From the IMG/VR virus record IMGVR_UViG_3300028048_000053, positions 1 through 34,691 of that record: a DNA stretch of 34,691 nt; one strand, written 5' to 3'. The notes below the pieces were generated by a model. The model saw nothing but the letters and a program-made list of their open reading frames with translations, searched no databases and was not told where the DNA came from. This DNA comes from a virus. This document shows positions 1-34,691 of the stretch, piece after piece. Both the position numbers and the translations under genes were made by a program. The number at the start of each line of letters is the position of its first letter. Position 1 is the first letter of the stretch.

Positions 1-15
1 AACCACCCCCCTTTT

Positions 16-39
16 AAAAAAAAAAAAAAAAAAAAAAAA
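16..39. repeat. homopolymeric A24 tract immediately upstream of first early promoter
   Basis: seen directly: 24 consecutive A at 16-39. Confidence 0.9.
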
Positions 40-49
40 TAAAAACCCC

Positions 50-78
50 TTGACATTTCCCGGGCGGTGTGCTATACT
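50..78 (+). promoter_or_regulatory. class I (early) sigma-A-type promoter TTGACA-N17-TGcTATACT; spacer contains CCCGGGCG
   Basis: -35 TTGACA 50-55, extended -10 TGcTATACT 70-78. Confidence 0.7.
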
Positions 79-126
79 ATAATCAGAAAGAGGGAAGAAA
101 CCCTAAAAGAAAAGGAGAGAGTAACA

Positions 127-336
127 ATGAAAAACCATTATGAAGGCAGAGAAATCGCAAGAGCGGTCCACGGTTGGACGATTGAAGAAGAAATTCAATG
201 GGAGATTGACCAATTGGAAACCGAAATCGATGACCACGAATGGTATTGCGACAACAAAGGTATTCCTTATGATGATGCGGAAGAAAAGGCAAGGCTTGCC
301 GAGCTTCGCAAAGAGCTTAAAGAAATCAGAGGATAA
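127..336 (+). CDS. hypothetical small acidic protein (69 aa)
   Basis: AAGGAGA SD 8-9 nt upstream of ATG 127; in frame with ORF 67..336; followed by hairpin terminator. Confidence 0.7.
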   Translation: MKNHYEGREIARAVHGWTIEEEIQWEIDQLETEIDDHEWYCDNKGIPYDDAEEKARLAELRKELKEIRG

Positions 337-352
337 AACCTCTGATTTCTTT
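327..352 (+). terminator. intrinsic terminator CAGAGG-loop-CCTCTG + ATTTCTTT
   Basis: perfect 6-bp stem then T-rich tract. Confidence 0.6.
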
Positions 353-362
353 AAAAAAGTGC

Positions 363-391
363 TTGACAATGCCCGGGCGATGTGCTACAAT
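363..391 (+). promoter_or_regulatory. class I promoter TTGACA-N17-TACAAT, CCCGGGCG in spacer
   Basis: -35 363-368, -10 386-391. Confidence 0.7.
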
Positions 392-401
392 ATAGACAGT
401 T

Positions 402-421
402 AAGGGAGCTGATAAACCCTT
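402..421 (+). promoter_or_regulatory. 5'-UTR hairpin family 1 (stem AAGGG/CCCTT, invariant loop AGCTGATAAA) upstream of SD
   Basis: same element at 1243-1260, 3380-3397, 4928-4947 with compensatory stem changes. Confidence 0.6.
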
Positions 422-444
422 GAAAACAGAGAAAGAGAGAGACC

Positions 445-570
445 ATGAGCATTGAGTATTACGAGATTATGAGCGACAATCTGAGCGACCTGCAGGACTG
501 GGCCGAATATGAGGCCGATATGGCTACCGACCCGTTCCAAGATGCGAACTGGGCCGACCGCATGGAGTGA
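445..570 (+). CDS. hypothetical small acidic protein (41 aa)
   Basis: ATG 445 after conserved leader; stop TGA 568-570; tandem terminators follow; shorter than ORF-track cutoff. Confidence 0.55.
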   Translation: MSIEYYEIMSDNLSDLQDWAEYEADMATDPFQDANWADRME

Positions 571-576
571 AGAGAG

Positions 577-645
577 AGAGGGGGGAAGCAATCCCCCCTC
601 TTTTACTGGCCCGCGCGTTGTCAGGTGCAACGCGCGGATTTTTGC
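577..645 (+). terminator. tandem terminator hairpins (GAGGGGGG..CCCCCCTC + CGCGCGTTG..CAACGCGCG) each followed by T-tract
   Basis: two GC-rich perfect stems followed by TTTT. Confidence 0.6.
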
Positions 646-720
646 TTGCAAGTGGGGTTTCGTGAATTTTTATACAAAAAAAATGAATAAAAATTTATGA
701 AAAAATTTTCACAAAACCCC

Positions 721-749
721 TTGACAAATCGCCCGGGCTATGGTATACT
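721..749 (+). promoter_or_regulatory. class I promoter TTGACA-N17-TGgTATACT, GCCCGGGC in spacer
   Basis: -35 721-726, -10 744-749. Confidence 0.7.
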
Positions 750-795
750 GTAGACAATGAAGGGGGCGAGACCCCCGAGAAAAGGAGTGCCAACT

Positions 796-1080
796 ATGAA
801 TATCCCTTATCATCTGACCATCCGCTCTAATGACCCCGACTGCCCGCAGACCATATGGTGGTTTGAGCAGGACGACTGCCACACCCTGGCCGAGGCCGAA
901 ATGGATGCCCTGGAAGAGGCCCTATATGTCCTCTGGGAGCTCGAACCTGTAGGCCGCGCTCCTGAGTGGATGCGTGAGTTGCGCAAGGTGGGCTGCACCA
1001 ACTTCCGCTACTGCCAGGAAGAGTTTGACGTGGTGCGCTGGGTGGGCGACCTGACCTACGAGGTCATGCTGAGCAGCTGA
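796..1080 (+). CDS. hypothetical protein (94 aa)
   Basis: AAAAGGAG SD then ATG 796, in frame with ORF 757..1080; terminator hairpins 1083-1146. Confidence 0.7.
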   Translation: MNIPYHLTIRSNDPDCPQTIWWFEQDDCHTLAEAEMDALEEALYVLWELEPVGRAPEWMRELRKVGCTNFRYCQEEFDVVRWVGDLTYEVMLSS

Positions 1081-1150
1081 GAGGAGGGGGGCTTCGGCCC
1101 CTCTTTTTTTGGCCCGCGCGCCACCGGGCCTGGCGCGCGGTTTTTGCATT

Positions 1151-1169
1151 ATTGTGCAGTTTGCACAAT
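1151..1169. repeat. perfect palindrome ATTGTGCAgtTTGCACAAT (operator-like) upstream of promoter; second copy at 6701-6719
   Basis: seen directly; both copies sit between a terminator and a TTGACTTTTTCC -35. Confidence 0.6.
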
Positions 1170-1201
1170 TTCAATCACAATTTTTTGTGCAATATGACAT
1201 A

Positions 1202-1230
1202 TTGACTTTTTCCCGTATCCGTGTTATACT
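1202..1230 (+). promoter_or_regulatory. class I promoter TTGACT-N17-TGtTATACT
   Basis: -35 1202-1207, -10 1225-1230. Confidence 0.65.
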
Positions 1231-1242
1231 GTAGACAGTTAA

Positions 1243-1260
1243 GGAGAGCTGATAAACTCC
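1243..1260 (+). promoter_or_regulatory. 5'-UTR hairpin family 1 (stem GGAG/CTCC, loop AGCTGATAAA)
   Basis: covaries with copy at 402-421. Confidence 0.6.
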
Positions 1261-1286
1261 GCAAACAGAGAAAGGGAGAACTTACC

Positions 1287-1490
1287 ATGTGGTATCAGAT
1301 TTGTATTTGTGGCAACGGATATGATGATTATGATGGAAGCGGTTGCGCTTTCTTTGAGAACCACGACAAAGAGACCGCATATAAGGCTTATGAGGTCGCA
1401 AAAGCCCTCTGCACCCTATATCCCGATACTTGGATTGAGTTTCGTGAGGACGGGAGGCTCATTGAGGAGTATAACACCTTTGCCGACTAA
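1287..1490 (+). CDS. hypothetical Cys-containing protein (67 aa)
   Basis: ATG 1287 after family-1 leader and GGGAGA SD; in frame with ORF 1221..1490. Confidence 0.7.
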   Translation: MWYQICICGNGYDDYDGSGCAFFENHDKETAYKAYEVAKALCTLYPDTWIEFREDGRLIEEYNTFAD

Positions 1491-1706
1491 ATCATTGACA
1501 TTTTAAAAGGAGGGGCTTCAGCCCCTCTTTTTTACTGACCCGCGCGTTGTCAGGTGCAACGCGCGGATTTCGCTTTAGCCAGGAGGAATAAGAATTTTTA
1601 TATAAAAAAATCACGTCTTTATGCGAGCTATTATATTCCTAATACTTGCTATTGGTAAAAATTTTTGTTATAATAAATATAGAAAAGCTGGAAAGTGGTG
1701 TTACTG

Positions 1707-2000
1707 ATGCGAGTGATAAAAAAGATAGATGATTTGGGCCGTGTGGCTATTCCAAAAGACATCAGAAAAGCAATGGGATTATTTAGTGGGGATGAAATCG
1801 AACTATTGTTCCAGGAGGAAGAAAAGCAGTTGATTATAAAGCCCTACGTATCAAACTATGCGAAACAGATTACAAAATTAAAAGAGGAAATTGCGGCCGC
1901 TCGGTCAGAGGCCGGTTTAACTGGTGTTGAGGATGTGCTAGACCTACTGGCGCAGGCCGAGGGAAAGCTGACTTCCATCGAATCAGATTTGCAAAAATAA
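1707..2000 (+). CDS. AbrB/SpoVT (swapped-hairpin) family transcriptional regulator-like protein (97 aa)
   Basis: N-terminus MRVIKKIDDLGRVAIPKDIRKAMGL matches the AbrB/MazE N-domain pattern; AT-rich TTGCTA-N17-TATAAT promoter upstream; paralog at 16794. Confidence 0.7.
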   Translation: MRVIKKIDDLGRVAIPKDIRKAMGLFSGDEIELLFQEEEKQLIIKPYVSNYAKQITKLKEEIAAARSEAGLTGVEDVLDLLAQAEGKLTSIESDLQK

Positions 2001-2052
2001 AAAATTTTTTGTATAATAATATTAGAAAAAATGAATAAAGGAAGTTTGTTCG

Positions 2053-2169
2053 ATGACCGTGGAATTAGTAAAAGCTCTTTTATTAATTGCTAAAGTTTGC
2101 ATGTCCTCTCCCAACTGTGAACAGTGCAAAATAAAAGACTTCTGTGGTAAGATGCCTTCTCAATGGTAA
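2053..2169 (+). CDS. possible small Cys-rich peptide (38 aa)
   Basis: AAGGAAG SD 8 nt before ATG 2053; 4 Cys; stop TAA 2167-2169; terminator 2238-2272 downstream; below ORF-track cutoff. Confidence 0.35.
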   Translation: MTVELVKALLLIAKVCMSSPNCEQCKIKDFCGKMPSQW

Positions 2170-2345
2170 GATTTGAGGGTGTTCGACACCGGCCGCGATG
2201 CGGTCGAATTTCACGGGAACAAACGTTCTGGAGTTTTTGTTTTTGAAGACCGGCCGCAGAAGCCGGTCTTTTTTTATCCCGAAACCCTTGACATTTATAT
2301 AAAAGTATGCTATACTATAGTCAAGCAACAAGGGGGCCGCAATTA

Positions 2346-2498
2346 ATGCATACTTATAGAATTTATTTCACTTTTGATTTTGAAAAAGTTACCCATAGCG
2401 TCGAGACTGGCAAGAACGCCCATGAAGCTATCGCCAAATTACAAGAGCGTTTTCCAAAACTTAAAAAAGTTTATTGTTACGAAGAAGAAAATGCTTGA
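2346..2498 (+). CDS. hypothetical protein (50 aa)
   Basis: class I promoter 2288-2316, SD AAGGGGGC, ATG 2346 in frame with ORF 2307..2498; next promoter overlaps stop. Confidence 0.6.
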   Translation: MHTYRIYFTFDFEKVTHSVETGKNAHEAIAKLQERFPKLKKVYCYEEENA

Positions 2499-2559
2499 CA
2501 ACAAGCACAAGATGTGCTATACTACAATCAGAAAGAAAAAAGAAAAGGAGATAATAAAA

Positions 2560-2733
2560 ATGATGACTGTTCGTGAAATGATGGAGTTTCTGTCCCGCTG
2601 TGATGGTGACGACTATGTTCTGCCCCGTTCCGGTTTTGACGAAGAAACTTTTGAGACTGAGCTGGCTGTTCAGGTGGTTGCCCGTGATGGCTCCGGCGTC
2701 ATAGATGGCGTCTACTGGACCGAAGAAGATTAA
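2560..2733 (+). CDS. hypothetical acidic protein (57 aa)
   Basis: AAAAGGAGA SD then ATG 2560; in frame with ORF 2374..2733. Confidence 0.65.
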   Translation: MMTVREMMEFLSRCDGDDYVLPRSGFDEETFETELAVQVVARDGSGVIDGVYWTEED

Positions 2734-2736
2734 AGA

Positions 2737-2766
2737 ATGGGGGAAGAAATTTCCCCATTTTTTTTT
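2737..2766 (+). terminator. intrinsic terminator ATGGGGGAAG..CTTCCCCAT + T9
   Basis: perfect hairpin plus T-tract. Confidence 0.7.
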
Positions 2767-2775
2767 AAAAAAAGC

Positions 2776-2804
2776 TTGACAAATAGCCCGGGGTATGCTA
2801 TAGT
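2776..2804 (+). promoter_or_regulatory. class I promoter TTGACA-N17-TGcTATAGT, GCCCGGGG in spacer
   Basis: -35 2776-2781; -10 2799-2804. Confidence 0.65.
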
Positions 2805-2838
2805 ATAATCAGAAAGCAAGAGAAAAGGAGATACGAAA

Positions 2839-3024
2839 ATGAGCGAGCTGAGAGAAAAACTGATTGACCGCATGATTCGGATTTACGGCTTTGAGAATAA
2901 AATCGTGATTGACTTCTGCCGATGCTGTGAGACTTTTCCGAATGATGAAGCACATGACAAAACCCTGCGGACGCTGGTAATGGTCCACGAAGAGTGTCCC
3001 GTAATTGAGGAGGAGGATGAGTAA
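2839..3024 (+). CDS. hypothetical Cys-containing protein (61 aa)
   Basis: ORF track; AAAAGGAGA SD; hairpin terminators 3005-3085. Confidence 0.7.
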   Translation: MSELREKLIDRMIRIYGFENKIVIDFCRCCETFPNDEAHDKTLRTLVMVHEECPVIEEEDE

Positions 3025-3212
3025 TCCTCCTCATTTTTTGCATAATTATGCGGCCGCGCGCCACCGGCCCTAGCGCGCGGTTTTTGCATAAATATTCACT
3101 TTTCAGCAATTTTTTGTATAAATATTCATTGTAACACTTTGTAACCATTTTCCCAAAAAACTGTAACTATTTTGTTATTGACTTCTGGCTTACTTTGTGC
3201 TATACTTTAATC

Positions 3213-3315
3213 AAGGTTGAGGGGCGAAAACAAGATAACAACAGGGACTTGTAACTGCCCGATAAAGAAAAGATAGAAAAGGACTTTTCCAGCTATCCCC
3301 GCCCCTCAAAAAACT
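3213..3315 (+). ncRNA. candidate sRNA: promoter (TTGACT 3178-3183, TATACT 3201-3206) to structured ~100-nt transcript with no ORF
   Basis: long-range pairing GAGGGGCG(3218)...CGCCCCTC(3298); no start codon or SD. Confidence 0.35.
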
Positions 3316-3379
3316 TGAAAAAAATGAAAAAAAGGCTTGACAAACTCAAAAAGGTATGCTATAATAAGAGCGTAATCAA

Positions 3380-3397
3380 GGAGAGCTGATAAACTCC
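3380..3397 (+). promoter_or_regulatory. 5'-UTR hairpin family 1 (GGAG/CTCC, loop AGCTGATAAA)
   Basis: identical to 1243-1260 element. Confidence 0.6.
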
Positions 3398-3421
3398 ACA
3401 AACAGAGAAAAGGAGAAAATT

Positions 3422-3631
3422 ATGAAGATGCGTGCTACTACTAAGGCGGCTATTCAGGCCCTTATCGACAACAAGGCTGAGGTCTACCGCTGGACTGATG
3501 CCGAGGGATGGAGCGTCATCAACACCCCGGCATATGGCGTGTCCATGAGCACTCTGCGCAAGTACGCCACCTATGACAAGCGGCCCTATGGTGAGGGCGA
3601 GATGCTGACCGTCACGGGGTGGAGGGAGTAA
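3422..3631 (+). CDS. hypothetical protein (69 aa), paralog of 4972-5181
   Basis: ORF track; about 70 percent identity to the 4972 product (MKMRATTKAAIQALIDNK.. versus MKMKITTKKAIQTLIDNK..). Confidence 0.75.
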   Translation: MKMRATTKAAIQALIDNKAEVYRWTDAEGWSVINTPAYGVSMSTLRKYATYDKRPYGEGEMLTVTGWRE

Positions 3632-3886
3632 TCTTTCCACCATATATAGAGGCCATTCCCACTAAGCGAGAAGCCGTGGCCAGGAGGAAATAACGAAAAG
3701 GGATAAATACTCCAAAATGTCAACTTCTCATAGGAGGGGGGCTCTTGCCCCTCTCCTTTTCTACTCACCCTCGCGCTTTCTGACGCCAGCGCGAGGAGTT
3801 TAGATTTATATATAGATTACACAATTTTTACCCTATTTTTTTGTGCATATTGTCTACTTGATTTTTTCCTGCATCTATGCTATACT

Positions 3887-3995
3887 TTAATCATCAAGGG
3901 GCGGTGACGCTGACCGGCGGGAAGCAGATACCAAGGTAGCTACAAAGGAAAACAGAAACACGGCTTGTGAAGACACACCGACAAAATTTTTTGGA
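3887..3995 (+). ncRNA. candidate sRNA cassette (promoter TTGATT 3858-3863 / TATACT 3881-3886, no ORF)
   Basis: promoter consensus then ~100 nt lacking an ORF, ending in a hairpin plus T6. Confidence 0.3.
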
Positions 3996-4047
3996 GAAAT
4001 TCAAAAAACCCCTTGACAAACCCATGAAAGTGTGCTATAATAAAGGC

Positions 4048-4373
4048 ACAAGGTCAAGAGGGGAACCGAACAGGACGAAGTAAGGCACCGCGGATGACCC
4101 GAAAAGCGACGAGAGGTTGATAAAAGCTTGATACCCTCTTGACTGTCCACTTAAATAGCACTTCAACTATCAGGCAGACGGAGGTGTCGGAAAGATGTTT
4201 ACGAGCGGATTTCTGTAGCAACTGAATAAGCTGTAGAAAAACGTAAATGTAGGAACGGAGGCAGCTTCTAATGTATTGGTCTGGATTTGTGTAGCTACAA
4301 TTAAATGATGTGTTTTCGATAGGCCGGGACGATGCTTGCGCCCCGGCCTATCGCCCGGGCAAAAAACTTTTTT
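4048..4373 (+). ncRNA. candidate ~300-nt non-coding transcript (promoter TTGACA 4013-4018 / TATAAT 4036-4041) ending in a 12-bp perfect hairpin terminator (4310-4347) + GCCCGGGC + T-tract
   Basis: no ORF with SD on + strand; the minus-strand ORF 4170..4694 spans promoters and terminators and is judged spurious. Confidence 0.35.
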
Positions 4374-4445
4374 CAAAATACTATTGACAAGCTCGGAATA
4401 ATCTGCTATACTGTATTCAGAAAGAAACGAAAGGGGAATTTCAAA

Positions 4446-4637
4446 ATGTACACACTGAGTATTTACACCTATGAAATCAGCGACTATAACCGCCTTGACC
4501 TGTATATCAGCGGTTGCGAAGCGGCCTATGCCGCTTTCCGTAAGGCTTGCGAGCTTGCCGACCTCACGGGCGCTTTCGTGAGCCTGTGGGATAACGACAC
4601 GGGCGAGGTCGTTGCGGACAATGGGGAGGATGAGTAA
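4446..4637 (+). CDS. hypothetical protein (63 aa)
   Basis: class I promoter 4384-4415; ATG 4446 in frame with ORF 4332..4637; terminators follow. Confidence 0.7.
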   Translation: MYTLSIYTYEISDYNRLDLYISGCEAAYAAFRKACELADLTGAFVSLWDNDTGEVVADNGEDE

Positions 4638-4680
4638 TCCTCCCCATTGTCTACTGGCCCGAGCGCCCACGGCCCAGGCG

Positions 4681-4733
4681 CTCGGTTTTTGCATAAATAT
4701 TCAGTTTTGGGTGAATTTTTGCATAAATATTCA
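4681..4733. repeat. GCATAAATATTCA direct repeats flanking a 12-bp inverted repeat (TTTTGGGTGAAT / ATTCACCCAAAA)
   Basis: GCATAAATATTCA-like copies also at ~3070, 3107, 5520, 5554, 5583. Confidence 0.6.
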
Positions 4734-4801
4734 CCCAAAAATTTTTCAACTTTTTTCACAAAACCTATTGACATTTCAGAAAAACCTGCTATAATAGGTA
4801 G

Positions 4802-4880
4802 TGTCAAGGGGAGAAGAAAACAACCTCTCACAGGCGCGTAACCTGTTGTAAGTAAAATAAAATCTCTCATAAAAATGTAA
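4802..4880 (+). ncRNA. candidate short transcript from promoter TTGACA 4768-4773 / TATAAT 4790-4795 with no ORF
   Basis: hairpin ACAGG-cgcgtaa-CCTGT; no SD or ATG. Confidence 0.25.
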
Positions 4881-4927
4881 AAAACCCCTTGACAATTCCC
4901 CGTAAGTGTGTTATACTTAAACCATCA

Positions 4928-4947
4928 AAGGGAGCTGATAAACCCTT
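4928..4947 (+). promoter_or_regulatory. 5'-UTR hairpin family 1 (AAGGG/CCCTT, loop AGCTGATAAA)
   Basis: identical to 402-421 element. Confidence 0.6.
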
Positions 4948-4971
4948 GAAAACAGAGAAAAGGAGAACGCT

Positions 4972-5181
4972 ATGAAAATGAAGATTACGACTAAAAAGGC
5001 TATCCAGACCCTCATTGACAACAAGACCCCCATTTTCCGCTGGACTGATGCGGACGGGTGGAGCGTCATTGATACCGCCGCATATGGCGTGTCCATGAAA
5101 ACTCTGCGCAAATATGCCACCTATACCAAAACCCCCTGCGAGGGCGGCGAGATGCTGACCGTCATCGGGTGGAAAGAGTAA
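4972..5181 (+). CDS. hypothetical protein (69 aa), paralog of 3422-3631
   Basis: ORF track; family-1 leader; AAAAGGAGA SD. Confidence 0.75.
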   Translation: MKMKITTKKAIQTLIDNKTPIFRWTDADGWSVIDTAAYGVSMKTLRKYATYTKTPCEGGEMLTVIGWKE

Positions 5182-5215
5182 TCCGCCCTCACATATGAAA
5201 GGAGATATATTCGAT

Positions 5216-5419
5216 ATGGAAAACAGCAGAAAGAATACCTACAAGGGAGCTTCCATTTGCACCATCCTCACTATCCTCTTCGTCATCCTCAAACTGACCG
5301 GCGTGATTGCCTGGCCCTGGTTCTGGGTGCTGTTCCCGCTGATTCTTGACCTCGGCCTCGCCCTCATCATTCTGATCGTCATCATGGTCGTCAAGATTAT
5401 CGCCTTGAAACGCAACTGA
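5216..5419 (+). CDS. small membrane protein, 2 predicted TM helices (67 aa)
   Basis: GAAAGGAGA SD; ATG 5216 in frame with ORF 5195..5419; hydrophobic core ICTILTILFVILKLTGVIAWPWFWVLFPLILDLGLALIILIVIMVV. Confidence 0.65.
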   Translation: MENSRKNTYKGASICTILTILFVILKLTGVIAWPWFWVLFPLILDLGLALIILIVIMVVKIIALKRN

Positions 5420-5463
5420 CTACAATTTGAGAGGGGCTTTTGCCCCTCTCCTTTTCTTGCTTC

Positions 5464-6050
5464 AGCACTTTAACGATTTAAAGCGCTGAAGTTCAGCCGG
5501 GCGCCCGCGGTCCAAGCGCCCGGCTTTTGCATAAATATTCAGTTTTCAATGAATTTTTGCATAAATATACATACATTTTCTGCATAAATATTTTCACAAA
5601 ACCTCTTGACAGATTGCACGGGCTATGCTATAATACAATCAGAAAGCAAGAGAAAAGGAGGTAAAAAACATGAAATACTTTATTCACACCTATGACTGGA
5701 ATTTTGATACGATGGAACGGAAGCATGAAGTTAAAGAAATTAACCATCAAGAGCTTGCGGAACTTGTGCAATACCAAGAGGAAACCGCCTTTGACTACAA
5801 GTGGAATGAATTGAAACTTATCAAAATGACTGATACGGAAATGCACTTCGTGCTTAACAAGAAAACCAAATTAAATTATTAATCTTAAAAAAAGGTAAAA
5901 GAGGGGGATTGCTCCCCCTCTCTTTTTAAGGCAAACACTTTAACGATTTAAAGTGCTGAAGTTCAACCGGGCGCTTTCCCACGCAGCGCCCGGTTTTTCA
6001 ATTTAAATGGTTAAAGCGTAATTTTTGCCGCACTTTAACCATTTAAAGTG
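5464..6050. repeat. three copies of palindrome GCACTTTAA-N4-TTAAAGTGC (5464-5489, 5937-5955, 6031-6050)
   Basis: seen directly; each follows a gene terminator. Confidence 0.6.
5670..5882 (+). CDS. hypothetical protein (70 aa)
   Basis: class I promoter 5608-5640; AAAAGGAGG SD; ORF track. Confidence 0.7.
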   Translation: MKYFIHTYDWNFDTMERKHEVKEINHQELAELVQYQEETAFDYKWNELKLIKMTDTEMHFVLNKKTKLNY

Positions 6051-6138
6051 CTAAATCGCTAAATCCCAAAACATAAGTTCTGCTTATACCTGGATTGAAG
6101 TATTAGTACAGCGAATAGATAAAAATTTCAAAAAAGGC

Positions 6139-6167
6139 TTGACAAATTGCCCGGGCTATGGTATACT
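6139..6167 (+). promoter_or_regulatory. class I promoter TTGACA-N17-TGgTATACT, GCCCGGGC in spacer
   Basis: -35 6139-6144; -10 6162-6167. Confidence 0.7.
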
Positions 6168-6198
6168 CTAATCAAGATAAGACAAGGGGGAAACACCA

Positions 6199-6645
6199 AT
6201 GAAGAAAATTACTTGCAATCCTGTTACCACCTTCAAGAACAAGGGCGACAATCGGGAATGTGCTTTCGGCAACTATATCGGCATGAGCAAGGCATATCAC
6301 GATGATTTGAATTGCTTTGACGCTTCTGACTTCGTAAAGGGCGATATGCGGTACTCTGTCAAAGGTGACGGTTTCACTCTTATGAGCGGATATCTTGCCC
6401 CTGGGGCTGATTCTTTCGATGCTATATGGGCCGTGTTCCGTACTAAGGTTCATAGCAACTGTTTCGTCTATGTAGACGCTGATTTCAACGCCTATATGAT
6501 GAACATTGATGAGTTTGAGAGCTTCGTTTATATGTTCGGCTATATGGCAAAGGAAAGCGACAAGAACGGCGGCGGATGGAAAATCCGTTGCAAGCACGAA
6601 AGCAAAAAAATGGTCAGGTGGCTGTCCGAAAGGGTGGCCGCCTGA
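6199..6645 (+). CDS. hypothetical protein (148 aa)
   Basis: ORF track; SD AAGGGGGA; tandem terminators 6635-6700. Confidence 0.7.
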   Translation: MKKITCNPVTTFKNKGDNRECAFGNYIGMSKAYHDDLNCFDASDFVKGDMRYSVKGDGFTLMSGYLAPGADSFDAIWAVFRTKVHSNCFVYVDADFNAYMMNIDEFESFVYMFGYMAKESDKNGGGWKIRCKHESKKMVRWLSERVAA

Positions 6646-6700
6646 CCCCCCTCTTTTTTTGGCCCTCGCGCCACCGGGCCTGGCGCGAGGATTTCGCATT

Positions 6701-6719
6701 ATTGTGCAGGTTGCACAAT
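6701..6719. repeat. palindrome ATTGTGCAggTTGCACAAT (second copy of 1151-1169 operator-like site)
   Basis: seen directly. Confidence 0.6.
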
Positions 6720-6816
6720 TTTTGCCCCGATTTTTTGTGTATATTGCAGGATTGACTTTTTCCCAGAAGTGTGCTATACTTTAAACAATCCAAGAGGAAA
6801 GGAAAGTCGAAAATTG

Positions 6817-7266
6817 ATGCAGACTATTTACTTTGACATGGACGGCACGCTTGCCGACCTCTATAGTGTCTTTAACTGGCTGGGCAAACTGCGCTCTGAG
6901 GATGCAACCCCCTATATGGACGCCAAGCCCTTAATCCGCATGGCTCTGCTTGCCCGCCTTTTGAATGGCCTGCAAAAGCAGGGGTATCAGATTGGGATTA
7001 TCTCCTGGCTCAGCAAAGAATCTTCACGGGCATATGAGGTAGAGGTCTCTATTGCCAAGGAAGAGTGGCTGAAAAAGCATCTGCCGAGCGTGACTTGGGA
7101 TAAGATGCATTTCATTCCATATGGAGTTCCCAAGGCCGAGGCCGCAAACATTCAGCCGTTCGATATTCTGTTCGATGATGAACAAGCCAATATCGAAGCA
7201 TGGGAGCGCGCAGGTGGATGGGGCTTTTCCCCCGATAAAATCTTTGAAACTCTGCGGGGAATGTGA
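6817..7266 (+). CDS. HAD-superfamily hydrolase, 5'(3')-deoxyribonucleotidase-like (149 aa)
   Basis: N-terminal motif FDMDGTLADL matches HAD motif I as in the NT5C family; ATG 6817 in frame with ORF 6769..7266. Confidence 0.6.
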   Translation: MQTIYFDMDGTLADLYSVFNWLGKLRSEDATPYMDAKPLIRMALLARLLNGLQKQGYQIGIISWLSKESSRAYEVEVSIAKEEWLKKHLPSVTWDKMHFIPYGVPKAEAANIQPFDILFDDEQANIEAWERAGGWGFSPDKIFETLRGM

Positions 7267-7375
7267 GGGGGTATATCCCCCTTCACCTCTCGCCCGGGCA
7301 AAAAATTTTTTCAAAATACTATTGACTTTTCAAATAAGATGTGCTATACTACCAATAGAAAGAGAGGTTAGGAAA

Positions 7376-7522
7376 ATGAAAAAGAAAGAAGTTAATGCTT
7401 ATAAGAAAATGACCCCCGAACAGCTTGCGGCGTTCCTTGCGCTTCGCTGCCGTGGCGGCATAGTCCCCGCAAAAAAGGGCAAGGGTAGCTATAAGCGGAG
7501 TGAGTTTAAGAAAGGGGAATAA
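7376..7522 (+). CDS. small basic protein (48 aa)
   Basis: class I promoter 7324-7355; ATG 7376 in frame with ORF 7121..7522. Confidence 0.5.
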   Translation: MKKKEVNAYKKMTPEQLAAFLALRCRGGIVPAKKGKGSYKRSEFKKGE

Positions 7523-7525
7523 AAT

Positions 7526-7720
7526 ATGCAAATATTTGGTATAGACTGGTGTGAAAATTTTTGGGATGGAAATACCTCCCATGTTTGGGGTCGTATTTAT
7601 AAAAGATACAGCCCCTATAAAAAGAAATCCTATTCATATTTCTGGATTCGCCACAAAAAGAAAAACAAGACCTTTTATCGTATTACCAATAATTTTTTCA
7701 TTGAAAGAGGTAAAAGATGA
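7526..7720 (+). CDS. hypothetical Lys/Tyr-rich protein (64 aa)
   Basis: AAGGGGAA SD then ATG 7526; ORF track. Confidence 0.5.
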   Translation: MQIFGIDWCENFWDGNTSHVWGRIYKRYSPYKKKSYSYFWIRHKKKNKTFYRITNNFFIERGKR

Positions 7721-7850
7721 AAAATAGAGTTGCCCTTTTGGGTGACCCTATTTTTCGCCCGGGCGAATTTTTTTTATAAAACCTATTGACAAACTTGGCG
7801 CAATGTGCTATAATCACTATAGAAAGTTAAGAAAAAAGGAGATAATAAAA

Positions 7851-8045
7851 ATGAAAATCAAAGTTACCTATTACATCCCTGTGGAAAGAGAAATTGAAAT
7901 GACCCCCGAAGAATATTGTCTGTTCCATGCGGACGGTAAACTGCACGGTGAAAAGGTAATTCCCGATAATGCCATCTATGAAGATGTGACCCTGCCGGAA
8001 GAAGCCATAGAAGAGCTGACTGAATATTTTTATAAAAATTTTTAA
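7851..8045 (+). CDS. hypothetical acidic protein (64 aa)
   Basis: class I promoter; AAAAGGAGA SD; in frame with ORF 7803..8045; 10-bp hairpin terminator 8072-8110. Confidence 0.7.
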   Translation: MKIKVTYYIPVEREIEMTPEEYCLFHADGKLHGEKVIPDNAIYEDVTLPEEAIEELTEYFYKNF

Positions 8046-8272
8046 CATTATAGGAATCCCGGGCGCTCACCCTCGCGTGCCCGGGCGCCACGCGAGGGAT
8101 TCGGTTTTTTATGCAGTTTTGGCAAATTTTTTGCATAAAAATTCACCCCATAAAATTTTGATTTTTTTCCTAAAAAAGGCTTGACATTTTCATCCCCATG
8201 TGCTATAATGTGTATGCAATCGAGGGAGGGACGCCAACCCTGGTTAGCATTTTTGAAAGGATTTGATGCACT

Positions 8273-8935
8273 ATGGACAAGCGCAAGACCTATTACCTGA
8301 CCATCGACACGGAAACCGCAAACAATATGGACGACCCCATGATGTATGACATAGGGGGAGCTATCCATGACAAGCGGGGCATGGTCGAGGAAACTTTTTC
8401 CTTTGTCATTTATGACATTTTCTGCCGTGACCGCAGGCTTTTCAACACCGCCTATTATGCGGACAAGCGCCCCATCTATGAAGCGGGTATTGCGGACGGC
8501 TCTCGCAAGCTGGTAACTATCTTTACCGCAAAAAAGTATATTGCGGCCCTTAGCCGCAAGTATGATGTAAAGGCGATTATCGCCCACAATGCCCGCTTTG
8601 ATAACGGAAGTACCAACAAAACCCTGCGCTATATTACCAAGAGTAAGATGCGCTTTTTTCTGCCGTATGGTATCCCTGTTTGGGATACTCTGAAAATGGC
8701 TCGTGATACTATCTGTAAGCAACCCACTTATAAGCGGTGGTGTGCCGACCACGGTTTTCTTCAGAAGAACGGCACGCCGAGGGCTACCGCTGAAATTCTG
8801 TATCGTTACATTACTTGCAACGCAGAGTTTGAAGAAAGTCACACGGGGCTTGAAGATGTGCTAATCGAAAAGGAAATTTTTGCCAAGTGTATGGCACAGC
8901 ACAAGCCCATGCGGAAACTGTTGTGGGATAAATGA
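8273..8935 (+). CDS. DEDDh-family 3'-5' exonuclease (DnaQ / RNase T-like), 220 aa
   Basis: YLTIDTETAN (Exo I) and AHNARFD (Exo III, His type) motifs read in the translation; terminator 8938-8975. Confidence 0.7.
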   Translation: MDKRKTYYLTIDTETANNMDDPMMYDIGGAIHDKRGMVEETFSFVIYDIFCRDRRLFNTAYYADKRPIYEAGIADGSRKLVTIFTAKKYIAALSRKYDVKAIIAHNARFDNGSTNKTLRYITKSKMRFFLPYGIPVWDTLKMARDTICKQPTYKRWCADHGFLQKNGTPRATAEILYRYITCNAEFEESHTGLEDVLIEKEIFAKCMAQHKPMRKLLWDK

Positions 8936-9091
8936 TAAAATGGGGGGATTCAATCCCCCATTTTATTTTTCATAGCGAGTTAGCAATGGCTAACTTTTTC
9001 GCCCGGGCGATTAGCAAATTGCACAAAAAATAAACGATGTTTTTGTGCAAAATCCCATCTTGCAAAATGGGGGTAGGTCGTGCTATACTAT

Positions 9092-9170
9092 AATTGTTCC
9101 AAGGGGGAAGGCAAACAGCGAAAGCCTTTAGCGAGGTAGGACACTTCCCCCAACGGAACGAAAAAAATTT
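9092..9170 (+). ncRNA. candidate sRNA (CCAAGGGGGAAGGCAAACAG...ACACTTCCCCC family) from promoter TTGCAA 9045-9050 / TATACT 9080-9085
   Basis: no ORF; 8-bp stem GGGGGAAG/CTTCCCCC; two related copies at 13496-13600. Confidence 0.35.
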
Positions 9171-9295
9171 AAAAAAGGTCTTGACAAGCCGCTGAAAGTG
9201 TGCTATAATAAGACCGTAAGTGAGAGAGAGAAAATCTCCACTCCACCGCCTTGCCGCTACTAAAAGGCGTAAGAATCTGGTAGCACCACAAAGGG

Positions 9296-9311
9296 TAGTG
9301 ACCTACCACTA
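9296..9311 (+). promoter_or_regulatory. 5'-UTR hairpin family 2 (stem TAGTG/CACTA, loop ACCTAC) abutting AAAGGAG
   Basis: covarying copies at 13683-13698, 15560-15575, 17185-17200, 17614-17629. Confidence 0.55.
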
Positions 9312-9326
9312 AAGGAGTTGTGTACT

Positions 9327-9695
9327 ATGACTACTTCTAAGATGACCTACAAGACCGCTATCGAGTACGCTATCCGCAACCTGCCTGCCGATGCCCCTGT
9401 CGAGGTGACGGACAAGCTGACCGCCCTTATCACTTCCCTGGAGAAGAAGAGCGGCGCCGAGCGCAAGCCCACCGCCACGCAGGTGGCGAACGAGGGCTAT
9501 AAGGCCGCCATCATGGAGTACCTTTCCGATGTGGGCGAGCCCAAGACCGTGGGCGACATTCTGAAAGAGGTTCCTGCGGTGGCTGGCTTCTCTACCCCCA
9601 AGGTGTCCGCTCTGATGAAACAGCTCACCGAGGGCGGCGCTGTCGAGCGCTTGACTGACAAGCGCCGCACCTACTTCAAGGCGATTGTCGCCTAA
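9327..9695 (+). CDS. winged-helix-like DNA-binding protein (122 aa), paralog of 13714-14100
   Basis: C-terminal ~75 aa nearly identical to the paralog, including at nucleotide level; ORF track. Confidence 0.7.
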   Translation: MTTSKMTYKTAIEYAIRNLPADAPVEVTDKLTALITSLEKKSGAERKPTATQVANEGYKAAIMEYLSDVGEPKTVGDILKEVPAVAGFSTPKVSALMKQLTEGGAVERLTDKRRTYFKAIVA

Positions 9696-9853
9696 CCCCT
9701 GCGGGGGGTGGAGAAATCCACCCCCATTTTTTCCAAGGCGAGTTAGCGGCGGCTAACCGCCCGGGCGATTTAAATGTTGCCTGCGCAACATGAAAAATTC
9801 TTGACTTTTGGTTTCAATGTGGTATAATAAGACCGTGGAAAGGAGTTGATTTT

Positions 9854-10216
9854 TTGGATGAAAAACGCATAGCCCTCTTGATGAAACAGCTTGACATTTC
9901 CAGGGATGAAGCAATCGAAGTCTTGAAAGAGGACAGCGAAATTGACAAGGGCGCAGAACTGTTTGAACTAACCCCCGAACAGAAACAGGTCGAAAAGAAA
10001 ATGCGCCAAGCTGACCGCAAAGTGACTGCCTATAGCTGGAAACCAAGAGAGCGCAAACCCAACGAAACCAAAAGAAAGCTAATTCAAGATTTGGCCTTAA
10101 CCCTGCATCATAATCCTATGGTAGATAGCTGGGAAATCACCAATCAAGAACGGCAAATTGATTTTGAGTGCAACGGCACCAAATATCGTATCATTCTGAG
10201 CGCCCCCCGCAAATAG
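9854..10216 (+). CDS. hypothetical protein (120 aa), paralog of 12613-13014; TTG start; terminates with TAG
   Basis: AGGAG 8 nt before TTG 9854 (the only ATG nearby hits a stop after 4 codons); ends at the same relative point as the paralog, so TAG 10214-10216 acts as a true stop here. Confidence 0.6.
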   Translation: MDEKRIALLMKQLDISRDEAIEVLKEDSEIDKGAELFELTPEQKQVEKKMRQADRKVTAYSWKPRERKPNETKRKLIQDLALTLHHNPMVDSWEITNQERQIDFECNGTKYRIILSAPRK

Positions 10217-10410
10217 GGGGCGCTTTTCATTTTGAATAATTATTCACTTCCTTTGAGCCGCTGGCGCACGGGCGCGTGCCAGCGGTGTTCGGCGCAATCA
10301 GCACTTTCCACAAAAAACGTTGCGAAAATTTGTGCAATTTGCCATCTTGCTTTTTTCCTGAAATGTGCTATACTATAATCACAAAAGGAAAAGAAAAGGA
10401 GATGCTTCAA

Positions 10411-10686
10411 ATGATGTTCAATGATGCTGTGTATGTGGGTCGCGAGTGCCCGTTCTGCGGTGAGTACCACGAGGTACTTGTCAGCGAGGCTGACTTTGCC
10501 GCGTGGCAGGGTGGGGAGTTGGTGCAGGACGCCTTCCCCTATCTCTCCGCTGACGAGAGGGAAATCCTTGTCAGCGGCATCTGTCCCAAGTGTTGGGCAG
10601 AGACCTTTGGCGAGGAGGGAGACGAGGAGGAGGAGTGCTTTGAGCCTGGTCGCCCCTGCGTCAACATGTTTGAGCTGAACCCCTAA
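10411..10686 (+). CDS. Zn-ribbon protein (CPFCG...CPKCW), 91 aa
   Basis: ATG 10411 is 9 nt after AAGGAG; in frame with ORF 10276..10686. Confidence 0.65.
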   Translation: MMFNDAVYVGRECPFCGEYHEVLVSEADFAAWQGGELVQDAFPYLSADEREILVSGICPKCWAETFGEEGDEEEECFEPGRPCVNMFELNP

Positions 10687-10796
10687 TTATGGGGTTTAGT
10701 CGCCCGGGCGCAATTATGTAAACCAAAAAAATCTGAAAAAATTTCAAAAAAGGTATTGACATTTACGCCCCCCTGTGCTATACTATAATTGTTCCA

Positions 10797-11335
10797 AGGG
10801 AGTGGCCATTGACCAAGGAACTGTGGAGGGAAGCCAACATCGGCCCTGCGAGTACCAAATAATGATTGTTGGTGACGGTTAGACGCTTAAGTTGCTATGC
10901 GAACAAACACTTTCTCAAATAGCAGAAAGGGGTTAGAGACAGCAGAGCCACCCTTTTTTAGGCAGTTTTTTCCTGTGGCGTTCAAGGAAAAAATATTCTG
11001 ACTTTTTTAGTGTTCATCTGGTCATTCTTCACCAAACACTGGATTTTTCAAGAGGAAAGAATCTAAAAATAATTGGAAGAAACTGAATACTTTTAGGCAG
11101 TTTTCAATTCAGTCGCTGTGATAGAAAGAAACTCCCCCTTGCGGGGGCGGTGAGGTTAGTAAGGTAAGAGCTAACGGCTTATTGGGTCGAGCCGCTGAAT
11201 ATCAACATCCGCCCCCCAATAAGGGATATTTAAATACCTCTCTACTTTTTGTAGTGCTCCTTTTCTTTCTCTCTTTCTTTCTGTGGCGTGGGTAGGATTT
11301 TCCTACCCTTGCGCCCGGGCGAAAAATTTTTTGCC
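10797..11335 (+). ncRNA. ~540-nt apparently non-coding transcribed region between a consensus promoter (TTGACA 10761-10766) and terminator 11288-11335
   Basis: no ORF with SD; several long-range stems (CTTATTGGG...CCCAATAAG, CCCCC-ttg-CGGGGG); ORF 11283..11471 spans the next promoter and is judged spurious. Confidence 0.3.
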
Positions 11336-11412
11336 CCAATCAAATTTTCCCCTTGACATTTATAAAAAAATATGTTATTATAATAGTACAAAAAGAAAGG
11401 AGATAATAAACA

Positions 11413-11577
11413 ATGACAAACGCTATTTTGATTATCCTCTGCGTGTATTTTGCGGCTTCGGCCCTTGTTGATGCCGCAAAAGCAGACCGCAATCCCTGCT
11501 GGTCTACCTGCCTTGATGTGGTCTTTGACCTGGCTCTGCTGGTGGGCGTGTTTCATTTGATGGAGGTATTTTGCTGA
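11413..11577 (+). CDS. small membrane protein (54 aa)
   Basis: AAAGGAGA SD + ATG 11413; stop TGA overlaps next ATG (TGATG). Confidence 0.55.
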   Translation: MTNAILIILCVYFAASALVDAAKADRNPCWSTCLDVVFDLALLVGVFHLMEVFC

Positions 11578-12056
11578 TGAATACCGCAATTTTGCTTTTT
11601 GTCATTTGCACTCTTGCAAATGTTGTCATTGCGACTATCAAAAGTGTAATGACCATCAAGGGCGGCAAGGTTGCCGCTTCCATCTGGAACGCTCTCAGCT
11701 ATGGCCTTTACTCCTACATTGTGATAATGACCGCAAACGCCGACATTTCCACGCTCGGCAAGGTTTTAATCACCGTAGGCTGTAACTTAATCGGCGTGTT
11801 TTTCGTTAAGTTAGTAGAGGAAAAGATGCGAAAAGATCGCCTGTGGAAAATTGAAATGACAATTTATTCCACCAACGCCGACAAGATGCACCAAGAACTG
11901 GAAAATGCTGGTATCCCCAATAACTATGTAATTGCAGGCCGCCATGCTATTTTTAATTGTTTCTGCGATACTCAAAGTGACAGCGCAAACGCCCTTGCTA
12001 TTGGCAAGACCTACAACGCAAAAACTTTTGCATCAGAAACAAAACTTAATCCCTAA
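11577..12056 (+). CDS. membrane protein with soluble C-terminal domain (159 aa)
   Basis: ORF track 11571..12056; ATG 11577 translationally coupled; 3 hydrophobic segments. Confidence 0.65.
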   Translation: MNTAILLFVICTLANVVIATIKSVMTIKGGKVAASIWNALSYGLYSYIVIMTANADISTLGKVLITVGCNLIGVFFVKLVEEKMRKDRLWKIEMTIYSTNADKMHQELENAGIPNNYVIAGRHAIFNCFCDTQSDSANALAIGKTYNAKTFASETKLNP

Positions 12057-12116
12057 CGGCATTCCCCGCCTCGGCGGGGATGTTGCCCGGGCGCAAAAAA
12101 ATTTTTAAAAAAAGTC

Positions 12117-12145
12117 TTGACAAACTGCGCAAAGTACACTATACT
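12117..12145 (+). promoter_or_regulatory. class I promoter TTGACA-N17-TATACT
   Basis: -35 12117-12122; -10 12140-12145. Confidence 0.65.
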
Positions 12146-12179
12146 GTCTACAGAAACCAAGAGAAAAGGAGATACCAAA

Positions 12180-12494
12180 ATGAAAAAGGGTTTTGTTTCC
12201 ACGATGCGCAAGGGATTCCACATGACCTTCCCCAACGGCCTGACCGTTTCCGTCCAGTGGGGTGCTGGCAACTACTGCGACAACCACTTCCCCAAGGATA
12301 TGGATTTCACCTTCTCCAAGGACGCCGAAAGCGATACTGCCGAGGTTGCTGTCATCGATCCGCAGGGTGAGTTCCTTGACCCTCAGCGGTTTTTTGACTA
12401 TGAAATCAGATCTGACGGCATGGTGGCTGGCTGGCTCGACCCCTCGCAGGTTGTTGAACTGTTGGCGAATGCGCGCGACTGGCCTAACATCTAA
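12180..12494 (+). CDS. hypothetical protein (104 aa)
   Basis: AAAAGGAGA SD; ATG 12180 in frame with ORF 12117..12494. Confidence 0.7.
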   Translation: MKKGFVSTMRKGFHMTFPNGLTVSVQWGAGNYCDNHFPKDMDFTFSKDAESDTAEVAVIDPQGEFLDPQRFFDYEIRSDGMVAGWLDPSQVVELLANARDWPNI

Positions 12495-12612
12495 GGCCAG
12501 TCTTTCGCCCGGGCACGCATAAACATTCACTGAAACTGAATAAAAATTCTTCTTGACATTTGTTTATAGGTGTGCTATACTATGTATAGTCCAGGAGAAA
12601 GGAGAGGTAGTA

Positions 12613-13014
12613 ATGGCAAGACAGTCCGCTAAAGAGCGTGAAGCGCAGATTGAGCGCACGATGAAAGCCCTTGAAGTCACAAGGGAAGAAGCCCTTGAAA
12701 TCCTCGCAGAAGATGACGAGATTGACAAGGGCGCAGATCTTCACCCCTTGACCCCCGAACAGGAAAAAGTTGTTAAAAAGATGCGGCAGGCTGACCGCAA
12801 GCCCACGGTCTACAACTGGCAGAAAAAGCGTGAGCGTAAGCCCAACGAACTCAAAAGAGAAATCATCGACGATTTGTTCGGTTTCTTTTGCGAGAACTGG
12901 CCAGAAGTGGCAAAGAATGGAAACATCATCAACCCCGAAAGACAGATTGACTTTGAGCTTGGAGGGGAGAGCTTTTCCATCACTCTGACCCAGCACCGCA
13001 AACCCAAGGCGTAA
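12613..13014 (+). CDS. hypothetical protein (133 aa), paralog of 9854-10216
   Basis: shared block EIDKGA.L..LTPEQ..V.KKMRQADRK......W...RERKPNE.KR.II and a C-terminal ERQIDFE motif. Confidence 0.7.
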   Translation: MARQSAKEREAQIERTMKALEVTREEALEILAEDDEIDKGADLHPLTPEQEKVVKKMRQADRKPTVYNWQKKRERKPNELKREIIDDLFGFFCENWPEVAKNGNIINPERQIDFELGGESFSITLTQHRKPKA

Positions 13015-13134
13015 GGCGTAAGGGGGGAACATTTGTTCCCCTATCTGCGCCCGGGCGGCCGCAAACTGCACAATTTTAATACTCTGTTTTTGTGCAAAAC
13101 ACCATCTTGCTTTTTTAAGATAGTGTGCTATAAT

Positions 13135-13215
13135 AATAATTGTCAAGGGGCTGTAAACCGCGGGGCATCCAAATAAGTCCTGTACTGCGTGGTAAGAAAT
13201 TTCAAAAAGTTTTTT
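13135..13215 (+). ncRNA. candidate sRNA or leader between promoter (TTGCTT 13100-13105 / TATAAT 13123-13128) and tRNA-Lys
   Basis: no ORF; AT hairpin TTTCAAAAA-g-TTTTTGAAA at the 3' end. Confidence 0.3.
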
Positions 13216-13239
13216 TTTGAAAATCCCCTTGACAAACTT

Positions 13240-13314
13240 GCGGCCATGGTGTAATTGGTAACACAGTAGACTTTTAATCTATCATTCGGGGTTCAAGTCC
13301 CCGTGGTCGCACCA
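13240..13314 (+). tRNA. tRNA-Lys (anticodon UUU), CCA encoded
   Basis: manual cloverleaf: acceptor GCGGCCA/TGGTCGC, D stem GTGT/ACAC, anticodon stem GTAGA/TCTAT with loop CTTTTAA, T stem CGGGG/CCCCG with loop TTCAAGT. Confidence 0.8.
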
Positions 13315-13495
13315 ATTCCTTTCCTTTTTATTATCTCTCTCTTTCTTACAAAGAACCCTGCTAAAGCGATTTAGTGGGGTTTCTTTGTAGAATCGCCCGG
13401 GCGACTGGCAAAATGCACAAAACAATTTCTAAAATTCTATCTCATTTTGTGCATTTTGCCTATTGTAATCTGTGCGCCCTTGTGCTATACTATAA

Positions 13496-13600
13496 TCGTT
13501 CCAAGGGGGAAGGCAAACAGCGTTAGGACACTTCTTCAAAGGGGGAAGGCAAACAGTGACAGGGCACTTCCCCCCTCGGACGCCGAAAAAAATTCCAAAA
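13496..13600 (+). ncRNA. two tandem copies of the CCAAGGGGGAAGGCAAACAG sRNA-like motif from promoter TTGCCT 13455-13460 / TATACT 13478-13483
   Basis: sequence family shared with 9092-9170. Confidence 0.3.
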
Positions 13601-13713
13601 AACTCTTGACAAGCCGCTTTGAGTGTGCTATAATAATGGTGTCAATGAGGGAAGCCCCTCTTGAACATAAAAAAAATATGGGTAGCGACCTACCGCTAAA
13701 GGAGTTGTGTACT

Positions 13714-14100
13714 ATGACTAACACCAAGATGACCTACAGCAAGGCTATTGCCGCCTGTATCGACCTGCTGACCACTGGCGAGACTTCTGAGAATCCCACC
13801 GAAATCGTGGAGAAGCTGACCGCCCTCTCCGAGAGCCTTGCGAAGAAGTCTGGGGCTGAGCGCAAGCCGACTGCGACCCAGGTTGCCAACGAGGGCTATA
13901 AGGCGGAGATTCTCGCCTATCTGCGTGATGTGGCCGAGCCTAAGACTGTGGGCGACATTCTCAAGGAAGTCCCCGCCGTGGCTGGTTTCTCCACTCCCAA
14001 GGTATCTGCCCTCATGAAGCAGTTGGTTGACGAGGGTAACGGCCCCGTCGAGCGTCTGACCGACAAGCGGCGCACCTACTTCCGCATCAAGGCGGAGTAA
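13714..14100 (+). CDS. winged-helix-like DNA-binding protein (128 aa), paralog of 9327-9695
   Basis: family-2 leader; ATG 13714 in frame with ORF 13447..14100. Confidence 0.7.
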   Translation: MTNTKMTYSKAIAACIDLLTTGETSENPTEIVEKLTALSESLAKKSGAERKPTATQVANEGYKAEILAYLRDVAEPKTVGDILKEVPAVAGFSTPKVSALMKQLVDEGNGPVERLTDKRRTYFRIKAE

Positions 14101-14240
14101 GCCCCCTGCGCCCATCCCCTCCCCTGCAATAGTGGGGGAGGGGCGCGCCCGGGCGAAAAAAATTTTTTTTAAAAACCCCTTGACAAACCTCTATAAATGT
14201 GCTATACTTTAGATGTTCCAAGAGGAAAGGAGAGAGTGTA

Positions 14241-14480
14241 ATGGAAAAGAAGTTTAACATGGTAGTGACCCTTACCAATGGTAAAGTCCTGCGCCACTAC
14301 GGACTTTCCTTGCGCATGGCGGCAACTATGAAATTGCACTATCAAGAGAAGTACCCTAACACCCTTGAAGAAATCGAAACCGTTTACGCAGGGACGAACA
14401 AAAGAGCTACGGCGCTTTGCTATTTCATTGAAGATGGAGAAAACGATCCTATCGCTTTCTATGAGCGTTACGGCTGGTAA
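14241..14480 (+). CDS. hypothetical protein (79 aa)
   Basis: class I promoter 14183-14215; AAAGGAGAG SD; in frame with ORF 14199..14480. Confidence 0.7.
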   Translation: MEKKFNMVVTLTNGKVLRHYGLSLRMAATMKLHYQEKYPNTLEEIETVYAGTNKRATALCYFIEDGENDPIAFYERYGW

Positions 14481-14494
14481 AAGGAGGAAATAAA

Positions 14495-14740
14495 ATGGCT
14501 ATTTCTATTAAGCGTGAAAAGAACGAGCGCGGCGTGACGGTCGGCTCTCTCAAAGTGGGCGACACTTTCATGTATGACAACCGTATCGGCGTTATCGTTG
14601 ACCGCAATGGTCACTGTTTTCCCATGGATTTTGCAACCTGTGCCACCTTTCACAAACATCCCTGGACATCCGAAGCACTTCTTCCGCAGGAGATTGTTCT
14701 GCCTATCGAGGTCGAAATGACTTGCAAGGTCGTGGGCTAA
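14495..14740 (+). CDS. hypothetical protein (81 aa)
   Basis: AAAGGAGGA SD then ATG 14495; ORF track. Confidence 0.75.
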   Translation: MAISIKREKNERGVTVGSLKVGDTFMYDNRIGVIVDRNGHCFPMDFATCATFHKHPWTSEALLPQEIVLPIEVEMTCKVVG

Positions 14741-14857
14741 GCCTTTCCCCGCTTCGGCGGGGAAATCGCCCGGGCAAAAAACTTTTTTCAAAAACCTATT
14801 GACATTTTCCTAAGTATGTGCTATACTATAATCACAAAAGGAAAGGAGATAATCAAA

Positions 14858-15130
14858 ATGACCTATTCCATCCAGATTTATCGCATGAATGCTGGCTCTT
14901 GGGAAACCTTTGTTCAGTTTACCCCCGTCGTCTTTGACGAAATGATCGAAGCTGGCAAGGCTATGTTCGTCAATCCTCTACTGTCTGCGGAGAATGTTGC
15001 TATCGTTGATGACACAACTGGCGAAGTTCTCTGGGATGCCTGTTCCGATGATGAGGACTGTGAGCCTGCGGACATTGATGATGATTGCGGCTTTGACCCC
15101 TACGAGGGCTGTTTCACCTACGACTGCTGA
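14858..15130 (+). CDS. hypothetical acidic, Cys-containing protein (90 aa)
   Basis: AAAGGAGA SD; ATG 14858 in frame with ORF 14816..15130. Confidence 0.7.
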   Translation: MTYSIQIYRMNAGSWETFVQFTPVVFDEMIEAGKAMFVNPLLSAENVAIVDDTTGEVLWDACSDDEDCEPADIDDDCGFDPYEGCFTYDC

Positions 15131-15244
15131 CCCCCTACAAGGGGGTCAGTTTGCCCGGGCGAAAAAATTTTTAAAAAGGTCTTGACAAACTCTCAGTAAT
15201 GTGTTATACTGTATTCAGAAATCAAAGGAAAGAGGGAATAAACC

Positions 15245-15457
15245 ATGGTGTGTCCTAAGTGCGGCCCTGGGGCAGCTGTAATGTCCGATGAGTGTATTGA
15301 TGTTGAGGAGTACGACGATGATAACATTGCCGTAACCTACGAGGGGACTTGTCTGTGGTGCAAACGCAAATACCAATGGACGGAAATCTATAAATATAGC
15401 CGTATCAAAAATATTATTGAAATTGGTACAGCTCCGCAGGAGGAAGAAGAGAACTAA
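15245..15457 (+). CDS. Zn-ribbon protein (CPKCG...CLWCK), 70 aa
   Basis: ORF track; class I promoter 15185-15215. Confidence 0.7.
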   Translation: MVCPKCGPGAAVMSDECIDVEEYDDDNIAVTYEGTCLWCKRKYQWTEIYKYSRIKNIIEIGTAPQEEEEN

Positions 15458-15589
15458 CCCCCCTCTTTTTCTTCCCCCTGCGCCCGGGCGCAAAAATTTT
15501 TTTTCAAAACCCCCTTGACAACCCTCCAAGAGTGTGTTATAATAAAGGCACATTGAGGGTGGTGGCCTAACACCAAAGGAGAATTTGTT

Positions 15590-16195
15590 ATGAACAAGAG
15601 TGACTTTTTCGAGCGTGAAATCCAGTTCATTGAGGACATTGACCTCCAAGACTTTGTTCGCTTTTTCTTCAATGAAAGATGCGGCGACTGGTTTTGGAAG
15701 TCTGGGGCTTCCAGTTCTGGGAAATATCATCCCCAGTTCACCAAGGGCGAGGGTGGACTTGTGCGCCATACTAAAGCCGTTGTGTGGGTCTGTGAGGAAC
15801 TTCTGCGCATGAGTTCCTACGCCTACATGAAAGACATTTACAAGGACTACGCAAGGGTCGCCTGCCTGCTTCACGATACACGCAAGTATGGCGGCGGGGA
15901 TGAAGAGGATAAAAGTTATTATCCACGTCATGGTGAAGCCGCCGCAAATGATGTTGGTGTGGCGTGGCGAGAGTTTTTCCACTGTCATTCCTGCCCCGAA
16001 TTGCTTTTGATGGCTATTCACTCCCACATGGGACAGTGGACGGAAAACAGAGAGGACAGACCCTTTACCAACATTGACCGCCTGGTACATCTGTCGGACT
16101 ACATCGCAAGCCGTCCTTTCTGGGACATTCCCGACATTACCACCGAATACAACGAAGCCAATGCAAAGATGATTGAAGATTCTCTGCCTTTCTAA
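15590..16195 (+). CDS. HD-domain phosphohydrolase (201 aa)
   Basis: H..H...LLHDTRKYG...H motif arrangement typical of the HD superfamily; family-2 leader; ORF track. Confidence 0.6.
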   Translation: MNKSDFFEREIQFIEDIDLQDFVRFFFNERCGDWFWKSGASSSGKYHPQFTKGEGGLVRHTKAVVWVCEELLRMSSYAYMKDIYKDYARVACLLHDTRKYGGGDEEDKSYYPRHGEAAANDVGVAWREFFHCHSCPELLLMAIHSHMGQWTENREDRPFTNIDRLVHLSDYIASRPFWDIPDITTEYNEANAKMIEDSLPF

Positions 16196-16286
16196 TCCCC
16201 CTCCCCTCTGTCCCAGTGACAGAGGGGAAATCGCCCGGGCGAAAATTTCCTCTTGACAAGAGGCCAAAAGTATGCTATACTGTATT

Positions 16287-16400
16287 TACAATTCACGGAG
16301 AAATCCGTTTTACATACCTGCGGACTGCCGAACAGGCTTTTTCCAAAATTTCTCATGGGCCTGCATAGGATAACATGACTTTCTGCGGGAATTTTTGAAA
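16287..16400 (+). ncRNA. candidate sRNA cassette (promoter TTGACA 16255-16260 / TATACT 16278-16283; no ORF)
   Basis: only very short ORFs; hairpins CGGAGAAATCCG and CCTGCGGACTGCCGAACAGG. Confidence 0.25.
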
Positions 16401-16466
16401 ATAATACTTGACAAACAAGCACAAGTATGTTATAATAAAGGCACAAAAAGGAAAGGAGATAATAAA

Positions 16467-16694
16467 ATGCTCGATCACATTGGCGGCATCCCCGATGGAC
16501 ACATTGTAGAGTTTCCGCACTCTGCGCGCACTTTCATGAAGGTCTGCACAAGAGATGGGCAGGGCGGAGTTGTTGACATCACTACAGGTGAGCTGATTAT
16601 GATAAGCGACCTGCCGCGATACGGTATTGATGTATGGTGCTCTGAGCACTACGGAGAAAGGGCTACTATTCAGTACGAAGTAGAGGACGATTGA
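16467..16694 (+). CDS. hypothetical protein (75 aa)
   Basis: AAAGGAGA SD; ATG 16467 in frame with ORF 16395..16694. Confidence 0.7.
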   Translation: MLDHIGGIPDGHIVEFPHSARTFMKVCTRDGQGGVVDITTGELIMISDLPRYGIDVWCSEHYGERATIQYEVEDD

Positions 16695-16793
16695 CCGTCC
16701 TCTTGGCCCGGGCGAAAAATTTTTTTAAAAACCTCTTGACAAGTGATTAGCTTTGTGCTATAATGAAGTCACAAAAGGAAAGGAGATACAAAA

Positions 16794-17075
16794 ATGAGAG
16801 CAACAGGTATTGTAAGACGCATTGATGACTTCGGCAGAGTTGTCATTCCGAGGGAAATTCGCAAAACTCTCAACATTCGCGAGGGCGACCCCCTCGAATT
16901 CTTCACCGACCCCGACGAGAGGGCTGTGTGCTTCAAGCCCTATCTGCCCTACTCCGAGCCGTGGCGTATGCTCGAAGATGCCGCAGAGACCATGCGTGAC
17001 AGCGAGGACTTTCACGAGTTCGCCGCCGATGTTTACGCCCTTGCGCGTAAGATTCGGAAATCTGCGCAGGGCTGA
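16794..17075 (+). CDS. AbrB/SpoVT/MazE-like regulator (93 aa), paralog of 1707-2000
   Basis: MRATGIVRRIDDFGRVVIPREIRKTLNIREGDPLEF matches the swapped-hairpin pattern. Confidence 0.7.
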   Translation: MRATGIVRRIDDFGRVVIPREIRKTLNIREGDPLEFFTDPDERAVCFKPYLPYSEPWRMLEDAAETMRDSEDFHEFAADVYALARKIRKSAQG

Positions 17076-17216
17076 TAAATACCCCCGCCTTGGCGGGGGA
17101 AATCGCCCGGGCGCAAAAGTTTTTTCAAAAAGGGCGTTGACAAAGGTATAATCTTGTGCTATAATATCAATGTAAACAAAAGGGTTGCGACCTAACGCAA
17201 GAAAGGAATTGATACT

Positions 17217-17510
17217 ATGAATTTCTGGATTGTTATTTTGACCATCTACATTTTCTTTACTATTACCCTGTTCTTTGTGTCTGCCGCTCAGGCGTTCGAA
17301 GTTCGGCGGCGTATCTACGCAAAAGTTGGTAAGAATTACTATGACTCTTTTTCCAAGCGAAGCATTGTTGAAAAAATTGTTAAACTTTTAACCAGCTTTT
17401 TCTTGTCTGCCATTCCTATTCTTAACTTTTTTGTAACTTTTCATGTGATTATTCATGCTGAGGAATTAGTAAATAGTAGTGTGCAGAAATGGCTTGCAGA
17501 ACATAAATAA
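17217..17510 (+). CDS. membrane protein (97 aa)
   Basis: family-2 leader; ORF track; two long hydrophobic segments. Confidence 0.65.
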   Translation: MNFWIVILTIYIFFTITLFFVSAAQAFEVRRRIYAKVGKNYYDSFSKRSIVEKIVKLLTSFFLSAIPILNFFVTFHVIIHAEELVNSSVQKWLAEHK

Positions 17511-17643
17511 GGGTAAGGGGGCTTAATGTCCCCTGCTGCCCGGGCGCTAAAAAAATCAAAAAAAGGTATTGACAAGCGGCGCAATCTGTGCTATACTATA
17601 CACAGTTAAGGGGTGGCGGCCAAACGCTAAAGGAGATAAAAAA

Positions 17644-17808
17644 ATGTTTTACGAACTGAGAGATGCGATTTTCAATCGTCTTGCCTGCTGGCTGATGAAG
17701 CACTGTCACTGTTGGTCGATGGTGTTCTATACCGCCTGCCGCAGATACTACCCTGCCAATGTAAAATGTATGTATGAATCATGGGCTGAGGAAATGGGGG
17801 TGAAGTGA
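17644..17808 (+). CDS. small Cys/His-rich protein (54 aa)
   Basis: family-2 leader + AAAGGAGA SD; in frame with ORF 17569..17808. Confidence 0.6.
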   Translation: MFYELRDAIFNRLACWLMKHCHCWSMVFYTACRRYYPANVKCMYESWAEEMGVK

Positions 17809-18023
17809 TGTTCAGAGTTTGGTTTGATGATTTGGAAGTAGCCATTGCGGCGTTCCGCAAGGTCGTGATGGACGAACTGTTCGTTTCTATTAGCGGCAAT
17901 CTCTACGGCGATTTCATTTTTGAGATTTCCGAGGGTATCAAGTACACCGTGAAGCACAACGATTTCAGCGTGTGGCGCAATTTCGGGGATTGGAGAAAAC
18001 CCGATTGGAGGGAAATCAAGTAA
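17808..18023 (+). CDS. hypothetical protein (71 aa), translationally coupled (TGATG)
   Basis: ORF track 17805..18023. Confidence 0.6.
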   Translation: MFRVWFDDLEVAIAAFRKVVMDELFVSISGNLYGDFIFEISEGIKYTVKHNDFSVWRNFGDWRKPDWREIK

Positions 18024-18145
18024 TGCCATCCCTCTATTATACCTATTCTCATTGCTCGTTGTCGCCGCTTCAATTTATTATCGCATTTGCTATTGGTGCG
18101 GCGATTGGTGCGGGAATTATTTTCTACTTTACGAATAAAGGGTGA
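18023..18145 (+). CDS. possible single-TM peptide (40 aa), coupled via TAATG
   Basis: ATG overlaps the upstream stop; hydrophobic FIIAFAIGAAIGAGIIFYF; ends inside a 24-bp palindrome terminator. Confidence 0.35.
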   Translation: MPSLYYTYSHCSLSPLQFIIAFAIGAAIGAGIIFYFTNKG

Positions 18146-18161
18146 ATAATTATTCACCCTT
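18138..18161. repeat. perfect 24-bp palindrome AAGGGTGAATAATTATTCACCCTT
   Basis: seen directly; shorter GAATAATTATTC copy at 10234-10245. Confidence 0.7.
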
Positions 18162-18256
18162 TATTCATTGCCCGGGCGCAAAAATTTTTTTTCAAAAACC
18201 CCTTGACAAGTTGCTGTAAATGTGCTATACTACATTCAGAAAGTGAGGGATGCAAG

Positions 18257-18433
18257 ATGCGTGATTTTAAATGGACTGACGAACTGTGGTGCGTTGTAAA
18301 AAACGATGGTAGCTTTGCGGGTGCTCCCTGTCTGAGTTGGGAGGAGGCGCGAGAACTTCAGGCGCAGTACGAAAACAGTCAAATGTATCTGTTGAAACCT
18401 GTCGGATGGATTTCTAAGGAGGATAAAAAATGA
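18257..18433 (+). CDS. hypothetical protein (58 aa)
   Basis: class I promoter 18208-18237; in frame with ORF 18203..18433. Confidence 0.6.
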   Translation: MRDFKWTDELWCVVKNDGSFAGAPCLSWEEARELQAQYENSQMYLLKPVGWISKEDKK

Positions 18434-18789
18434 AGCTGACTAAAAAGTTTTTCTGCCCTGTGAACGGATGGGACTGCCCTTACTGGAAAGAGGACGGTTT
18501 CTGCTCCATGGTCGATAATGGGGATGACCCCGTTATGGAGTGCGACGATGCCGCCACTTTCTGGGAACCCGACGAGGATTACTTCGTGTGGGCTGACGAG
18601 GACGGCGCAACCTACGATGTGGAATGGCTCTTGGAGCTTGGCTATCACTTCGTCAATGGTGAGCCTGTGAAAGCTCCCTCTTCCGACTTCATCAAGGCGA
18701 CTTTGGAAAAAGTTCTCGAACATTGGGATGAAGAGGTCAGTTTTCCTCCCGACTTTGATGAAATGGGGTCAAATGGGTTTAGGGGGTAA
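18430..18789 (+). CDS. hypothetical acidic Cys-containing protein (119 aa)
   Basis: GGAGGATAAAAAATG; ORF track; terminator 18790-18825. Confidence 0.75.
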   Translation: MKLTKKFFCPVNGWDCPYWKEDGFCSMVDNGDDPVMECDDAATFWEPDEDYFVWADEDGATYDVEWLLELGYHFVNGEPVKAPSSDFIKATLEKVLEHWDEEVSFPPDFDEMGSNGFRG

Positions 18790-19282
18790 ATAAGAGGGGG
18801 GTAAATGCCCCCTCTACTTTCGCCCGGGCAACTGGCTTCAAGGCTTTAAATGACTAAAGTGAACCGGCCGCTGACAGGGGCAGCGAGCCGAACTCTCGCC
18901 CAAACACACCATATGCAAATTTTTTGCTCAATCTAGCAGGTCTTAGACCGCCCGGGCATTTTCCCGAAACATGCGGGGAGGAGCGCAGCGACTCCCATAT
19001 GGCCCGCCTAACGGTTGAAAGTGAGGGGCACCCACCCAGCAAAAACTTTCTCGCTGCGCGAGAAACCGGCCTCTGGGGCCGTTTTTTAGCCCCTTGCGGG
19101 CTTGATTTTTATAAAAAATTATGTTATAATATAAAAAAACGGCTGCTTTTTACCAAAATTTACCATTTTTTGTTGTTTTTTATAAAAAAATATGTTATAA
19201 TGTAAAAAAAAGACTAAAAATGGGCGGCCCCAAGGGCCGTTTTCTCTTTTTTCGCCAAAATTTCAGAGCATTATATCGGAGT

Positions 19283-19608
19283 ATTAGGCAATTTCGGGCT
19301 CTGACTAGGCAATTTCATTTAAAATATACCCCTCGTGAAAAATTGTTCATTAAGGTAATTCAAACATTTAAAATCGGCATTTTAAGCCTTTTTTCGGCCT
19401 AACGGCCGAAAAAGCTGGTCCAGAAGAGGAAGATAAAAGAGACCATGGGAAGGTTTAAAGTTTGCGGCAACCGCAAAATTCTTCTCTGATATACTGGGGC
19501 ATTAGACAATTTTAAGCGCTGATTAGGCAATTTCATTTAACAGATACCCCTTCTGAAAAATTACAGTGCTAGGTAAATGAAACATTTAAAATCGGCATTT
19601 TAAGCCGA
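19283..19608. repeat. two copies (19283-19392 and 19497-19608) of an imperfect ~90-bp direct repeat, each ending in palindrome TTAAAATCGGCATTTTAA
   Basis: patchy similarity by eye, roughly half of positions over ~85 bp, strongest in the terminal palindrome; flanked by AT-rich promoter-like elements and hairpin terminators. Confidence 0.6.
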
Positions 19609-19710
19609 TTTCTCGCTTTGAGACCTCTGACCGAGGCGGCCGCAGGTTTGCAATTTTTAAAAAATTTTGATATAATATATATAGAAAATAAAGAAAGGAA
19701 TAAAAAAACT

Positions 19711-20085
19711 ATGGTAACTAAGAATGATATTATTTCTCGCCTCCAGAAGGGTGAGGATATTGATGCTATCGCCGCAGAGTTCACTAATCTGCTCAATGAC
19801 GCGTCGAAAGAGTACACAGCCAAGCACAAGAAGAATGCGGCTGCCGAGGAGCTGGCCGTGGCGTTCAACGACTTCCTTGAGTCCTACTATCCCAACCTTG
19901 TGAAGAACGCACCTATCACTCCGGATGAGCTGATTGAGCTCTTTGATGCGCTCTCCGAGCTAGTGGAGACGCTTGGTGACCTTACGTCTATTCTGGCTCC
20001 GGGTAAGCCGGAGACTAAGTCCAAGAGCAAGGAAGATATGGATAAGGAGACAATTGAGGCGTTTCTGCGGTCGCTGCAGCTGTGA
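19711..20085 (+). CDS. hypothetical protein (124 aa); first gene driven by a class II (AT-rich) promoter
   Basis: TGATATAATATATATAGAAAATAAAGAAAGGAAT leader; ATG 19711 in frame with ORF 19618..20085; terminator 20106-20138. Confidence 0.7.
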   Translation: MVTKNDIISRLQKGEDIDAIAAEFTNLLNDASKEYTAKHKKNAAAEELAVAFNDFLESYYPNLVKNAPITPDELIELFDALSELVETLGDLTSILAPGKPETKSKSKEDMDKETIEAFLRSLQL

Positions 20086-20105
20086 GAAGAAAATATCTAA
20101 GTTAT

Positions 20106-20138
20106 AGAGGGACAGAGCTAATGCTCTGTCTCTTTTTG
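20106..20138 (+). terminator. intrinsic terminator AGAGGGACAGAGC-taat-GCTCTGTCTCT + T5
   Basis: perfect stem then T-tract. Confidence 0.7.
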
Positions 20139-20197
20139 TTTGGCTGCGCGAACCGGAGGTAAAAAAGGGCCTCTGGGGTCGGCTCTGCTCACGCAAC

Positions 20198-20350
20198 GAA
20201 TTTTAGTATTTTTATATAGAATTTTTAGTATTTTTATATAGAATTTTTAGCATTTTTATTAACGAATTTTAGCATTTCTATTTAAAATGTTTAGCATTTT
20301 TATATAGAGTTTTAGTATTCTTTATATAGTATTTTAATAGTTCTATACAA
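20198..20350. repeat. about 7 tandem copies of a 22-bp AT-rich unit GAATTTTTAGTATTTTTATATA (iteron-like)
   Basis: seen directly. Confidence 0.7.
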
Positions 20351-20384
20351 CGAACTTCAACCTTTCTTAAATAACTCCATATGC

Positions 20385-20450
20385 CATTTCATTTCATTTT
20401 TCTATTATCTTCTTCGACCCTTCCCCACATTTTCATTTCATTTTTCTATT
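20385..20450. repeat. 2 copies of CATTT(T)CATTTCATTTTTCTATT
   Basis: seen directly. Confidence 0.6.
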
Positions 20451-21029
20451 CCCCGAAGATTAGTATTTATACTCCACCGTTCTTCCGGCATAATTATATT
20501 TTGGCTTAAAAACCCTAATCAGCCCTAATTCCATACTCTATACATCACGCTTTGTTATCTTACTATTACTCTTTATCTTGGAAACATCAATCAGTTTTTT
20601 AAATTCAATTTTATTTTCTTTATTTATCTAATTATAAAAAATTAATTCTTTACTACATGTTTCTATACCCCTTTTATGTTCTTCCCATCTTTCCTCAAAA
20701 TCTCTCATTGTCATACCTACATATACTAATTCATCATTTTCATAAATACCATAGACTCCATAAGATATAGTCTTTTCCTATTTAATATGATATTTTTTCT
20801 CATAAATCTTTACTTCTTGCTATAAAGCATAATAAAAATTATCTATTTCTTTCTATGCTATCGGAATTAAATGTTTTAAAATTATCTAAATATAATGATT
20901 TAAATCTCCTTTACTCTTTTTCGTTTGAGTTTGCTTAAAAAAATAACTAACAATATTCTAAAAAGAATCTAAATCTATAAACTCCCAGTATTTACCACAA
21001 GACAATATATAACCTGGCAGATTACTTCT

Positions 21030-21227
21030 CTATTCTTTAGTTAAAAAACAAACATAAGAATCATGACTACAACTATCTAATTTATAATTACTATCTAATT
21101 TTGGCATCTGCTTAATTATATATTGGTATACAATATACATATTTTTTCGATTCAAACTTTTATGCTCACATTTCATACATTTTTCAAATTCTTCTTGTGA
21201 AACCAACTTTATAACCTCCTCATACAT
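21030..21227 (-). CDS. possible small Cys/His protein (65 aa)
   Basis: C-terminal part of minus ORF 21030..21548; upstream part of that ORF is the low-complexity repeat array. Confidence 0.3.
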   Translation of the reverse strand: MYEEVIKLVSQEEFEKCMKCEHKSLNRKNMYIVYQYIIKQMPKLDSNYKLDSCSHDSYVCFLTKE

Positions 21228-21239
21228 TACCGAGCATCC

Positions 21240-21510
21240 TAAAAATACAAAACTTGTTTTGTATTTTTTTGTACAAAAACTTGTTTTTTGTACAAAAAGT
21301 TGTAAAAATACAACATTTTTGTTGTATTGTAAGACTAAAGATAGCTTATACAAAAAATACAAAAATACAAAAATTCTTGTATCGTAGAGTCTAAAAACTA
21401 CAATTTTCGTACAAAAAACATAAGCATTTATACAAAAATACATAATAGATAAATACAATAAAAATACAATCGTACAATTTTCATACAAAAATTCGTACAA
21501 AAAATCTATA
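21240..21510. repeat. array of GTACAAAAA / TACAAAAATAC direct repeats interleaved with palindromes
   Basis: palindromes TACAAAAC-ttg-TTTTGTA, GTACAAAAA-cttg-TTTTTTGTAC, AATACAACA-ttttt-GTTGTATT read directly. Confidence 0.65.
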
Positions 21511-21511
21511 A

Positions 21512-21886
21512 TCAAAATATAGCATTGGGGTCCTTGCGTTGTACCCATCCTTTTTTATGCTGTATAGTATTCAACTTTACTCCAAAATAATCGGCTATCT
21601 CTTGCGCGCTCATATTATTTCTAGCCATTTTGTATACTTCGGCATCGGTAACTTTGAGACGAACTTTGCCTCCGTTGCGCTTTTCTTCATACTTAGCAAT
21701 ACTGACATCTATACGCCCCTTCAATAAATTTACATAAGAGTTTATACTGGGGTCATCCGTATATTTCTATTCTAAACGACAGCCATATCTGATTAAATCA
21801 GCAATGATTTTGTCCTAACTTTCCACTGGCAACTAATCAATAGCTTCTAACCAATCACTGTGTACAATAAAAGTATTATCAGCCAT
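21512..21886 (-). CDS. HTH protein (124 codons; possible ArpU/RinA-like sigma-region-4-type regulator) with three in-frame TAG codons
   Basis: ATG 21886-21884 preceded by AAGGGGGA SD; in-frame TAG at 21833-35, 21815-17, 21767-69 (plus coordinates); no TAA/TGA for 124 codons in AT-rich DNA; C-terminal ORF 21512..21724 alone has no start or SD. Confidence 0.55.
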
Positions 21887-21890
21887 TCTA

Positions 21891-22070
21891 TTAGTCCCCC
21901 TTGGCGCCAAAAATTAAGTCTAATTTTTTTTCTAATTCTGGCGTATCTTCAAAAACCCAACACCAATACTATGGCTAAAATGGATTCTTTATAGTTTCAA
22001 CGGGATATACTCCCATTTTCACCAACTTTAGCATTATTTTGCGAGAATAAATAATTCGATTCTTTAGCAT
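21891..22070 (-). CDS. small protein (59 codons) with two in-frame TAG codons
   Basis: ATAGGAGTG SD 9 nt before ATG 22070; TAG at plus 21975-77 and 21969-71; stop TAA 21893-21891 abuts the SD of the next gene. Confidence 0.45.
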
Positions 22071-22086
22071 TAATTAGCACTCCTAT

Positions 22087-22221
22087 TTACTTAGATTCTT
22101 GTCTTTGTATAAAATATTTTATCGCTTTTCTAACAACTTGCGACATAGATAAATCATGAGCAGAAGCATACTTCTCAATCCATGCTTTGTCCTCTTCTGA
22201 AATTCTTATAGAAATAAGCAA
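22087..22221 (-). CDS. ribbon-helix-helix (CopG/Arc-like) DNA-binding protein (~44 aa)
   Basis: ISIRISEEDKAWIEKYASAHDLSMSQVVRKAIKYF matches the beta-strand plus two-helix RHH pattern; TTG 22221 (or GTG 22230) start; first gene of the minus operon. Confidence 0.55.
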   Translation of the reverse strand: MLISIRISEEDKAWIEKYASAHDLSMSQVVRKAIKYFIQRQESK

Positions 22222-22257
22222 TATGTTCACATCCTTTCACATCTATTTGAAAATTCT

Positions 22258-22277
22258 TTGTAATACATTGTAATACA
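22258..22277. repeat. tandem direct repeat TTGTAATACA x2 in divergent promoter region
   Basis: seen directly, immediately upstream (minus sense) of the RHH gene. Confidence 0.6.
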
Positions 22278-22342
22278 TTGTCCAACACTTTTAACATTTT
22301 AATATAATTTTCTGTCGTTAAAGACCGTAAGTACTAAATCCT

Positions 22343-22370
22343 TTTCAGAAGGCTGTAAGCCTTCTGAAAA
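22343..22370. terminator. bidirectional hairpin TTTTCAGAAGGCT-gtaa-AGCCTTCTGAAAA
   Basis: perfect 13-bp stem flanked by T-run and A-run. Confidence 0.6.
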
Positions 22371-22434
22371 ATTTGAAACATATAAAAAAATAATATATAA
22401 TATATATAGAAGATAAAAAAGGAGGTTTCCATAT

Positions 22435-22686
22435 ATGTACCCTTTTGTTTGCGGCGTCCGCTATTTCCCCGCATTCCTAGACCCTGAGAAGGAAGTAACC
22501 GAACAGCACACCAATGTTTTAATCTACGCCCCCAACTTCGCAGAAGCTACCGCCCAGGTTGAAGCCTACTTTGGTGACGAGCTCATTGCGGTAACTGTAG
22601 AAGCCATTGCGGACACCGGCACCCTGTTCGAGGTCTCCGACGAAATCGCTAACAGCCTCACTCTGGGCGAAGGATGTATTACCTAA
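22435..22686 (+). CDS. hypothetical protein (83 aa)
   Basis: class II promoter + AAAAAGGAGG SD; ORF track. Confidence 0.75.
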   Translation: MYPFVCGVRYFPAFLDPEKEVTEQHTNVLIYAPNFAEATAQVEAYFGDELIAVTVEAIADTGTLFEVSDEIANSLTLGEGCIT

Positions 22687-22916
22687 TGTTCCAAAAGAAA
22701 TGTGAAACTTGTCAAATCTATATCCCCCAACAGCAAACCTGTCAGCTAATGCCCAACTTCCAGGGCCGCATCAAACCGACAGACTATTGCAGCCAGCACA
22801 AAGATTTTCTCTACCATTGTGTTTACTGCGGCGCCGCCCTATTAGACGTATTTGTGCGCGTTGAAGAGGACGGTAGTGTACGCACAATCTGCGGCAACTG
22901 CGTCAATAGAACCTAA
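22686..22916 (+). CDS. Zn-ribbon protein (CETC...CSQH...CVYCG...CGNC), 76 aa
   Basis: ATG overlaps upstream TAA (TAATG); in frame with ORF 22674..22916. Confidence 0.6.
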   Translation: MFQKKCETCQIYIPQQQTCQLMPNFQGRIKPTDYCSQHKDFLYHCVYCGAALLDVFVRVEEDGSVRTICGNCVNRT

Positions 22917-22960
22917 AAACCTGGCCGGCCGCAAGCTCTTTTTTTTGAAAGGAAAGTTCT

Positions 22961-23389
22961 ATGTCTAAAGTCGAAAATGAAGTAACGGAGTTCCGCAGCC
23001 ACTTCAACCCCGAATCTACTGCAAATCTTTTCACTCATGGACAATGCTTCTGGTTTTCATTCATTCTCCATGAACGCTTCAAACCCTTTTACCCAACATA
23101 TATATTCTATAATCCGATAGACAATCATTTCGCCACGGAGATTTATGGCGAACTCTACGATATTACAGGCAAGCTTGAAAAGGACTCTAAATGGATTGAG
23201 TGGAATGACTTCATCCTCCTGGAGCCTCTTGCGGCCGCCCGTATATATCGAGATTGCATCTTCCAAGAGACTCCAGAAGCATGGGACAATCATTTTTATA
23301 TGCAAAAGAAAATGCCCTGGATTTACTGTCCCACGGGAGCAGCATTCGGAGATATAACAAATTTTAAAACTATTACCAAGGAGGAATAA
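22961..23389 (+). CDS. hypothetical protein (142 aa)
   Basis: ORF track; GAAAGGAAAG SD. Confidence 0.7.
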   Translation: MSKVENEVTEFRSHFNPESTANLFTHGQCFWFSFILHERFKPFYPTYIFYNPIDNHFATEIYGELYDITGKLEKDSKWIEWNDFILLEPLAAARIYRDCIFQETPEAWDNHFYMQKKMPWIYCPTGAAFGDITNFKTITKEE

Positions 23390-23391
23390 CA

Positions 23392-23682
23392 ATGTCTATG
23401 GTGCCGCGTGCCGCAATTATTCTCGGCTACCCAATTAACACTTGGGACAACACTTGGGATGATTTTGAAGACTTCATAATCTCTGACGTGCATGAGCAAA
23501 ACTATTTTGGTAAGGTTTTAACGACCATAGATGAACATACAGAACCCATTCTTCTTGATGACGTAGTAGGTTCGGTTTGGACTTATGATGAAATCTTTGC
23601 GGCGTGGGATAAGTTTGTTGAGGAGCACCCCGATTATAAGGAAATCCCTCTGCGGAAATGGCTAATCTTTCAGTGGGATTAA
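23392..23682 (+). CDS. hypothetical acidic protein (96 aa)
   Basis: ORF track; CAAGGAGGAATAACAATG. Confidence 0.75.
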   Translation: MSMVPRAAIILGYPINTWDNTWDDFEDFIISDVHEQNYFGKVLTTIDEHTEPILLDDVVGSVWTYDEIFAAWDKFVEEHPDYKEIPLRKWLIFQWD

Positions 23683-23703
23683 GCGGAGATTAACAATCTC
23701 CAC

Positions 23704-23732
23704 TTTATTTTTATAAAAAAATATTATATAAT
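23704..23732 (+). promoter_or_regulatory. class II promoter TTTATT-N17-TATAAT followed by ATATATAGAAAATAAGAAAAGGAG leader
   Basis: same architecture at 25868-, 28366-, 30485-, 30835-, 32674-, 34651-. Confidence 0.6.
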
Positions 23733-23756
23733 ATATATAGAAAATAAGAAAAGGAG

Positions 23757-24485
23757 TTGCATACCGTGGTTGCCAAATCATTCCAGTCCTTAGAGATTCT
23801 TGACGAGCCCCATGCAGTCGGCGGCAAGCCCGCTTTGTATGTTACAGTGCGCACCAAGACTGGCGGTACTCGTGTAGTTAGATGGTATAGCGATAAAGAG
23901 TATGCCAAGATGTATCCTGGCGAGGCTCCTGCGGCGACCCAGCCTCTGCGACCTCTCAAGGAAGTCCTTGGCTTTGAGAAGGGCTACATTACTATCTTCA
24001 AGGGAAATACCTACGAAGATAGGGATTATTTCAAACTCAATGCGGCTCGCTATCACAAGTTGTGGGGGTGGTATTTCATTTCTACCGACGAGCTTCCCAC
24101 CGATATTCCCGAGGATGTAACCCCCATTCGGCTTAATTGGGAAGATATTAGTACCGATGATAACACCCTAAAGAATGATGCGGCAATTACCGCTGCTGTT
24201 GAATCTCTTATCTATGAACCCGATAACAGCGAGTATCAGGGTGAGGTTGGGGATAAGCTCGAACTTGTCGTTGTGGTAGAAAAAGCTGTCGATCTCGATG
24301 GCTACTTCGGTCGTTCTCGAATGCACATCTTTAGGGACTATGACGGGAACTGCTATGTCTGGACCACGTCCGCGCGGAACTGGGAACCGCAGACCGAGCA
24401 TCATATTATCGGAACCGTAAAAGACCATAAGCTGTACAAAGGAACCAAGCAGACCGTGCTCACGCGCTGCCGGAGTCTAGATTAA
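23757..24485 (+). CDS. hypothetical protein (~240 aa; start TTG 23757 or, more likely, GTG 23766 which sits 9 nt after AAGGAG)
   Basis: ORF track; no ATG with SD nearby. Confidence 0.65.
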   Translation: MHTVVAKSFQSLEILDEPHAVGGKPALYVTVRTKTGGTRVVRWYSDKEYAKMYPGEAPAATQPLRPLKEVLGFEKGYITIFKGNTYEDRDYFKLNAARYHKLWGWYFISTDELPTDIPEDVTPIRLNWEDISTDDNTLKNDAAITAAVESLIYEPDNSEYQGEVGDKLELVVVVEKAVDLDGYFGRSRMHIFRDYDGNCYVWTTSARNWEPQTEHHIIGTVKDHKLYKGTKQTVLTRCRSLD

Positions 24486-24499
24486 GGAGGGATAAGACG

Positions 24500-24652
24500 A
24501 TGCGCAGATACTACAAATATTGCGTAATGGGCAGAGAGCGCAATAAAGACACGGGCATTCACCCAATTAGCATCCATATCACTTTTTTGGGAGCTGTGAT
24601 TGGATATATGTTTGCCCTGCAAGATTTTAAAGATGTTTATTTGATTAAGTAA
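24500..24652 (+). CDS. small hydrophobic protein (50 aa)
   Basis: TAAGGAGGGATAAGACGATG; stop TAA 24650-52; below ORF-track cutoff. Confidence 0.5.
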   Translation: MRRYYKYCVMGRERNKDTGIHPISIHITFLGAVIGYMFALQDFKDVYLIK

Positions 24653-24665
24653 GGAATTGATGTAA

Positions 24666-25829
24666 ATGGGTTCTAACTCAAAACAGTATTTGATTACAAA
24701 CTGGAAAGCCCTTTTGGAAGACTTTTCAGAACAGGTTAAAGAAGGGCGCTATACAAAAATGCCCTACACAGAATGGCGGGAATTTAATTTGGTAAAGCCG
24801 CCTGAGCGATTTTATTTCTACACTCACACTCCCTCTGAATCGGAGTGGTATGTAAGTTTCCAGTTCAATGGTAAGCATCATACCTATAATGTAAAAACAG
24901 AAGAAGGAGAAGACTCTTTTGGTGATTTTCTTCTTGATGTAGGTAAAAATATAGCTCATTGTGATTACGCTTGCTTGCCAGAAGGCAAAATTTACGAGGT
25001 TAGGATACCAGCCTCGGCTTATCCGTCACTTAATTGTAGTGATACAATAGAATTTACCATCCAAGATGAAGATTGGTTAAAAGAATGGAATAGTATAATT
25101 TCTACCCCTAATAATATAACTATTGATAACACAACAAATAAAAAGGAGGATACAAAAATGAACGACATGTTTAACTTTGATTTTGGCCCTGCTTCTGGCT
25201 ACAATTTCCGTATGAGTCCCTACGGTCTTGCGGTCCGCACCGAGAAGAACGGCTGGGTTGCTTATAATACCCAGACCAATGAGCTCATGGATGTCAATGT
25301 GCTTAACTTTGACATGGATGGCATGATTTATAAGATGCCTGTTGCACTTGCGGCCATCCAGAAGGGCGATATTCTGATGCATTGCGGCAAGCCCGTCTTT
25401 GTGCGCGGTGTGGGGAGTGACACCGTCCAGGTGGTAGACTACGCAAACGCCTCTGTGTCCAGTATTCTGCCCGTGAAGAGCCCGTTCGGGTTTAATTTCT
25501 TCGTTAAAATTGTTTCTCTGATGGACTTCCAGAATATCAACGCCAGCAATGAGAATCCTTTTGGCAATATGCTGCCTTTTATCATGATGAAGAATTCTAA
25601 GCACTCTAGCGACGAGCGTCCTGACATTGACCCCATGGTACTCATGTTTATGATGAATGGTGGCAATGCTAACTTTATGCAGAACCCCATGATGATGTAC
25701 CTCCTTCTGAGCAAGGGGGAGAATGGCGATATGCTCCCTTTTCTTCTCCTGACCGGAATGGGCGCGTCTACTACCCCAGTAGCTTCCGGTCAGGCCCCTG
25801 TCGCTACGTCCAACCAGGCGAACGCATAA
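24666..25829 (+). CDS. hypothetical protein (387 aa) with Met/Phe/Pro-rich low-complexity C-terminal half; strong in-frame internal SD+ATG at 25158
   Basis: ORF track; internal AAAAGGAGGATACAAAAATG. Confidence 0.65.
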   Translation: MGSNSKQYLITNWKALLEDFSEQVKEGRYTKMPYTEWREFNLVKPPERFYFYTHTPSESEWYVSFQFNGKHHTYNVKTEEGEDSFGDFLLDVGKNIAHCDYACLPEGKIYEVRIPASAYPSLNCSDTIEFTIQDEDWLKEWNSIISTPNNITIDNTTNKKEDTKMNDMFNFDFGPASGYNFRMSPYGLAVRTEKNGWVAYNTQTNELMDVNVLNFDMDGMIYKMPVALAAIQKGDILMHCGKPVFVRGVGSDTVQVVDYANASVSSILPVKSPFGFNFFVKIVSLMDFQNINASNENPFGNMLPFIMMKNSKHSSDERPDIDPMVLMFMMNGGNANFMQNPMMMYLLLSKGENGDMLPFLLLTGMGASTTPVASGQAPVATSNQANA

Positions 25830-25936
25830 CTTTCGCAACAAACTAATCCTAAAGGGAGAACAAAAGTTCTCCCTTTACTTTTATAAAAAAATATTATATA
25901 ATATATATAGAAAGTTAAGAAATGGAGGCTTCACAA

Positions 25937-26122
25937 ATGGATAATTACAGAGACGACATTAATCGCATCCTGCGCAACGGCATTGAAATTGCCTGGGACA
26001 AGGGGTACATGGAAGACGATGTTTCGGAATTTGTGCAGAAGCATTTTCCCGACGAGGAAGATGCGGGTTGGGAAAAGGCTTATGAGCTTATTCGTGAAGC
26101 CATGCATACATATTTTGATTAA
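25937..26122 (+). CDS. hypothetical protein (61 aa)
   Basis: class II promoter; AATGGAGG SD; ATG 25937 in frame with ORF 25922..26122. Confidence 0.65.
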   Translation: MDNYRDDINRILRNGIEIAWDKGYMEDDVSEFVQKHFPDEEDAGWEKAYELIREAMHTYFD

Positions 26123-26142
26123 TTAAGAGGGATTAATAATCA

Positions 26143-27825
26143 ATGCAAGATGTTTTTAGCGGATTGACAGAGAAAGATTTAAGAGATATACAGGTAGTAC
26201 GTGCTTATTTTGGCGATAAAGACGAGAGTGACCTTCTCGCACCCTCAGCCTGGTTGCAGCATTGGCAATATAACAAGAATCAGTATTTAAAGTTTCTTTT
26301 TAAGGACAACCTTATCCTTGAGCGCCAAGTTTCTTATCACCAGGAGCAATATGAGCTGTCTCATGTGATTTCCAGAGTCGTCTTCAATGATTTTTGTACC
26401 TATGGCGCTACTGACGAGCAGAAAAAGGCTATGGATTGGAAAACCGCCATGGAAAATTTTTACAGGCCACTCAGAGATTCTTCTAATCCAGAAGTTCAGC
26501 GCGCGTGGTGTGATATTGGCTACTTAATGGAGTGCTGGTATTTGGCCAGTAATGAATTTACCCCAGATGGCGATACGCGCCCCAGTATTGTCCCATATGG
26601 GGATGGAAAAACCTTTAAGATTCAGCCGCATTGTAAGGTAAGTAAAGCTCTTGGGAAACTTAGTCAGATTGCGGGACTACAAGATGAATGGGAGCCCATT
26701 AGAATCAAAATTTCGCAGGTACTGAATCAGAGTAAACTTACAGGAACGCTGCACCTTTCCATCCATCCCATGGATTATTTCACTGCTAGTCTGAACGATT
26801 ATGATTGGCAATCTTGTATGAATTTTATTGATGGAGATTATCGTCGTGGTGTAATCGAAATGATGAATTCTCCTATGGTCGTAGTTGCATATTTGACCGG
26901 AGCCAATAAGAAGTTTCAGGTAATTAACGATGTTTATGCCAATAACAAAAAGTGGAGAGAATTTTTTATCATTACTCCAGAAATGATTAGCGGCGTAAAG
27001 GGTTATCCATACTGGAGCACGGAGCTTGAAGCACAAACTATCAACTGGTTGAGAGAGCTAATTGCGGCCGCCCATGACGAATTGCCAGAGCAGTTCCAGA
27101 AAGTAACCTGGATAGATGGTGTACAAAAGTTTCACGTTGGTGAAAAAAACGAGCTAAAAGGCATTGACCACCCCGTTAGCTTTGACATTCAGTGCGGCCC
27201 CGCCATGTATGATGATTTTTATCATGGTGAAGTGTATCAAGCTATTTTCTCTGATAAAATACCTATGACATACTATCTTGACTATTCTGGCTTTAGCGAG
27301 TGTTTAATCTGCGGCAATGAGTGTGATGAGGACGACGAACCGAATGACGTAGTCTGCGGCTGTTGTAACGATTATGTCCATTGCGTAGGGTGCGGAGATA
27401 GGTATCATAAGGGTGACATACATATAGTTGAATTTGATGGGCAGTATTATTGTTCTTACTGCTATGATAACTTGACCCGATGTGAATCATGTGGAGAAAT
27501 AATAGGTAATGACTACAATGTTTATTACTTCACAAAAACAGCAGAAAATGGAAATAAATATTTGCTGGAGGAAGGCAAAGTTTTATGTGAAGATTGTCTT
27601 GAAAATTACTTAAAAAATCCAGAGGCTGTTAAAGAAATTACCCCTCCATGGATATACTACGCAACTTGGCATACTATAAGCGCCATAGATGTAGATGATT
27701 TGACCGAAGAGGGACAGCAAGAATTATTCAATCGACCACTTGATGAAGTTTTCAATGAATTCAGCTGCTGGAATCTTAATACCAAAGAGGGGCCGAAACC
27801 CCTGGATGAAAAAATCCCTTTTTGA
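26143..27825 (+). CDS. large hypothetical protein (560 aa) with C-terminal cluster of CxxC motifs (multiple Zn-ribbons)
   Basis: ORF track; AAGAGGGATTAATAATCAATG. Confidence 0.75.
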   Translation: MQDVFSGLTEKDLRDIQVVRAYFGDKDESDLLAPSAWLQHWQYNKNQYLKFLFKDNLILERQVSYHQEQYELSHVISRVVFNDFCTYGATDEQKKAMDWKTAMENFYRPLRDSSNPEVQRAWCDIGYLMECWYLASNEFTPDGDTRPSIVPYGDGKTFKIQPHCKVSKALGKLSQIAGLQDEWEPIRIKISQVLNQSKLTGTLHLSIHPMDYFTASLNDYDWQSCMNFIDGDYRRGVIEMMNSPMVVVAYLTGANKKFQVINDVYANNKKWREFFIITPEMISGVKGYPYWSTELEAQTINWLRELIAAAHDELPEQFQKVTWIDGVQKFHVGEKNELKGIDHPVSFDIQCGPAMYDDFYHGEVYQAIFSDKIPMTYYLDYSGFSECLICGNECDEDDEPNDVVCGCCNDYVHCVGCGDRYHKGDIHIVEFDGQYYCSYCYDNLTRCESCGEIIGNDYNVYYFTKTAENGNKYLLEEGKVLCEDCLENYLKNPEAVKEITPPWIYYATWHTISAIDVDDLTEEGQQELFNRPLDEVFNEFSCWNLNTKEGPKPLDEKIPF

Positions 27826-27906
27826 TTTTTTTAAAAAAATAATATATTATATATATACAAGGTAAGAAAAAAATAAAAATTAAATTTTTGAAAGGACTTG
27901 TGAATT

Positions 27907-28320
27907 ATGGAAAAGAAAATTACGAAGCGGAATGTGCTGGATGTTCTGGTTGCGGCCGTCGATGCCGGCGACATTGTTCTGGACACCTACGGTGATGTGA
28001 CTGCCGAGGATGTGCGCAACTACGCCGTCAATGAGATTGCGCTGCTCGATAAGAGGGCTGAGAGAGCCAAGGAGCGTGCGGCCAAGACCAAGGCCGATGG
28101 TGATGAGCTGACTGAGGTGCTGTATGAGGCACTTGGCGCCGACTTTGAGCCTATTCCCGACATTCTGGCTCGCATCGAGGGTGAGGATATCACCGCTGCG
28201 AAGATTGCCGTCCGCCTGAAGAGACTGGCTGACGATGGGCGCGCTGAGCGTTCTGAGATTAAGGTCAAGGCTGCTGACGGTGGTAAAAGCCGCACGTTGG
28301 TTGCGTACCGTAAGGCGTAA
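27907..28320 (+). CDS. hypothetical Ala/Asp/Glu-rich protein (137 aa); GC-rich coding sequence under an AT-rich class II promoter
   Basis: ORF track; overlapping minus ORF 28020..28295 is antisense to this GC-rich gene and judged spurious. Confidence 0.7.
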   Translation: MEKKITKRNVLDVLVAAVDAGDIVLDTYGDVTAEDVRNYAVNEIALLDKRAERAKERAAKTKADGDELTEVLYEALGADFEPIPDILARIEGEDITAAKIAVRLKRLADDGRAERSEIKVKAADGGKSRTLVAYRKA

Positions 28321-28415
28321 TCCGTAGACCGCTTGAATGGAGAGAGGTTAATCCTCTCTCCATTTGTTTTTTATAAAAAAATATTGTATAATAAGAGTAT
28401 AAGGAGTGATAAAAT

Positions 28416-29192
28416 ATGAAATATAGTATTTCTGGTAGATAGCCCAAAGAATTGTTACAAAAAGCGGATGAAATTTTCATTGAGTACAGAGATAAAGATG
28501 TACTTTTTGATTATGTAGAGTTATATCCCGATAAAAAAATTGTGATGTTTATTCCAAAAGATACAGAAGTAGATTGGGATTTACTTAAAAGTTTTAATGA
28601 AAAACTCAATCTTACCTTGGAGATAGAACAAATTAAAGATGCAGAACTGGTTAATTTTCATTGGTTTTGGCACTTTCCGGTAACTACATATTTTGAATTA
28701 GATGGTATTCTTGCGCTTAATACATCGGAAGTTTTAATTGGTGGGCCATTGTTCTTTGACTTAGAGCGAGTAAAAGAGTTGTGCAAGGATATTGAAATAA
28801 GAGCCGTACCAAATGTTGCCTTTGACGCATATATTCCAAGAACAAATGGCATATGTGGCACTTATATCCGTCCAGAAGATGTGGTAACATATGAACCATA
28901 CATTAACACTCTAGTTTTTAAATATGAAGATCTAAAAGAAGAAAGAATGTTATTCCAAGTTTACAAAGAGGATCAGAAGTGGCCAGGTAATCTATATTTT
29001 TTAATTAAAAATCTCAACAAGCATGTAGATAATAGAGGGTTTGAAGAAGATTTCGCAAGCACTCGCCTCAACTGCCGCCAGACCTGCTGCCGCAATCATA
29101 TATGCCATTTTTGTGAATCTTACATTACTTTTATAAACACCATAGATAAAAATAAAAACTATCTAAAGGAACAATTAAATGACGATAAGTAA
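28416..29192 (+). CDS. hypothetical Cys-containing protein (258 codons) whose codon 9 is TAG
   Basis: class II promoter with AAGGAG-N8-ATG 28416 in the standard position; TAG 28440-28442 in frame; ORF 28452..29192 continues in the same frame with no SD of its own. Confidence 0.55.
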
Positions 29193-30120
29193 GAAAGATA
29201 TTGACTTATTAAAAGGCTTATGCTATCTGTCTGAAACCAAAATATTAAAATTATTTTCAGACTTTCTAACCCAGCATCAATACTCTCCCATTGTAACAAA
29301 AGACTATTTGATTGCCGAGGGGGATCTTCCAATTCTTCTGGTTGCTCATGTAGATACAGTTTTTCCAAAAGTACCAACAGAGATTTATTTCGATAGTGAG
29401 AAAAATGTCATGTGGAGTCCTAATGGATTGGGCGCAGATGATCGGGCCGGAGTGTTTGGTATAGCTAAGATTTTACAGCATGAAAGCAACTTGCGGCCGC
29501 ACATTCTTCTCACGACTGGAGAAGAGAGCGGAGGAGTTGGAGTATCTGAATTGATAACCACATTCACAGAGTCACCTTTTTTAGAACTGAAATATGTTAT
29601 TGAACTCGATAGACAAGGATTTGATGAGTGTGTTTTCTACGATTGTGATAATCAGAAATTTATCAATTATGTAACAAGTTTTGATTTTGTAGAAACAATA
29701 GGATTGTTTTCTGATATATCTATTCTTTGTCCAGCTTGGAATATTGCCGGAGTAAATCTTTCTATCGGATATATAGATGAACATTCATATATTGAAAGAC
29801 TCTTTGTAAATAAAATTTATGAAACTATTGAAAAAGTTATAACAATGTTACAAGATTATGACAATATAGATTGTTATAAATATTTTTCAAATTCTTCACG
29901 TTTGGTCGATATGGATTGTTGTGACGTGTGTCACAAAAAGACTATAGATTCAGTATTGACCGTCGCACAGAGTCTAGACTCCGCCAATACCATGTTCTAT
30001 GCGTTAGTATGTCCATCTTGCGCCCAGCGTTGTATACAGTATTGTAAGAAATGTAAAACAGCTTTTATTGACTCATACAAAAATGATTTATGTTATTCAT
30101 GTAGAAAGGAGACAAATTAA
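29179..30120 (+). CDS. M42/M20-type metallopeptidase-like domain fused to a C-terminal Cys-rich Zn-ribbon region (313 aa)
   Basis: LLVAHVDTV, GLGADDRAGV, LLTTGEESGGVG and LDRQG motifs resemble M42 (FrvX/TET-like) metal-binding residues; ORF track. Confidence 0.55.
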   Translation: MTISKKDIDLLKGLCYLSETKILKLFSDFLTQHQYSPIVTKDYLIAEGDLPILLVAHVDTVFPKVPTEIYFDSEKNVMWSPNGLGADDRAGVFGIAKILQHESNLRPHILLTTGEESGGVGVSELITTFTESPFLELKYVIELDRQGFDECVFYDCDNQKFINYVTSFDFVETIGLFSDISILCPAWNIAGVNLSIGYIDEHSYIERLFVNKIYETIEKVITMLQDYDNIDCYKYFSNSSRLVDMDCCDVCHKKTIDSVLTVAQSLDSANTMFYALVCPSCAQRCIQYCKKCKTAFIDSYKNDLCYSCRKETN

Positions 30121-30125
30121 ATAAT

Positions 30126-30428
30126 ATGCGTGGAGCAATTGCGAAAACTCAAGTAGAAGATATTATTGCCAAAGCATTTGGGGATAAGTATATCGGAACA
30201 TATGATAAGAAATTGTATGTTTGGGCCGATGATGGCGGTGAAGAGGTACAAATCTCCATCGCGCTGACCTGTCCAAAAGTACCAGTGGGCGCAGAAGCCG
30301 TGCAAAAGCCTGCGACTATGGATTTTGAAAATAATCCAGACTTTGCGGTCCCCGCACCTGCGGCCGCAGAGATTACACCAGAAGAGACCGCAACTTTACA
30401 GGATATGCTAAAAAAGCTAGGTCTGTAA
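30126..30428 (+). CDS. hypothetical protein (100 aa)
   Basis: ORF track; ATG 5 nt after upstream stop. Confidence 0.65.
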   Translation: MRGAIAKTQVEDIIAKAFGDKYIGTYDKKLYVWADDGGEEVQISIALTCPKVPVGAEAVQKPATMDFENNPDFAVPAPAAAEITPEETATLQDMLKKLGL

Positions 30429-30556
30429 TTGCTACTGGACAAAAGAGATTAATTGAGTTTCGTTAAAAAACTAGTTTAGCGAAACTCAATTTTCCTTTTT
30501 GATTTTTTATAAAAAATAATATATAATATTTATAGAAAGTTAAGGAGGGAAAAGGT

Positions 30557-30805
30557 ATGACACTCCGAGATATCCTTGAGGGGCATCCTCCCGTAGATCG
30601 AATCCAGTGGAGAAGTAATGCTCCAAAAGAATGGGAAGATGAGGAGCCAGACGGCATCTTCTGTGGCTATTGCGCTTGGGATGGTGAAAAACTCGTTTCT
30701 CTAGACGGTGATTATTATTCTCTAAACACAGAAATTTATCGTTATGAGTGGGAAAAAGATGGCTCGCTAACCTACTGGGAAAAAGTGGAGTGGATTTCTG
30801 GATAA
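30557..30805 (+). CDS. hypothetical protein (82 aa)
   Basis: class II promoter; TAAGGAGGGAAAAGGTATG; ORF track. Confidence 0.75.
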   Translation: MTLRDILEGHPPVDRIQWRSNAPKEWEDEEPDGIFCGYCAWDGEKLVSLDGDYYSLNTEIYRYEWEKDGSLTYWEKVEWISG

Positions 30806-30834
30806 ATATATGAAAGTAAAAACTATCGCTCCTA

Positions 30835-30863
30835 TTGATTTTTTATAAAAAATATATTATAAT
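30835..30863 (+). promoter_or_regulatory. class II promoter TTGATT-N17-TATAAT + ATATATAGAAAATAAAGAAAGG
   Basis: -35 30835-30840; -10 30858-30863. Confidence 0.65.
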
Positions 30864-30896
30864 ATATATAGAAAATAAAGAAAGGGGAAATGAAAA

Positions 30897-31049
30897 ATGA
30901 TTATTGAGCATGACACTTACACCGGTGAGATTCGCGCAGAGTGTGAGGGATGTGGCCGGCAATGGCTTTTTGAAGAGTGCGAAGTAATTCTTTCTCCTTG
31001 GCCGCACGTAGAATGTCCTGTATGCGGCGAATTTATACCCTTATTTTGA
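30897..31049 (+). CDS. Zn-ribbon protein (CEGCG...CPVCG), 50 aa
   Basis: ATG 30897; the alternative ATG 30890 hits a stop after 5 codons; TGA 31047-49. Confidence 0.55.
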   Translation: MIIEHDTYTGEIRAECEGCGRQWLFEECEVILSPWPHVECPVCGEFIPLF

Positions 31050-31118
31050 GACGCTTGGGCAAAAAAAGTTAGGCAATAACACCATTTTTTTATATTTATA
31101 TGAAAGGATGTGTGACAT

Positions 31119-32012
31119 ATGCCAAGATATAAAGATGAAACTGGCAATAAGTATGGAAAATTAACCGTTCTATACCCTACCGATAAGAGAAATTCCAAAA
31201 GAGAGATTTTTTGGCATTGTAAATGTGACTGCGGAAATGAGTGTGATGTTTTGGGTAGATTACTGCGAAACGGGAATACTCGTTCTTGTGGTTGTCTAAG
31301 GATTGGCTCAAAAACATTGGATGAAATCGGTAATAGATATGGAAAATTAACCGTAATTTCGTAGGCCAAGGATAAAATTAATAATCATGTTGCGTGGAAT
31401 TGTTTGTGCGATTGCGGAAATAATATTATAGTATCTGGCACAAAATTACGCTCTTAGGAAATCACGGCTTGTCCAACTTGCCGCCAATTGCAAAAGCCAA
31501 AATTGACAGATGTGAATGAACAATATGGTGATCTTACTGTTTTGGAATCTGCAGGACGAGATAAGTATAGAAGATTATTGTGGAAATGTCGATGCTCTTG
31601 CGGAAATATTTGTATTGTTGCCGGCATAGATTTAAGGTCTGGACAAAAAACTAGCTGCGGCTGTAAAAAAACCCTATCTAAAGGGGCAGATAAAATAAGA
31701 CAAATTTTACAAGAAAATAATGTTCATTTTACCTAGGAAAAGACTTTTGATTCGTGTAGATTTCCGGATACCAACTAGCTCGCTCGTTTTGACTTTTATC
31801 TTCCCGAACAAAATGTTTTAATTGAGTATGATGGAAACCAGCACTTTTTTTATACAAATCATCATTGGGATACCAAAGAACATTTTGAATATACAAAAAG
31901 ACATGATGAATATAAAAATCAATGGTGTAAAGAAAACAATATAAAATTAATTAGAATTCCGTATTACGATATAAAGCAAATATCTTATGAAAAGATATTG
32001 GCTCTATTCTAA
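31119..32012 (+). CDS. homing-endonuclease-like protein: three YG.LTV..W.C.C.CGN...SCGC Zn-finger repeats + C-terminal Vsr/DUF559-like PD-(D/E)XK domain (FDFYLP...IEYDG.QH); four in-frame TAG codons
   Basis: single frame maintained 31119-32012 (ORFs 31119..31364 and 31488..31736 share the frame); TAG at 31362-64, 31455-57, 31734-36, 31776-78; no TAA/TGA until 32010. Confidence 0.5.
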
Positions 32013-32023
32013 GGAGGATAGCT

Positions 32024-32512
32024 ATGGAATTAAATGTATTTAAACAGTATTACTCTCCTTGGAACCATATTACCAACTGGCCTCGCAACATCAAACTCTT
32101 TTTCCGCAGATATAAATGGGCTTATCAGAGAGCAACTCGTGGATATGCAGATTGTGACGTCTGGGATTTAGACCACTTTTACACCAATCTTTTTGTGGGC
32201 AGCTTAAATCGGTTGGCAGACATTACGGTTAGCTATCCAGGTGATGAAAATTTTCCCACTTACGAAGATTGGATAAGCTATCTGCGCGAGATGGCCCAGT
32301 TGTTTAGTCGGTCGTTAGAATCAAATAATTATTATCCCACTCCGGCGGAAGAGAAGTGGTGGGATTGGAGTCAGAAGCATGGATGGAAAGACGAAAATCC
32401 TTTTAACGATGACATGATAAAGGAAGCTCATGAGAACGCTCTCAATAGAGAAGAGGATTTTAACAAAGCATGGGAGATGATGGGACGTGTTTATGGACAC
32501 TTGTGGGACTAA
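32024..32512 (+). CDS. hypothetical Trp-rich protein (162 aa)
   Basis: CTAAGGAGGATAGCTATG; ORF track. Confidence 0.75.
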   Translation: MELNVFKQYYSPWNHITNWPRNIKLFFRRYKWAYQRATRGYADCDVWDLDHFYTNLFVGSLNRLADITVSYPGDENFPTYEDWISYLREMAQLFSRSLESNNYYPTPAEEKWWDWSQKHGWKDENPFNDDMIKEAHENALNREEDFNKAWEMMGRVYGHLWD

Positions 32513-32687
32513 AGATTACTTTATTGTTTCTGAGAATGAGGGCAAGTGTATGATTTGCGGCCATGAGACAAATCTCATAGACCCATGTGCTGAAGCTTAT
32601 CTGTGTTCGCCTGAATGCGAAGAAAAACTCATCCAGATGATGGTAGAGTATGAAAGAGAACATCCGATGGAAATTGATTTTTTATAA
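32493..32687 (+). CDS. possible Cys-rich small protein (start uncertain: GTG 32487, ATG 32493 or ATG 32548)
   Basis: ORF track 32487..32687; overlaps the end of the upstream gene; weak SD. Confidence 0.35.
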   Translation: MDTCGTKDYFIVSENEGKCMICGHETNLIDPCAEAYLCSPECEEKLIQMMVEYEREHPMEIDFL

Positions 32688-32702
32688 AAAATAATATATA
32701 AT
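32674..32702 (+). promoter_or_regulatory. class II promoter TTGATT-N17-TATAAT driving the tRNA cluster
   Basis: -35 32674-32679; -10 32697-32702. Confidence 0.6.
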
Positions 32703-32729
32703 ATATATAGAAAGTTAAGAAAGGAATAT

Positions 32730-32816
32730 GGGTCGGTATCCCGTAGCAGGTAGCGGTTCTGGCTGTAAATCAGGTGTCTAGCGACTCGGTTGGTTCGATC
32801 CCAACCCGGCCCACCA
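32730..32816 (+). tRNA. tRNA-Tyr (GUA), class II long variable arm, CCA encoded
   Basis: manual fold: acceptor GGGTCGG/CCGGCCC, anticodon loop CTGTAAA, variable stem GTC/GAC, T arm GTTGG-TTCGATC-CCAAC. Confidence 0.7.
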
Positions 32817-32909
32817 ATCGCCCTATTGGCAGACTAAAACAGAATCTATGCAATAGTATTGGCGCTGTGTCTACTGATATGGCGTCACTGTATGGTGAAG
32901 GAGATTATT

Positions 32910-33095
32910 ATGCATACCTTTCATTCTCAGGATAAATACAATTTCCATCACAATGGAGATTTTTCCGGTGACGTGATAATCACTAAGGATGATGACACTA
33001 ATTTTGAAATTGAAATTAGTAGTCAAGCTCTTCTTGAATATGCTCGTTATGTAATTGACTCTGTTCTTACAGAAAAAATTGAAGACATTATGTAA
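32910..33095 (+). CDS. hypothetical protein (61 aa) between tRNA-Tyr and tRNA-His
   Basis: GAAGGAGATTATTATG; in frame with ORF 32859..33095. Confidence 0.55.
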   Translation: MHTFHSQDKYNFHHNGDFSGDVIITKDDDTNFEIEISSQALLEYARYVIDSVLTEKIEDIM

Positions 33096-33096
33096 T

Positions 33097-33174
33097 GGTG
33101 GGAGTAGCTTAGTTGGCTAAAGCACCAGATTGTGGCTCTGGGGACCGCGGGTTCAAGACCCGTCTCTCACCCCA
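33097..33174 (+). tRNA. tRNA-His (GUG) with encoded G-1 pairing to C73, CCA encoded
   Basis: manual fold: acceptor GTGGGAG/CTCTCAC, anticodon stem CCAGA/TCTGG with loop TTGTGGC, T arm GCGGG-TTCAAGA-CCCGT. Confidence 0.7.
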
Positions 33175-33215
33175 TTTATGCCTCCTTAGCTCAGCTGGTC
33201 AGAGCACGCGGCTGT

Positions 33216-33682
33216 TTGCCTGACCTTACATTCTTGATGAAAAAGAAAAATGAATAGTAAGCAAAAAGGCAATATTACTGAATTAGAAACAATGTTAGCG
33301 TTTTTAAAACATGGTTTTAATGTTTTAACTCCTTATGGAGATTGTGAAAGATATGATTTTGTAGTAGACGCTAACAGAAAGTTTTATCGAATTCAGAGTA
33401 AAACAGCAAGCACAGAAGACGATGGAGCTTCGTTTAAGTTTTCTTGTAGGAGCTCAAATCGTCAAGATGGTAGAATAGTCCATCACCAATATACAAAAGA
33501 TGAAATTGACTATTTCGTAACTTCTTTTGAAGGAAAATGTTATTTAATTCCAGTTGAAGAATGTGGTTGTGATAAACGACTTCGTCTTTTTCCTACTAAA
33601 AATGGACAAACAAGAGGAATAAGCTGGGCAAAAGATTATGAAATGGAGGAAGTAATCAAGAATTGGTAAGCTGATGTGCAAG
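33216..33682 (+). mobile_element. 467-bp insertion in the tRNA-Asp anticodon loop carrying an endonuclease-like ORF; group-I-intron-like boundaries (5' exon ends in T, insertion ends in G)
   Basis: boundaries inferred from tRNA cloverleaf; only ~47 nt of the insertion lie outside the ORF, so the intron class is unresolved. Confidence 0.5.
33250..33669 (+). CDS. putative homing endonuclease of the PD-(D/E)XK / Hjc-like fold (139 aa) encoded inside the tRNA-Asp insertion
   Basis: pattern E11..LK.GF.V..P.GD..RYDFVVD....FYRIQSK resembles small restriction-endonuclease-fold nucleases; ORF track. Confidence 0.45.
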   Translation: MNSKQKGNITELETMLAFLKHGFNVLTPYGDCERYDFVVDANRKFYRIQSKTASTEDDGASFKFSCRSSNRQDGRIVHHQYTKDEIDYFVTSFEGKCYLIPVEECGCDKRLRLFPTKNGQTRGISWAKDYEMEEVIKNW

Positions 33683-33906
33683 CAACCGCGGTGTCGTAGG
33701 TTCGAATCCTACAGGAGGCGCCAGGCCCGTGGATCCGAGGGCACAGTATCGGACAAAATACGCTGGCATATCGTAGAGAGTGCGCAATCTCAAATATGCG
33801 ATACCGCTATTCGTTGGGGCGGGATATAAATGCAGCAACGACAGGTCGCTTGAACCTGATTGATCCTGTCGGCGGTACGGGAGAAGAAAAGCATCCGCTG
33901 TTTTAT

Positions 33907-33982
33907 AGGGGATTGGTGTAGTAGGGAGCATCTGCGCCTCCAAAGCGTTAGAGAGAGGGTCCGAGTCCTTCATCCCCTGCCA
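33907..33982 (+). tRNA. possible tRNA-Trp (CCA), weak (several G-U pairs, T-loop TCCGAGT)
   Basis: acceptor AGGGGAT/ATCCCCT perfect, discriminator G, CCA encoded, anticodon loop CTCCAAA; D and T arms non-canonical. Confidence 0.35.
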
Positions 33983-34256
33983 ATAGTGAGTCGTTTAAGC
34001 AAGACTGCGGCCATGGTAACGCAATGTTGGGTAGCGACCGGCACCAACCTCACTATTATATGCCTCGGTAGTTTAGCAAGTAAAACGGTGGACACATATT
34101 TTTATGTGGCTGCAAGTGGATGGAGCGTGGCCGTCTCGGGGCACCAACGGCAAGGTGGCGTAGCGTGAGCTACAAGTGCGAATGACTGAACGCACTAAAA
34201 ACTGGCAATGGGCAAGCCTTCTGTATAGTAAAACCAAGAAGTCTATTTTTTAATAT

Positions 34257-34331
34257 GCCGGGGTCATATAGTGGTTAGTATGCGGAACTGATAATTCCGT
34301 CATGGCAGTCCGACTCTGCCCCCTGGCACCA
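34257..34331 (+). tRNA. tRNA-Ile (GAU), CCA encoded
   Basis: acceptor GCCGGGG/CCCTGGC, anticodon stem CGGAA/TTCCG with loop CTGATAA, T arm GGCAG-TCCGACT-CTGCC. Confidence 0.7.
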
Positions 34332-34413
34332 TAAATCTCAGCTGAGATAGGGATAGCTCTGCGTTTGGAGTAGCATTTCAGTCGTCGGGGGCGGAGCGCT
34401 GAGATTTTTATAT

Positions 34414-34489
34414 CCCGCTGTAGCACAATCGGTCAGTGCCGGCAACTTATAATTGTCAGATGCTGGTTCAAATCCAGACAGCGGGACCA
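34414..34489 (+). tRNA. tRNA-Ile (UAU) (AUA decoder), CCA encoded
   Basis: acceptor CCCGCTG/CAGCGGG, D arm GCAC..GTGC, anticodon stem GGCAA/TTGTC with loop CTTATAA. Confidence 0.55.
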
Positions 34490-34569
34490 AAAACCTTGTT
34501 AGTTAGTGGAGAATAGCAGCGAGGTTTGCATTAAATTAATAAAGACACATACAGCAATTTATACTTGAA

Positions 34570-34640
34570 AGTATATTAGTCCAATGGTAGGACGCAAAAG
34601 TTTTAATTTTGAAGAATTGGTTCAAATCCAATATTTACTT
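34570..34640 (+). pseudogene. degenerate tRNA-like sequence (anticodon loop GTTTTAA, Lys-UUU-like) lacking CCA, with an acceptor mismatch
   Basis: D stem GTCC/GGAC, anticodon stem CAAAA/TTTTG, T arm ATTGG-TTCAAAT-CCAAT; acceptor AGTATAT/ATTTACT has 1 mismatch. Confidence 0.3.
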
Positions 34641-34691
34641 TTTGGTGTCTTGATTTTTATAAAAAAATATAATATAATAATTATAGAAAAG

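Follow-up and report, generated by a model that had tools for sequence, protein, structure and literature searches.

The octamer GCCCGGGC, an invariant 8-base palindrome, is present in 26 copies in the window (the whole 34,691-nucleotide stretch of DNA that was analyzed) and lies at nearly every boundary between small cassettes of early genes, both in an uncultivated 172-kb phage and in its relatives. These copies are very probably sites for a protein acting on double-stranded DNA. They may well be recognized by a protein of high sequence specificity that the phage encodes and that would control or insulate the early cassettes, and the product of a gene at 6199 to 6645 is the best candidate for this protein.

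The octamer is the commonest 8-mer across the whole window, and 100 dinucleotide-preserving shuffles yielded a mean of 0.37 copies and a maximum of 2. All the copies are held by an early array of near-consensus promoters, each paired with a hairpin and one or more small genes of its own (Table 1), in a region with a GC content of 40 to 51%. The CCCGGG hexamer occurs 29 times in the window, always at or before 18,951, and was not found in a search of positions 19,000 to 34,691 and the following 9 kb of the source contig. No octamer was present in the 11.6 kb of called coding sequence, while 26 were present in the 7.4 kb of intergenic sequence, a distribution with a chance probability of (7421/19000)^26, or ∼2 × 10^−11. 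The only apparent coding exception, the copy at 7292, falls in a doubtful GTG open reading frame overlapping a terminator. These counts bear out the initial annotation, which had described a motif recurring more than 20 times, always intergenic and not due to chance. All 21 of the post-hairpin positions that it listed were real and within 13 nt of the true starts; the copies at 8079 and 18950 were absent from that list. Of the five copies reported within promoter spacers, those at promoters 363, 721 and 6139 were exact, but those at promoters 50 and 2776 proved to be one-mismatch variants. A further variant, at promoter 5606, had not been listed.

Table 1. Octamer copies, spacer variants and associated features (positions in the window; dG and distance refer to the hairpin upstream of the octamer)
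Positions	Strand	Feature	Hairpin dG	Hairpin end (nt upstream)	Next −35	Context
50..18231	+	Early cassette array				∼36 near-consensus sigma-A-type promoters (TTGACA-17-TGcTATAcT); holds all GCCCGGGC copies
58..65		TCCCGGGC				One-mismatch variant, spacer of promoter 50-78
371..378		GCCCGGGC				Spacer of promoter 363-391, 2 nt past −35
731..738		GCCCGGGC				Spacer of promoter 721-749, 4 nt past −35
2786..2793		GCCCGGGG				One-mismatch variant, spacer of promoter 2776-2804
4353..4360		GCCCGGGC	−23.1	0	4384	
5616..5623		GCACGGGC				One-mismatch variant, spacer of promoter 5606-5634
6139..6167	+	Promoter of candidate reader gene				TTGACA-AATTGCCCGGGCTATGG-TATACT
6149..6156		GCCCGGGC				Spacer of promoter 6139-6167, driving the restriction-endonuclease-like gene
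6199..6645	+	148-aa protein				PD-(D/E)XK restriction-endonuclease fold; best candidate octamer reader
7292..7299		GCCCGGGC	−17.9	0	7322	
7757..7764		GCCCGGGC	−19.0	0	7786	
8079..8086		GCCCGGGC			8181	Within larger T-tract terminator hairpin, which also holds one-mismatch copy TCCCGGGC at 8057
9001..9008		GCCCGGGC		4		GTTAGC..GCTAAC hairpin; followed by TGCACAAA inverted repeats and weak promoter near 9060
9759..9766		GCCCGGGC		1	9801	
10702..10709		GCCCGGGC	−15.5	1	10756	
11313..11320		GCCCGGGC	−15.7	0	11353	
12085..12092		GCCCGGGC	−14.9	1	12117	
12507..12514		GCCCGGGC	−15.9	4	12553	
13049..13056		GCCCGGGC	−14.9	0		Followed by TGCACAAT inverted repeats and tRNA-Lys cassette
13395..13402		GCCCGGGC	−22.4	5		Followed by TGCACAAA inverted repeats
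14147..14154		GCCCGGGC	−26.4	0	14180	
14768..14775		GCCCGGGC	−13.0	4	14799	
15153..15160		GCCCGGGC	−20.2	2	15182	
15482..15489		GCCCGGGC	−19.1	0	15515	
16233..16240		GCCCGGGC	−20.2	4	16253	
16706..16713		GCCCGGGC	−12.5	2	16736	
17105..17112		GCCCGGGC	−14.4	5	17137	
17538..17545		GCCCGGGC	−13.7	0	17569	
18170..18177		GCCCGGGC	−19.6	3	18203	
18822..18829		GCCCGGGC	−17.8	0		Last junction of array; no consensus promoter after
18950..18957		GCCCGGGC				No strong hairpin; conserved region closing array

A typical junction consists of a stop codon, a GC-rich hairpin, the octamer, an UP-element-like A/T tract and a consensus sigma-A promoter; a few additional copies are located within spacers of the leftmost early promoters. 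The hairpin sequence differs at every junction, and the octamer begins 0 to 5 nt from the hairpin in 21 of the 26 window copies. In approximately half of the junctions, the octamer lies between the hairpin and an A-run, which is followed by a T-run and then the −35, and 29 to 33 nt separate octamer and −35; in the others this spacing is 20, 40 to 68 or 102 nt, with additional elements in between. Hence, the fixed arrangement described in the initial annotation applies to about half of the junctions and to the hairpin distance, but not to the −35 spacing elsewhere. A fixed register relative to promoters was not observed; across the family the spacing ranges from 18 to 107 nt, with no helical phasing of octamer and −35 outside the 29- to 33-nt class, and the octamer is locked to the hairpin foot instead.

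The junction layout was retained in relatives whose flanking genes share only 40 to 78% amino acid identity. Among 166 non-redundant copies pooled from 17 loci, 16 were located in promoter spacers, where the offset of 3 to 4 nt past the −35 is conserved; of the remaining 150, 127 were within 0 to 5 nt of a hairpin foot. The flanks are dyad symmetric, with A avoided at −1/−2, T avoided at +1/+2 and C(−1)/G(+1) favored. Information content falls from 2 bits in the site to ∼0.5 at ±1 and ∼0 beyond ±2, indicating selection on the site itself rather than wholesale copying of junctions. Sister lineages without any octamers carry another invariant palindrome at each junction; L017 has 23 copies of TTAGACGT-N3-ACGTCTAA, in which the central triplet varies freely, while L021 has TTAGATGT-N3-ACATCTAA, with both half-sites altered together, the signature of a protein coevolving with its site. 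The octamer and sister-palindrome systems excluded each other throughout 385 kb and 476 kb of sequence. The sister palindromes keep helical phase with the −35 (gaps of 9, 18 to 19, 28 to 29 and 38 to 39), but the octamer does not; the analogy between the two is, therefore, one of position only. Dyad-symmetric flanks, spacer copies, conservation confined to the site, sister palindromes and a candidate reader make a protein-binding DNA site with a part in global early control, as first suggested, the best reading of the octamer, although without the fixed register.

The candidate reader has the motif SD44-X8-S53-V-K55, with E20 in helix 1. Ten of 12 loci chosen solely for encoding a 40 to 48% relative of this protein contained octamers, nearly all downstream of the reader-family gene, and the other two loci were truncated. 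The family was present in 21 loci with a CCCGGG core and in none of 80 TTAGACGT-type loci (657 kb). Distant members in L023 and L024 are accompanied by few or no octamers, and the CCCGGG core is over-represented there. The site core was found in the promoter spacer at 13 of 22 promoter-like sites of reader-gene relatives versus 26 of 630 others (Fisher P = 5 × 10^−12), a statistic inflated by the near-identical loci L186 to L191. The same restriction to octamer lineages was seen for an HD phosphohydrolase (9 loci versus 0), the 61-aa 2839 family (9 versus 0) and the 9854/12613 family (15 versus 0), and so the co-occurrence of reader and octamer could be a lineage effect. On balance, this protein is the likeliest reader of the octamer, at about even odds.

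The only invariant residues of the reader family are the catalytic-type Asp and Lys (D44 and K55), suggesting that the protein is an active nuclease and not simply a binder. The octamers could be programmed sites of nicking or cleavage by this protein at the junctions, serving as swivels that release transcription-driven supercoiling, as template-strand breaks that end transcripts past U-less hairpins or as breaks that seed replication or recombination (cassette shuffling). Residues E/Q20 and S/Q53 also occupy catalytic positions, the all-or-none specificity for 8 bp is what restriction enzymes typically show, and the closest structures are those of monomeric enzymes that cleave the two strands singly and turn into nickases once limited to one orientation (PMC7026639). 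Nucleotide similarity between relatives also begins and stops at octamers, as in the block at 12,097 to 12,514 shared with L016, a cassette with 83% identity edged by the octamers at 12085 (left) and 12507 (right), but mosaic breakpoints at junctions are expected under any cassette architecture. A palindrome can be bound both ways, so that nicks would tend toward double-strand cuts of the phage's own early region. The sequence examined revealed neither a methyltransferase nor any other protection, and an active cutter with at least 26 sites of its own would be self-destructive. Nicking also leaves unexplained the conserved offset within promoter spacers, including that of the enzyme's own gene. 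The monomeric type II enzymes HhaI, HinP1I and MspI (PMC7026639) differ from the candidate in length (241 to 262 aa versus 148 aa) and in the middle acidic residue, which is Ser or Gln in the candidate's family; no partner methyltransferase was found for the candidate, and the presumed target is enriched here at the phage's own regulatory positions rather than avoided. Programmed nicking or cleavage is considered unlikely.

Another rather improbable explanation is that the octamer is the operator of a different regulator, whether of host origin, brought in with the virion or encoded in another part of the 172-kb genome, and that the restriction-endonuclease-like gene simply belongs to the regulon and encodes, for instance, a nuclease degrading host DNA. 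Spacer sites also occur at promoters 50, 363, 721 and 2776 and in other genes of relatives, several families match the octamer lineages just as exclusively, and the sequence read covers 44 kb of the contig. Among the ∼45 early proteins, however, no further candidate was found to have a suitable DNA-reading fold, and an invariant, GC-only, 8-bp palindrome suits a restriction-enzyme fold. The two types of regulator suggested by the initial annotation were poor candidates in comparison. The AbrB-like protein is a close homologue of the SpoVT/AbrB N domain, and lineages with another palindrome have it equally often. Both its family and that of the winged-helix paralogs, which lie behind TGCACAAA-type inverted repeats of their own, extend across all lineages. 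A search of 185,579 species genomes gave no sign of a host regulon with the promoter-plus-site arrangement, matches being single and inside coding sequence.

A function in RNA, whether within the terminator or as a 3′-end signal governing the processing or stability of each cassette transcript, is very improbable, and the same evidence counts against the terminator or antiterminator module proposed at first: the octamer had no consistent pairing partner in RNA folds and no Rfam match, it occupies the usual place of the U-tract, where a GC-only stretch would make the RNA:DNA hybrid very stable, contrary to the requirements of intrinsic termination, palindromy and dyad-symmetric flanks are meaningless for a single RNA strand, and spacer copies lie outside the transcript of the gene that they precede. 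Equally hard to credit is a passive by-product without a reader, either a shared junction sequence that is homogenized as cassettes recombine or undergo gene conversion, or a spacer with a structural role (a GC clamp, or else an A-form-prone step, adjoining the bent A/T tract), since, despite a strongly mosaic region with an architecture like that of phage T4-type cassettes (PMC2839356, PMC4122927), conservation is limited to 8 to 10 bp while the hairpin and tract on either side vary freely, the octamer is invariant across lineages diverged to ∼40 to 50% protein identity and recurs in the different context of promoter spacers, and gene conversion could not produce a sister motif with fixed half-sites and three free central base pairs.

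Several known systems resemble a site-specific protein acting at the octamer. The recognition sequences of SrfI (GCCC^GGGC) and SmaI/XmaI (CCCGGG) are identical to the octamer and its core, but this is a resemblance of sequence only and does not point to a restriction-modification system of that kind. The Noc site of Bacillus subtilis, ATTTCCCGGGAAAT, shares the CCCGGG core and is present in many copies read by a spreading DNA-binding protein; it differs in its ATTT/AAAT flanks (G/C for the octamer), its 14 to 16 bp and its ParB-like reader. No ParB-like protein, Noc included, was seen here. Plasmid RK2 has one palindromic operator, OB, through which one global repressor, KorB, acts on many promoters from distances of 4 to 10 bp or from 45 to >1,000 bp upstream (PMC11790492). 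The octamer is likewise a single palindrome reused at very different promoter distances, but OB, at 16 bp, is longer than the 8 to 10 bp conserved here, and KorB, a CTP-dependent sliding clamp of the ParB family, acts with KorA. In the PeSL (promoter-early stem-loop) units of T4-type phages, a GC-rich stem-loop and an AT-rich tract accompany a consensus sigma-70 early promoter; the units flank small ORFans in hyperplastic regions and are the points at which relatives exchange cassettes (PMC2839356, PMC4122927). The composite intergenic unit is similar here, but PeSLs lack an invariant palindrome separating stem-loop from AT tract, a dedicated reader is not proposed for them, and they belong to T4-like phages of Gram-negative hosts, whereas the promoters and ribosome-binding sites here are of Bacillota type. 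Cluster A mycobacteriophages (L5 and Bxb1) carry 20 to 30 copies per genome of one short site, of which a few are operators inside promoters and most are intergenic “stoperators,” not associated with promoters, where the repressor blocks elongation; the consensus is lineage specific and matched to each phage's own repressor (PMC6550527). In this phage, similarly, 3 of the 26 copies, along with 3 variants, lie in promoter spacers, the remaining copies mark junctions, and the palindrome is a different one in sister lineages. Cluster A sites are, however, 13 bp, asymmetric, oriented with transcription and genome-wide, in contrast to a perfect palindrome of 8 bp that is limited to the early region and tied to hairpin feet, and serve an HTH immunity repressor maintaining lysogeny in temperate phages, whereas this large phage is apparently lytic and its candidate reader has a restriction-endonuclease fold.

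If the product of the gene at 6199 to 6645 is the reader, we infer that it would occupy the octamers once produced, and a block to transcription is slightly favored over strand cleavage as the output. In promoter spacers the octamer would act as an operator at which bound protein occludes RNA polymerase, with autoregulation through the copy in the gene's own promoter. At junctions, protein bound at the foot of a hairpin lacking a U-tract, just outside the UP element, could form a stoperator-like block or boundary against polymerase passing between cassettes. Such a roadblock would presumably stall polymerase before the hairpin leaves the exit channel, making simple cooperation of the two elements impossible. 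If correct, this mechanism would provide a global, self-limiting shutdown or insulation of ∼30 to 40 very strong early promoters.

The 34,691-bp window contained 26 copies of the palindromic octamer GCCCGGGC, compared with a mean of 0.37 and a maximum of 2 in dinucleotide-preserving shuffles, in agreement with the initial annotation that its enrichment is not due to chance. It was the commonest 8-mer of the whole window, ranking above every A/T run. All 29 CCCGGG hexamers in the window were located at or before position 18,951, and both octamer and hexamer were absent from the last 15.7 kb of the window and from the 9 kb that follow it in the source contig, a metagenomic contig of 171,985 bp of which the window is the initial 34.7 kb. 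A sharp fall in GC content to 29%, with negative GC skew, was detected directly after the early array. When genes were mapped from promoters, ribosome-binding sites, and ORFs, all 26 copies proved intergenic, as had been claimed, even though coding sequence takes up 11.6 of the first 19 kb; by our own arithmetic, the probability of such a placement is ~2e-11. A test for CCCGGG depletion in six-frame long ORFs was discarded because such ORFs span junctions. The 21 post-hairpin positions listed by the initial annotation were all right to within 13 nt and the copies that it gave were real, but two had been overlooked; of its five copies between the −35 and −10 elements, three were exact and two proved to be one-mismatch variants, a further variant being absent from its list (Table).

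The early region contained ∼36 promoters close to the consensus of the sigma-A type, with an extended −10 element (TTGACA-17-TGcTATAcT), and downstream of each were one or two small genes and then a GC-rich hairpin. Twenty-one octamers were located 0 to 5 nt downstream of a stable hairpin (ΔG of −7 to −26 kcal/mol), the hairpin sequence being different at every junction. Eleven junctions had 29 to 33 nt between the octamer and the following −35, and the other distances were 20, 40, 42, 46, 54, 59, 68, or 102 nt. In the common class of junction, the hairpin was followed by GGC-nn-AAAAtTTTTTT-n-AAAAA-ccta-TTGACA, the A/T stretch of which matches the UP-element consensus, and the octamer adjoined the upstream edge of this tract at about −59 to −66. 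Other classes had extra elements, e.g., TGCACAAA inverted repeats, between the octamer and the promoter; insertions between the hairpin and the octamer were found at no class of junction. The proposal that the octamer forms part of a terminator module was not supported, since of 44 hairpins adjacent to an octamer, 43 have fewer than five T residues in the next 8 nt. The octamer thus occupies the position of the U tract, indicating that the junction hairpins are not canonical intrinsic terminators; a comparison of T tracts between hairpins with and without an octamer was partly circular.

The layout of the leftmost 6 kb was different: terminators were of the canonical T-tract type, and the octamer (or a variant with one mismatch) was found within promoter spacers. 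One terminator family had the form CCGCGCG..CGCGCGG-TTTTTGCAT, and the 5′ flank of its members (GCCCGCGC, GCCCGAGC) is a one-mismatch octamer; at position 809 of the viral locus L014, an exact octamer is present in the loop of a terminator of this type. Palindromic GTTAGC-N4-GCTAAC hairpins adjoin two octamers of the window and have the form GTTAGTnnnnACTAAC in relatives. They are a conserved dyad element, found in L018, L023, and L024, and recur even in lineages without octamers.

Coordinates of features in the window
Feature	Position(s)	Remark
Early promoters	50-18,231	all on the + strand
Exact spacer octamers	371, 731, 6149	
One-mismatch spacer variants in the initial annotation	58, 2786	
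Further one-mismatch spacer variant	5616	
Octamers overlooked initially	8079, 18950	
CCGCGCG..CGCGCGG terminators	609-640, 1112-1143, 1538-1570, 3050-3085, 4657-4690	
GTTAGC-N4-GCTAAC hairpins	8979-8994, 9742-9757	
Candidate reader gene	6199-6645	promoter at 6139
NT5C-like protein	6814-7266	
220-aa early protein	8273-8935	
Winged-helix paralogs	9327-9695, 13714-14100	
9854/12613 family	9854-10216, 12613-13014	
tRNA-Lys(UUU)	13240-13314	
HD-domain phosphohydrolase	15590-16195	
AbrB/SpoVT-like protein	16794-17075	93 aa
TGCACAAW ... WTTGTGCA repeats	9020-9049, 13067-13096, 13414-13453	just downstream of octamers, flanking weak −35 promoters
TGCACAAW ... WTTGTGCA repeats	1151-1191, 6701-6719	
Promoter-driven stretches without an ORF of >34 aa	10790-11312, 3632-4352, 1491-1805, 3206-3421	
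Region similar to L014 5333-5608	10692-10993	73% identity
Promoters of transcripts that would start ATAATTGTTCC	9060, 10756	
Leader motif GGYGGYGRCCNAAC..AAAGGAG	15558-15570, 17612-17624, 17183-17195	
GC fall and negative GC skew	20000-22000	
PDDEXK_5 endonuclease gene	33250-33669	

Apart from one gene, a search of 50,697 phage records detected no DNA or protein match. The sole DNA match of the window to a known phage was a PDDEXK_5 endonuclease gene situated amid tRNA genes (73.6% nucleotide identity with a hypothetical gene in Enterococcus phage EFP01), which may be a mobile or homing-type gene. Relatives were gathered from IMG/VR contigs of 24 to 200 kb with two early proteins as queries. 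The octamer was the top 8-mer in four of these loci (9 to 20 copies per 20 kb), all of which kept the order of hairpin, octamer, and promoter and exhibited several promoter-upstream classes. In a contig of 239,565 bp detected by a pattern scan, the spacers of at least 11 promoters contained an octamer (TTGACA-aatc-GCCCGGGC-n5-TATAAT). A scan of viral contigs with a 16-mer of octamer plus A-run yielded single chance matches only. In a pooled set of 166 nonredundant copies from 17 loci, 16 were spacer copies, mostly 3 to 4 nt past the −35, versus 150 others, 127 of which had a stem end 0 to 5 nt upstream. The fixed register relative to promoters claimed initially was not borne out, as the distance from octamer to −35 varied from 18 to 107 nt across the pooled loci, with no helical phasing outside the 29- to 33-nt class. 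Most early genes had no homologue in the relatives, those in common had 26% to 91% identity and were partly reordered, and similarity blocks began and ended at junctions. The 220-aa early protein had 56 to 74% identity to homologues from lineages without octamers and only 45 to 47% to those of the octamer-type relatives L014 to L016, indicating exchange of cassettes across lineages with different junction palindromes.

Loci without the octamer carried another invariant junction palindrome, TTAGACGT-N3-ACGTCTAA, with 23 copies in L017 and 6 in L019; in L021, both half-sites were altered together to give TTAGATGT-N3-ACATCTAA. The half-sites of TTAGACGT-N3-ACGTCTAA were invariant and the central triplet was free (14 different triplets in 23 copies). 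A collection scan detected this motif in 80 viral DNA stretches (L194 to L273), with 433 sites in 52 multisite loci; these 52 contained one octamer in all and 12 CCCGGG hexamers versus 27.9 expected. Conversely, no TTAGACGT sites were present in 25 octamer-type loci (385 kb), and this near-zero overlap indicates that the two are alternative, mutually exclusive systems. The 19-bp sister site takes the place of the UP-like tract and is phased to the −35, with gaps of 9, 18 to 19, 28 to 29, and 38 to 39 nt. The sister palindrome is hence keyed to the −35 whereas the octamer is keyed to the hairpin, and the systems are not mechanistically identical. Other GC palindromes considered as switched specificities in relatives (GCGGCCGC, GGCCGGCC, TGGCGCCA, and GCGCGCA) were rejected, their copies being coding or scattered. 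A host regulon or prophage was also rejected, since TTGACAAATYGCCCGGGC gave single matches in 185,579 species genomes, those in Clostridia being inside a conserved coding motif.

One gene behind a spacer-octamer promoter encodes a 148-aa protein with no Pfam, PHROG, or PDB sequence match, whose family comprised 145 clusters in a representative library. A structure prediction from four sequences was discarded (pLDDT of 39); the protein has the alpha-beta-beta-beta-alpha-beta core fold of PD-(D/E)XK type II restriction endonucleases. Across 60 family sequences, only D44 and K55 were invariant, position 20 was E or Q, and the middle motif residue was S (47) or Q (11), not D/E; a Q at the middle catalytic position is known in some active enzymes. 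Residues S43, D44, S/Q53, K55, and E/Q20 make up an SD-X8-(S/Q)VK motif on beta2/beta3 behind helix 1. This motif parallels the SD-X11-EAK of HhaI, in which beta2 begins at the Asp and beta3 ends at the Lys (PMC7026639).

Twelve loci were fetched solely for the presence of a 40 to 48% relative of this protein, and 10 contained octamers (2 to 9 copies), although L186 to L191 are near-identical and, hence, not independent data points. The octamer was the top GC palindrome in eight of these loci, with copies almost all downstream of the gene; the two loci without octamers end ∼2 kb past the gene. Profile searches detected close family members in octamer loci only and distant members in L023 and L024, where CCCGGG was still overrepresented (4 versus 0.45 expected and 3 versus 0.87), and none in L017, L019 to L022, or the 80 TTAGACGT-type loci (657 kb). 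The HD protein and the 2839 and 9854/12613 families were likewise missing from TTAGACGT-type loci, so that a lineage effect could by itself account for the co-occurrence. The 148-aa protein stands apart from these in its fold and in the site carried by the promoter of its gene. The site core was present in the spacer of this promoter in most relatives (CCCGGGCG, TCCGGGCG, AACCGGGCAT, ACCGGGCG, and GCCCGAGC), occurring at 13 of the gene's 22 promoter-like sites and at 26 of the 630 remaining such sites in those loci, a contrast inflated by the near-identity of L186 to L191. The sites of L183 and L185 are of a relaxed form, nCCCGGGC. Our tentative proposal, to which we give a substantial but less than even chance, is that a clade of large gut/rumen phages has recruited a protein with a restriction endonuclease fold as reader of the octamer, present at each early-cassette junction and in the promoter of the protein itself. 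It would act as a global, autoregulated transcription block (“stoperator”) or as a programmed junction nickase. To our knowledge, there is no described precedent for a restriction-type enzyme working on dozens of retained sites in its own genome.

The favored reading of these analyses is that the octamers would constitute an operator/“stoperator” network. Bound in promoter spacers, among them that of its own gene, the reader would occlude RNA polymerase; bound at junctions, it would sit at the base of the U-less hairpin and immediately outside the UP element, where it would act as a block or boundary. Such a block would reduce read-through into the next cassette and would shut down or insulate the early array. 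The main rival is that the same protein nicks or cuts the junctions, a role for which the conservation of catalytic-type residues argues, as do structural neighbors that are monomeric and cut one strand at a time (PMC7026639), but which is harder to reconcile with the conserved position of octamers in promoter spacers and with the danger of self-cleavage when no methyltransferase is visible. None was found near the candidate gene or, with about a quarter of the genome readable, among the window proteins, the gene list of L144 (a stretch of the window's own source contig), and the largest ORFs of L182 to L193.

Another rival is that the octamer is read by a different regulator. Profile searches of ∼45 early proteins yielded matches for an AbrB/SpoVT-like protein, the winged-helix paralogs, an HD phosphohydrolase, and an NT5C-like protein. 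The initial annotation had named the first two as candidates, but both families are present in all lineages: the AbrB-like protein, a close homologue of the SpoVT/AbrB N domain, is equally common in TTAGACGT-type lineages, and the winged-helix subfamilies are independent of site type. The 2839 family was rejected as a short acidic helical protein, unlikely to bind DNA, and the 9854/12613 family for want of an informative profile match. The latter are paralogs of 120 to 133 aa with a basic central segment and weak matches to the Lsr2 dimerization domain, present in 15 octamer-type loci and in L023 and L024 but in no TTAGACGT-type locus.

The remaining rivals, an RNA-level role and passive homology, fared less well. 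The octamer flanks were dyad symmetric, with A (at −1) and T (at +1) nearly absent, the same bases rare one position further out (at −2 and +2, respectively), and a preference for C(−1) and G(+1). Information content was 2 bits in the octamer, ∼0.5 at ±1, and ∼0 past ±2. RNA folds contained no consistent pairing partner for the octamer, and the spacer copies are outside the transcript of the gene downstream. Together, these features argue for a double-stranded DNA site for a symmetric or orientation-indifferent reader and for selection on the octamer itself rather than homogenization of whole junctions. In an RNA-family search, tRNA alone passed.

Several further elements accompany the array. 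The N-terminal 55 to 73 residues of the AbrB/SpoVT-like protein are close to the SpoVT/AbrB DNA-binding domain (E = 2e-19 to 2w1t); this protein, a hint that the host is a spore-forming member of the Bacillota, may be a mimic of a transition-state or sporulation regulator of that host. The extended −10 promoters, AAAGGAG ribosome-binding sites, and SpoVT-like gene together point to a Bacillota host. The HD-domain protein and the weakly matching NT5C-like 5′-deoxynucleotidase may manipulate the nucleotide pool, making modified DNA a possibility. Inverted repeats of the form TGCACAAW ... WTTGTGCA, conserved in L014 to L018 (L017 included), are located upstream of the winged-helix paralogs and tRNA-Lys; the winged-helix family probably reads them as a second operator system. 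The tRNA-Lys(UUU) gene is a separate early cassette flanked by two octamers. Some stretches with consensus promoters but no ORF of >34 aa may encode noncoding RNAs. In several cassettes, a conserved 5′ leader motif is located between promoter and start codon, and it recurs in L014 and L015; in L040 and L083, another repeated leader, CACAGGYTGAGGGAARCC.CAC..GGG.AGA.GAGGGGAGAGACTG, follows spacer-octamer promoters.

The searchable literature contained no description of such a system, the octamer itself appearing only in cloning primers. As the precedent for the favored network, Cluster A mycobacteriophages have 20 to 30 sites, a few of which are promoter operators and most of which are intergenic stoperators that block elongation, with a lineage-specific consensus (PMC6550527). 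The present sites are similarly numerous (26 here and 9 to 20 per 20 kb in relatives), have a promoter minority (three exact and three variant spacer copies versus 21 after hairpins), and are lineage distinct and mutually exclusive (GCCCGGGC, TTAGACGT-N3-ACGTCTAA, or TTAGATGT-N3-ACATCTAA). Cluster A stoperators are, however, asymmetric and oriented with transcription, whereas the octamer is perfectly palindromic and its flanks are dyad symmetric. It is also confined to the early region and tied to hairpins, and its reader may have a restriction endonuclease fold. KorB acts from one palindromic operator at distances of 4 to >1,000 bp (PMC11790492). ParB/Noc/KorB-type sites are 14- to 16-bp palindromes with a ParB-family reader, whereas conservation of the octamer stops at ±1 to 2 nt and no ParB-like domain was found among the scanned proteins. 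In the PeSLs of T4-type phages, a stem-loop is combined with an AT tract and an early promoter in a unit that flanks ORFans, with modular exchange (PMC2839356, PMC4122927). Here too, a stem-loop, an AT-rich tract, and a consensus early promoter form one intergenic unit, and small orphan genes in a hyperplastic region are swapped as cassettes between relatives. PeSLs differ in having no invariant palindrome and in belonging to T4-like phages of Gram-negative hosts, whereas this phage has no similarity to known phages and its features point to a Bacillota host. Integron attC sites, with long imperfect hairpins, R′/R″ core sites, promoterless cassettes, and an integrase, were not matched; the present hairpins are short and perfect, a separate promoter accompanies each cassette, and the scanned proteins included no integrase.

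For large uncultivated phages, whose early regions are “dark,” these findings expose a simple, testable regulatory grammar with one invariant site per junction that differs by lineage in a manner resembling immunity groups. If the restriction enzyme-like protein is the reader, a nuclease fold would have been reused as a genome-wide controller of transcription or topology and would provide a compact new module for 8-bp-specific DNA recognition. Combined with near-ideal UP-element promoters and compact terminators, site/reader pairs would be ready-made insulated expression cassettes for Bacillota engineering. Such pairs could also mark classes of these phages and could predict cross-regulation or interference among coinfecting relatives.

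Follow-up and report, generated by a model that had tools for sequence, protein, structure and literature searches.

Two sigma-A-type promoter families partition the left end of a large gut phage genome

The 34,691 nucleotides of the window analysed here form the left end of a contig (171,985 bp) from an uncultivated large gut phage, which we read over 43.7 kb of its 172 kb. Gut and rumen metagenomes are the source of its relatives, many of whose contigs were binned with Clostridia. The plus strand of the region 1–18800 (GC 44–51%) is organised into about 41 cassettes, each running from a promoter through a small RNA or a short gene (median length, 71 aa) to a terminator. In a typical unit, a terminator hairpin is followed by a GCCCGGGC palindrome and an A5T8A5 UP-like tract, and then by (C)CC-TTGACA, 14 nt, TGn and TATA(C/A)T. 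The curated list of these class I promoters (UP-like tract, TTGACA, N14, TGn, TATA(C/A)T) comprises 41 plus-strand members between 50 and 18231, and none was found to the right of 18231, either in the window or in a further 9 kb of the contig; the 26 GCCCGGGC palindromes all lie left of 18957. Scanned against shuffled sequence, the pattern TTGACA-N14-TGnTATAMT with up to two mismatches yields 42 matches against 0.61 expected, 39 of them on the plus strand from 50 to 19676. A generic promoter scan finds 32 promoters matching 11–12 of 12 hexamer positions, every one on the plus strand and all except two with a spacing of 17 bp. Most class I genes are orphans in comparison with the loci of relatives, and about nine of the units probably encode small RNAs.

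The class I series, entirely on the plus strand, opens with promoters at 50–78 (TTGACA-17-TATACT with TGn), 363–391 (TTGACA-17-TACAAT with TGn), 721–749 (TTGACA-17-TATACT) and 1202–1230 (TTGACT-17-TATACT). The last has a TTTTGTGCA element upstream, as does the promoter at 3858–3886, which has TTGATT as its -35 and no nearby ORF. Nearby ORFs are also missing at 4013–4041, 4768–4795 and 16253–16281; the promoter at 3178–3206 has no ORF closer than 150 nt and probably serves a small RNA, and some 600 nt downstream of 10756–10784 are ORF-free as well. The spacer is 16 bp at 4768–4795 and 9801–9828. CAGAAAG leaders follow the promoters at 2495–2523, 2776–2804, 4384–4412, 5606–5634 and 18203–18231, the final one of the class, and a TAGAAAG leader follows 7322–7350. 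A subclass with a weak -35 includes 9061–9089 (TTTTGTGCAAAAT upstream, no nearby ORF), 10346–10374, 13106–13134 (the unit holds tRNA-Lys, 13240–13314) and 13463–13491 (no nearby ORF). The promoter at 12117–12145 is the sole member without TG, 14180–14208 carries a complete A5T8A5 UP-like tract, and 16736–16764 precedes the second of two AbrB/MazE-domain genes (16794–17075). A hybrid at 7786–7845 joins the -35, spacer and TGn of class I to a leader of class II type, CACTATAGAAAGTTAAGAAAAAAGGAG, and an intermediate promoter at 11353–11381 combines TTGACA with an A/T spacer, TTTATAAAAAAATATGT, and TATTAT. The other members lie at 2288–2316, 3337–3365, 4889–4917, 6139–6167, 6752–6780, 8181–8209, 9181–9209, 12553–12581, 13606–13634, 14799–14827, 15182–15210, 15515–15543, 16408–16436, 17137–17165 and 17569–17597.

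A boundary zone at 18800–19647 on the plus strand contains the final two GCCCGGGC sites, hairpins, a pair of direct repeats 218 bp apart and two plus-strand promoters. The first of these, at 19102–19140, has the upstream half of class II, TTGATT-TTTATAAAAAATTATGT-TATAAT, without the ATATATAGAAA block; the second, at 19173–19211, is of the same type and is followed by a terminator at 19222–19242. From 19648 to the window end the plus strand carries ten copies of the class II promoter, composed of TTGATT, a 17-nt all-A/T spacer, TATAAT, ATATATA and GAAA. Counted from the first base of the -35 hexamer, and with their leaders included, these occupy 19648–19696 (-35 TTGCAA, gene 19711–20085), 22373–22421 (TTGAAA, fused with a hairpin upstream), 23704–23752 and 25874–25922 (TTTATT and TTTACT, each inside the T-tract of the upstream terminator), 30499–30547 and 30835–30883. 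The copy at 27822–27870 is a variant with TATTAT and ATATATACAAGG, and that at 28364–28411 keeps the upstream half (TTGTTT-17-TATAAT) with a short divergent leader and is fused with the upstream terminator. The copy at 32674–32722 precedes the tRNA cluster (tRNA-Tyr starts at 32730), and the last, 34650–34691, is truncated by the window end. The genes assigned to class II in the window are those of a syntenic core block and of the tRNA cluster. Its promoters have a GC content of 0–2%, and the genes they drive reach 57%. Matches to the core TATAATATATATAGAAA with up to three mismatches number 13 against 0.27 expected.

The two families are real, and their anatomy and statistics are directly observed. 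Exact TTGACA is found in 30 of the 41 class I promoters versus 0 of the 10 of class II, and TG at -15/-14 in 40/41 versus 1/10; mean GC is 0.46 versus 0.02 in the spacer and 0.30 versus 0.02 in the discriminator. The -10 hexamer of class I is TATACT in 24/41 and TATAAT in 14/41. A UP consensus with up to two mismatches is matched by 14 of 40 class I promoters, by 0 of 10 class II promoters and by 0.7% of random positions. An earlier sequence-only reading of this DNA had divided the window between two such families, and the partition proves to be strict, with class I ending at 18231 and class II beginning at 19648. Its estimate of about 45 promoters on the left is matched by the 41 of class I together with two degenerate and two boundary promoters, its ten class II coordinates hold to within about 15 nt, and the sigma-A-like -35 and -10 it ascribed to both families are present at 17 bp. 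The degenerate class II motifs it placed on the left were also recovered on the plus strand: TTGCTA-17-TATAAT-AAATATAGAAAAG at 1646–1690 (motif at 1669–1685, one mismatch), before the AbrB/MazE-domain gene at 1707–2000, and TTGCAA-17-TATAAT-AATATTAGAAAAA at 1989–2035 (motif at about 2012), before the gene of a 38-aa peptide at 2053–2169.

The same reading described class II as invariant through the first 15 transcribed nucleotides, which overstates the case. TATAAT-ATATATA-GAAA is exact in five of the ten copies, carries one to three mismatches in four and is absent at 28364; past about +5 the invariance is lost, and the leader is merely purine-rich (GAAAATAAAGAAAGG or GAAAGTTAAGAAAGG). Nor does the block downstream of the -10 behave as a single extra recognition element. 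It is a composite of a class II-specific A/T discriminator and a shared AGAAAG start with a purine/Shine-Dalgarno leader. This 3' part recurs in 16 of the 41 class I promoters, as in ATAATCAGAAAGCAAGAGAAAAGGAG at 2799 and 5629, and the hybrid at 7786 carries the full leader CACTATAGAAAGTTAAGAAA behind a -35, spacer and TGn of class I. Being used by both classes, the AGAAAG/purine leader is therefore no class II-specific signal. Part of the T-rich 5' half also serves as the U-tract of an upstream terminator, in four of the ten window copies and, among relatives, in 41 of 112; the rate in controls is 4% (41 of 1000). The parts specific to class II are the all-A/T discriminator and spacer only.

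The earlier reading had set conservation of the downstream block elsewhere in the genome as a test of itself, and it passes: the block recurs in six further class II copies at 36.9–40.6 kb of the same contig, just beyond the window, and across the whole phage clade. More than 116 IMG/VR stretches, on contigs of 60–400 kb, contain an exact match to the class II pattern, as do 35 genome-bin stretches, several of them on contigs of 139–176 kb. Among 115 distinct copies the leader is C-free, and the -35, left unconstrained, has the frequencies T1.00 T.97 G.89 A.88 T.73 T.77, with a spacing of exactly 17 bp to the -10. A further 317 TTGAnn-17-TATAAT sites in these loci retain ATATATAnAA after the -10. 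Both classes are sigma-70/sigma-A-type promoters, because this unconstrained -35 of class II is TTGAtt at exactly 17 bp. In three relatives (L085, L032, L020) a TTGACA/TGn array likewise comes before class II. Genes of the class II block of the window are conserved in 9–25 loci of relatives, and the class II-driven genes there include an RNA ligase, an NAPRTase, an NAD-dependent ligase, Thg1, PARG and a sigma-70.

The earlier reading took the extra block to imply a phage factor. A phage sigma or a further conserved protein may have a role at class II. Over more than 100 divergent genomes the spacer and discriminator are near-identical. Contacts by sigma-A would need far less conservation, and such a pattern is expected if another conserved protein read those positions; in one lineage (L177) the spacer varies and the block after the -10 is kept. 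The clade has its own very conserved 300-aa sigma-A-like factor (alignment A3, mean column identity 83%), and no sigma, anti-sigma or RNA polymerase domain was found in the 60 window proteins scanned. A consensus that extends past the -35 and -10, however, is also known at the early promoters that host polymerase recognises in T4 (PMC2988021), and does not by itself require a phage factor. The sigma gene of relatives often lies behind a class II promoter, so host sigma-A can presumably read class II, and do so first. We infer that the host holoenzyme reads both classes.

With moderate confidence in the explanation as a whole, we interpret class I as an immediate-early array that is lineage-specific and takeover-like, and class II as the clade-wide early/middle promoter. 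Class I would be an array of "maximal" promoters in repeated regulatory cassettes, firing about 40 tiny, mostly orphan genes as a host-takeover-like module. Class II would be the promoter ancestral to the clade as a whole (TTGAtt, 17-nt all-A/T spacer, TATAAT, ATATATA discriminator), often fused to the preceding terminator, whose T-tract then supplies the -35 and proximal spacer. It would drive conserved early/middle genes, in relatives those of NAD salvage, RNA and DNA ligases, Thg1 and the sigma-A-like factor. The two classes probably have different kinetics and regulation. By relying on UP, -35 and TGn contacts, class I would recruit polymerase fastest and could be silenced by a factor targeting sigma region 4 or the alpha-CTD; class II, since it relies on a perfect -10 and on DNA that melts very easily, could persist. 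The AGAAAG start and C-free purine leader with Shine-Dalgarno would form one module that serves the choice of start site, escape from the promoter and translation; the initial transcribed sequence governs escape at strong phage promoters (PMC12464699, PMC5961368). The form of polymerase, start sites, timing and any shut-off are here predicted from sequence; the clade-wide conservation and gene content are direct observations.

Known phages offer parallels. T4 early promoters, which host polymerase transcribes, combine UP, -35, TGn and -10 elements with additional consensus regions (PMC2988021), and class I here has a UP-like tract, TTGACA, TGn and TATA(C/A)T. Herelleviridae early promoters follow TTGACW-17-TRTGn-TATANT with a UP element, TATACT being common (PMC7698491, PMC12282133); class I has TTGACA-17 and TGn, with TATACT in 24/41. 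The window is a clear new instance of a known phage strategy rather than a new type of system.

Class I promoters, of the form TTGACA-N14-TGn-TATA(C/A)T, occupy the left part of the window on the plus strand. The pattern TTGACA-N14-TGnTATAMT, with up to two mismatches allowed, is matched 42 times in the window against 0.61 expected, and a generic promoter scan returns 32 sites with 11-12 of 12 hexamer matches, on the plus strand throughout. The curated class I set comprises 41 promoters (50 to 18231), of which 30 have the exact TTGACA and 40 have TG at -15/-14; the -10 hexamer is TATACT in 24 and TATAAT in 14. The hexamers are separated by 17 bp, or by 16 bp in two promoters, and the mean GC content is 0.46 in the spacer and 0.30 in the discriminator. 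The UP consensus (that of E. coli) is matched with up to two mismatches in 14 of 40 class I promoters, against 0.7% of random positions, and the typical upstream sequence is AAAAATTTTTTTTAAAAACCCC-TTGACA. By its hexamers, spacing, TGn and UP-like tracts, class I appears to be a housekeeping-type promoter of the sigma-70/sigma-A kind. No class I promoters were found beyond 18231, including the readable stretch of the contig past the window. The exact class I signature occurs in IMG/VR as 22 single matches scattered over unrelated small contigs. A shared array of this signature across IMG/VR was rejected on the grounds that such lone matches reflect a generic consensus.

Class II promoters extend from 19648 to the window end. 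The core TATAATATATATAGAAA, with up to three mismatches, gives 13 matches in the window against 0.27 expected, and the ten class II promoters share the consensus TTgAtT-TTTataAAAAAATAttA-TATAAT-ATaTATA-GAAa. Their -35 is TTGATT in five cases and TTGnnn or TTTAyT in the others; TTGACA is present in none of the ten and TG in one, and GC content is 0.02 in both the spacer and the discriminator. The partition of the window between two promoter classes, noticed in the sequence-only reading, is thus confirmed and extended, and the class II coordinates given there prove right to within ~15 nt. The block following the -10, which that reading expected to be conserved elsewhere in the genome, is present in six further class II copies at 36.9-40.6 kb of the same contig. 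The boundary zone between the classes contains a pair of direct repeats of ~120 bp (19272-19393 and 19490-19611), 81-90% identical and 218 bp apart. Tandem boundary promoters at 19102 and 19173 lie just upstream of these repeats, each followed by a short terminator-flanked transcript, and a similar tandem arrangement is seen at the class boundary of the relative L085.

ENA contig ERZ27252073 k141_3465 (171,985 bp) encodes a protein identical to the 560-aa product of 26143-27825, and the window coordinates equal the record coordinates of that contig plus ~6; the window is therefore the left end of the 171,985-bp contig. A single-sequence search with the 560-aa protein found no relatives in IMG/VR. 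Megablast of both window halves against the 50,697 phage records of INPHARED revealed no close phage at the DNA level: the left half (left 12 kb) had zero matches, and the right half had one match of 299 nt and 74% identity to Enterococcus phage EFP01, inside a mobile endonuclease gene. One window protein is 21-23% identical to proteins of Enterococcus myoviruses (Herelleviridae). The class II genes starting at 23766, 24666, 26143, 27907, 29179 and 30126 have homologues of 30-64% identity at 9-25 class II loci of relatives, and this phage therefore belongs to the class II clade. Predicted genes are all on the plus strand except in a 29%-GC island (20.2-22.3 kb), and their strong ribosome-binding sites of the AAAGGAG type point to a Firmicute host. 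At the gathering threshold, Rfam returned tRNAs and nothing else in the window.

We searched for class II among relatives with the pattern ATAAAAAA-N5-6-TATAATATATATAGAAA, which fixes 25 bases and leaves the -35 unconstrained. The pattern is found in more than 116 IMG/VR stretches listed, chiefly on 60-400-kb contigs, and in 35 stretches of a collection of 185,579 species genomes. The latter are nearly all metagenome-bin contigs assigned to very different taxa, several of them 139-176 kb long, and are read as mis-binned phage; because they fall almost entirely in metagenome-assembled bins, class II was rejected as a general bacterial promoter. The sole cultured-isolate match to the exact pattern is a single copy in Hominicoprocola fusiformis CLA-AA-H188 (locus L143, contig_6, ~6403-6432 in the locus), set in 49%-GC surroundings, which could be a host clue or a transferred phage gene; Oscillospirales isolates are candidate hosts. 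Across 115 distinct copies the -35 reads T1.00 T.97 G.89 A.88 T.73 T.77, exactly 17 bp upstream of TATAAT, and the 15 nt past GAAA are purine, essentially without C. At the same loci, 317 other TTGAnn-17-TATAAT sites outside the pattern have A.82 T.70 A.63 T.74 A.74 T.85 A.75 n A.84 A.84 after the -10. With -35 and -10 elements at 17 bp, class II likewise appears to be a housekeeping-type promoter of the sigma-70/sigma-A kind. The two-class order is also seen among relatives: in L085 (176.6-kb contig), L032 and L020, a TTGACA/TGn array with UP-like tracts comes first and class II follows. The lineage L177 keeps the block past the -10, with drift in the spacer.

The relatives' first genes after class II sites, 28 of the longest of which were scanned against Pfam, encode RNA ligases, NAPRTase, nicotinamidase, a cytidylyltransferase-family (NMNAT-like) protein, NAD-dependent DNA ligase, Thg1, PARG, an exonuclease, metallophosphatases and two 300-aa sigma-70 copies; no virion-component family was recognised among the 28. 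The sigma gene is found on large phage contigs (L181-L186, L188-L190 and others), often after a tRNA and a class II promoter, and some copies are labelled 'RNA polymerase primary sigma factor' by JGI. An 815-aa first gene after a class II site resembles a major-vault-protein-like protein, which lies behind a class II promoter in at least one relative, and ORFs of ~800 aa in L071, L061, L056 and L119 have major-vault-protein shoulder and repeat domains (PF11978, E 8e-22). Other products encoded by phages of the clade are NAD-salvage enzymes, PARG, Thg1, BrxL-like and Ro/TROVE-like proteins.

The conserved stretch running from the class II -10 through the discriminator into the first transcribed nucleotides (the extra block) had been ascribed to a phage factor or a modified RNA polymerase that reads it. 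This interpretation is supported in part: both classes are predicted sigma-A-type promoters, but the extra block is made up of three layers and is not a single element. The sequence past the -10 is ATATAT-AGAAAG in class II and often ATAATC-AGAAAG in class I. A(G/C)AA(A/G) lies at the same distance from the -10 in 16 of the 41 class I promoters, several of which have a like leader (e.g. GAAAGCAAGAGAAAAGGAG), and in the hybrid promoter 7786 a class I upstream half is joined to CACTATAGAAAGTTAAGAAAAAAGGAG. Transcription starts preferentially at a site with a pyrimidine at -1, a purine at +1 and G at +2. Bases 7 and 8 past the -10 are A and G, in agreement with this preference, and AGAAAG is common to both classes, which therefore share this module; from the start site onward, the block appears to act in the choice of start site, in escape and in translation. 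At strong phage promoters, escape is known to be under the control of the initial transcribed sequence (PMC12464699, PMC5961368). The layer formed by the discriminator and spacer is all-A/T and belongs to class II only. Base composition was rejected as the cause of this A/T content, the promoters having 0-2% GC beside genes of up to 57% GC; because the neighbouring genes reach such values, the A/T composition of class II appears to be selected. Finally, the T-rich stretch around the class II -35 often serves at the same time as U-tract for the terminator ahead of it. Among 112 class II copies of relatives, 41 have a perfect GC-rich stem whose end falls within 8 nt of the -35, against 41 of 1000 control positions, and in the window such a stem is found at 4 of 10 class II and 1 of 41 class I promoters.

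The class I array stands at the contig end, and its region holds 67 terminator-like hairpins against 25 expected. The palindrome GCCCGGGC occurs in 26 copies at 371-18957 (e.g. 14147, 15482, 18170), exclusively in the class I region. In ~13 units it lies 29-33 nt upstream of the -35, after a terminator hairpin and before an UP-like tract, and orphan genes are flanked by more than 20 repeats of the junction of hairpin, GCCCGGGC, UP-like tract and promoter. The palindrome may represent a protein-binding or recombination site. Its context is usually CGCCCGGGCG, and four copies fall within promoter spacers; CCCGGG occurs 29 times in the class I region against ~3 estimated by chance. The repeats TTTTGCATAAATATTCA and TTTTTGTGCAAAAT are located upstream of a subset of class I promoters, at 1160-1200, 3050-3130, 4680-4740, 5520-5590, 6700-6750, 8100-8150, 9030-9060, 10320-10345, 13070-13105 and 13410-13460. 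This subset includes the weak -35 hexamers CTTGCT, TGCAAA and TTGTAA, and the repeats look like operator or activator sites of a class I sub-class.

Genes downstream of class I promoters are short, with a median length of 71 aa against 124 aa on the right. Most are orphans without relatives even inside the clade and without Pfam or PHROG assignment. The assigned proteins comprise two of the AbrB/MazE fold (genes 1707 and 16794), two winged-helix paralogs (9327 and 13714), an HD protein, a DnaQ-like exonuclease and a nucleotidase. Paralog pairs in the array are 3422/4972, 9327/13714 and 9854/12613. No ORF is found within 150 nt of nine class I promoters, whose predicted transcripts lie at 3207-3330, 3887-4010, 4042-4380, 4796-4885, 9090-9180, 10785-11340, 13135-13460, 13492-13600 and 16282-16400. 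These nine units are probably phage small RNAs; no Rfam match was found for them. The sequence downstream of their promoters is GC-rich and hairpin-forming, and three of the nine begin with ATAATTGTTCCAAGGGGGAAGGCAAACAGCG. Four class I mRNAs have a common leader (392-447, 1231-1289, 3370-3424, 4922-4974), in which a small hairpin, AAGGG-AGCTGATAAA-CCCTT or GGAG-AGCTGATAAA-CTCC with two compensatory pairs, is followed by AAACAGAGAAAGGGAGA and then ATG.

Gene content and the systematic difference in kinetic determinants suggest that the two sigma-A-type classes are split in time. Class I would be an immediate-early array of takeover-like character, specific to this lineage; class II would be the early/middle promoter that the clade inherited from its ancestor. 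Class I would rely on recruitment and class II on easy melting. Class I alone would be silenced by an inhibitor aimed at UP-dependent promoters, comparable to the factor of the G1 gp67 type treated in PMC12282133; no gene for an UP-targeting inhibitor of this type was identified here.

The strongest rival explanation takes class II for the cognate set of a phage sigma-A-like factor. Host sigma-A would at first fire class II weakly, the sigma gene included, after which the phage sigma would capture the core polymerase with positive feedback and class I would be turned off, a course of events that we consider possible but rather unlikely. The factor would prefer the all-A/T spacer, the discriminator and the start block, so that phage and host transcription are separated; this preference is put forward just as tentatively. 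The relatives' sigma is a 300-aa protein with regions 1.2, 2, 3 and 4 and without region 1.1, and its top matches among solved structures are SigA chains of 368-390 aa (7ckq_F, 371 aa; 7l7b_F, 390 aa; E ~1e-80). Its copies fall into more than 120 clusters of 77-95% identity (P0001-P0120), some on contigs of up to 199 kb, with 7,788 matches at E <1e-60, and it is far more conserved (mean column identity 83% in the sigma alignment A3) than the class II block proteins (~30-64% between this phage and relatives). Among sigma loci fetched without use of the motif, those on clade contigs contain 1-5 class II sites in 3.9 kb, and the high-GC loci of other phages contain none. In comparison with SigA, region 2.4 reads TYATYW against TYATWW and region 3.0 reads IPANMVE against IPVHMVE, with TRERIRQ of region 4.2 kept, and the sigma gene is present in IMGVR_UViG_3300024270_000013, a relative with the two-class layout. 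These observations favour a phage sigma, which would also explain the clade-wide near-invariance at positions unread by sigma-A and the retention of the post--10 block in L177 despite its drifting spacer. However, tblastn with the relatives' sigma found none in 43.7 kb of the 171,985-bp contig (window and loci L001-L004), this contig is not the longest member in any of the best 120 sigma clusters, and no sigma, anti-sigma or RNA polymerase families were found among the 60 window proteins scanned. In many relatives a class II promoter immediately precedes the sigma gene, which implies that host sigma-A must be able to start class II transcription. Moreover, the recognition helices for the -35 and -10 are nearly as in SigA, with no new specificity evident, and the sigma could equally serve a late promoter class. 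The region 3.0 H-to-N change is not coupled to TG loss in relatives and was rejected as its explanation in this phage's class II, as relatives with the sigma have TGn class II promoters. If the phage sigma did act in this way, semi-orthogonal transcription would be a property of a large clade of uncultivated 130-200-kb phages whose hosts are apparently gut Clostridia: a very highly conserved 300-aa SigA paralog would be made from, and then act on, a 45-nt all-A/T promoter tuned to the phage sigma and not to host SigA, while the class I SigA array would supply takeover genes and then be silenced. We regard this wider picture as speculative and doubtful.

The layout could also be purely historical, with both classes firing together from the host polymerase. 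The left 19 kb would then be a hyperplastic accessory-gene region whose cassettes, spread together with their genes, are kept alike by recombination, and the remainder would be ancestral. The orphan status of most class I genes and the paralog pairs in the array are in keeping with this, as are the resemblance of the terminator/GCCCGGGC/UP-like junction to the PeSL cassettes of T4-type phages (PMC2839356, PMC4122927) and the absence from IMG/VR, with its 22 single matches, of another array of the exact class I flavour. Kayviruses, too, have one early sigma-70 class for 81% of genes and no middle class (PMC7698491). Against it, the order of array and then class II recurs in L085, L032 and L020, which differ in GC and sequence; this speaks for a functional distinction being maintained, and the historical account, weakened by this and by the difference of the classes in every kinetic determinant (UP, -35, TGn, discriminator GC), seems to us somewhat improbable. 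Still less probable is a switch of class II by a DNA-binding protein on the palindromic TTTTTATAAAAA spacer or the ATATATA block. Candidates for such a regulator, none of them likely, would be either AbrB/MazE-fold protein, a class I winged-helix paralog or a host nucleoid protein. The spacer is indeed better conserved than the -35 within this phage, genes for both AbrB/MazE-domain and winged-helix proteins are present, and the AbrB-like gene 1707 itself has a class II-like promoter; yet AbrB-like homologues are found in one relative locus only although the motif is clade-wide, and the spacer is unconserved in lineage L177. Class II as the promoter of a phage RNA polymerase, single-subunit and T7-like or multisubunit, with an incidental likeness to -35 and -10 elements, is very improbable. 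The conserved block is long (~45 nt), with TATAG at the presumed start, and may be compared with CACTATAGAAAG at 7815. In 115 independent copies, however, TTGA is conserved at a distance of exactly 17 bp from a perfect TATAAT, which is the signature of sigma-70 regions 4.2/2.4; this conservation led to rejection of the T7-like promoter that CACTATAGAAAG suggests. The 60 window proteins gave no match to a polymerase domain. Neither did a Pfam scan of the nine longest-ORF proteins of relatives, out of 62 distinct ORFs of at least 450 aa, and the sigma factor encoded by the clade implies that the host core polymerase is used. The regulator and the phage polymerase thus both have little support, and two sigma-A-type classes of different kinetic design remain our preferred reading.

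Several other features of the window deserve mention. In-frame TAG codons (1, 4 and several, respectively) are present in the ORFs 28416-29192 and 31119-32012 and on the minus strand of 20180-22340; one of the TAG-containing ORFs is GIY-YIG-like and another looks like a zinc-ribbon/endonuclease. TAG terminates 1 of the 62 called genes, and the contig's public gene calls continue across TAGs (258 aa, 297 aa). Reassignment of TAG in this phage is probable; no CUA anticodon is found among the 7 window tRNAs. The 29%-GC island (20180-22340) breaks the otherwise plus-strand genome directly after the first class II gene. It contains minus-strand genes, including one for a DUF6291 protein (public calls), a 22-bp tandem array of ~7 copies (20198-20347) and TACAAAA-type repeats (21240-21520), and may represent an origin with iterons or an inserted mobile element. 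A tRNA-like gene (33181-33725) is split by an insert with a PD-(D/E)XK endonuclease ORF (33250-33669; PF11645, E 5e-31), and this ORF is the one stretch that resembles a cultured phage at the nucleotide level (74%, Enterococcus phage EFP01).

The analysis provides a promoter map for a group without a cultured member, with ~41 early units, at least 16 class II units and probable small RNAs. One 45-nt promoter is nearly unchanged in more than 100 divergent large gut/rumen phage genomes, alongside a very conserved SigA-like factor, which raises the testable question of whether the spacer, discriminator and first transcribed bases reflect phage-sigma specificity or kinetic tuning for the host polymerase. 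The class II motif is a sharp marker for clade members in metagenomes and for mis-binned phage contigs, and both promoter families are candidate strong parts for Clostridia genetics.

The consensus of SPO1 middle promoters (gp28) is AGGAGA-17-TTTnTTT, and that of SPO1 late promoters (gp34) is CGTTAGA-18-GATATT. Class II, with TTGAtt-17-TATAAT, is unlike either of these and unlike the kayvirus late promoter TGTTATATTA, which has no -35 (PMC7698491). A consensus of the phage-sigma type, departing from that of sigma-A or devoid of a -35, was not found in class II. In the SPO1 cascade of gp28 followed by gp33/34, a sigma-70-family factor redirects the host core after a sigma-A phase (PMC13401047). 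The sigma of the clade, putative in this phage, is a close SigA look-alike (regions 1.2 to 4.2), unlike the divergent factors of the SPO1 type.

Class I matches the early promoter design of Herelleviridae. These phages (SPO1, Kayvirus vB_SauM-515A1, CKA15) have genomes of 125-170 kb, infect Firmicutes and carry at the genome end many tiny early genes with their own strong sigma-A promoters and terminators (PMC7698491, PMC12282133, PMC7414437). The early consensus is TTGACW-17-TRTGn-TATANT with an UP element, and Listeria phage CKA15 has ATGxTATACT; early genes at the genome end are the first to peak (PMC7698491, PMC12282133), and the later switch is under phage sigma and anti-sigma factors (PMC7698491, PMC12282133, PMC7414437). 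CKA15 has two sigma-A-like early sub-classes, with and without UP (PMC12282133). The class I array has the make-up of such a host-takeover module, being a small-gene cluster with its own promoters and terminators at a contig end. As to likeness with Herelleviridae, the left 12 kb of this phage shows no DNA similarity, one protein has weak similarity (21-23% identity), and most class I proteins are without a PHROG. The PeSL of T4-type phages combines a stem-loop terminator with an early promoter flanking small variable ORFs in hyperplastic regions (PMC2839356, PMC4122927); class I junctions have the same composite structure, and differ in sequence and phage group.

[quoted passage not shown] They are recognised at once by the unmodified enzyme and out-compete host promoters (PMC2988021). 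Class I has the same design, element for element. Class II is alike in its extra consensus without a new polymerase, and differs in the lack of TTGACA, of UP and, in this phage, of TGn. Unlike T4, this phage points to a Gram-positive host (Shine-Dalgarno AAAGGAG, TATACT -10), and it has no T4 homology; no Alt-like modifier was found. In T5 promoters of the N25 type, ~-50 to +20 is conserved although the host polymerase acts alone, and the initial transcribed sequence sets the efficiency of escape (PMC12464699, PMC5961368). The AGAAAG leader might affect escape in a similar, N25-like manner. The promoters of this phage are a new, well-defined example of phage promoter classes read by sigma-70-family holoenzymes.

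Follow-up and report, generated by a model that had tools for sequence, protein, structure and literature searches.

A portable H-type pseudoknot cassette in the 5' UTRs of phage early mRNAs

Phages of Firmicutes place a previously uncatalogued leader motif before unrelated early genes. It represents a portable cassette that precedes such genes in many uncultivated phages, and judged by its pairing and covariation each copy, located in the 5' UTR of an early phage mRNA, forms a compact H-type RNA pseudoknot of approximately 28-32 nt.

Four leader copies in the window

In the window, i.e. the whole analysed stretch of 34,691 nt from the virus record IMGVR_UViG_3300028048_000053, four exact matches to AGCTGATAAA were found, all on the + strand and at the loop positions given in Table 1, compared to a calculated chance expectation of approximately 0.07 for an exact 10-mer in 2 x 34.7 kb. 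This agrees with the preliminary description, which had placed four leader elements at these positions. AAACAGAG is present 3' of all four copies and occurs six times in the window compared to 1.2 expected occurrences, a count that none of 100 shuffles reached. With a covariance model built from relatives the four copies scored 56-60 bits, and since the next-best window match reached only 15.7 bits, the number of copies in the window is exactly four.

All four copies are preceded by a near-consensus sigma-A promoter and followed by a Shine-Dalgarno (SD) sequence with ATG. According to the promoter scan, P1 starts 9-15 nt 3' of the -10 box of this promoter in all four cases, and its 3' end is followed by the SD after 13-14 nt. 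While copies 1 and 4 comprise the stem AAGGG/CCCTT, copies 2 and 3 comprise GGAG/CTCC, and counted from the loop outward, pairs 2 and 4 are exchanged between G-C and A-U, as expected from the two compensatory changes proposed before. The likewise proposed paralogy of the genes at 3422 and 4972 is reflected by an identity of 72% between the two 69-aa ORFs. For the 41-aa ORF at 445, searches against Pfam and PHROG gave no match. Aligned flanks of the four copies are dissimilar in the promoter spacer, the transcript start, the SD-ATG spacer and the coding sequence, so that the recent duplication of whole leaders, which the preliminary description had considered as an alternative, is rejected.

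Table 1. Positions of promoters, pseudoknot elements and genes for the four leader copies in the window.
Feature	Position	Strand	Details
Promoter, copy 1	363-391	+	-35 TTGACA 363-368; 17-nt spacer; extended -10 TGTGCTACAAT, hexamer 386-391 (promoter scan, sequence)
Pseudoknot, copy 1	402-431	+	56.0 bits; P1 5' AAGGG 402-406 (extendable to 400); P1 3' CCCUU 417-421
Loop, copy 1	407-416	+	AGCUGAUAAA; L1 AG 407-408; P2 5' CUG 409-411; L2 AUAAA 412-416
Tail, copy 1		+	L3 GAAAA 422-426; P2 3' CAG 427-429; conserved AG 430-431
Gene, copy 1	435-570	+	purine-rich SD-like GAGAGAGA 435-442; ATG 445; 41-aa ORF to 570
Promoter, copy 2	1202-1230	+	-35 TTGACT 1202-1207; -10 TATACT 1225-1230 (promoter scan)
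Pseudoknot, copy 2	1243-1270	+	58.4 bits; P1 5' GGAG 1243-1246; P1 3' CUCC 1257-1260
Loop and tail, copy 2	1247-1256 (loop)	+	P2 5' CUG 1249-1251; L3 GCAAA 1261-1265; P2 3' CAG 1266-1268; AG 1269-1270
Gene, copy 2	1274-1490	+	SD GGGAG 1274-1278; ATG 1287; 67-aa ORF to 1490
Promoter, copy 3	3337-3365	+	-35 TTGACA 3337-3342; -10 TATAAT 3360-3365 (promoter scan)
Pseudoknot, copy 3	3380-3407	+	58.4 bits; P1 5' GGAG 3380-3383; P1 3' CUCC 3394-3397
Loop and tail, copy 3	3384-3393 (loop)	+	P2 5' CUG 3386-3388; L3 ACAAA 3398-3402; P2 3' CAG 3403-3405; AG 3406-3407
Gene, copy 3	3412-3631	+	SD GGAG 3412-3415; ATG 3422; 69-aa ORF
Promoter, copy 4	4889-4917	+	-35 TTGACA 4889-4894; -10 TATACT 4912-4917 (promoter scan)
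Pseudoknot, copy 4	4928-4957	+	60.4 bits; P1 5' AAGGG 4928-4932; P1 3' CCCUU 4943-4947
Loop and tail, copy 4	4933-4942 (loop)	+	P2 5' CUG 4935-4937; L3 GAAAA 4948-4952; P2 3' CAG 4953-4955; AG 4956-4957
Gene, copy 4	4962-5181	+	SD GGAG 4962-4965; ATG 4972; 69-aa ORF

Interleaved pairing and covariation

P1 comprises 3-7 bp of free sequence with a purine-rich 5' strand (87% purine), L1 is AG, and L2 is (RN)AAA or, in a short-loop form, AA. For the 3 bp of P2, loop bases 3-5 (CUG) are paired with the CAG within AAACAGAG farther 3' (C-N-N after the A-rich L3), and a conserved AG follows directly 3' of P2. Since its CAG constitutes the 3' strand of P2, AAACAGAG is part of the structure, and its interpretation as a mere spacer was rejected.

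The 10-nt loop had been described as invariant, which holds true for the four window copies but not for the relatives, where positions 3 and 4 as well as the unpaired positions 6-7 vary and an alternative 7-nt form, AGNNGAA, was found. Loops with AUG, GUG, UUG, CCG, GCG and GAG are accompanied by tails with CAU, CAC, CAA, CGG, CGC and CUC, respectively. After register correction, P2 was complementary in 92 of 93 true copies and in 23 of the 24 non-canonical ones, and a descriptor search with P2 positions 3 and 4 left free yielded 91 complementary candidates out of 104 compared to one out of eight reversed-sequence controls. The P2 variants may represent only 5-6 independent double substitutions. 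For P1, 55 distinct stems were observed in the 93 copies, with a closing pair of G-C (78), C-G (13) or G-U (2).

Among 94 aligned copies, 90% of the cells were paired compared to 70% in shuffles (none of 500 reached the observed value), and sliding the partners by 1-3 columns reduced the pairing to 25-54%. None of the three closing P1 pairs was broken. In P2, pair 10-30 was CG in 69 copies, AU in 9, GC in 8 and UA in 1, and pair 11-29 was UA in 88, CG in 4 and AU in 2 without any broken pair. Since many copies were recovered with patterns fixing the canonical loop and tail, the near-invariance of several positions is partly given by construction.

These results bear directly on the simple hairpin proposed in the preliminary description, in which the 10-nt loop would be constant and recognised by a protein, with AAACAGAG serving only as a spacer or an extended SD. 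While the identical loop and tail of the four window copies would fit such an operator, loop positions 3 and 4 change jointly with tail positions in the relatives, the 7-nt loop form exists, and tail and SD are widespread without the hairpin. The three bases 3' of CAGAG differ (AAA, UAA, AUU, AAU, AAC), so that CAGAG is not an SD extension. As loop positions 3-5 pair and covary with the downstream CAG, the simple hairpin is already contradicted by the covariation of P2 and is highly improbable.

The same data were considered with regard to a duplex-DNA operator, a promoter-proximal pause, a sigma-binding element or a relic of a recent leader duplication. The location of the motif, approximately from +3 to +35 relative to strong promoters, would be compatible with these, and in some copies TGATAAACT looks like an extended -10 element. 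However, stems with CCC or GUC do not show this resemblance, conservation does not extend into the flanks, and the motif spans phages of very different GC content (motif segments from 0.2 to 0.49 GC). The arms covary with their complementarity kept, and so does the second pairing; two interleaved covarying pairings are compatible with a single strand that folds, but not with a site in duplex DNA. Covariation, flanks and GC spread thus contradict this group of explanations, which has practically no probability left, and with 55 stems in 93 copies the earlier view of a structured element at the RNA level is retained.

Distribution, position in the leader and stability

Pattern scans and the covariance model identified 93 distinct copies in phage-like contigs, distributed over 128 motif-bearing loci from IMG/VR, metagenomes and Bacillota MAGs. 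Related genomes therefore contain both further copies and covariation, on which the preliminary description had made its proposal depend. Named bacterial contigs with the motif were exclusively MAGs of Bacillota (Firmicutes), and only about six contigs of a 185,579-species genome collection contained the canonical form. Several of these contigs (L393, L420 and L423) resemble phage early-gene arrays in which multiple copies are linked to promoters; the motif is located on the majority of early promoters in L525 and L569 and on many in L527 and L550. The downstream products fall into 56 unrelated clusters among 82 proteins, which underlines the earlier statement that the element moves with the leader and not with the gene. 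The motif matches no Rfam family.

The motif end is separated from the SD start by 3-4 nt in 62 of 93 copies and from the ATG by 11-16 nt (about 14 nt) in 80 of them, while P1 follows the -10 box at loosely defined distances (0 to 54 nt, with a mode of 10 nt). For the P1 hairpin, a mean dG of -2.0 kcal/mol was calculated (range +2.9 to -7.1) and only 45 of 90 leaders contained P1 in their MFE fold, although nearest-neighbour energies omit tertiary A-minor or triplex contacts, by which the knot could be stabilised without a partner.

A self-folding knot with such contacts could act constitutively, as a 5' block to 5'-end-dependent decay (RNase J1, RNase Y) and/or as an insulator-enhancer keeping the strong SD unpaired irrespective of the gene downstream. 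Only a few nt usually separate P1 from the predicted 5' end, the motif is independent of the downstream gene, and both the remaining leader and the P1 5' strand are rich in purines. Additional support comes from 5' stem-loops and SD-like 'stabilisers', which shield Bacillus mRNAs including early RNA of phage SP82, and from the A-rich loop triplexes that stabilise compact 3+5 bp luteoviral pseudoknots. However, many P1 stems comprise only 3 bp or only A/U pairs, and their hairpin dG does not fall below zero, so that they would be ill-suited as a mechanical block. The spacing is tight to the SD and loose to the 5' end, approximately 10% of the copies lack a nearby promoter, and a general stabiliser or enhancer would be expected to occur more widely in the genome collection. 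Altogether, a constitutive role is possible but doubtful.

Strong sequence conservation across diverse phages and the presence of many copies of a small A-rich pseudoknot on highly expressed early RNAs could also point to a decoy that mimics type III antitoxins (ToxI/CptI-like) or titrates a host nuclease, the more so as type III antitoxins are pseudoknots and phage mimics of them are known. Nonetheless, the copies are dispersed, one per leader and at a fixed SD distance, without tandem repeats; the window contained no gene recognisable as toxin-like, and similarity to Rfam families is absent. Such an anti-defence function is considered very unlikely.

Candidate function and comparison with known systems

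At the helical junction, about a dozen unpaired bases hardly vary even between very different phages. Together with P1 and P2, which are probably too weak to maintain the fold by themselves, this suggests a macromolecular partner that would recognise the junction and stabilise the fold, most likely a phage-made RNA-binding protein, with a host protein or the 30S platform as alternatives. The folded knot, 3-4 nt upstream of the SD, would then modulate 30S binding. Our tentative reading, held with slightly less than even confidence, is that the pseudoknot is a partner-stabilised, regulon-wide translational operator for early mRNAs; as a committed guess, it would sterically repress and thereby turn off early-gene translation after the partner has accumulated. 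An SD/anti-SD alternative pairing was not conserved (the duplex of a copy's own P1 3' strand with its SD had a mean of -1.7 compared to -1.85 kcal/mol for permuted partners), which leaves a steric mechanism for any control. As a precedent, a compact preQ1-I pseudoknot still attenuates translation sterically at distances of up to 10 nt to the SD (PMC10018353).

A trans-acting RNA-binding protein, as in operators of the RegA or coat-protein type, would be a reasonable candidate for the partner. Pfam and PHROG searches of 55-60 window proteins revealed no known RNA-binding domain, and no RegA-like protein was found among the window proteins. The most widespread protein families in the motif loci, whose genomes of roughly 100-190 kb were read as fragments, resemble winged-helix proteins, DEDD exonucleases and NT5C nucleotidases, and none of these families is an RNA binder. 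The processing-site role mentioned in the preliminary description found no support.

With the class I preQ1 riboswitches (preQ1-I; RF00522, types I-III) the motif shares an H-type pseudoknot of approximately 30-34 nt in the 5' UTR adjoining the SD, a short P1 whose 5' strand is rich in purines, a 2-nt L1, a P2 of 3-4 bp formed by hairpin loop and 3' tail, an A-rich L3 that could sit in the P1 minor groove, and marginal stability without a partner. Accordingly, a small-molecule riboswitch was considered, with a ligand that would stabilise the knot at the P1/P2 junction and steric gating of early-gene translation beside the SD. Architecture and size correspond to those of class I preQ1 aptamers (H-type, A-rich L3, short P2, roughly 10-nt loop; PMC11625349), the unpaired junction purines are nearly invariant, and steric regulation does not need SD sequestration (PMC10018353). 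In contrast to all preQ1-I types, which comprise UC or AC, the base 5' of the P1 3' strand is A in the motif instead of the specificity C; L1 is AG, with A in place of the U, and the SD lies outside P2. Furthermore, the gene association is incoherent (56 unrelated early-gene families), many copies per genome are unusual for riboswitches, and an expression platform is absent. No queuosine/7-deazaguanine genes were found in the window, and neither RF00522 nor any other Rfam riboswitch matched the motif even at E<=10. A riboswitch is therefore unlikely.

The best sub-threshold Rfam similarities were RF03081 DUF805 RNA (clan CL00115; 20.0 bits, gathering threshold 51.1) and RF03091 Clostridium-PBP RNA (16.5 bits, gathering threshold 94.4). 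The DUF805 RNA consensus GUGG-AGaCCAGAaA-CCAC-UuaAAAAAC resembles the motif in its 4-bp stem, its 10-nt loop AG...AaA and its A-rich run ending with C, but only one copy (P1 GUGG/CCAU) matched it, and its second hairpin is missing from the motif. The Clostridium-PBP consensus shows the same order of promoter, hairpin, AAaACAGAC and SD.

Luteovirus-type minimal frameshifting pseudoknots, e.g. that of BWYV, have an almost equal geometry (S1 of approximately 5 bp, 2-nt L1, 3-bp S2) and an A-rich 3' loop, whose minor-groove triples stabilise the very small knot of the BWYV type. While these knots follow a slippery site within the coding sequence and affect ribosomes during elongation, the bacterial-viral motif lies upstream of the start codon and has a junction loop (L2) of 2-5 nt.

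For the favoured partner-stabilised operator, T4 RegA and the coat proteins of RNA phages offer the parallel that one trans factor could silence many early mRNAs near the ribosome-binding site, with covarying stems and unpaired bases being read. RegA sites, however, are unstructured, AU-rich and overlap the start codon, and coat-protein operators are simple hairpins containing it, whereas the motif is a pseudoknot entirely upstream of the SD. Protein-bound pseudoknot operators in 5' UTRs are known from T4 gene 32 mRNA (autoregulation by gp32), E. coli rpsO/S15 and the alpha-operon/S4. There, too, a pseudoknot precedes or surrounds the ribosome-binding site and 30S binding is controlled through its recognition by a protein, and that of gene 32 likewise belongs to a phage leader. 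In contrast to these larger, single-copy and autoregulatory elements, which serve one gene each and show no sequence resemblance to the motif, the motif is a multi-copy cassette serving many genes.

Four leaders in the early region

By exact search, the 10-nt sequence AGCTGATAAA was found four times in the window and nowhere else in it, compared to a chance expectation of about 0.07 by our own arithmetic. Every copy is followed by AAACAGAG, then by the Shine-Dalgarno sequence (SD) and the ATG, and AAACAGAG itself occurs six times in the window against 1.2 expected, a number reached by none of 100 shuffles. A covariance model trained on 33 copies returned exactly four copies with 56-60 bits, and the next match amounted to 15.7 bits. 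The four repeated elements of the preliminary description were thus recovered at their exact sites, and the two compensatory stem swaps between copies 1/4 and 2/3 (G-C against A-U, counted outward from the loop) are present as it had stated. The 15.7-bit match, located downstream of a minus-strand promoter-like site, was not accepted as a copy: since it comprises the tail without the loop, it was treated as chance or as a possible degenerate relative.

A near-consensus promoter (TTGACA, 17 nt, TGnTATAAT) lies just 5' of each of the four copies. In an alignment of the four leaders with 60 nt of flank, conservation was limited to the promoter hexamers, the motif and the SD. Therefore, a recent duplication of the whole leader, named earlier as the competing explanation, is excluded. 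The four copies occupy 4 of 36 early promoters. Nearly every small gene in this part of the window has its own promoter and terminator, which is the layout of a phage early region, and the promoter density suggests one of the host-takeover type. Several promoter spacers share CCCGGGC. No relatives of the 69-aa paralogs were found in IMG/VR, and a megablast search with 12 kb and a tblastn search with a 560-aa protein gave no match among 50,697 GenBank phages. The window is part of an uncultivated metagenomic contig of about 172 kb.

Other leaders are present in the window as well. The hairpins of a second family directly abut the SD, their stems covary and their loop reads RCCWAA; judged from the sequence, base pairing between CCU in the loop and AGG in the SD could give rise to another SD-linked knot. 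The winged-helix-like paralogs of the window carry this second leader family instead of the pseudoknot, while in related phages their homologues are the gene most often found immediately 3' of the pseudoknot (9 of 82 proteins; family present in 38 loci). A third leader type, common to several early genes, is unstructured and purine-rich into the SD. Past the intrinsic terminator of several early genes, there is a second, conserved inverted repeat, which is GC-rich apart from a variable central 12 nt; it could act as a further terminator in tandem or be recognised by a protein or an RNase. Furthermore, consensus promoters are followed at four places by structured-looking sequence lacking a plausible ORF; these stretches are candidate phage small RNAs, and a permissive Rfam scan of window 3150-4900 gave no match.

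Coordinates of the features, in the window unless a related motif-bearing locus (L-number) is named
Feature	Position	Strand	Details
Pseudoknot copy 1	402-431	+	AGCTGATAAA at 407; P1 AAGGG/CCCUU
Pseudoknot copy 2	1243-1270	+	AGCTGATAAA at 1247; P1 GGAG/CUCC
Pseudoknot copy 3	3380-3407	+	AGCTGATAAA at 3384; P1 GGAG/CUCC
Pseudoknot copy 4	4928-4957	+	AGCTGATAAA at 4933; P1 AAGGG/CCCUU
Near-consensus sigma-70/sigma-A promoters	50-18203	+	36 sites; TTGACA, 17 nt, TGnTATAAT/TATACT
Weak covariance-model match	13073-13115	-	GCAA...UUGC hairpin, then ACAAAAACAGAG
Second leader-hairpin family	15560-15575, 17185-17200, 17614-17629, about 13665-13690		UGGUG-GCCUAA-CACCA, UUGCG-ACCUAA-CGCAA, UGGCG-GCCAAA-CGCUA, UAGCG-ACCUAC-CGCUA
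Third leader type	84-127, 2530-2562, 2805-2840, 4418-4447, 5640-5672		starts AAUCAGAAAG
GC-rich inverted repeat	610-637, 1113-1140, 1539-1566, 3054-3080, 4658-4685		CCCGCGCG-N12-CGCGCGG, then TTTTTGC
Promoter-driven stretches without plausible ORF	3178-3336, 3850-3990, 4013-4370, 4768-4880		
Structured example of these	3213-3310		closed by GAGGGGCG...CGCCCCUC
Winged-helix-like paralogs	9327-9695, 13714-14100		~125 aa (MT.KMTY...)
AbrB/MazE-type DNA-binding proteins	1707-2000, 16794-17075		
NT5C-like deoxypyrimidine 5'-nucleotidase	6814-7266		
HD-domain protein	15590-16195		
PD-(D/E)XK nuclease	33250-33669		
tRNA genes (five)	13240, 33098, 34257, 34414, 34570		
Poly(A) run	1-45		~24 nt, at very start of window, near contig end
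AT-rich island	20000-22000		GC 0.29; reversed GC skew
Tandem copies, L393 (Bacillota MAG UBA8580 contig)	936-1061		one leader; 84 nt apart
Tandem copies, L550	7333-7500		one leader; 84 nt apart
P2 mismatch copy, L538	3999		

Distribution and covariation of the pseudoknot

With the strict pattern GAGCTGATAAAC-N5-6-AAACAGAG, 10 loci were found in IMG/VR and 94 in metagenomes, and a slightly looser pattern matched a handful of contigs binned into Bacillota MAGs. Among genomes of 185,579 species, only about six contigs contained the motif in its canonical form, and several of these showed phage-like arrays of promoter-linked copies. The context was uniform among true matches (promoter, motif, SD, ATG), and the P1 stems of the relatives were wholly different, e.g. 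GGGG/CCCC, AGAAG/CUUCU, UAAAG/CUUUA, AAUUG/CAAUU and ACAG/CUGU. When the closing P1 pair was left free in the scan, C-G was found to substitute for G-C, as in GAC...GUC and AGUC...GACU. The variants AGCUGACAAA, AGCUGAAAAA and AGCUGGUAAA surfaced from a pattern with loop positions 6-7 free and a scan for the tail plus SD, AAACAGAGAAAAGGAG, which on its own is not specific because it was mostly found without the knot. Among the matches listed, relaxed scans with 14-15 specified bases gave one further true copy (locus L252), the rest being chance. Lower-scoring copies in related loci were also picked up by the covariance model. Motif-bearing contigs, about 100-190 kb in full length, include ERZ27252073 k141_3465, IMGVR_UViG_3300031992_000016 and 3300028591_000087.

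P1 comprises 3-7 bp, with 87% purine in its 5' strand. It is followed by L1, which reads AG (GG or AA in two variants), and by the loop strand of P2, a helix of 3 bp with an unvarying junction G:C pair. L2 reads (R N)AAA, or AA in the 7-nt-loop form (AGCUGAA, AGCCGAA, AGGCGAA). In 83 of 93 copies, the P2 3' strand is separated by 9-10 nt from the end of the loop, L3 terminates in AAA in the aligned copies, and AG directly follows P2. Several of these positions were fixed by the search descriptors themselves; the model-found exceptions GGCUGAUAAG and AAGUGAUAAA and the tails CAGGG and CAUGG indicate that such positions are nearly, not absolutely, invariant.

In a descriptor search, the only specified elements were AG-NN-G...(AAA or AA), AA-C-NN-AG and a P1 with a minimum of 3 bp, and the two middle P2 positions were left free. 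From 104 distinct candidates, 91 were complementary at both free positions, compared to one of eight in the reversed-sequence control. The non-complementary candidates were mostly coding-sequence noise, in about the number predicted by the control; two of them showed CAGAG shifted two bases downstream, and the copy in locus L538 is the single true P2 mismatch. For the 93 distinct copies, loop bases 3-5 and tail read CUG/CAG in 69, AUG/CAU in nine, GUG/CAC in seven, CCG/CGG, GCG/CGC and GAG/CUC in two each, UUG/CAA in one and the mismatched AUG/CAG in one. Accordingly paired are the model-found copies, in which the loop AGAUG... goes with the tail CAUAG and the loop AGCCG with the tail CGGAG.

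When 94 copies were aligned by MAFFT and both helices were encoded as a pseudoknot, 90.2% of the cells were paired compared to 70.3% in shuffles, none of 500 of which matched the observed value, and sliding the partners by 1-3 columns reduced the paired cells to 25-54%. None of the three closing P1 pairs was broken in any copy, all three with double-sided changes, and P2 pair 11-29 was likewise never broken. The P2 variants, which may comprise only 5-6 independent double substitutions, are spread over several P1 stems and several contigs. The element had been interpreted as a hairpin with an invariant loop, recognised by an RNA-binding protein. Its RNA-level, structured, portable and covarying nature is borne out, whereas the covariation of P2 identifies it as a pseudoknot.

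Several P2 versions (CUG/CAG, AUG/CAU, GUG/CAC) coexist in single phage genomes (loci L525, L527, L550 and L569), which could reflect neutral drift or separately addressable leader classes.

Placement, stability and possible function

In 62 of 93 copies the SD starts 3-4 nt past the motif, and in 80 of 93 the ATG follows at 11-16 nt; a position at or near the ribosome-binding site is also that of protein-bound translational operators (RegA, coat protein, gp32 or S15 type). The -10 box is 0 to 54 nt away from the motif, and for about 10% of the copies no promoter could be recognised within 60 nt. Therefore, the position of the motif is tightly coupled to the ribosome-binding site, with loose spacing to the 5' end. 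Two leaders carry tandem copies (loci L393 and L550), whose P1 stems differ (AAAAG/CUUUU and GUC/GAC) and which show no obvious start codon after the first copy.

Clustering of the 82 distinct proteins encoded downstream gave 56 unrelated groups, mostly small and acidic or membrane proteins without family assignment. In the AT-rich relatives L525 and L569 the motif is found on the majority of early promoters, in L527 and L550 on many. Based on this regulon-like, gene-independent and apparently phage-restricted distribution, a macromolecular partner is favoured over a metabolite.

The isolated P1 hairpin is marginal, with a mean dG of -2.0 kcal/mol and many copies at or above zero; P1 appears in the minimum free energy (MFE) fold of only half of the leaders, and the z-scores for plain hairpin folding were not significant. 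For copies 2 and 3, the MFE fold pairs CUCC with the SD. A switch between SD and anti-SD was nevertheless rejected, as duplex energies were equal for own and permuted partners. The P1 3' strand, rich in pyrimidines, matches its own SD no better than it matches the SDs of other copies. An expression platform based on alternative pairing is therefore absent, and initiation could be affected by steric means only. Such an effect is plausible because, according to a published study, repression of translation by a compact preQ1-I pseudoknot persists at distances of up to 10 nt from the SD (PMC10018353).

Unpaired junction bases are kept across phages, with a GC content of the motif segment from 0.2 to 0.49. 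A weak P1 and a 3-bp P2 maintained by compensatory changes, together with kept junction bases, are typical of RNAs folding around a partner. As the best explanation, we tentatively infer that the motif is a translational operator for early mRNAs, at which the partner-bound knot beside the SD would act sterically on initiation. No known RNA-binding domain was found among the 55-60 window proteins, and no RNA-binding regulator was recognised among the commonest families of the 128 motif-bearing loci (genome fragments read). A self-folding cassette with a protective or insulating role, to be weighed against the marginal stability of P1, is a rival that we regard as less likely.

An operator would imply that these phages, which appear to infect gut and rumen Firmicutes, have a global regulator of early-gene translation still to be discovered. 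A constitutive element would be a small 5'-UTR part usable for Gram-positive expression irrespective of context. Whichever holds, early genes can be recognised in metagenomic contigs of phages by the sequence of the motif, and its size of about 30 nt makes it directly testable by probing, pull-down and reporter assays.

Comparison with known RNA families

At gathering thresholds, Rfam detected only the five tRNAs in the window. Permissive scans of four stretches gave sub-threshold noise and weak resemblances to the DUF805 and Clostridium-PBP RNAs. DUF805 RNA (RF03081) was rejected, as its best score was 20.0 bits against a gathering score of 51.1 in one copy, with the second hairpin unmatched and the other copies giving no match; Clostridium-PBP RNA reached 16.5 bits against 94.4. 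Type III antitoxins (ToxI/CptI/TenpI) form tandem pseudoknot arrays beside an endoribonuclease toxin, whereas the copies of the motif are dispersed, each in its own 5' UTR, and no toxin domain was found in the window.

The closest architecture is that of the class I preQ1 riboswitch (preQ1-I, RF00522), with which the motif shares an H-type fold, pairing of the hairpin loop to the tail beyond an A-rich L3, a loop of about 10 nt, a short P2 and an adjoining SD (PMC11625349); in the motif, both helices are supported by covariation. In preQ1-I, the specificity cytosine lies directly 5' of the P1 3' strand, as UC in type I and as AC in types II and III (PMC11625349). In contrast, every aligned copy of the motif reads AA at this point, and one variant found with the model reads AG, never C; among the matches listed from scans with the 3' half of the loop free, none of the true copies had C there. 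The conserved U(U) of L1 after the P1 5' strand is absent as well, L1 being AG. RF00522 gave no match at the gathering score, nor at E<=10 on short stretches holding copies. While preQ1-I precedes queuosine/preQ1 biosynthesis or transport genes, the 56 downstream clusters here are unrelated and mostly small proteins, and no Que, FolE or DpdA domains were found in the window. Membership in preQ1-I was therefore rejected on every sequence-level feature despite the matching architecture.

The shared fold leaves room for a small-molecule riboswitch of a new class, with adenines replacing the specificity C and the L1 U and a different small molecule being sensed. Its ligand could be a metabolite specific to infection, or a base or nucleotide whose face resembles that of uracil or thymine. 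Given the distribution described for the motif, this reading is considered improbable, and the minor options, even combined, still more so. If true, the riboswitch would gate translation of most phage early genes at once, as the first global temporal regulator of a viral gene class among riboswitches, and would add a new class of ligand to the smallest riboswitch scaffold known.

In literature full text, the loop sequence was found only in primers and vectors, and topical literature searches returned no description of the motif. It represents a distinct family not in Rfam, with strong covariation of two helices and a dozen near-invariant junction bases, and its use is unusual, since large uncultivated phages carry it as a portable cassette ahead of many early genes that are unrelated to one another.

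Small pseudoknots beside ribosome-binding sites are a known means of translation control, and the pseudoknot operators of T4 gene 32, S15 and S4 as well as the minimal luteoviral frameshift knots are further analogues. Altogether, the motif constitutes a new RNA family, of a kind known in general, whose fold and position follow from covariation and spacing and whose function we infer from them; to our knowledge, none of these analogues is a multi-copy portable leader cassette.

Follow-up and report, generated by a model that had tools for sequence, protein, structure and literature searches.

TTGTGCA inverted repeats upstream of early promoters in a 172-kb gut/rumen Clostridia phage: putative operators for a host PucR/CdaR-type regulator

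Phage phi29 reportedly carries Spo0A boxes and parS, that is, sites for host proteins at its early promoters, as Meijer and Salas are said to have described. The 0A box is the non-palindromic TGTCGAA, and Spo0A represses the phi29 early promoters. Rex operators, which according to Ravcheev et al. 2012 reportedly read TTGTGAA-N4-TTCACAA, and TTGTTAA-N4-TTAACAA in Clostridia, control fermentation and NAD(H)-linked genes. Activation from two sites is known for LysR-type regulators, with their recognition and activation sites, and for lambda cI, which activates PRM from OR1/OR2.

The PucR-type regulators are mostly activators, are oligomeric and bind inverted repeats of 17–24 bp; the PutR operator is a 17-bp repeat, and the GabR protein an octamer (PMC7652997; PMC13599513). 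GabR requires two repeats for strong binding, and these directly precede the -35 box of a sigma-A promoter (PMC7652997), whereas the binding sites of CdaR/SdaR and SrmR are stated as not known (PMC13599513). The TTGTGCA half-site considered here was not found in the papers searched.

A four-part module at seven early promoters

In the window, by which we mean the whole analysed stretch of 34,691 nt, the 7-mer TTGTGCA is present in 17 copies, both strands counted, where 4.9 would be expected (none of the shuffles gave as many), and the pair TGCACAA-N16-TTGTGCA, with up to two mismatches, is matched six times against 0.17 expected. Thirteen of the 17 copies lie in the first 13.5 kb at 36–100 nt upstream of a -10 hexamer, a zone that makes up about 8% of the window and should hold about 1.3 of them (about 1e-11 by a binomial estimate). 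The remaining four copies (5764, 16545, 26031 and 28779) fall within coding sequence, which is thus not as rich in the motif. These counts, far above chance, confirm the non-random motif family upstream of early promoters described in the initial annotation. All six sites listed there are real, and a seventh (3818–3886) had been overlooked. Together they belong to seven early promoters of the first 13.5 kb, which has about 42 of sigma-A type:

Site A, 1151..1230, plus strand: full palindrome ATTGTGCAgttTGCACAAT at 1151–1169 (dyad centre -77); proximal TTGTGCA at 1185–1191 (-52 to -46); -35 TTGACT at 1202–1207; extended -10 TGtTATACT, hexamer at 1225–1230; drives a 67-aa gene at 1287–1490.
Site C, 3818..3886, plus strand: distal TACACAA at 3818–3824 (dyad centre -77) and, after N16, proximal TTGTGCA at 3841–3847; -35 TTGATT at 3858–3863; -10 TATACT at 3881–3886; its transcript is an untranslated RNA extending into a consensus promoter at about 4013–4041.
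Site B, 6701..6780, plus strand: full palindrome ATTGTGCAggtTGCACAAT at 6701–6719 (centre -77); proximal TTGTGTA at 6735–6741; -35 TTGACT at 6752–6757; -10 TATACT at 6775–6780; drives an NT5C/HAD-like gene at 6817–7266.
Site D, 9010..9089, plus strand: degenerate left arm ttaGCA with TGCACAA at 9020–9026 (dyad centre -78); proximal TTGTGCA at 9043–9049; -35 cccatcTTGCAA at 9060–9065, 18-bp spacer; -10 TATACT at 9084–9089; drives a leader RNA into the consensus promoter 9181/9204 of the winged-helix gene 9327–9695.
Site E, 10297..10374, plus strand: distal TCCACAA at 10307–10313, with one mismatch (centre -76); proximal TTGTGCA at 10330–10336; -35 gccatcTTGCTT at 10347–10352, 16-bp spacer; -10 TATACT at 10369–10374; drives a zinc-ribbon-like gene at 10402–10686.
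Site F, 13057..13134, plus strand: distal TGCACAA at 13067–13073 (centre -76); proximal TTGTGCA at 13090–13096; -35 accatcTTGCTT at 13107–13112; -10 TATAAT at 13129–13134; drives a leader RNA and probably tRNA-Lys (13240–13314).
Site G, 13404..13491, plus strand: distal TGCACAA at 13414–13420 (centre -86, one helical turn farther out); proximal TTGTGCA at 13447–13453; -35 TTGTAA at 13463–13468; -10 TATACT at 13486–13491; drives a leader RNA into the consensus promoter 13606/13629 of the winged-helix gene 13714–14100.

All seven share a layout of four parts: a distal dyad, a proximal half-site, a sub-optimal -35 box and an extended -10. The dyad spans 17–19 bp (TTGTGCA-N3-TGCACAA, the left arm often degenerate) and is centred at -76 to -78 in six of the seven sites and at -86 in site G, while the proximal half-site, TTTGTGCA at about -52 to -46, starts 39–41 nt before the -10 hexamer in every case. 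The loose N10-20 spacing proposed before gives way to a constant distance between the starts of the distal and proximal half-sites, which is 23 bp in all but one of the seven and 33 bp at 13414/13447. The palindromes noted at 1151 and 6701 are both present, with 8-bp arms around 3 bp, but they are not identical, the latter reading ATTGTGCAggTTGCACAAT with a different central base (gt at 1151). A third half-site (TTGTGCA at 1185, TTGTGTA at 6735), 23 bp past the right arm of the palindrome and 33 bp from the left, gives sites A and B the same distal-plus-proximal layout as the others.

The suggested association with weak -35 boxes holds well: those of the motif promoters are TTGACT, TTGATT, TTGCAA, TTGCTT or TTGTAA, non-TTGACA in 7/7 against 6/35 of the other early promoters (Fisher p = 6.4e-5). 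The ccatcTTGC form ascribed to four promoters is found at three of them, the fourth (13463) having TTGTAA. Some module promoters of related phages have the consensus TTGACA, and the link is therefore a tendency, not a rule. It should also be noted that the module stands in place of the A6T6-type UP-like element found before consensus early promoters.

Occurrence in other phages and in host genomes

The same module was found at 15 or more further promoters, in the relatives L016, L041, L045 and L145 and in unrelated phages, with the proximal half-site again 39–41 nt before the -10 and the 23-bp spacing seen again in 14 cases. The unrelated phages include L014 and L017/L018, which are phi29-like by their DNA_pol_B_2 and connector GP10, as well as L022 and L012; they carry an identical module, share no proteins with the window, and no AbrB-like ORF was found in them. 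Many promoters of the relatives have a single proximal half-site only, its distance from the -10 unchanged.

Perfect Rex, LexA and parS boxes form arrays in the relatives (9–10 Rex-type boxes in equivalent early intergenic regions of L007, L004 and L006; 6–15 boxes of LexA type), those of Rex and LexA often away from promoters; the use of host-factor sites is thus a habit of this phage group. In the phi29-like gut phages studied here, perfect parS sites and the TTGTGCA module occur together.

The 19-mer palindrome is also present at at least 120 genome loci, mostly of Oscillospiraceae, Lachnospiraceae and Ruminococcus, upstream of orthologous genes for EF-G paralogs, MalK/MsmK-type ATPases and SBP_bac_8 sugar-binding proteins. 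At six MsmK loci, where a weak -35 (TTCCAA, TTCCAT) is followed by a TGnTAyAAT -10, its centre lies at exactly -76 relative to the latter, and at two of the three SBP loci it is likewise at -76; in these MsmK and SBP promoters, as in the phage, ATTTTGGnGA occupies -51 to -45 and "catcTT" precedes the -35. A PucR/GGDEF_2/HTH_30 regulator is encoded at 12 of the 120 palindrome loci listed (in Clostridia, Bacilli, Coriobacteriaceae, Treponema and Marinobacter), in most of them with the palindrome within about 70 bp of the start or end of the regulator gene. Such a gene adjoins only these 12; at the EF-G, MsmK and SBP sites, another host factor of the same specificity could bind. In E. coli, cdaR is preceded by TTGCACAAT at a distance of about 50 bp, and the garP-garD region contains TTGTGCA...TGCACA.

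The putative binding protein and its likely mode of action

The fixed position of the sites, their coupling to sub-optimal -35 boxes and their activator-like location support the earlier idea of an operator set for one DNA-binding protein. With a probability of roughly 0.55, we consider that TTGTGCA/TGCACAA are operators for one dimeric or higher-order protein, most likely a host regulator of the PucR/CdaR family (C-terminal HTH_30), which would activate early promoters of the phage. The identity of the binder is proposed from guilt by association, and activation is the most likely effect. The same paired sites at the same promoter distance occur at sugar-transport promoters of gut Clostridia, which argues that the phage most likely borrows a host regulator and does not use a protein of its own. 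The mirror-image change of both half-sites of site D in L145 and the host-factor boxes of the relatives speak for this reading as well. An oligomer of such a regulator would bind both sites, three helical turns apart and just ahead of the -35, and would thereby stimulate RNA polymerase. A subset of early transcripts (those for the nucleotidase, for a tRNA and for two small proteins, and the leader RNAs before both winged-helix genes) would thus be tied to the metabolic state of the host. The PucR-type regulators studied so far are local and effector-dependent, which counts against a dependence of several phage lineages on them.

A phage-encoded regulator switching the promoter subset on or off is unlikely, although candidates are at hand. 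Both AbrB/SpoVT-like ORFs (1707–2000 and 16794–17075) match MazE/AbrB (PF04014, E = 1e-9 to 1e-11), and the first of the two winged-helix proteins (genes 9327–9695 and 13714–14100) weakly matches Penicillinase_R and a PHROG "transcriptional regulator". An AbrB-like gene is found no more than about 0.5 kb from TTGTGCA sites in the window (1707, near site A), in L016, where it is directly upstream of a double palindrome, and perhaps in L045. Both winged-helix genes are indeed downstream of motif promoters, via tandem promoters, which could reflect autoregulation but marks them as targets and does not point to the binder. However, L007 and L008 keep winged-helix homologues, and L005 two AbrB homologues, essentially without TTGTGCA sites, and no analogous dyads were found upstream of these genes; an AbrB-like gene is present at 0 of the 120 host palindrome loci listed. 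The attribution to winged-helix or AbrB paralogs in the initial annotation finds no support, given the occurrence of the module in unrelated phages lacking both an AbrB-like ORF and any protein of the window, and of the palindrome at chromosomal host promoters at the same -76 position and beside PucR/CdaR-type regulator genes. The phage sequence covered, 34.7 kb and a further 9 kb out of 172 kb, is only a quarter of the genome, and another of its proteins, of a different fold, could be the binder. The window and 26 phage loci yielded no PucR/CdaR-type (HTH_30) ORF, and a signature scan of all IMG/VR gave 22 unrelated loci, none with the palindrome.

Promoters with an extended -10 may need no factor, so that the effect of the sites could be negative, and those with a TTGACT-type -35 should fire unaided. 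A host factor that mainly represses, forms a roadblock or is titrated by decoys that alter its regulon is nevertheless rather improbable. The second copy in L017/L018 overlaps a TTGACT hexamer, a possible -35, and at three host sugar-binding-protein loci the palindrome is apparently in the 5' leader, 39–44 bp before the start codon, as for a repressor; but sites kept at a strict distance from the -10, and ahead of the core promoter instead of over it, fit activation, the weak -35 association is what activator dependence predicts, and PucR-type regulators are mostly activators (PMC7652997). The Rex- and LexA-type arrays of the relatives resemble decoys, yet the 16–17 half-sites of the window are few for such a role.

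It is very improbable that the repeats act as nucleic-acid structures, either RNA hairpins for processing or attenuation of read-through transcripts or DNA cruciforms. Sites D and G can form stems of 11–14 bp (z = -3.1 and -6.4), and in the strain variant L145, which keeps site B, a mirror-image change in both half-sites of site D (TGTACAA / TTGTACA) preserves pairing; sites C, E and F, however, fold weakly or not at all (z = -1.8, +0.15 and -1.5) and A and B only marginally, loop size varies from 3 to 22 nt, and the lone proximal half-sites at many promoters of the relatives cannot pair. Moreover, position is fixed to the downstream promoter and not to an upstream terminator, and host copies adjoin regulator genes. 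Least probable of all is a functionless by-product of duplicated intergenic cassettes and paralogous genes: the terminator-plus-palindrome cassettes of A and B are indeed homologous, the genes behind D and G are paralogs, and other intergenic cassettes are clearly duplicated (e.g. GCCCGGGC, 26 times), but the paralogous cassettes keep half-sites and spacing while their 16-bp spacers have diverged completely, and the module is found in unrelated phages and at host promoters too.

Comparison with known systems

As with the Spo0A boxes and parS of phi29, host-protein sites at early promoters would couple phage development to host physiology; sequence and protein family are different, and the geometry in the window suggests activation, whereas Spo0A represses. 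The TTGT...ACAA ends and A/T-rich centre of the palindrome recall Rex operators, but the element is 17 bp (7-3-7) instead of 18 bp (7-4-7) with TTGTGCA as half-site, no exact Rex box of either consensus (zero mismatches) was found in the window, and the genes for an MsmK-type ATPase, a sugar-binding protein and an EF-G paralog behind the host copies are not known to be Rex targets. With LysR-type and cI systems the module shares a strong distal dyad, a weaker proximal site abutting a poor -35 (proximal dyad centre -43 to -45) and a spacing in full helical turns (33 bp, and 43 bp at site G), which is an analogy of layout only, as the sequences are unrelated and no LysR- or cI-type protein is implicated.

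The PucR-type operators, namely those of PutR/PrcR at putBCP and AdeR at ald in B. subtilis and of GabR at gabTDP in Corynebacterium glutamicum, differ in that the window sites, with putative binding, are on a phage genome without a visible PucR-type gene and are spread over seven promoters. They are alike in having inverted repeats and two sites near the -35, and the exact palindrome of the window abuts a PucR/GGDEF_2/HTH_30 gene in the 12 genome loci. The PrcR repeat, TTGTGG-N-CCACAA centred at -76, matches the sites in the window both in the first letters of its half-site and in its position.

Early promoter classes and the seven TTGTGCA sites

The window covers the initial 34.7 kb of a metagenomic contig of 171,985 bp (ENA ERZ27252073:k141_3465), and its bases 1–19,000 form a phage early region. 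About 42 sigma-A-type promoters (TTGACA-17-TGnTATAMT) lie in this region, each of which heads a tiny gene or an untranslated RNA with a terminator behind it, and from 19.6 kb onward the promoter type switches to TATAATATATATAGAAA. A near-identity search with 20 kb of the window found no DNA-level similarity to deposited phages, the 90-nt module of site A used as a query matched, apart from noise, only a 16-kb faecal phage without annotation, and Rfam gave only tRNAs over the window. At the protein level, its relatives are rumen and gut IMG/VR contigs of 24–176 kb.

TTGTGCA occurs 17 times on the two strands against 4.9 expected, a count reached in no shuffle, and 13 of the 17 copies are located 36–100 nt upstream of a −10 hexamer within the first 13.5 kb, the other four being in coding DNA; the motif described in the initial annotation is therefore real and linked to promoters. 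For the pair TGCACAA-N16-TTGTGCA, with up to two mismatches, we found six matches against 0.17 expected. All six sites that had been named earlier were recovered, and a seventh, site C, had been overlooked.

Sites and candidate regulator genes in the window (sites by start position; transcripts are predictions)
Site A, 1151: would drive a 67-aa protein
Site C, 3818: would drive an untranslated leader
Site B, 6701: would drive an NT5C-like nucleotidase
Site D, 9020: would drive an untranslated leader
Site E, 10307: would drive a zinc-ribbon-like protein
Site F, 13067: would drive a leader RNA and tRNA-Lys
Site G, 13414: would drive an untranslated leader
9327–9695 and 13714–14100: winged-helix genes
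1707–2000 and 16794–17075: AbrB-like ORFs

Computation showed that a single layout is common to all seven sites. The −10 hexamer follows the start of the proximal half-site TTGTGCA (TTGTGTA in B) by 39–41 nt, so that the half-site occupies roughly −52 to −46. The start of the distal TGCACAA is 23 bp further upstream in six sites; in G this distance is 33 bp. In sites A and B, the distal element is the full palindrome ATTGTGCA-N3-TGCACAAT, a 7-3-7 dyad of 19 bp with its flanks; its left arm is degenerate in the other five sites, with D–G retaining GCA-N3-T(G/C)C. The centre of the distal dyad falls between −76 and −78 (−86 in G) and that of the implied proximal dyad, whose weak right arm extends into the −35 region, between −43 and −45; the second site is 33 bp from the distal dyad, centre to centre. 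The 16-bp spacers between the half-sites have no sequence in common, which means that conservation applies to the half-sites and their spacing and not to whole duplicated cassettes.

The −35 box is non-consensus at all seven sites (TTGACT, TTGATT, TTGACT, TTGCAA, TTGCTT, TTGCTT, TTGTAA) versus 6 of 35 other early promoters (Fisher p = 6.4e-5), which confirms the reported link with weakened −35 boxes, and this fixed layout upstream of weak promoters supports the earlier idea of an operator or activator site. In the consensus early promoters, a AAAAAATTTTTT-type stretch sits between the GCCCGGGC palindrome and the −35 box, and the motif module takes the place of this stretch. For annotation, two early promoter classes could thus be distinguished, a constitutive consensus class with an UP-like element and a factor-dependent one.

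Other repeats are found in the same region. The palindrome GCCCGGGC, usually in the form cgCCCGGGcg, has 26 copies against 0.37 expected at 371–18957 (e.g., 9001, 13049, 13395, and 14147); the copies are early intergenic, mostly between terminator and promoter, with a few in a promoter spacer or in the 18.8–19.0-kb non-coding stretch. Two relatives have different palindromes at this position, TTAGACG-N5-CGTCTAA about 30 times in L001 and TTAGACC-N5-GGTCTAA in L002. A second promoter-upstream family, TTTGCATAAATATTCA (13 matches with up to three mismatches against 1.1 expected), consists of direct repeats 30 bp apart at 3083–3128, 4688–4733, 5526–5594, and 8130–8145, after terminators homologous to those preceding sites A and B; we take this repeat to resemble the ArgR/AhrC ARG box. 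Perfect copies of TGAATAATTATTCA are located at 10233 and 18143. Early promoters also lead into untranslated RNAs of 80–500 nt (9090–9180, 13497–13605, 10790–11300, and 3890–4340) that match no Rfam family; several begin with aattgttccaaggg, contain long hairpins and extend as far as a second promoter of the consensus type, and tandem promoters thereby precede both winged-helix genes.

The late-type motif TATAATATATATAGAAA (19671–34689) mostly has TTTTATAAAAAA upstream and heads most gene blocks past 19.6 kb; it is also present at 1669, ahead of the AbrB-like gene 1707, where the early region has a low-GC patch. The large non-coding stretch 18800–19700 that separates the early and late regions contains a duplicated unit of ~130 nt (19260–19400 and 19480–19620, with ttaggcaatttcatttaa and catttaaaatcggcattttaagcc), which could be an origin-like region; also between the two regions, a low-GC island at 20200–22300 carries stop-broken ORFs on the opposite strand and dense "tacaaaaa" repeats at ~21240–21500. 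In-frame TAG codons interrupt otherwise continuing ORFs at 28416–29192, 31119–32012, and ~21520–21890 (minus strand); in the public annotation of the ENA contig, genes continue across these codons (products of 258 aa and 297 aa), which suggests that TAG is reassigned in late genes, and the seven tRNAs called in the window include no suppressor. The tRNA-like halves gcctccttagctcagctggtcagagcacgcggctg and caaccgcggtgtcgtaggttcgaatcctacaggaggcgcca (33176–33725) are ~470 nt apart with a PDDEXK_5 nuclease-like ORF (33250–33669) encoded between them, an arrangement that could represent a tRNA gene interrupted by an intron or endonuclease.

The module in other phages and in host promoters

Three strain variants were found. 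Site D of contig L145 differs from the window by a mirror-image change in both half-sites, TGCACAA to TGTACAA and TTGTGCA to TTGTACA, the two being among ~8 differences per 400 bp, and an extra site of the same layout precedes another untranslated RNA in this contig. An intrinsic terminator or structured RNA element would call for a stable hairpin kept in all copies, with a U-run behind it in the case of a terminator. RNA folding of the seven site regions is uneven (z-scores from −6.4 to +0.15), the stems have no U-run after them, and relatives have promoters with a lone proximal half-site whose distance from the −10 hexamer is unchanged, which fits a protein site and not a hairpin.

The exact palindrome ATTGTGCAnnTTGCACAAT is present in 16 IMG/VR contigs. 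These include six members of a family of 15.5-kb phi29-like phages with DNA_pol_B_2 (L009, L010, L013, L015, L017, and L018), another phi29-like phage with DNA_pol_B_2 and the connector GP10 (L014), a terminase/portal phage with four tandem palindromes (L022), and a 42-kb phage (L012). With the exception of the relative L016, no protein is common to the window and the palindrome contigs at E < 1e-3. Phages L014 and L017/L018 carry the full module (TGCACAA, 23 bp, TTGTGCA, and 39–40 nt to the −10 hexamer), and its occurrence in phages without a shared regulator indicates a host factor.

In a one-genome-per-species collection, the 19-mer pattern was found at no fewer than 120 loci, mainly, among the matches listed, in gut or rumen Oscillospiraceae, Lachnospiraceae, Ruminococcus, and other Clostridia. 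About one fifth of the listed loci are long hairpins with a chance copy of the palindrome; the remainder cluster upstream of orthologous genes for an EF-G paralog (at least 7–12 loci), a MalK/MsmK-type sugar ABC ATPase (at least ~8), and an SBP_bac_8 sugar-binding protein (at least 6). At the MsmK loci, the palindrome centre is exactly at −76 from a TGnTAyAAT −10 box in six of seven cases and the −35 box is weak (TTCCAA, TTCCAT, TTCACA, or TTTCTT); one SBP group also has the palindrome at −76 in two of three loci. The MsmK promoters carry ATTTTGGnGA at −51 to −45 and "catcTT" at −35, echoing the phage TTTGTGCA and ccatcTTGC. From the matching −76 position, the weak −35 box, and the flanking motifs, it follows that the phage module copies a host promoter type in its layout.

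Perfect sites of the types used by other host factors also occur, as arrays, in relatives. The Rex-type box TTGTGAA-N4-TTCACAA is present 10 times in the early intergenic regions of the relative L007 and TTGTTAA-N4-TTAACAA in 9–10 early intergenic copies in L004 and L006, a density of 9–10 per 15–20 kb. The LexA-type sequence CGAAC-N4-GTTCG was found six times in L004 and twice in L041, and parS TGTTTCACGTGAAACA in L007, L008, and L041 as well as in phi29-like gut phages (L010, L013, L017, and L018). The embedding of host-factor sites thus seems to be a habit of this phage group.

Candidate binding proteins

Phage winged-helix or AbrB paralogs had been proposed as the binder, and co-occurrence across phages argues against both. 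The first winged-helix protein (9327) weakly matches Penicillinase_R and a PHROG regulator family, and both AbrB-like ORFs match PF04014. In 15–20-kb loci, L007 and L008 keep the winged-helix genes with 0–1 TTGTGCA and no analogous dyads upstream of these homologues, and L005 has two AbrB genes, yet again 0–1 TTGTGCA. A profile HMM built from AbrB, SpoVT, Abh, and the phage copies matched only L016 among the palindrome-bearing phages and none of the 120 palindrome host loci among the matches listed. More generally, a phage-encoded regulator with its own operators predicts that gene and operator occur together, and this is not seen across the related phages. It is possible that a phage protein of unfamiliar fold, encoded in the remaining 137 kb, binds the sites, and a negative or titrating role of the sites is also possible.

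Several other known operator classes do not match the sites. For Rex, an 18-bp palindrome is expected and neither TTGTGAA-N4-TTCACAA nor TTGTTAA-N4-TTAACAA occurs exactly in the window; the 7-3-7 element is 1 bp shorter than the 7-4-7 Rex operator and differs in its half-site. The Spo0A 0A box has the consensus TGTCGAA (TGNCGAA), whereas the window 7-mer TGTGCAA has the central dinucleotide swapped and a head-to-head arrangement. The operator of BlaI/MecI/CopY, the winged-helix fold weakly matched by ORF 9327, is a TACA-N2-4-TGTA dyad, whereas the window has the order reversed, TGT...ACA, and other spacing. Compared by eye with consensus sequences, the DnaA box, sigma-54 −24/−12, CRP/FNR, TnrA/GlnR, PadR, AraR, and T4 MotA-box readings show the wrong spacing or bases and were rejected.

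A link to the PucR/CdaR family comes from the host loci. Among the matches listed, 12 of 120 have a gene whose product contains the C-terminal HTH_30 domain of PucR, and most of these products also contain GGDEF_2 and/or the PucR N-terminal domain; a rough estimate for a random 8-kb stretch is less than 1 in 100. In most of the 12 loci, the palindrome is within ~70 bp of the regulator start or end, and the loci come from five bacterial classes. Among the taxa represented are Clostridia, Bacilli (Paenibacillus, Sporosarcina), Coriobacteriaceae, Acidaminococcaceae, Treponema, and Marinobacter. The regulator gene flanks a palindrome-bearing msmK-type gene in two of the loci, both from Firmicutes (L069 and L104). 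No HTH_30 ORF was found in the window or 26 phage loci by local HMM search, and a scan of all IMG/VR for a PucR-type signature returned 22 unrelated loci, none with the palindrome.

PucR-type regulators are mostly activators and bind inverted repeats of 17–24 bp, and the GabR octamer binds two repeats directly upstream of the −35 box (PMC7652997). For CdaR/SdaR of E. coli, no binding sites are reported according to a 2026 paper (PMC13599513). In E. coli, TTGCACAAT is located ~50 bp upstream of cdaR, a PucR-family gene, and the garP–garD control region has TTGTGCA...TGCACA; the region upstream of gudP has no TTGTGCA, so that two of the three E. coli regions support CdaR. The candidate sites share three traits of PucR-type operators: an inverted repeat of ~17–24 bp, often in two copies, a computed position upstream of and abutting the −35 box of an activated sigma-A promoter, and the same sequence beside regulator-family genes. 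The PrcR/PutR repeat TTGTGG-N-CCACAA is reportedly centred at −76. The raw motif strings gave no relevant match in the literature. The sites, their geometry, and their distribution are direct observations, from which we infer a host PucR/CdaR-type regulator as binder and activation as its effect.

Proposed action of a host regulator

Taken together, the comparisons suggest that several unrelated lineages of gut-Firmicutes phages (the 172-kb phage group, phi29-like podophages, and at least two others) may have independently taken over a complete host promoter module, in which a weak −35 box is preceded by a half-site at −50 and a PucR/CdaR-type dyad at −76, as at the host msmK sugar-transport promoter; we hold this reading tentatively, at a probability of about 0.4. 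Its adoption would place part of the early programme under the control of a host metabolic regulator. A host PucR/CdaR-type oligomer would occupy two positions, −77 (the dyad) and −49 (the half-site), three helical turns apart (four in G), and would aid RNA polymerase at promoters with a sub-optimal −35 box. The leaders from C, D, and G would run into second consensus promoters, and D and G would act ahead of the two winged-helix genes.

If so, regulatory leader RNAs, a tRNA, and the phage winged-helix genes would be under host metabolic gating, and a large lytic-type gut phage would use one of its host's transcription factors to sense the host's metabolic state at the very onset of infection, as would unrelated phages of the same hosts. 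TTGTGCA-N3-TGCACAA would be the first operator consensus for the large, poorly characterised PucR/CdaR family, and a conserved regulon of this type would exist in gut Clostridia, with the msmK-type ATPase, sugar-binding proteins, and the EF-G paralog as predicted targets. The consensus and the preferred −76 position are testable predictions for a family whose DNA sites are mostly unreported, and the model would link several phage lineages to a conserved host regulon and to a regulator family that is poorly understood. A known parallel is phi29, where Spo0A boxes are likewise host-regulator sites on phage early promoters; the module described here would be a new case of the phi29/Spo0A principle with another regulator family.

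Follow-up and report, generated by a model that had tools for sequence, protein, structure and literature searches.

The host-takeover module of the Bacillus phage SPO1 and the early terminal regions of Herelleviridae are dense arrays of tiny early genes at the genome end, in which every gene is served by a strong sigma-A promoter of its own and by an unusually strong Shine-Dalgarno (SD) sequence, and some promoters stand in tandem. The window analysed here, which is the whole 34,691-nt stretch of IMG/VR virus record IMGVR_UViG_3300028048_000053, shares these properties, but about 20% of its promoters drive no open reading frame (ORF). We know of no description for SPO1 of closed RNA modules or GCCCGGGC boundaries such as those found here. 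In T4-like phages, which are another phage group with another host promoter type, promoter-early stem-loop (PeSL) cassettes resemble the window in their mosaic content and in the stem-loop and early-promoter motif that border each small gene (PMC2839356, PMC4122927). PeSLs are described as recombination points and not as sources of ORF-less structured RNA.

Firmicute and SP82 phage mRNAs are stabilised by 5' stem-loops and SD-like sequences, as recounted in PMC7509114 (citing Hue 1995; Sharp and Bechhofer 2005). These stabilisers (ermC, aprE, the cryIIIA STAB-SD and SP82 early mRNA) share with the modules of the window a helix a few nucleotides from the 5' end and a purine-rich SD-like AAGGGG at that end. 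The modules differ in their much greater size (60-130 nt) and in the conserved loops seen at least in unit D; they can also lack a downstream message, and their 3' strand can coincide with the next -35 box. The Listeria phage CKA15 has highly transcribed, promoter-driven regions without ribosome binding sites (PMC12282133). These regions and other phage small RNAs are ORF-less, belong to a large Firmicute phage, in its early or tRNA-rich part, and are without canonical terminators, as in the window; no relation in sequence would be expected, and only here is there conservation and covariation evidence, for one family. Unit F of the window, a ~530-nt ORF-less RNA of a gut/rumen-type phage, recalls the large ROOL and GOLLD RNAs of Firmicute phages and has a tRNA-type trailer. 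No Rfam covariance model matched it, and both families are presumably present in the library searched. Small RNAs derived from tRNA 3' trailers offer a further parallel; the CU tract after the tRNA-Lys of the window would persist as a trailer RNA after processing.

The window matches a 171,985-bp ENA contig from the first base on, and its first 19 kb are an early-gene array, terminal in an uncultured phage genome of ~172 kb. No DNA or protein similarity to cultured phages was found for the window. The promoter type, the SD type and the bins with the promoter motif suggest that the host belongs to Clostridia of the animal gut or rumen. The array holds ~40 mini-cassettes, each of which starts with a sigma-A-type extended -10 promoter and ends with a GC-rich GCCCGGGC palindrome. 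Between 1 and 18 kb, 75 sigma-70/sigma-A-like promoter sites are present against 24.3 +/- 5.5 expected, nearly all on the + strand and with a TG-extended -10, and the palindrome, with 26 copies against 0.37 expected, closes every real cassette. Gene order is mosaic across relatives and divergence is patchy.

The original prediction had proposed at least nine ORF-less promoter-to-terminator cassettes in this array, as independent small RNA genes. All nine promoters listed exist within ~15 nt of the predicted positions, and none is followed by an ORF with an SD up to the next promoter or cassette boundary. The core observation holds because all nine promoters are real consensus matches and no credible ORF follows any of them; the interleaving of these promoter-driven segments with protein cassettes was likewise borne out. 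From promoter quality, abundant early expression of the nine units may reasonably be expected. The terminator part of the proposal applies only to units C, F and G, which reach a GCCCGGGC boundary (Table 1). Units A, B, D, E, H and I have neither terminator nor boundary but continue into the A/T-rich DNA ahead of a second promoter, which lies 85-125 nt farther downstream. Each is enclosed by a tandem promoter pair that precedes a protein gene. Hairpins with T-runs had been announced as unit ends, but none of the nine 3' ends coincides with a canonical terminator-like site. Nine independent promoter-to-terminator small RNA genes are not present; one unit is a tRNA gene and six are the unterminated ones. 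As encoded here, these six are leader modules at the 5' ends of mRNAs, unless they are excised, and only C and F look like free-standing long RNAs; they are the complete ORF-less cassettes that correspond to the predicted long units of ~300 and ~540 nt. In the family-wide tally, ~16% of promoters precede another promoter and ~4% precede a terminator without an ORF.

Table 1. Coordinates in the window of the nine ORF-less units and of open frames within them; promoters are given as -35 box, spacer length and -10 box.
Feature	Position	Strand	Promoter	Elements
Unit A	3178..3336	+	3178-3206; TTGACT-17-TATACT	ORF-less module, ~124 nt from ~3213; closing helix GAGGGGCG (3220)/CGCCCCTC (3300), extended by CAAG/CUUG; next promoter 3337-3365; gene 3422-3631
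Unit B	3858..4019	+	3858-3886 (TTGTGCA class); TTGATT-17-TATACT	module from ~3893; 5' UCAAGGGG pairs with CCCCUUGA at 4009-4016; next promoter 4013-4041, -35 box 4013-4018
Unit C	4013..4360	+	4013-4041; TTGACA-17-TATAAT	ORF-less RNA, ~310 nt from ~4048; 5' closed domain GGUCAAGAGGG (4052)/CCCUCUUGACU (4144); hairpin 4310-4347; GCCCGGGC boundary 4353-4360
Unit D	4768..4894	+	4768-4795; TTGACA-16-TATAAT	RNA module 4802-4894; closing helix 4803-4811/4885-4893; internal hairpin 4830-4846, loop CGCGUAA; -35 TTGACA of next promoter 4889-4894
Unit E	9043..9186	+	-35 at 9060, -10 ending 9089 (TTGTGCA class); TTGCAA-18-TATACT	closed hairpin module 9096-9160, GUUCC..GGGGGAAG...CUUCCCCC..GGAAC; next promoter 9181-9209; winged-helix-like gene 9327-9695
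Unit F	10756..11320	+	10756-10784; TTGACA-17-TATACT	ORF-less RNA, ~530 nt from ~10791; 5' domain 10791-10960; closed domain 11136-11225; stem CTTATTGGG (11169)/CCCAATAAG (11208); CU tract 11254-11285; hairpin 11290-11308; GCCCGGGC boundary 11313-11320
Unit G	13090..13402	+	13107-13134 (TTGTGCA class); TTGCTT-16-TATAAT	closed leader 13141-13239, UCAAGGGG pairs with CCCCUUGA; tRNA-Lys(UUU) 13240-13314; CU tract 13316-13347; hairpin 13349-13388; boundary 13395-13402
Unit H	13447..13611	+	13463-13491 (TTGTGCA class); TTGTAA-17-TATACT	module 13498-13585; tandem 36-nt copies of the E-type hairpin motif, 13501-13536 and 13537-13572; next promoter 13606-13634; gene 13714-14100
Unit I	16253..16407	+	16253-16281; TTGACA-17-TATACT	ORF-less segment, ~120 nt; small hairpin ACGGA/UCCGU then UUUU, 16295-16312; helix CCUGCGGA/UCUGCGGG; next promoter 16408-16436; gene 16467-16694
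Open frame in E	9094-9195			TTG start
Open frame in F	10775-10882			GTG start, or ATT start at ~10809
Open frame in F	10897-11001			ATG start

A promoter-proximal closed module of 60-130 nt is common to seven units (A, B, C, D, E, G and H). It is closed by pairing of its first nucleotides (GUCAAGGGG, UCAAGAGGG or GUUCCAAGGG) with the last ones, the closing helix begins 1-5 nt from the predicted transcript start, and the 3' end is often CCCCUUGAC, which doubles as the following promoter's -35 box. As a portable element, the module occurs between tandem promoters that serve a protein gene (A, B, D, E and H), ahead of a tRNA (G, and D in the related contigs L175 and L193) and as the first part of longer ORF-less cassettes (C and F). 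Strong structure had been predicted for several units, and seven of the nine do fold better than shuffled sequences: A (z -3.4), B (-2.8), D, E (-3.7), I (-2.3), the 5' domain of C (-2.1) and the leader of G (-2.4), all within z -2.1 to -3.7. H reaches just -1.6, and C and F as wholes (-1.1 and -0.9) fold no better than shuffles. In B the 3' strand overlaps the next -35 box, and without that box z is +0.9. The long-range stems quoted for A and F are present, and the stem at the end of C is perfect as claimed but has 11 bp instead of 12. The Rfam scan that had been suggested recognised G as a tRNA and nothing else, whether at the gathering threshold or with E values up to 5. Outside near-identical strains, A, B, C and I are without homologues (the strain matches are L142, 92%, and L169, 96%, for A, and L142, 99.4%, for C), and I has no 5'-end closing helix.

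Unit D is a new, widely conserved structured RNA family under strong RNA-level selection. It has 63-68 distinct variants in metagenomes, matches no Rfam family, and is 82-96% identical in contigs whose proteins are just 69-78% identical. In a 10-sequence alignment 100% of cells pair, with double changes in 6 of 13 pairs; in a 46-sequence alignment 98% of cells pair and covariation is seen in 10 of 14 pairs (88 cells), while none of 500 shuffles is as good and slid controls pair in at most 48%. In 340 cells of the hairpin G-U is seen and A-C never. Matches to its covariance model exceed 100 bits and anything else stays below 47 bits. The unpaired segments GAAAACAACCUCUC and UGUAAGUAAAAU are conserved, which a plain stabiliser role would not require; no site complementary to these loops is found within the window. 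In relatives, D precedes a promoter, a terminator (alone in L056, L154, L220 and L207) or, directly, a tRNA, always at the very start of the predicted transcript and ahead of unrelated genes. In the stand-alone and tRNA-linked copies the closing helix is kept by unrelated sequences (AUCAAAAGG/CCUUUUGAU, AAUCAGGAAG/CUUCCUGAUU and UGUUAAUAGG/CCUAUUAACA).

The architecture recurs across the phage family. The promoter with its 5'-end pattern has 110 matches in IMG/VR, and relatives carry arrays of 2-4 consecutive ORF-less units. There are 154 unique ORF-less inter-promoter units, or 150 once redundancy is filtered out; in the latter, pairing of the 5' with the 3' end reaches -14.0 kcal/mol, compared with -9.1 in shuffled sequences (p = 7e-18). 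On the reverse-complement strand the pairing is just as good (-13.9) and there is no sense-strand G-U excess, so outside D the inverted repeat could be a DNA-level promoter feature. Module interiors are mostly singletons (138 of 255).

The motif that had been reported near 9092, 13496 and 13536 is real: CCAAGGGGGAAGGCAAACAG occurs at 9099, 13501 and 13537, with 0 copies expected. Cassette 8999-9677 matches 13387-14076 at 67% identity, the gene after H is a paralogue of the gene after E, and the shared motif reflects duplication of the whole cassette, within which it is 20/20 identical. The promoter-hairpin-promoter-gene module of E is also present in L002 and L003. Conservation in other phages is seen for the E/H motif and also for F's 5' domain, the latter in five phage contigs.

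The cassette proposed at 13100 as a candidate small RNA contains instead a tRNA-Lys(UUU) with a structured leader, which scores 68 bits against Rfam tRNA and is also found by ARAGORN. The CU-rich tracts of F and of the tRNA trailer of G resemble the anti-SD end of 16S rRNA. In 6 of 7 related loci a tRNA is followed by a tract with CUCCUUUCU, which is that end, and the 3' end of F is homologous to the tRNA trailers of relatives. The extended SD complementary to the tracts is used by 21 genes in the window. Pairing of the tracts with the phage's own translation start regions (-20.2) is hardly stronger than with composition-matched shuffles (-18.1), and is mostly a composition effect.

The explanation preferred here, with a probability of about 0.5, is that these are closed promoter-proximal modules with mixed outputs, which combine 5'-end protection with partner binding. 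Its transcript starts, read-through and processing are all predictions from the DNA. The closing helix would hide the 5' end of the RNA, and module and attached RNA would thus resist 5'-end-dependent decay (RppH, RNase J1, RNase Y) in a Firmicute host. Modules followed by a terminator or an RNase P site would be freed as small stable RNAs, and the others would remain mRNA leaders. The conserved unpaired segments (the D loops, the E/H loop and the CU tracts of F and G) would bind a partner, of which SD regions and the ribosome are the likeliest, given that the 16S anti-SD end is copied in the CU tracts. Abundant, independent trans-acting small RNAs that base-pair with host or phage mRNAs, with CU-rich or anti-SD-like loops blocking ribosome binding sites, are an unlikely alternative. 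D is a free-standing promoter-to-terminator gene in four relatives, would be released by RNase P where it directly precedes tRNAs, and has conserved unpaired segments; the complete cassettes C and F, the CUCCUUUCU tracts of F, G and relatives' tRNA trailers and their complementarity to the SD of 21 genes point the same way. Against this reading stand the six units without terminator or boundary, the tRNA unit, the D loops without a specific target in the window, the compositional nature of the CU-tract pairing and the poor conservation of A, B, C and I.

Less likely again, the RNA could be a functionless by-product of tandem promoter stacking and cassette shuffling, and the inverted repeat between the +1 region and the next -35 region a DNA-level element such as a protein operator or a recombination scar. 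The equally good antisense pairing without G-U excess, the presence of CCCCTTGACA also ahead of promoters that have no upstream module, the mostly unique interiors, the mosaic gene order with patchy divergence, and the shuffling mediated by repeated terminator-promoter motifs in T4-like phages (PMC2839356, PMC4122927) would all agree with it. It fits poorly with D, whose internal hairpin and closing helix covary strongly, whose hairpin admits G-U but not A-C, whose helices persist where no promoter follows, in sequences unrelated to TTGACA, and which is more conserved than adjacent coding DNA, and also with the 20/20 identity of the E/H motif in cassettes 67% identical. Lower still is the likelihood of cis-acting signals, either RNase III sites that split the leader from the message, like those in SP82 and T7 early mRNA, or RNA elements that make RNA polymerase ignore downstream hairpin terminators, as do HK022 put and Bacillus EAR. 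Long closed helices directly 3' of early promoters in an array rich in hairpin boundaries, and D at the predicted transcript start ahead of unrelated genes, would suit such signals, and Bacillus RNase III is known to act on SP82 early mRNA (Panganiban and Whiteley 1983, as cited in PMC4838370). At 8-11 bp the helices are short for RNase III, however, polymerases from the second promoter would escape the modification, and the Rfam search returned no model of this kind at either threshold. Finally, it is scarcely credible that the units encode peptides, whether tiny ones or ones with non-canonical initiation. There are open frames of 21-35 codons (Table 1), but without an SD at proper distance; the frame in E is interrupted by a stop in L002, the ATG at 10897 is CTG in L001, and D has no conserved start codon. 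The sole open frame in the 5' domain of F has 8 non-synonymous and 0 synonymous changes relative to L182 and carries a stop in L195. Unit F also contains an insertion of ~130 nt, which is flanked by UUUUAGGCAGUUUU repeats.

All nine promoters at which small-RNA cassettes had been predicted exist. They are sigma-A-like with a TG-extended -10 element, judged by match to the consensus only, and no ORF preceded by a ribosome binding site comes after any of them; the stems and the triple motif quoted for these segments are also real. The terminators assigned to the units are not, and a canonical terminator-like site is found at none of the nine unit ends. Only three units, C, F and G, reach a cassette boundary, which is the GC-rich palindrome GCCCGGGC, and they end in a hairpin plus this boundary, with a T-run 8-15 nt off. 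Units A, B, D, E, H and I have neither a terminator-like end nor a GCCCGGGC boundary, and a second, usually stronger promoter is located 85-125 nt downstream, followed by a protein gene. These six are upstream halves of tandem-promoter cassettes. The original prediction was largely right as an observation and partly right as an interpretation: the segments are promoter-driven and ORF-less, but the nine sRNA cassettes are one tRNA, six tandem-promoter modules and two long ORF-less cassettes. Before an ORF-less consensus promoter is assigned to an sRNA gene, tRNAs and tandem promoters downstream of it should be looked for.

The tRNA, a tRNA-Lys(UUU), belongs to unit G and is the only hit that reached a gathering score in the Rfam scan that had been suggested as a check; the other units are unmatched, and nothing else credible among Rfam 15 families overlaps units A-I at E values up to 5. 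Homologues of A, B, C and I in 1.7 Mb of related loci come from near-identical strains only. The hairpin motif common to E and H is shared because a whole cassette was duplicated, and the promoter-hairpin-promoter-gene unit of E and H is also present in the related contigs L002 and L003, while the exact 18-mer of the motif has zero matches in IMG/VR. A CRISPR-repeat-like element was weighed by eye and rejected; the tandem copies in H have no spacers. Positions of the features are collected in the table.

Coordinates of the ORF-less units and of other features in the window
Feature	Position	Location or relatives	Support or remark
Promoters of ORF-less units A, B, C, D, E, F, G, H, I	~3178, 3858, 4013, 4768, 9060, 10756, 13107, 13463, 16253
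Promoter of unit D	4768-4795
RNA module of unit D	4802-4894		closing helix 4803-4811/4885-4893
tRNA-Lys(UUU)	13240-13314	unit G only	Rfam RF00005, 68.4 bits vs gathering score 29; ARAGORN agrees
CU tract	11254-11285	unit F
CU tract	13316-13347	after tRNA-Lys
CU tracts of relatives		3' of tRNAs in L147, L212, L224, L195, L162, L177
GCCCGGGC palindromes	span 371-18957, e.g. 4353 (end of C), 7292, 11313 (end of F), 13395 (end of G), 14768		8-bp palindrome, frequently CGCCCGGGCG
TTGTGCA promoters	1185, 3841, 9043, 10330, 13090, 13447		6 sites vs 0.01 expected
Cassette duplication with the E/H motif	8999-9677/13387-14076	units E and H	67% identity
Other cassette duplications	3320-3633/4865-5177, 9880-10093/12654-12870
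End of array	18780-19760		ORF-less stretch 3' of promoters 19102 and 19173
Direct-repeat pairs	19287/19524, 19365/19583	near array end	~220-240 nt apart
Low-GC stretch	20000-22000		GC falls to 0.29
Six-tRNA cluster	32730-34641		Tyr, His, Trp, Ile-GAU, Ile-UAU, Lys-UUU
A-run	14-46		~25 nt

The transcripts expected from these promoters share an architecture. Taking the transcript to start 7 nt past the -10, the RNAs of A, B, C, D, E, G and H have a helix that begins at nucleotide 1-5, no further than about 4 nt from the 5' end as in a 5'-terminal stem-loop; its partner is the 3' end of a 60-130-nt segment, forming a closed module. A 5'-end closing helix was sought in the fold of unit I and not found. 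For B and D this partner, CCCCUUGA(C), shares bases with the -35 hexamer of the promoter that follows; in G, CCCCUUGA is located 7 nt 5' of the tRNA. Fold z-scores against dinucleotide shuffles are -2.8 for B, -3.5 for D and -2.1 for the 5' domain of C, with the 3' partner included, and -3.4 for A, -3.7 for E and -2.4 for the leader of G.

Unit D provides the clearest member. Contigs that share D at 82-96% identity have an HD protein at just 69-78% and different flanking genes. Pattern scans of IMG/VR and of metagenomes find about 10 copies and 79 stretches, respectively, which give 63-68 distinct variants. Among 10 sequences, 100% of cells are paired and 6 of 13 pairs have changes on both sides; in a MAFFT alignment of 46 sequences, 98% of cells are paired and double changes occur in 10 of 14 pairs (88 cells), a level reached by 0 of 500 shuffles, while slid controls are 10-48% paired. 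The 5-bp internal hairpin exists in many sequence versions, with G-U in five cells and A-C or another mismatch in none of 340, which points to the sense RNA as the selected strand. A covariance model scores members above 100 bits and everything else below 47 bits. D has no match in Rfam, and no start codon is conserved among its homologues. A resemblance to a tRNA, seen by eye, was rejected, as the loop position equivalent to U33 varies. The D core is absent from 185,579 species genomes and therefore gives no clue to the host. Selection acts on D at the RNA level, and D defines a new family of structured RNAs.

The context of D also varies between relatives. Usually a strong promoter comes next, and the closing helix takes in its -35 box. 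A terminator takes the place of this promoter in L056, L154, L220 and in one of the two D copies of L207, and a tRNA follows 6-7 nt after D in L175 and L193. Most copies linked to a terminator or a tRNA have closing helices with sequences unlike TTGACA (AUCAAAAGG/CCUUUUGAU, AAUCAGGAAG/CUUCCUGAUU, UGUUAAUAGG/CCUAUUAACA); one L207 copy keeps CCCCTTGAC, and the helix of L154 is mismatched. With more than 60 sequences, a covariation-supported fold and three contexts, the family is ready to be curated in the manner of Rfam and tested directly.

The closing-helix architecture is family-wide. A pattern made of the -10 element and the 5' end has 110 matches in IMG/VR, which are followed either by an ordinary gene, in which case the hairpin GUUCC-AAGG-GGAAC is short and local, or by a long closed unit and another promoter, and some relatives have 2-4 closed units in succession. 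About 1.3 Mb of related DNA contains 154 unique ORF-less inter-promoter units, and in the 150 units kept after redundancy filtering the unit ends pair at -14.0 kcal/mol vs -9.1 in shuffles (p = 7e-18). The reverse strand of these 150 units pairs equally and the sense strand is not enriched in G-U, so RNA-level selection is not proven for the generic units; whole-unit fold energy likewise does not differ between sense and antisense (77 of 154). Module interiors are mostly unique. After a promoter, the next element is another promoter in about 16% of cases and a terminator without an ORF in about 4%. The usual annotation of an early region in a large Firmicute phage is a long run of tiny proteins without a known role; in the sampled relatives, about one fifth of the promoters drive structured RNA rather than such proteins. 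The -35 box within an RNA helix is a conserved feature lacking explanation, and it ties the layout of transcription units to RNA structure. L146, L148 and L151 of IMG/VR have chains of 3-4 consecutive ORF-less promoter-module units with the promoter form CCCTCTTGACA-N17-TATAAT-N6-TGTCAAGAGGGG, so that the +1 region repeats the -35 region in inverted orientation.

The two long units are built differently. Unit C (about 310 nt) begins with a 5' closed domain, continues for about 165 nt and finishes with a strong hairpin and the boundary; it is a complete ORF-less cassette; its whole fold is no better than shuffles, and its only homologue, in the 99.4%-identical strain L142, is uninformative. Unit F (about 530 nt) has a modular build. 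Conservation across five contigs, with weak covariation, extends over its 5'-terminal 100-170 nt. L001 lacks a stretch of about 130 nt that direct repeats enclose, and the closed domain GGGGGCGG...CCGCCCCC of F recurs in L001 and L002. Its 3' end, a CU tract and the hairpin GGGTAGGA/TCCTACCC, is homologous to trailers found after tRNA-Lys or tRNA-Leu in six of seven related loci. These trailers are 30-40 nt of pyrimidines with CUCCUUUCU, the sequence at the 3' end of Firmicute 16S rRNA, followed by a hairpin and GCCCGGGC. The CU tracts are the reverse complement of the standard purine-rich 5' UTR of the family, and their pairing with the start regions of the phage is just slightly above composition-matched shuffles and mostly a composition effect. 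They may be anti-SD RNAs, sites of Rho loading or remnants of UTRs in inverted orientation. Anti-SD-like trailers after tRNAs are a conserved feature lacking explanation, and they suggest possible phage interference with translation initiation.

These units belong to a one-directional array of about 40 mini-cassettes in the first 19 kb of the window. A consensus scan of 1-18 kb finds 75 promoter-like sites vs 24.3 +/- 5.5 in shuffles; 31 of them, on the + strand, match at least 11 of 12 consensus positions, almost all with a TG-extended -10. The GCCCGGGC palindrome is present in 26 copies vs 0.37 expected, all within 1-19 kb, and ends every complete cassette, followed by an A-run/T-run tract and the next promoter. 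The left part of the array has longer hairpins, CCGGGCGC-loop-GCGCCCGG with a T-run, where GCCCGGGC sits elsewhere, which makes GCCCGGGC look like a collapsed terminator. Most cassettes encode tiny proteins without assigned function, the exceptions being an NT5C-like nucleotidase, an HD protein, AbrB/MazE-fold proteins and two winged-helix-like paralogues, and 21 genes in the window use the extended Shine-Dalgarno GAAAAGGAG or GGAAAGGAG. A 171,985-bp ENA metagenome contig is 99.99% identical to the window over its first 14.6 kb, which places the array at a contig end. That contig begins at window position 6, and the A-run nearby may mark either an end of the genome or a break in the assembly. 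Searches of 50,697 phage records by megablast, tblastn and blastn, with the DNA and one protein, gave no useful resemblance to cultured phages and, in contrast to the SPO1 host-takeover module, no match to SPO1 early genes. The relatives, contigs of 60-240 kb, come from IMG/VR and JGI metagenomes. Gut and rumen MAG bins also contain the promoter motif; most of them carry a Clostridia label, but the binning is unreliable. The nearest published parallel is Listeria phage CKA15, a large Firmicute phage with unexplained promoter-driven ORF-less regions (PMC12282133).

The modules would give early RNAs a base-paired 5' end; a passage in PMC7509114 describes such an end as protecting RNA from 5'-end-dependent decay in Firmicutes. 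Where a terminator or a tRNA comes next the modules would become discrete small RNAs, elsewhere they would remain leaders, and the conserved loops and CU tracts may bind a partner. A more far-reaching reading is that closed modules, D being the clearest, would form a new class of phage RNA element whose closing helix is made from the transcript start and the next -35 box, and which, with the 16S-anti-SD-like CU tracts, would be abundant decoys or regulators redirecting host ribosomes, RNases or RNA polymerase in takeover. It is unlikely as a whole, with a probability of roughly 15%.

Trans-acting sRNAs, as first proposed, are one alternative; a search of the window for target sites of the conserved D loops found nothing above chance. 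The units may instead have arisen as side effects of stacked promoters and of PeSL-like shuffling (PMC2839356, PMC4122927). The 26 boundaries, each with an A/T tract and a promoter behind it, resemble the composite of stem-loop and early promoter at PeSL cassette borders. Relatives differ in gene order and their identity is patchy. RNase III or antitermination signals are a further alternative, in which the helices would be processing or transcription signals; a passage in PMC4838370 points to SP82 as precedent for RNase III signals. Micro-peptides would make the units coding. Conserved small ORFs, named beforehand as evidence against RNA genes, were not found: comparison with relatives rules out the cryptic ORFs of E and F, whose candidate frames are not conserved. 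The ORF of F at ATG 10897 starts with CTG in L001, and the frame through 10809-10882 shows 8 non-synonymous differences from L182, 0 synonymous ones, and a stop in L195.

The array has a second promoter class, in which a TTGTGCA element lies about 10 nt 5' of a weak -35 and is combined with an extended -10. Four of its six members drive the ORF-less units B, E, G and H, and the element, which could be an operator, is kept in relatives. Whole-cassette duplications, including promoters, leader and gene, occur in the array at 67-74% identity. Beyond the direct repeats at its end the GC content drops, and the tRNA cluster at the far end of the window carries a second tRNA-Lys(UUU) besides the copy in unit G.

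Follow-up and report, generated by a model that had tools for sequence, protein, structure and literature searches.

The smallest natural H-type pseudoknot regulator is the preQ1-I aptamer, and the topology that we infer below for a phage leader motif is also found in preQ1-I aptamers. [quoted passage not shown] In phages T4 and RB69, the gene 43 and gene 32 operators act on translation initiation (PMC3014915). [quoted passage not shown] RNase Y sites combine a cut after a G, A/U-rich sequence and, a few nucleotides further on, a hairpin (PMC11780869, PMC11321564, PMC5449607).

The motif described here, called family 2 to distinguish it from another group of leaders (family 1), was analysed in a viral DNA stretch of 34,691 nucleotides, the window (IMG/VR record IMGVR_UViG_3300028048_000053). 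The genome is that of an uncultured gut or rumen phage, five early genes of which carry the hairpin. As in the PeSL cassettes of T4-like phages, small early ORFs are arrayed with their own consensus promoter and stem-loop and exchanged as cassettes; the PeSL stem-loop is, however, an upstream terminator, whereas the present one is a leader structure that is fused to the SD and has a conserved loop (PMC2839356, PMC4122927).

Five copies between promoter and Shine-Dalgarno sequence

The motif reads GGG, U-N-G-Y-G, R-C-C-W-A-M, C-R-C-N-A and occurs in five copies, each with a consensus sigma-70 promoter on its 5' side and a strong SD on its 3' side (Table 1). The sequence-only reading of the window had reported these hairpins as preceded by GGG, fused to AAAGGAG and followed by a start codon 8-10 nt later. 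All five were recovered at the same coordinates, on the + strand, with GGG in 5 of 5 copies and an ATG, the first codon of the genes in Table 1, at 8-9 nt past GGAG or GGAA. Direct fusion to AAAGGAG proved too strict: the SD is AAGGAG in the other copies, but in copy 4 the stem is followed by GAAAGGAA (G + AAAGGAA). Searching the whole window for the consensus GGGTNGYGRCCWAMCRCNA with one mismatch allowed returned these five sites only, and zero matches were obtained in 100 dinucleotide-preserving shuffles of the window. Five copies are not expected by chance; none is.

Table 1. Promoters, motif copies and downstream genes of the window
Feature	Position	Strand	Description
Promoter, copy 1 transcript	9181..9209	+	consensus sigma-70, TTGACA-17-TATAAT with TG extension
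Copy 1	9293..9317	+	GGG 9293-9295, TAGTG-ACCTAC-CACTA 9296-9311, SD AAGGAG 9312-9317
Winged-helix paralogue, 122 aa	9327..9695	+	after copy 1
Promoter, copy 2 transcript	13606..13634	+	consensus
Copy 2	13680..13704	+	GGG, TAGCG-ACCTAC-CGCTA 13683-13698, SD AAGGAG
Winged-helix paralogue, 128 aa	13714..14100	+	after copy 2
Promoter, copy 3 transcript	15515..15543	+	consensus
Copy 3	15557..15581	+	GGG, TGGTG-GCCTAA-CACCA 15560-15575, SD AAGGAG
HD-domain protein, 201 aa	15590..16195	+	after copy 3
Promoter, copy 4 transcript	17137..17165	+	consensus
Copy 4	17182..17208	+	GGG, TTGCG-ACCTAA-CGCAA 17185-17200, then G + AAAGGAA
Small hydrophobic protein, 97 aa	17217..17510	+	after copy 4
Promoter, copy 5 transcript	17569..17597	+	TTGACA-17-TATACT
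Copy 5	17611..17635	+	GGG, TGGCG-GCCAAA-CGCTA 17614-17629 (one G·U pair), SD AAGGAG
Small Cys-rich protein, 54 aa	17644..17808	+	after copy 5

Three stem positions had been described as varying with compensating partners. Within the window only two of the five pairs vary: the second, which is A-U, A-U, G-C, U-A and G·U in copies 1 to 5, and the fourth, which is U-A or C-G; the remaining three are identical. The varying pairs do still pair, but in copy 5 the second does so as a G·U wobble and not as a Watson-Crick pair. In copy 1, a GGUAG/CUACC pairing competes with the hairpin as an alternative fold.

Between the -10 box and the hairpin, the distance is 17-20 nt for copies 3-5, 49 nt for copy 2 and 87 nt for copy 1, so that copies 1 and 2 are not 5'-terminal structures. 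If transcription starts about 7 nt past the -10 box, as inferred here, copies 3-5 would have ~7-10 unpaired nucleotides before the structure. Many copies found beyond the window lie inside operons. The gap between element and SD stays at 1-3 nt, whatever the distance to the promoter (17-87 nt) or to an upstream stop codon.

The downstream genes had been presented as unrelated (winged-helix, HD, membrane and Cys proteins), and these assignments broadly hold. The HD domain was detected by a Pfam match (E = 1.6e-6), and the winged-helix assignment comes from a weak Penicillinase_R match together with a PHROG 'transcriptional regulator' match. A relationship overlooked earlier is that members of one winged-helix paralogue family have either a family-1 or a family-2 leader. 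Leader cassettes have clearly been shuffled among genes: the leader of copy 5 is identical in the relatives L002, L004, L361 and L377 despite a different promoter spacer and ORF. An identical copy 2 core is present in the relatives L001 and L005, and leaders of HD genes orthologous to that of copy 3 retain the hairpin, with loops of 5-6 nt. Some orthologous genes do not carry the element (the HD leader in L365, the winged-helix leaders in L006 and L008); it is therefore modular and not essential.

Conservation and covariation of the hairpin

With the stem left free, scans retrieved dozens of copies, from relatives, from unrelated contigs of IMG/VR and metagenomes, and from genomes of Bacillaceae and Clostridia. 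The genes that follow the motif are unrelated, both in unrelated phages and in prophage-like regions of Bacillaceae and Clostridia, one example recurs mid-operon in human-gut phage contigs, and all contexts are of Firmicute type. This wide occurrence outside the phage had not been noticed in the sequence-only reading. Its central claim was a covarying hairpin family that adjoins the SD, differs from family 1 and is placed before unrelated genes. This claim is supported, and it withstood both of the refuting conditions set for it: the additional copies overwhelmingly keep compensated stems, and related phages do have the element.

When three stem pairs were left free in the IMG/VR scan, all three were formed in 64 of 116 matches, where chance would give 5%. 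Of the matches with a real ORF start behind them, 37 had every pair formed, 4 more did so when read with a loop of 7 nt, and only 3 carried one mismatch. Over 36 distinct cores, 97.2% of the cells pair, as compared with 20-71% in slid-register controls. Double-sided changes were found at three of the five pairs (5-18, 6-17 and 7-16), which thus covary. Single mismatches are occasional among the extra copies (for instance A·C in TAGCG/CGCCA). Orthologous and paralogous leaders of relatives, collected by way of the HD protein and hence without use of the motif, carry TAGTG, TAGCG, TGGCG, TGGTG or TTGTG, each opposite a 3' arm that complements it. U4·G19 was seen seven times and G5·U18 three times; such G·U pairs fit the sense RNA only.

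The stem has 5 bp, from positions 4-19 to 8-15, and its closing pair is always G8-C15. The loop, of 5-7 nt, follows the pattern R-C-C-N-A(-N): it starts with R9-C10-C11, fixed at its 5' side, and includes A13, its 3' side having 2-4 nt. The GGG and an A/U-rich tract always come before the hairpin, and a strong SD of Firmicute type with a start codon always comes after it. The 9 nt upstream of the element are 85-95% A/U and are followed by G residues and then by the structure; no conserved box was found upstream of the motif beyond this A/U tract and the GGG. With Rfam 15 at gathering thresholds only tRNAs were detected, with no family for the hairpins, and at E <= 10 no meaningful overlap with them was found over 13590-17680 or on a 61-nt query. 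Taken alone, the stems have little stability (-4.8 to -7.1 kcal/mol, z-scores from -0.3 to -0.9), so that the support for the element is comparative and not thermodynamic. From these sequence comparisons, the motif can be regarded as established as a real conserved sense-strand RNA structure that has no Rfam family and whose function we infer below.

The inverted repeat has a promoter on one side and, on the other, a putative DNA-binding winged-helix gene, as would be expected of a palindromic DNA operator for a dimeric repressor, and the shuffling of leader cassettes would suit a functionless relic of shared ancestry or cassette transfer. Both ideas are hardly credible. Nine stem sequences with matching partners would not be tolerated by a protein reading DNA half-sites, the sense RNA alone has the G·U pairs, the loop lacks symmetry, and the relation to the SD is strict in strand and distance. 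As for a relic, the invariant nucleotides persist while stems, promoter spacer and ORFs diverge. Covariation of the stem has largely refuted this explanation.

A putative pseudoknot and its possible roles

The 5' GGG and the CC of the loop are complementary, co-occur without exception and change together, which the sequence-only reading had missed. Link scans leaving positions 1-3 and 9-12 free yielded 28 leader-like contexts, with GGG/ACC in 15, AGG/RCU in 3, a mixed combination in 0 and neither signature in 10. The three AGG/RCU loci have no detectable homology to one another; the association of AGG with RCU at three non-homologous loci fits a G1-C11 pair. In alignment A3, G1-C11 was counted 34 times and A1-U11 twice, to which L360 is added, corresponding to one covarying pair in the GG:CC helix. 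The joint change of GGG and loop CC suggests a mini-pseudoknot. By pairing of G1-G2 with C11-C10, the hairpin would close into a 19-nt H-type pseudoknot, with GG:CC as S1, G3 as L1, the 5-bp stem as S2, R9 as L2 and N-A-N as L3. For the S1 pairing, observed as one covarying pair at three loci, a co-evolving trans factor is an alternative cause, and a rough hand estimate combining nearest-neighbour stacking with a standard pseudoknot penalty indicates that a 2-bp S1 would not be stable.

The family-1 leaders of the window share this inferred topology: their loop CUG or CCG covaries with a downstream CAG or CGG (10 and 4 cases, and 1 wobble, with no mismatch). Families 1 and 2 might be united into one class of minimal SD-adjacent H-type pseudoknot riboregulators, without SD pairing, that would serve as enhancers of docking to the 30S platform or as protein or ligand sensors gating early-gene translation; family 2, with 19 nt, would then be the smallest natural regulatory pseudoknot, widespread in Firmicute phages and prophages. 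We consider this unification rather doubtful.

The hairpin had been supposed to occlude or present the SD. Occlusion is not supported, because the SD is never inside the stem: it lies outside in every copy, and mutating either arm in silico left its predicted accessibility unchanged. On the same grounds, an SD-sequestering thermometer or translational switch was rejected, and none of the analyses pointed to a switch, a bound factor or a kinetic effect. For copies 1, 3 and 4, folding predicts pairing between the SD and the first codons.

Our preferred reading, held tentatively and at somewhat less than even confidence, is that the pseudoknot acts in cis as a fixed module of the translation initiation region. 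The compact, rigid knot would abut the SD:anti-SD helix and be read by the host 30S subunit, a reader proposed because it is the sole partner common to all the unrelated phages bearing the motif. Initiation would be high and independent of context, with no SD sequestration involved, and the knot together with an SD-bound ribosome could protect the message against 5'-to-3' decay. In favour of this role are the constant spacing to the SD, the unrelated genes and phages served, and the identity of the copy 5 leader among relatives with a different promoter spacer and ORF. Against it are the weakness of the hairpin by itself, the unchanged SD accessibility after in-silico arm mutation, the predicted SD pairing in copies 1, 3 and 4, and the orthologous genes that do without the element. 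The invariant G3, U4 and A13 are not obviously needed and count against a purely structural cis role.

Alternatively, the element would be the operator of a sequence-specific RNA-binding protein, a translational repressor or activator, the single-stranded GGG, the loop R-C-C-N-A and the shape of the stem being recognised. A stem that covaries freely while loop and flank stay invariant is the classic mark of protein-bound hairpins, and this sequence signature is what the motif shows of an operator of the MS2 or gp43 type. The T4/RB69 gp43 and gp32 operators are precedents (PMC3014915), and co-evolution with a variant protein could account equally well for the shift from GGG/RCC to AGG/RCU. Bound beside the SD, the protein would block or recruit the 30S and control a small post-transcriptional regulon, in line with the presence of the element in a subset of the early leaders of the window (5 of ~45). 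Within the clade it is most constant before one paralogous winged-helix family, which suggests autoregulation. Against an operator, the motif is found in unrelated phages and prophages before genes without assigned function, as well as in the recurrent mid-operon example of the human gut, and winged-helix homologues were detected only in the clade of the window and in L096, not at the other motif-bearing loci, which are short. A single shared protein would therefore have to come from the host; we know of no host protein with this specificity. We hold the operator explanation to be possible but unlikely.

RNA processing is a further candidate, which we judge improbable. A cut by a host endonuclease such as RNase Y in the A/U tract or the GGG would create a new 5' end that knot and ribosome would defend against RNase J1, leaving a stable and highly translated downstream message. 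The restriction to Firmicute-type contexts, the layout resembling an RNase Y site (A/U-rich 9 nt, G residues, structure) and the position inside operons and long leaders, where a new 5' end must arise, are consistent with it, and ribosomes on strong SDs are known to block RNase J1 (PMC5737220). On the other hand, work on S. aureus and B. subtilis placed a G right after the cut, and specifically GGU, among the poorest contexts for RNase Y cleavage (PMC11321564). A 5-bp stem of -5 to -7 kcal/mol would hardly stop an exonuclease, and the invariant loop CC and A13 are left unexplained.

Finally, the H-type topology, the SD directly 3' of the second helix, the invariant junction nucleotides and the sister family 1, with its preQ1-I-like A-rich L3 and covarying P2, would be compatible with a ligand-responsive mini-riboswitch, in which a small molecule bound by G3, R9 and A13 would stabilise the knot and make it hinder or help 30S docking, in the manner of preQ1-I. 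This is very improbable: 19 nt is far below any known aptamer size, the SD lies outside both helices, the genes downstream have neither related functions nor a common metabolic theme, and the 61-nt query matched no Rfam riboswitch model even at E = 10.

If the element is what it seems to be, a new RNA motif, short, sharply defined and absent from Rfam, would sit beside the ribosome-binding site of many unrelated Gram-positive phages. It would provide a portable natural expression-control part of ~25 nt, a candidate for Bacillus and Clostridium engineering, and possibly a new mechanism in which a structure off the SD still sets translation or mRNA stability. The dense promoter/leader cassettes of uncultured jumbo phages would hold several pseudoknot-type leaders for one paralogous gene family, and leader-level control of phage early genes would be directly testable.

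Comparison with known systems

Like Firmicute 5' stabilisers (5' stem-loops, STAB-SD, the hbs leader), the motif belongs to Gram-positive leaders in which structure and a very strong SD go together, and plausibly both guard against RNase J1 (PMC5737220, PMC3997798). Stabiliser hairpins act at the 5' end or a few nucleotides from it and have no conserved sequence, whereas the motif, with its invariant nucleotides, is placed 7-90 nt from where the 5' end is inferred. The distances to the -10 box and the intra-operon copies rule out membership among 5'-terminal stabilisers.

With the S6:S18 motif of rpsF leaders it shares an unpaired CC(R) on a small structure 2-3 nt from the SD, but here the CC belongs to a hexaloop, the structure does not include the SD, and the position after CC is unconstrained; membership was rejected, architecture and gene context being different (PMC3854524). 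The 5-bp covarying stem, the conserved small loop and the location in leaders just past early promoters of terminator-rich genomes recall boxB/nut sites. Membership there was also rejected, as the loop R-C-C-N-A(-N) of 5-7 nt is not GNRA-like and has no adjacent box; moreover, the link to the SD is absolute here and many copies lie within operons.

The likeness to preQ1-I extends to the 5-bp helix, a loop pairing with a flanking strand, the SD-adjacent H-type pseudoknot, inferred in our case, the Firmicute hosts and the A-rich L3 of the sister family 1. The short helix would use the 5' flank (GG:CC) here, in contrast with the 3' A-rich tail in preQ1-I, the SD is outside both helices and L2 is without the ligand-pairing C. 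Assignment to preQ1-I was rejected: no A-rich 3' tail forms a P2 over part of the SD, the gap between stem and SD is 1-3 nt, and no queuosine or 7-deazaguanine genes were found downstream, where winged-helix, HD, membrane, Cys-rich and assorted unknown proteins are encoded. Nor can the loop CC pair with the GG of the SD, because they are too close across a 5-bp stem.

The T4/RB69 gene 43 and gene 32 operators resemble the motif as phage leader hairpins or pseudoknots with a conserved loop upstream of the ribosome-binding site (PMC3014915). They are single-gene autoregulatory elements bound by their own product ~40-70 nt before the start codon (PMC3014915), whereas the present motif touches the SD and serves many unrelated genes in many phage lineages.

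The hairpins of the window and their surroundings

All five hairpins proposed by the sequence-only reading (5/5) were recovered at their sites (see table) and could be placed on a common numbering: G1 G2 G3, U4 N5 G6 Y7 G8, R9 C10 C11 W12 A13 M14, C15 R16 C17 N18 A19. A Shine-Dalgarno sequence (SD) lies 3' of every copy of this element, hereafter family 2, and is followed by an ATG 8-9 nt past GGAG/GGAA. The compensated variation of the stem also holds, for pairs 5-18 and 7-16, but two pairs vary within the window and not three as had been proposed; moreover, the stem of copy 5 contains one G·U pair rather than Watson-Crick pairs throughout, and the AAAGGAG said to follow every hairpin immediately is replaced by G-AAAGGAA in copy 4. 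Scanning the window for any RCCWAM loop enclosed by at least 4 nested pairs returned the five copies, two unrelated + strand sites (21197 and 22559, neither with GGG or an SD) and one minus-strand site. With the degenerate consensus and one mismatch allowed, only the five copies were matched, against 0 matches in 100 shuffles.

The stems are weak, with folding energies of -4.8 to -7.1 kcal/mol, and the five hairpins are no more stable than shuffled sequence, so that thermodynamics alone would not pick them out. In copies 1 and 2 the hairpin is predicted to face competition from another pairing, GGUAG/CUACC. The hairpin starts 17-20 nt downstream of the -10 box in copies 3-5, 49 nt in copy 2 and 87 nt in copy 1; in the latter two a second hairpin sits closer to the transcript 5' end.

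Features of the window and their coordinates
Feature	Positions	Strand	Remarks
Family 2, copy 1	9293	+	GGG start; winged-helix gene
Family 2, copy 2	13680	+	GGG start; winged-helix gene
Family 2, copy 3	15557	+	GGG start; HD gene
Family 2, copy 4	17182	+	GGG start; hydrophobic protein gene
Family 2, copy 5	17611	+	GGG start; Cys-rich protein gene
Predicted pairing of SD with first codons of own ORF	9312-9345, 15576-15610, 17202-17240		copies 1, 3, 4; in copy 4, AGGAAUU with AAUUUCU
Conserved SD-to-ATG spacer	9318-9329, 13705-13716, 17209-17219		also in relatives
Family 1 leaders	~395-440, 1235-1285, 3375-3420, 4925-4970		also in relatives (contigs L002-L005, L108, L361-L382)
Winged-helix paralogues	9327-9695, 13714-14100		probably also the ORFs after 3337 and 4889; also in relatives
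Promoter-driven noncoding units	9089-9170, 13491-13600		conserved core GGGGGAAGGCAAACAG(Y)G...AGGRCACUUCCCCC
Promoter array	1-19,700	+	~45 promoters
Consensus promoters then 100-200 nt without plausible ORF or SD	3206-3330, 3886-4010, 4041-4200, 4795-4880, 10784-11000		may be more small RNAs
tRNA-Lys(UUU) unit	13107-13314		own promoter ~100 nt upstream
Six further tRNAs	32730-34641		Tyr, His, Trp, Ile-GAU, Ile-UAU, Lys; clustered at right-hand end
Low-GC region	20000-22000		GC down to 29%, GC skew strongly negative
ORF in low-GC region	21030-21548	-	

The promoters of the array are near-consensus sigma-70 sequences with a TG extension (TTGACA-17-TGnTATAAT/TATACT). Each precedes a short ORF and intrinsic terminators follow many of them, which gives the array the look of a PeSL-like cassette array; in relatives, leader cassettes are swapped between unrelated genes. 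The SD-to-ATG spacer, (U/G)U(G/A)(U/A)AUACU-AUG, is kept across the differing leader types of the clade and is similar to the TATACT -10 box that the clade uses. In relatives, the counterpart of the low-GC region carries DUF6291/HTH and GIY-YIG genes on the minus strand.

Neither of the two noncoding units matches an Rfam model; the one at 13491 is a tandem, and an orthologue is present in two relatives (L001/L005). Since these units contain GGUAGG and GCGUUAGG, complements of the loops in copies 1, 2 and 4, a trans-acting phage small RNA was considered. It was rejected because the orthologous unit of L001/L005 has GCGGCAGGGCAC, which mismatches the ACCUAC loop of its neighbour.

Recurrence in relatives and beyond the clade

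No GenBank relative of the phage was found by megablast or tblastn, and its 560-aa protein had no match in a protein search of GenBank phages. Related contigs of 63-240 kb were present in IMG/VR, and more than 2,600 homologues of the HD protein in gut and rumen assemblies. Loci retrieved through this protein form a sample independent of the motif, and the element recurs in them. The HD leader of most relatives retains GGG-UGGUG-GCC(U/G)A(A)-CAC(C/U)A; one relative has C4, and in another the loop CC has been lost. In one more distant relative the HD leader is plain and the hairpin absent. Four other phages carry the copy-5 leader unchanged, yet with an unrelated promoter spacer and an unrelated ORF after it. 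Leaders of winged-helix paralogues carry the element with the stems UAGUG, UAGCG, UGGCG, UGGUG, UUGUG and UUGCG, each matched by its 3' arm except for a recurrent A·C in UAGCG/CGCCA. Uncompensated stem changes and absence from related phages, either of which was to speak against the hairpin, were both examined and neither was borne out. The winged-helix family itself shares a conserved ERKPTAKQ motif, numbers 3-4 copies per 20 kb and uses three alternative leaders: a plain GGGG/CCCC hairpin, family 1 or family 2.

IMG/VR was scanned with GGG, U4, G8, RCC, A13, C15 and AAGGAG fixed and three stem pairs left free. All three free pairs were formed in 64 of the 116 matches, versus 5% expected by chance. 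The matches were collapsed to 88 distinct contexts, and those leading into a start codon with an ORF of 50 aa or more were retained: 37 were fully paired, 4 were so if the loop is 7 nt long and 3 had one mismatch, the remaining contexts being GC-rich chance matches. Stem pairing over 36 distinct cores reaches 97.2% (20-71% in slid-register controls), with five pair types at 5-18, GC or AU at 6-17 and UA or CG at 7-16. G·U pairs are possible only in the sense RNA, which counts against a DNA palindrome. The element itself is real and widespread; its function is putative.

A large group occurs mid-operon in human-gut phage contigs, before a 150-200-aa protein of no assigned function; the recurrent 203-aa downstream protein of human-gut phage contigs matched, among GenBank phages, only unannotated human-faecal phage records. 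In bacterial genomes 72 matches were found, 15 of them fully paired, and 8 of these resemble genuine leaders. Five of the 8 belong to cultured strains, Fictibacillus nanhaiensis NRS-1152, Metabacillus sp. Hm71, Metabacillus arenae IB182487, Lederbergia citrisecunda BD-136 and Clostridium rectalis Marseille-P4200; the others are in two Clostridia MAGs and one SR1 contig. The Bacillaceae copies lie in a prophage-type region with ribonucleotide-reductase and thymidylate-synthase, and their downstream protein has no match in GenBank phages. A 49-nt instance compared with GenBank phages by BLAST gave noise only, and the last 50 kb of the model phage SPbeta contain no copy. PHROGs and Pfam revealed no common function among the downstream genes, and no winged-helix homologues were found near copies outside the clade. 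A separate SD-adjacent hairpin lineage, UAGUG-GAUUAY-CACUA-AAGGAG, without the GGG/CC signature, was observed in metagenome contigs (L211, L215, L222, L235, L244, L254, L255, L260, L262, L273, L287, L307, L310); it overlaps one conserved ORF at its end and lies in front of ORFs whose products begin with MVRIP or MAKK.

A candidate pseudoknot

The loop CC is complementary to the GGG. We scanned with positions 1-3 and 9-12 free and the stem fixed as TAGTG, as TGATG or degenerate. Three criteria alone served as filters: pairing in the stem, an A/U-rich tract upstream and the spacing to the start codon. The 28 leader-like contexts comprised 15 GGG/ACC, 3 AGG/RCU, no mixed combination and 10 others with neither signature. 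Among the AGG/RCU loci (contigs L208, L264 and L360) there are two stem and three loop sequences, and tblastx detected no similarity between these loci. Pairing of G1 with C11 and of G2 with C10 would make the joint change of G1 to A and C11 to U compensatory. The element would then be an H-type pseudoknot with a 2-bp GG:CC helix (S1), G3 as L1, the 5-bp stem as S2, R9 as L2 and an L3 of 2-4 nt. By the loop-length rules for such pseudoknots, register 1-11/2-10 is sterically reasonable, and it would account for all the invariant nucleotides. In agreement with it, RCC invariably occupies the 5' part of the loop, whose 3' part varies in length. The case for S1 is nevertheless thin: one covarying pair at three loci, which a co-evolving trans factor would explain equally well.

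Three other pairings were rejected. Register 1-12/2-11/3-10 fits the AGG/RCU variants less well; an SD-sequestering pseudoknot of loop CCU with the AGG of the SD would need a 1-2 nt linker to bridge a 5-bp stem, which it cannot; and an SD split into GGG and AAGGAG on either side of the hairpin could pair with the 16S 3' tail CUCCUU-UCU only through G·U pairs, where AGA would be better.

Family 1, the window's other covarying leader hairpin, reads AAGGG-AGCUGA(U)AA-CCCUU-(A-rich)-CAGAGAAAGG and has no Rfam match. Its loop and downstream segment combine as CUG with CAG (10), CCG with CGG (4) and CUG with CGG (1, wobble), and never as C·A (0). This covariation points to an H-type pseudoknot with an A-rich L3, in a putative layout like that of preQ1-I. 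Family 1 would thus have the topology proposed for family 2, with independent covariation, and agrees with a family 2 pseudoknot.

Candidate role and known elements

What stays constant is that the element abuts the SD: its stem ends 1-3 nt before GGAG regardless of the upstream sequence. The proposal that the hairpin occludes or presents the SD was not upheld: the SD is never within the stem, and mutating the arms in silico does not alter its predicted accessibility, so neither occlusion nor simple unmasking is supported. As unrelated genes in unrelated phages carry the motif, the common partner would be host machinery, and we therefore favour as candidate role a cis-acting initiation-region module that would be read by the host 30S subunit and might also protect the 5' side. 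A protein-binding operator is kept alive by the classic operator signature, the restriction to 5 of ~45 leaders and the recurrent association with winged-helix paralogues. Processing of the leader by RNase Y and RNase J1 fits the layout of A/U tract, G residues and hairpin (PMC11780869, PMC5449607, PMC5737220) but is weakened by the published finding that sites with GGU after the cut rank among the poorest for RNase Y (PMC11321564). Ligand sensing is unlikely for so small an element upstream of genes without a metabolic theme.

No Rfam 15 model matched family 2 at any threshold tried, and a literature search surfaced no described motif of this kind. The element is similar to preQ1-I aptamers in its proposed topology, to the T4 gp43 and gp32 operators in its location, to boxB in its size and to Firmicute stabilisers in its host range, but lacks a defining feature of each. 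We therefore class it with a known kind of element, the leader hairpins or pseudoknots that act at the ribosome-binding site, as a new form with a putative role.
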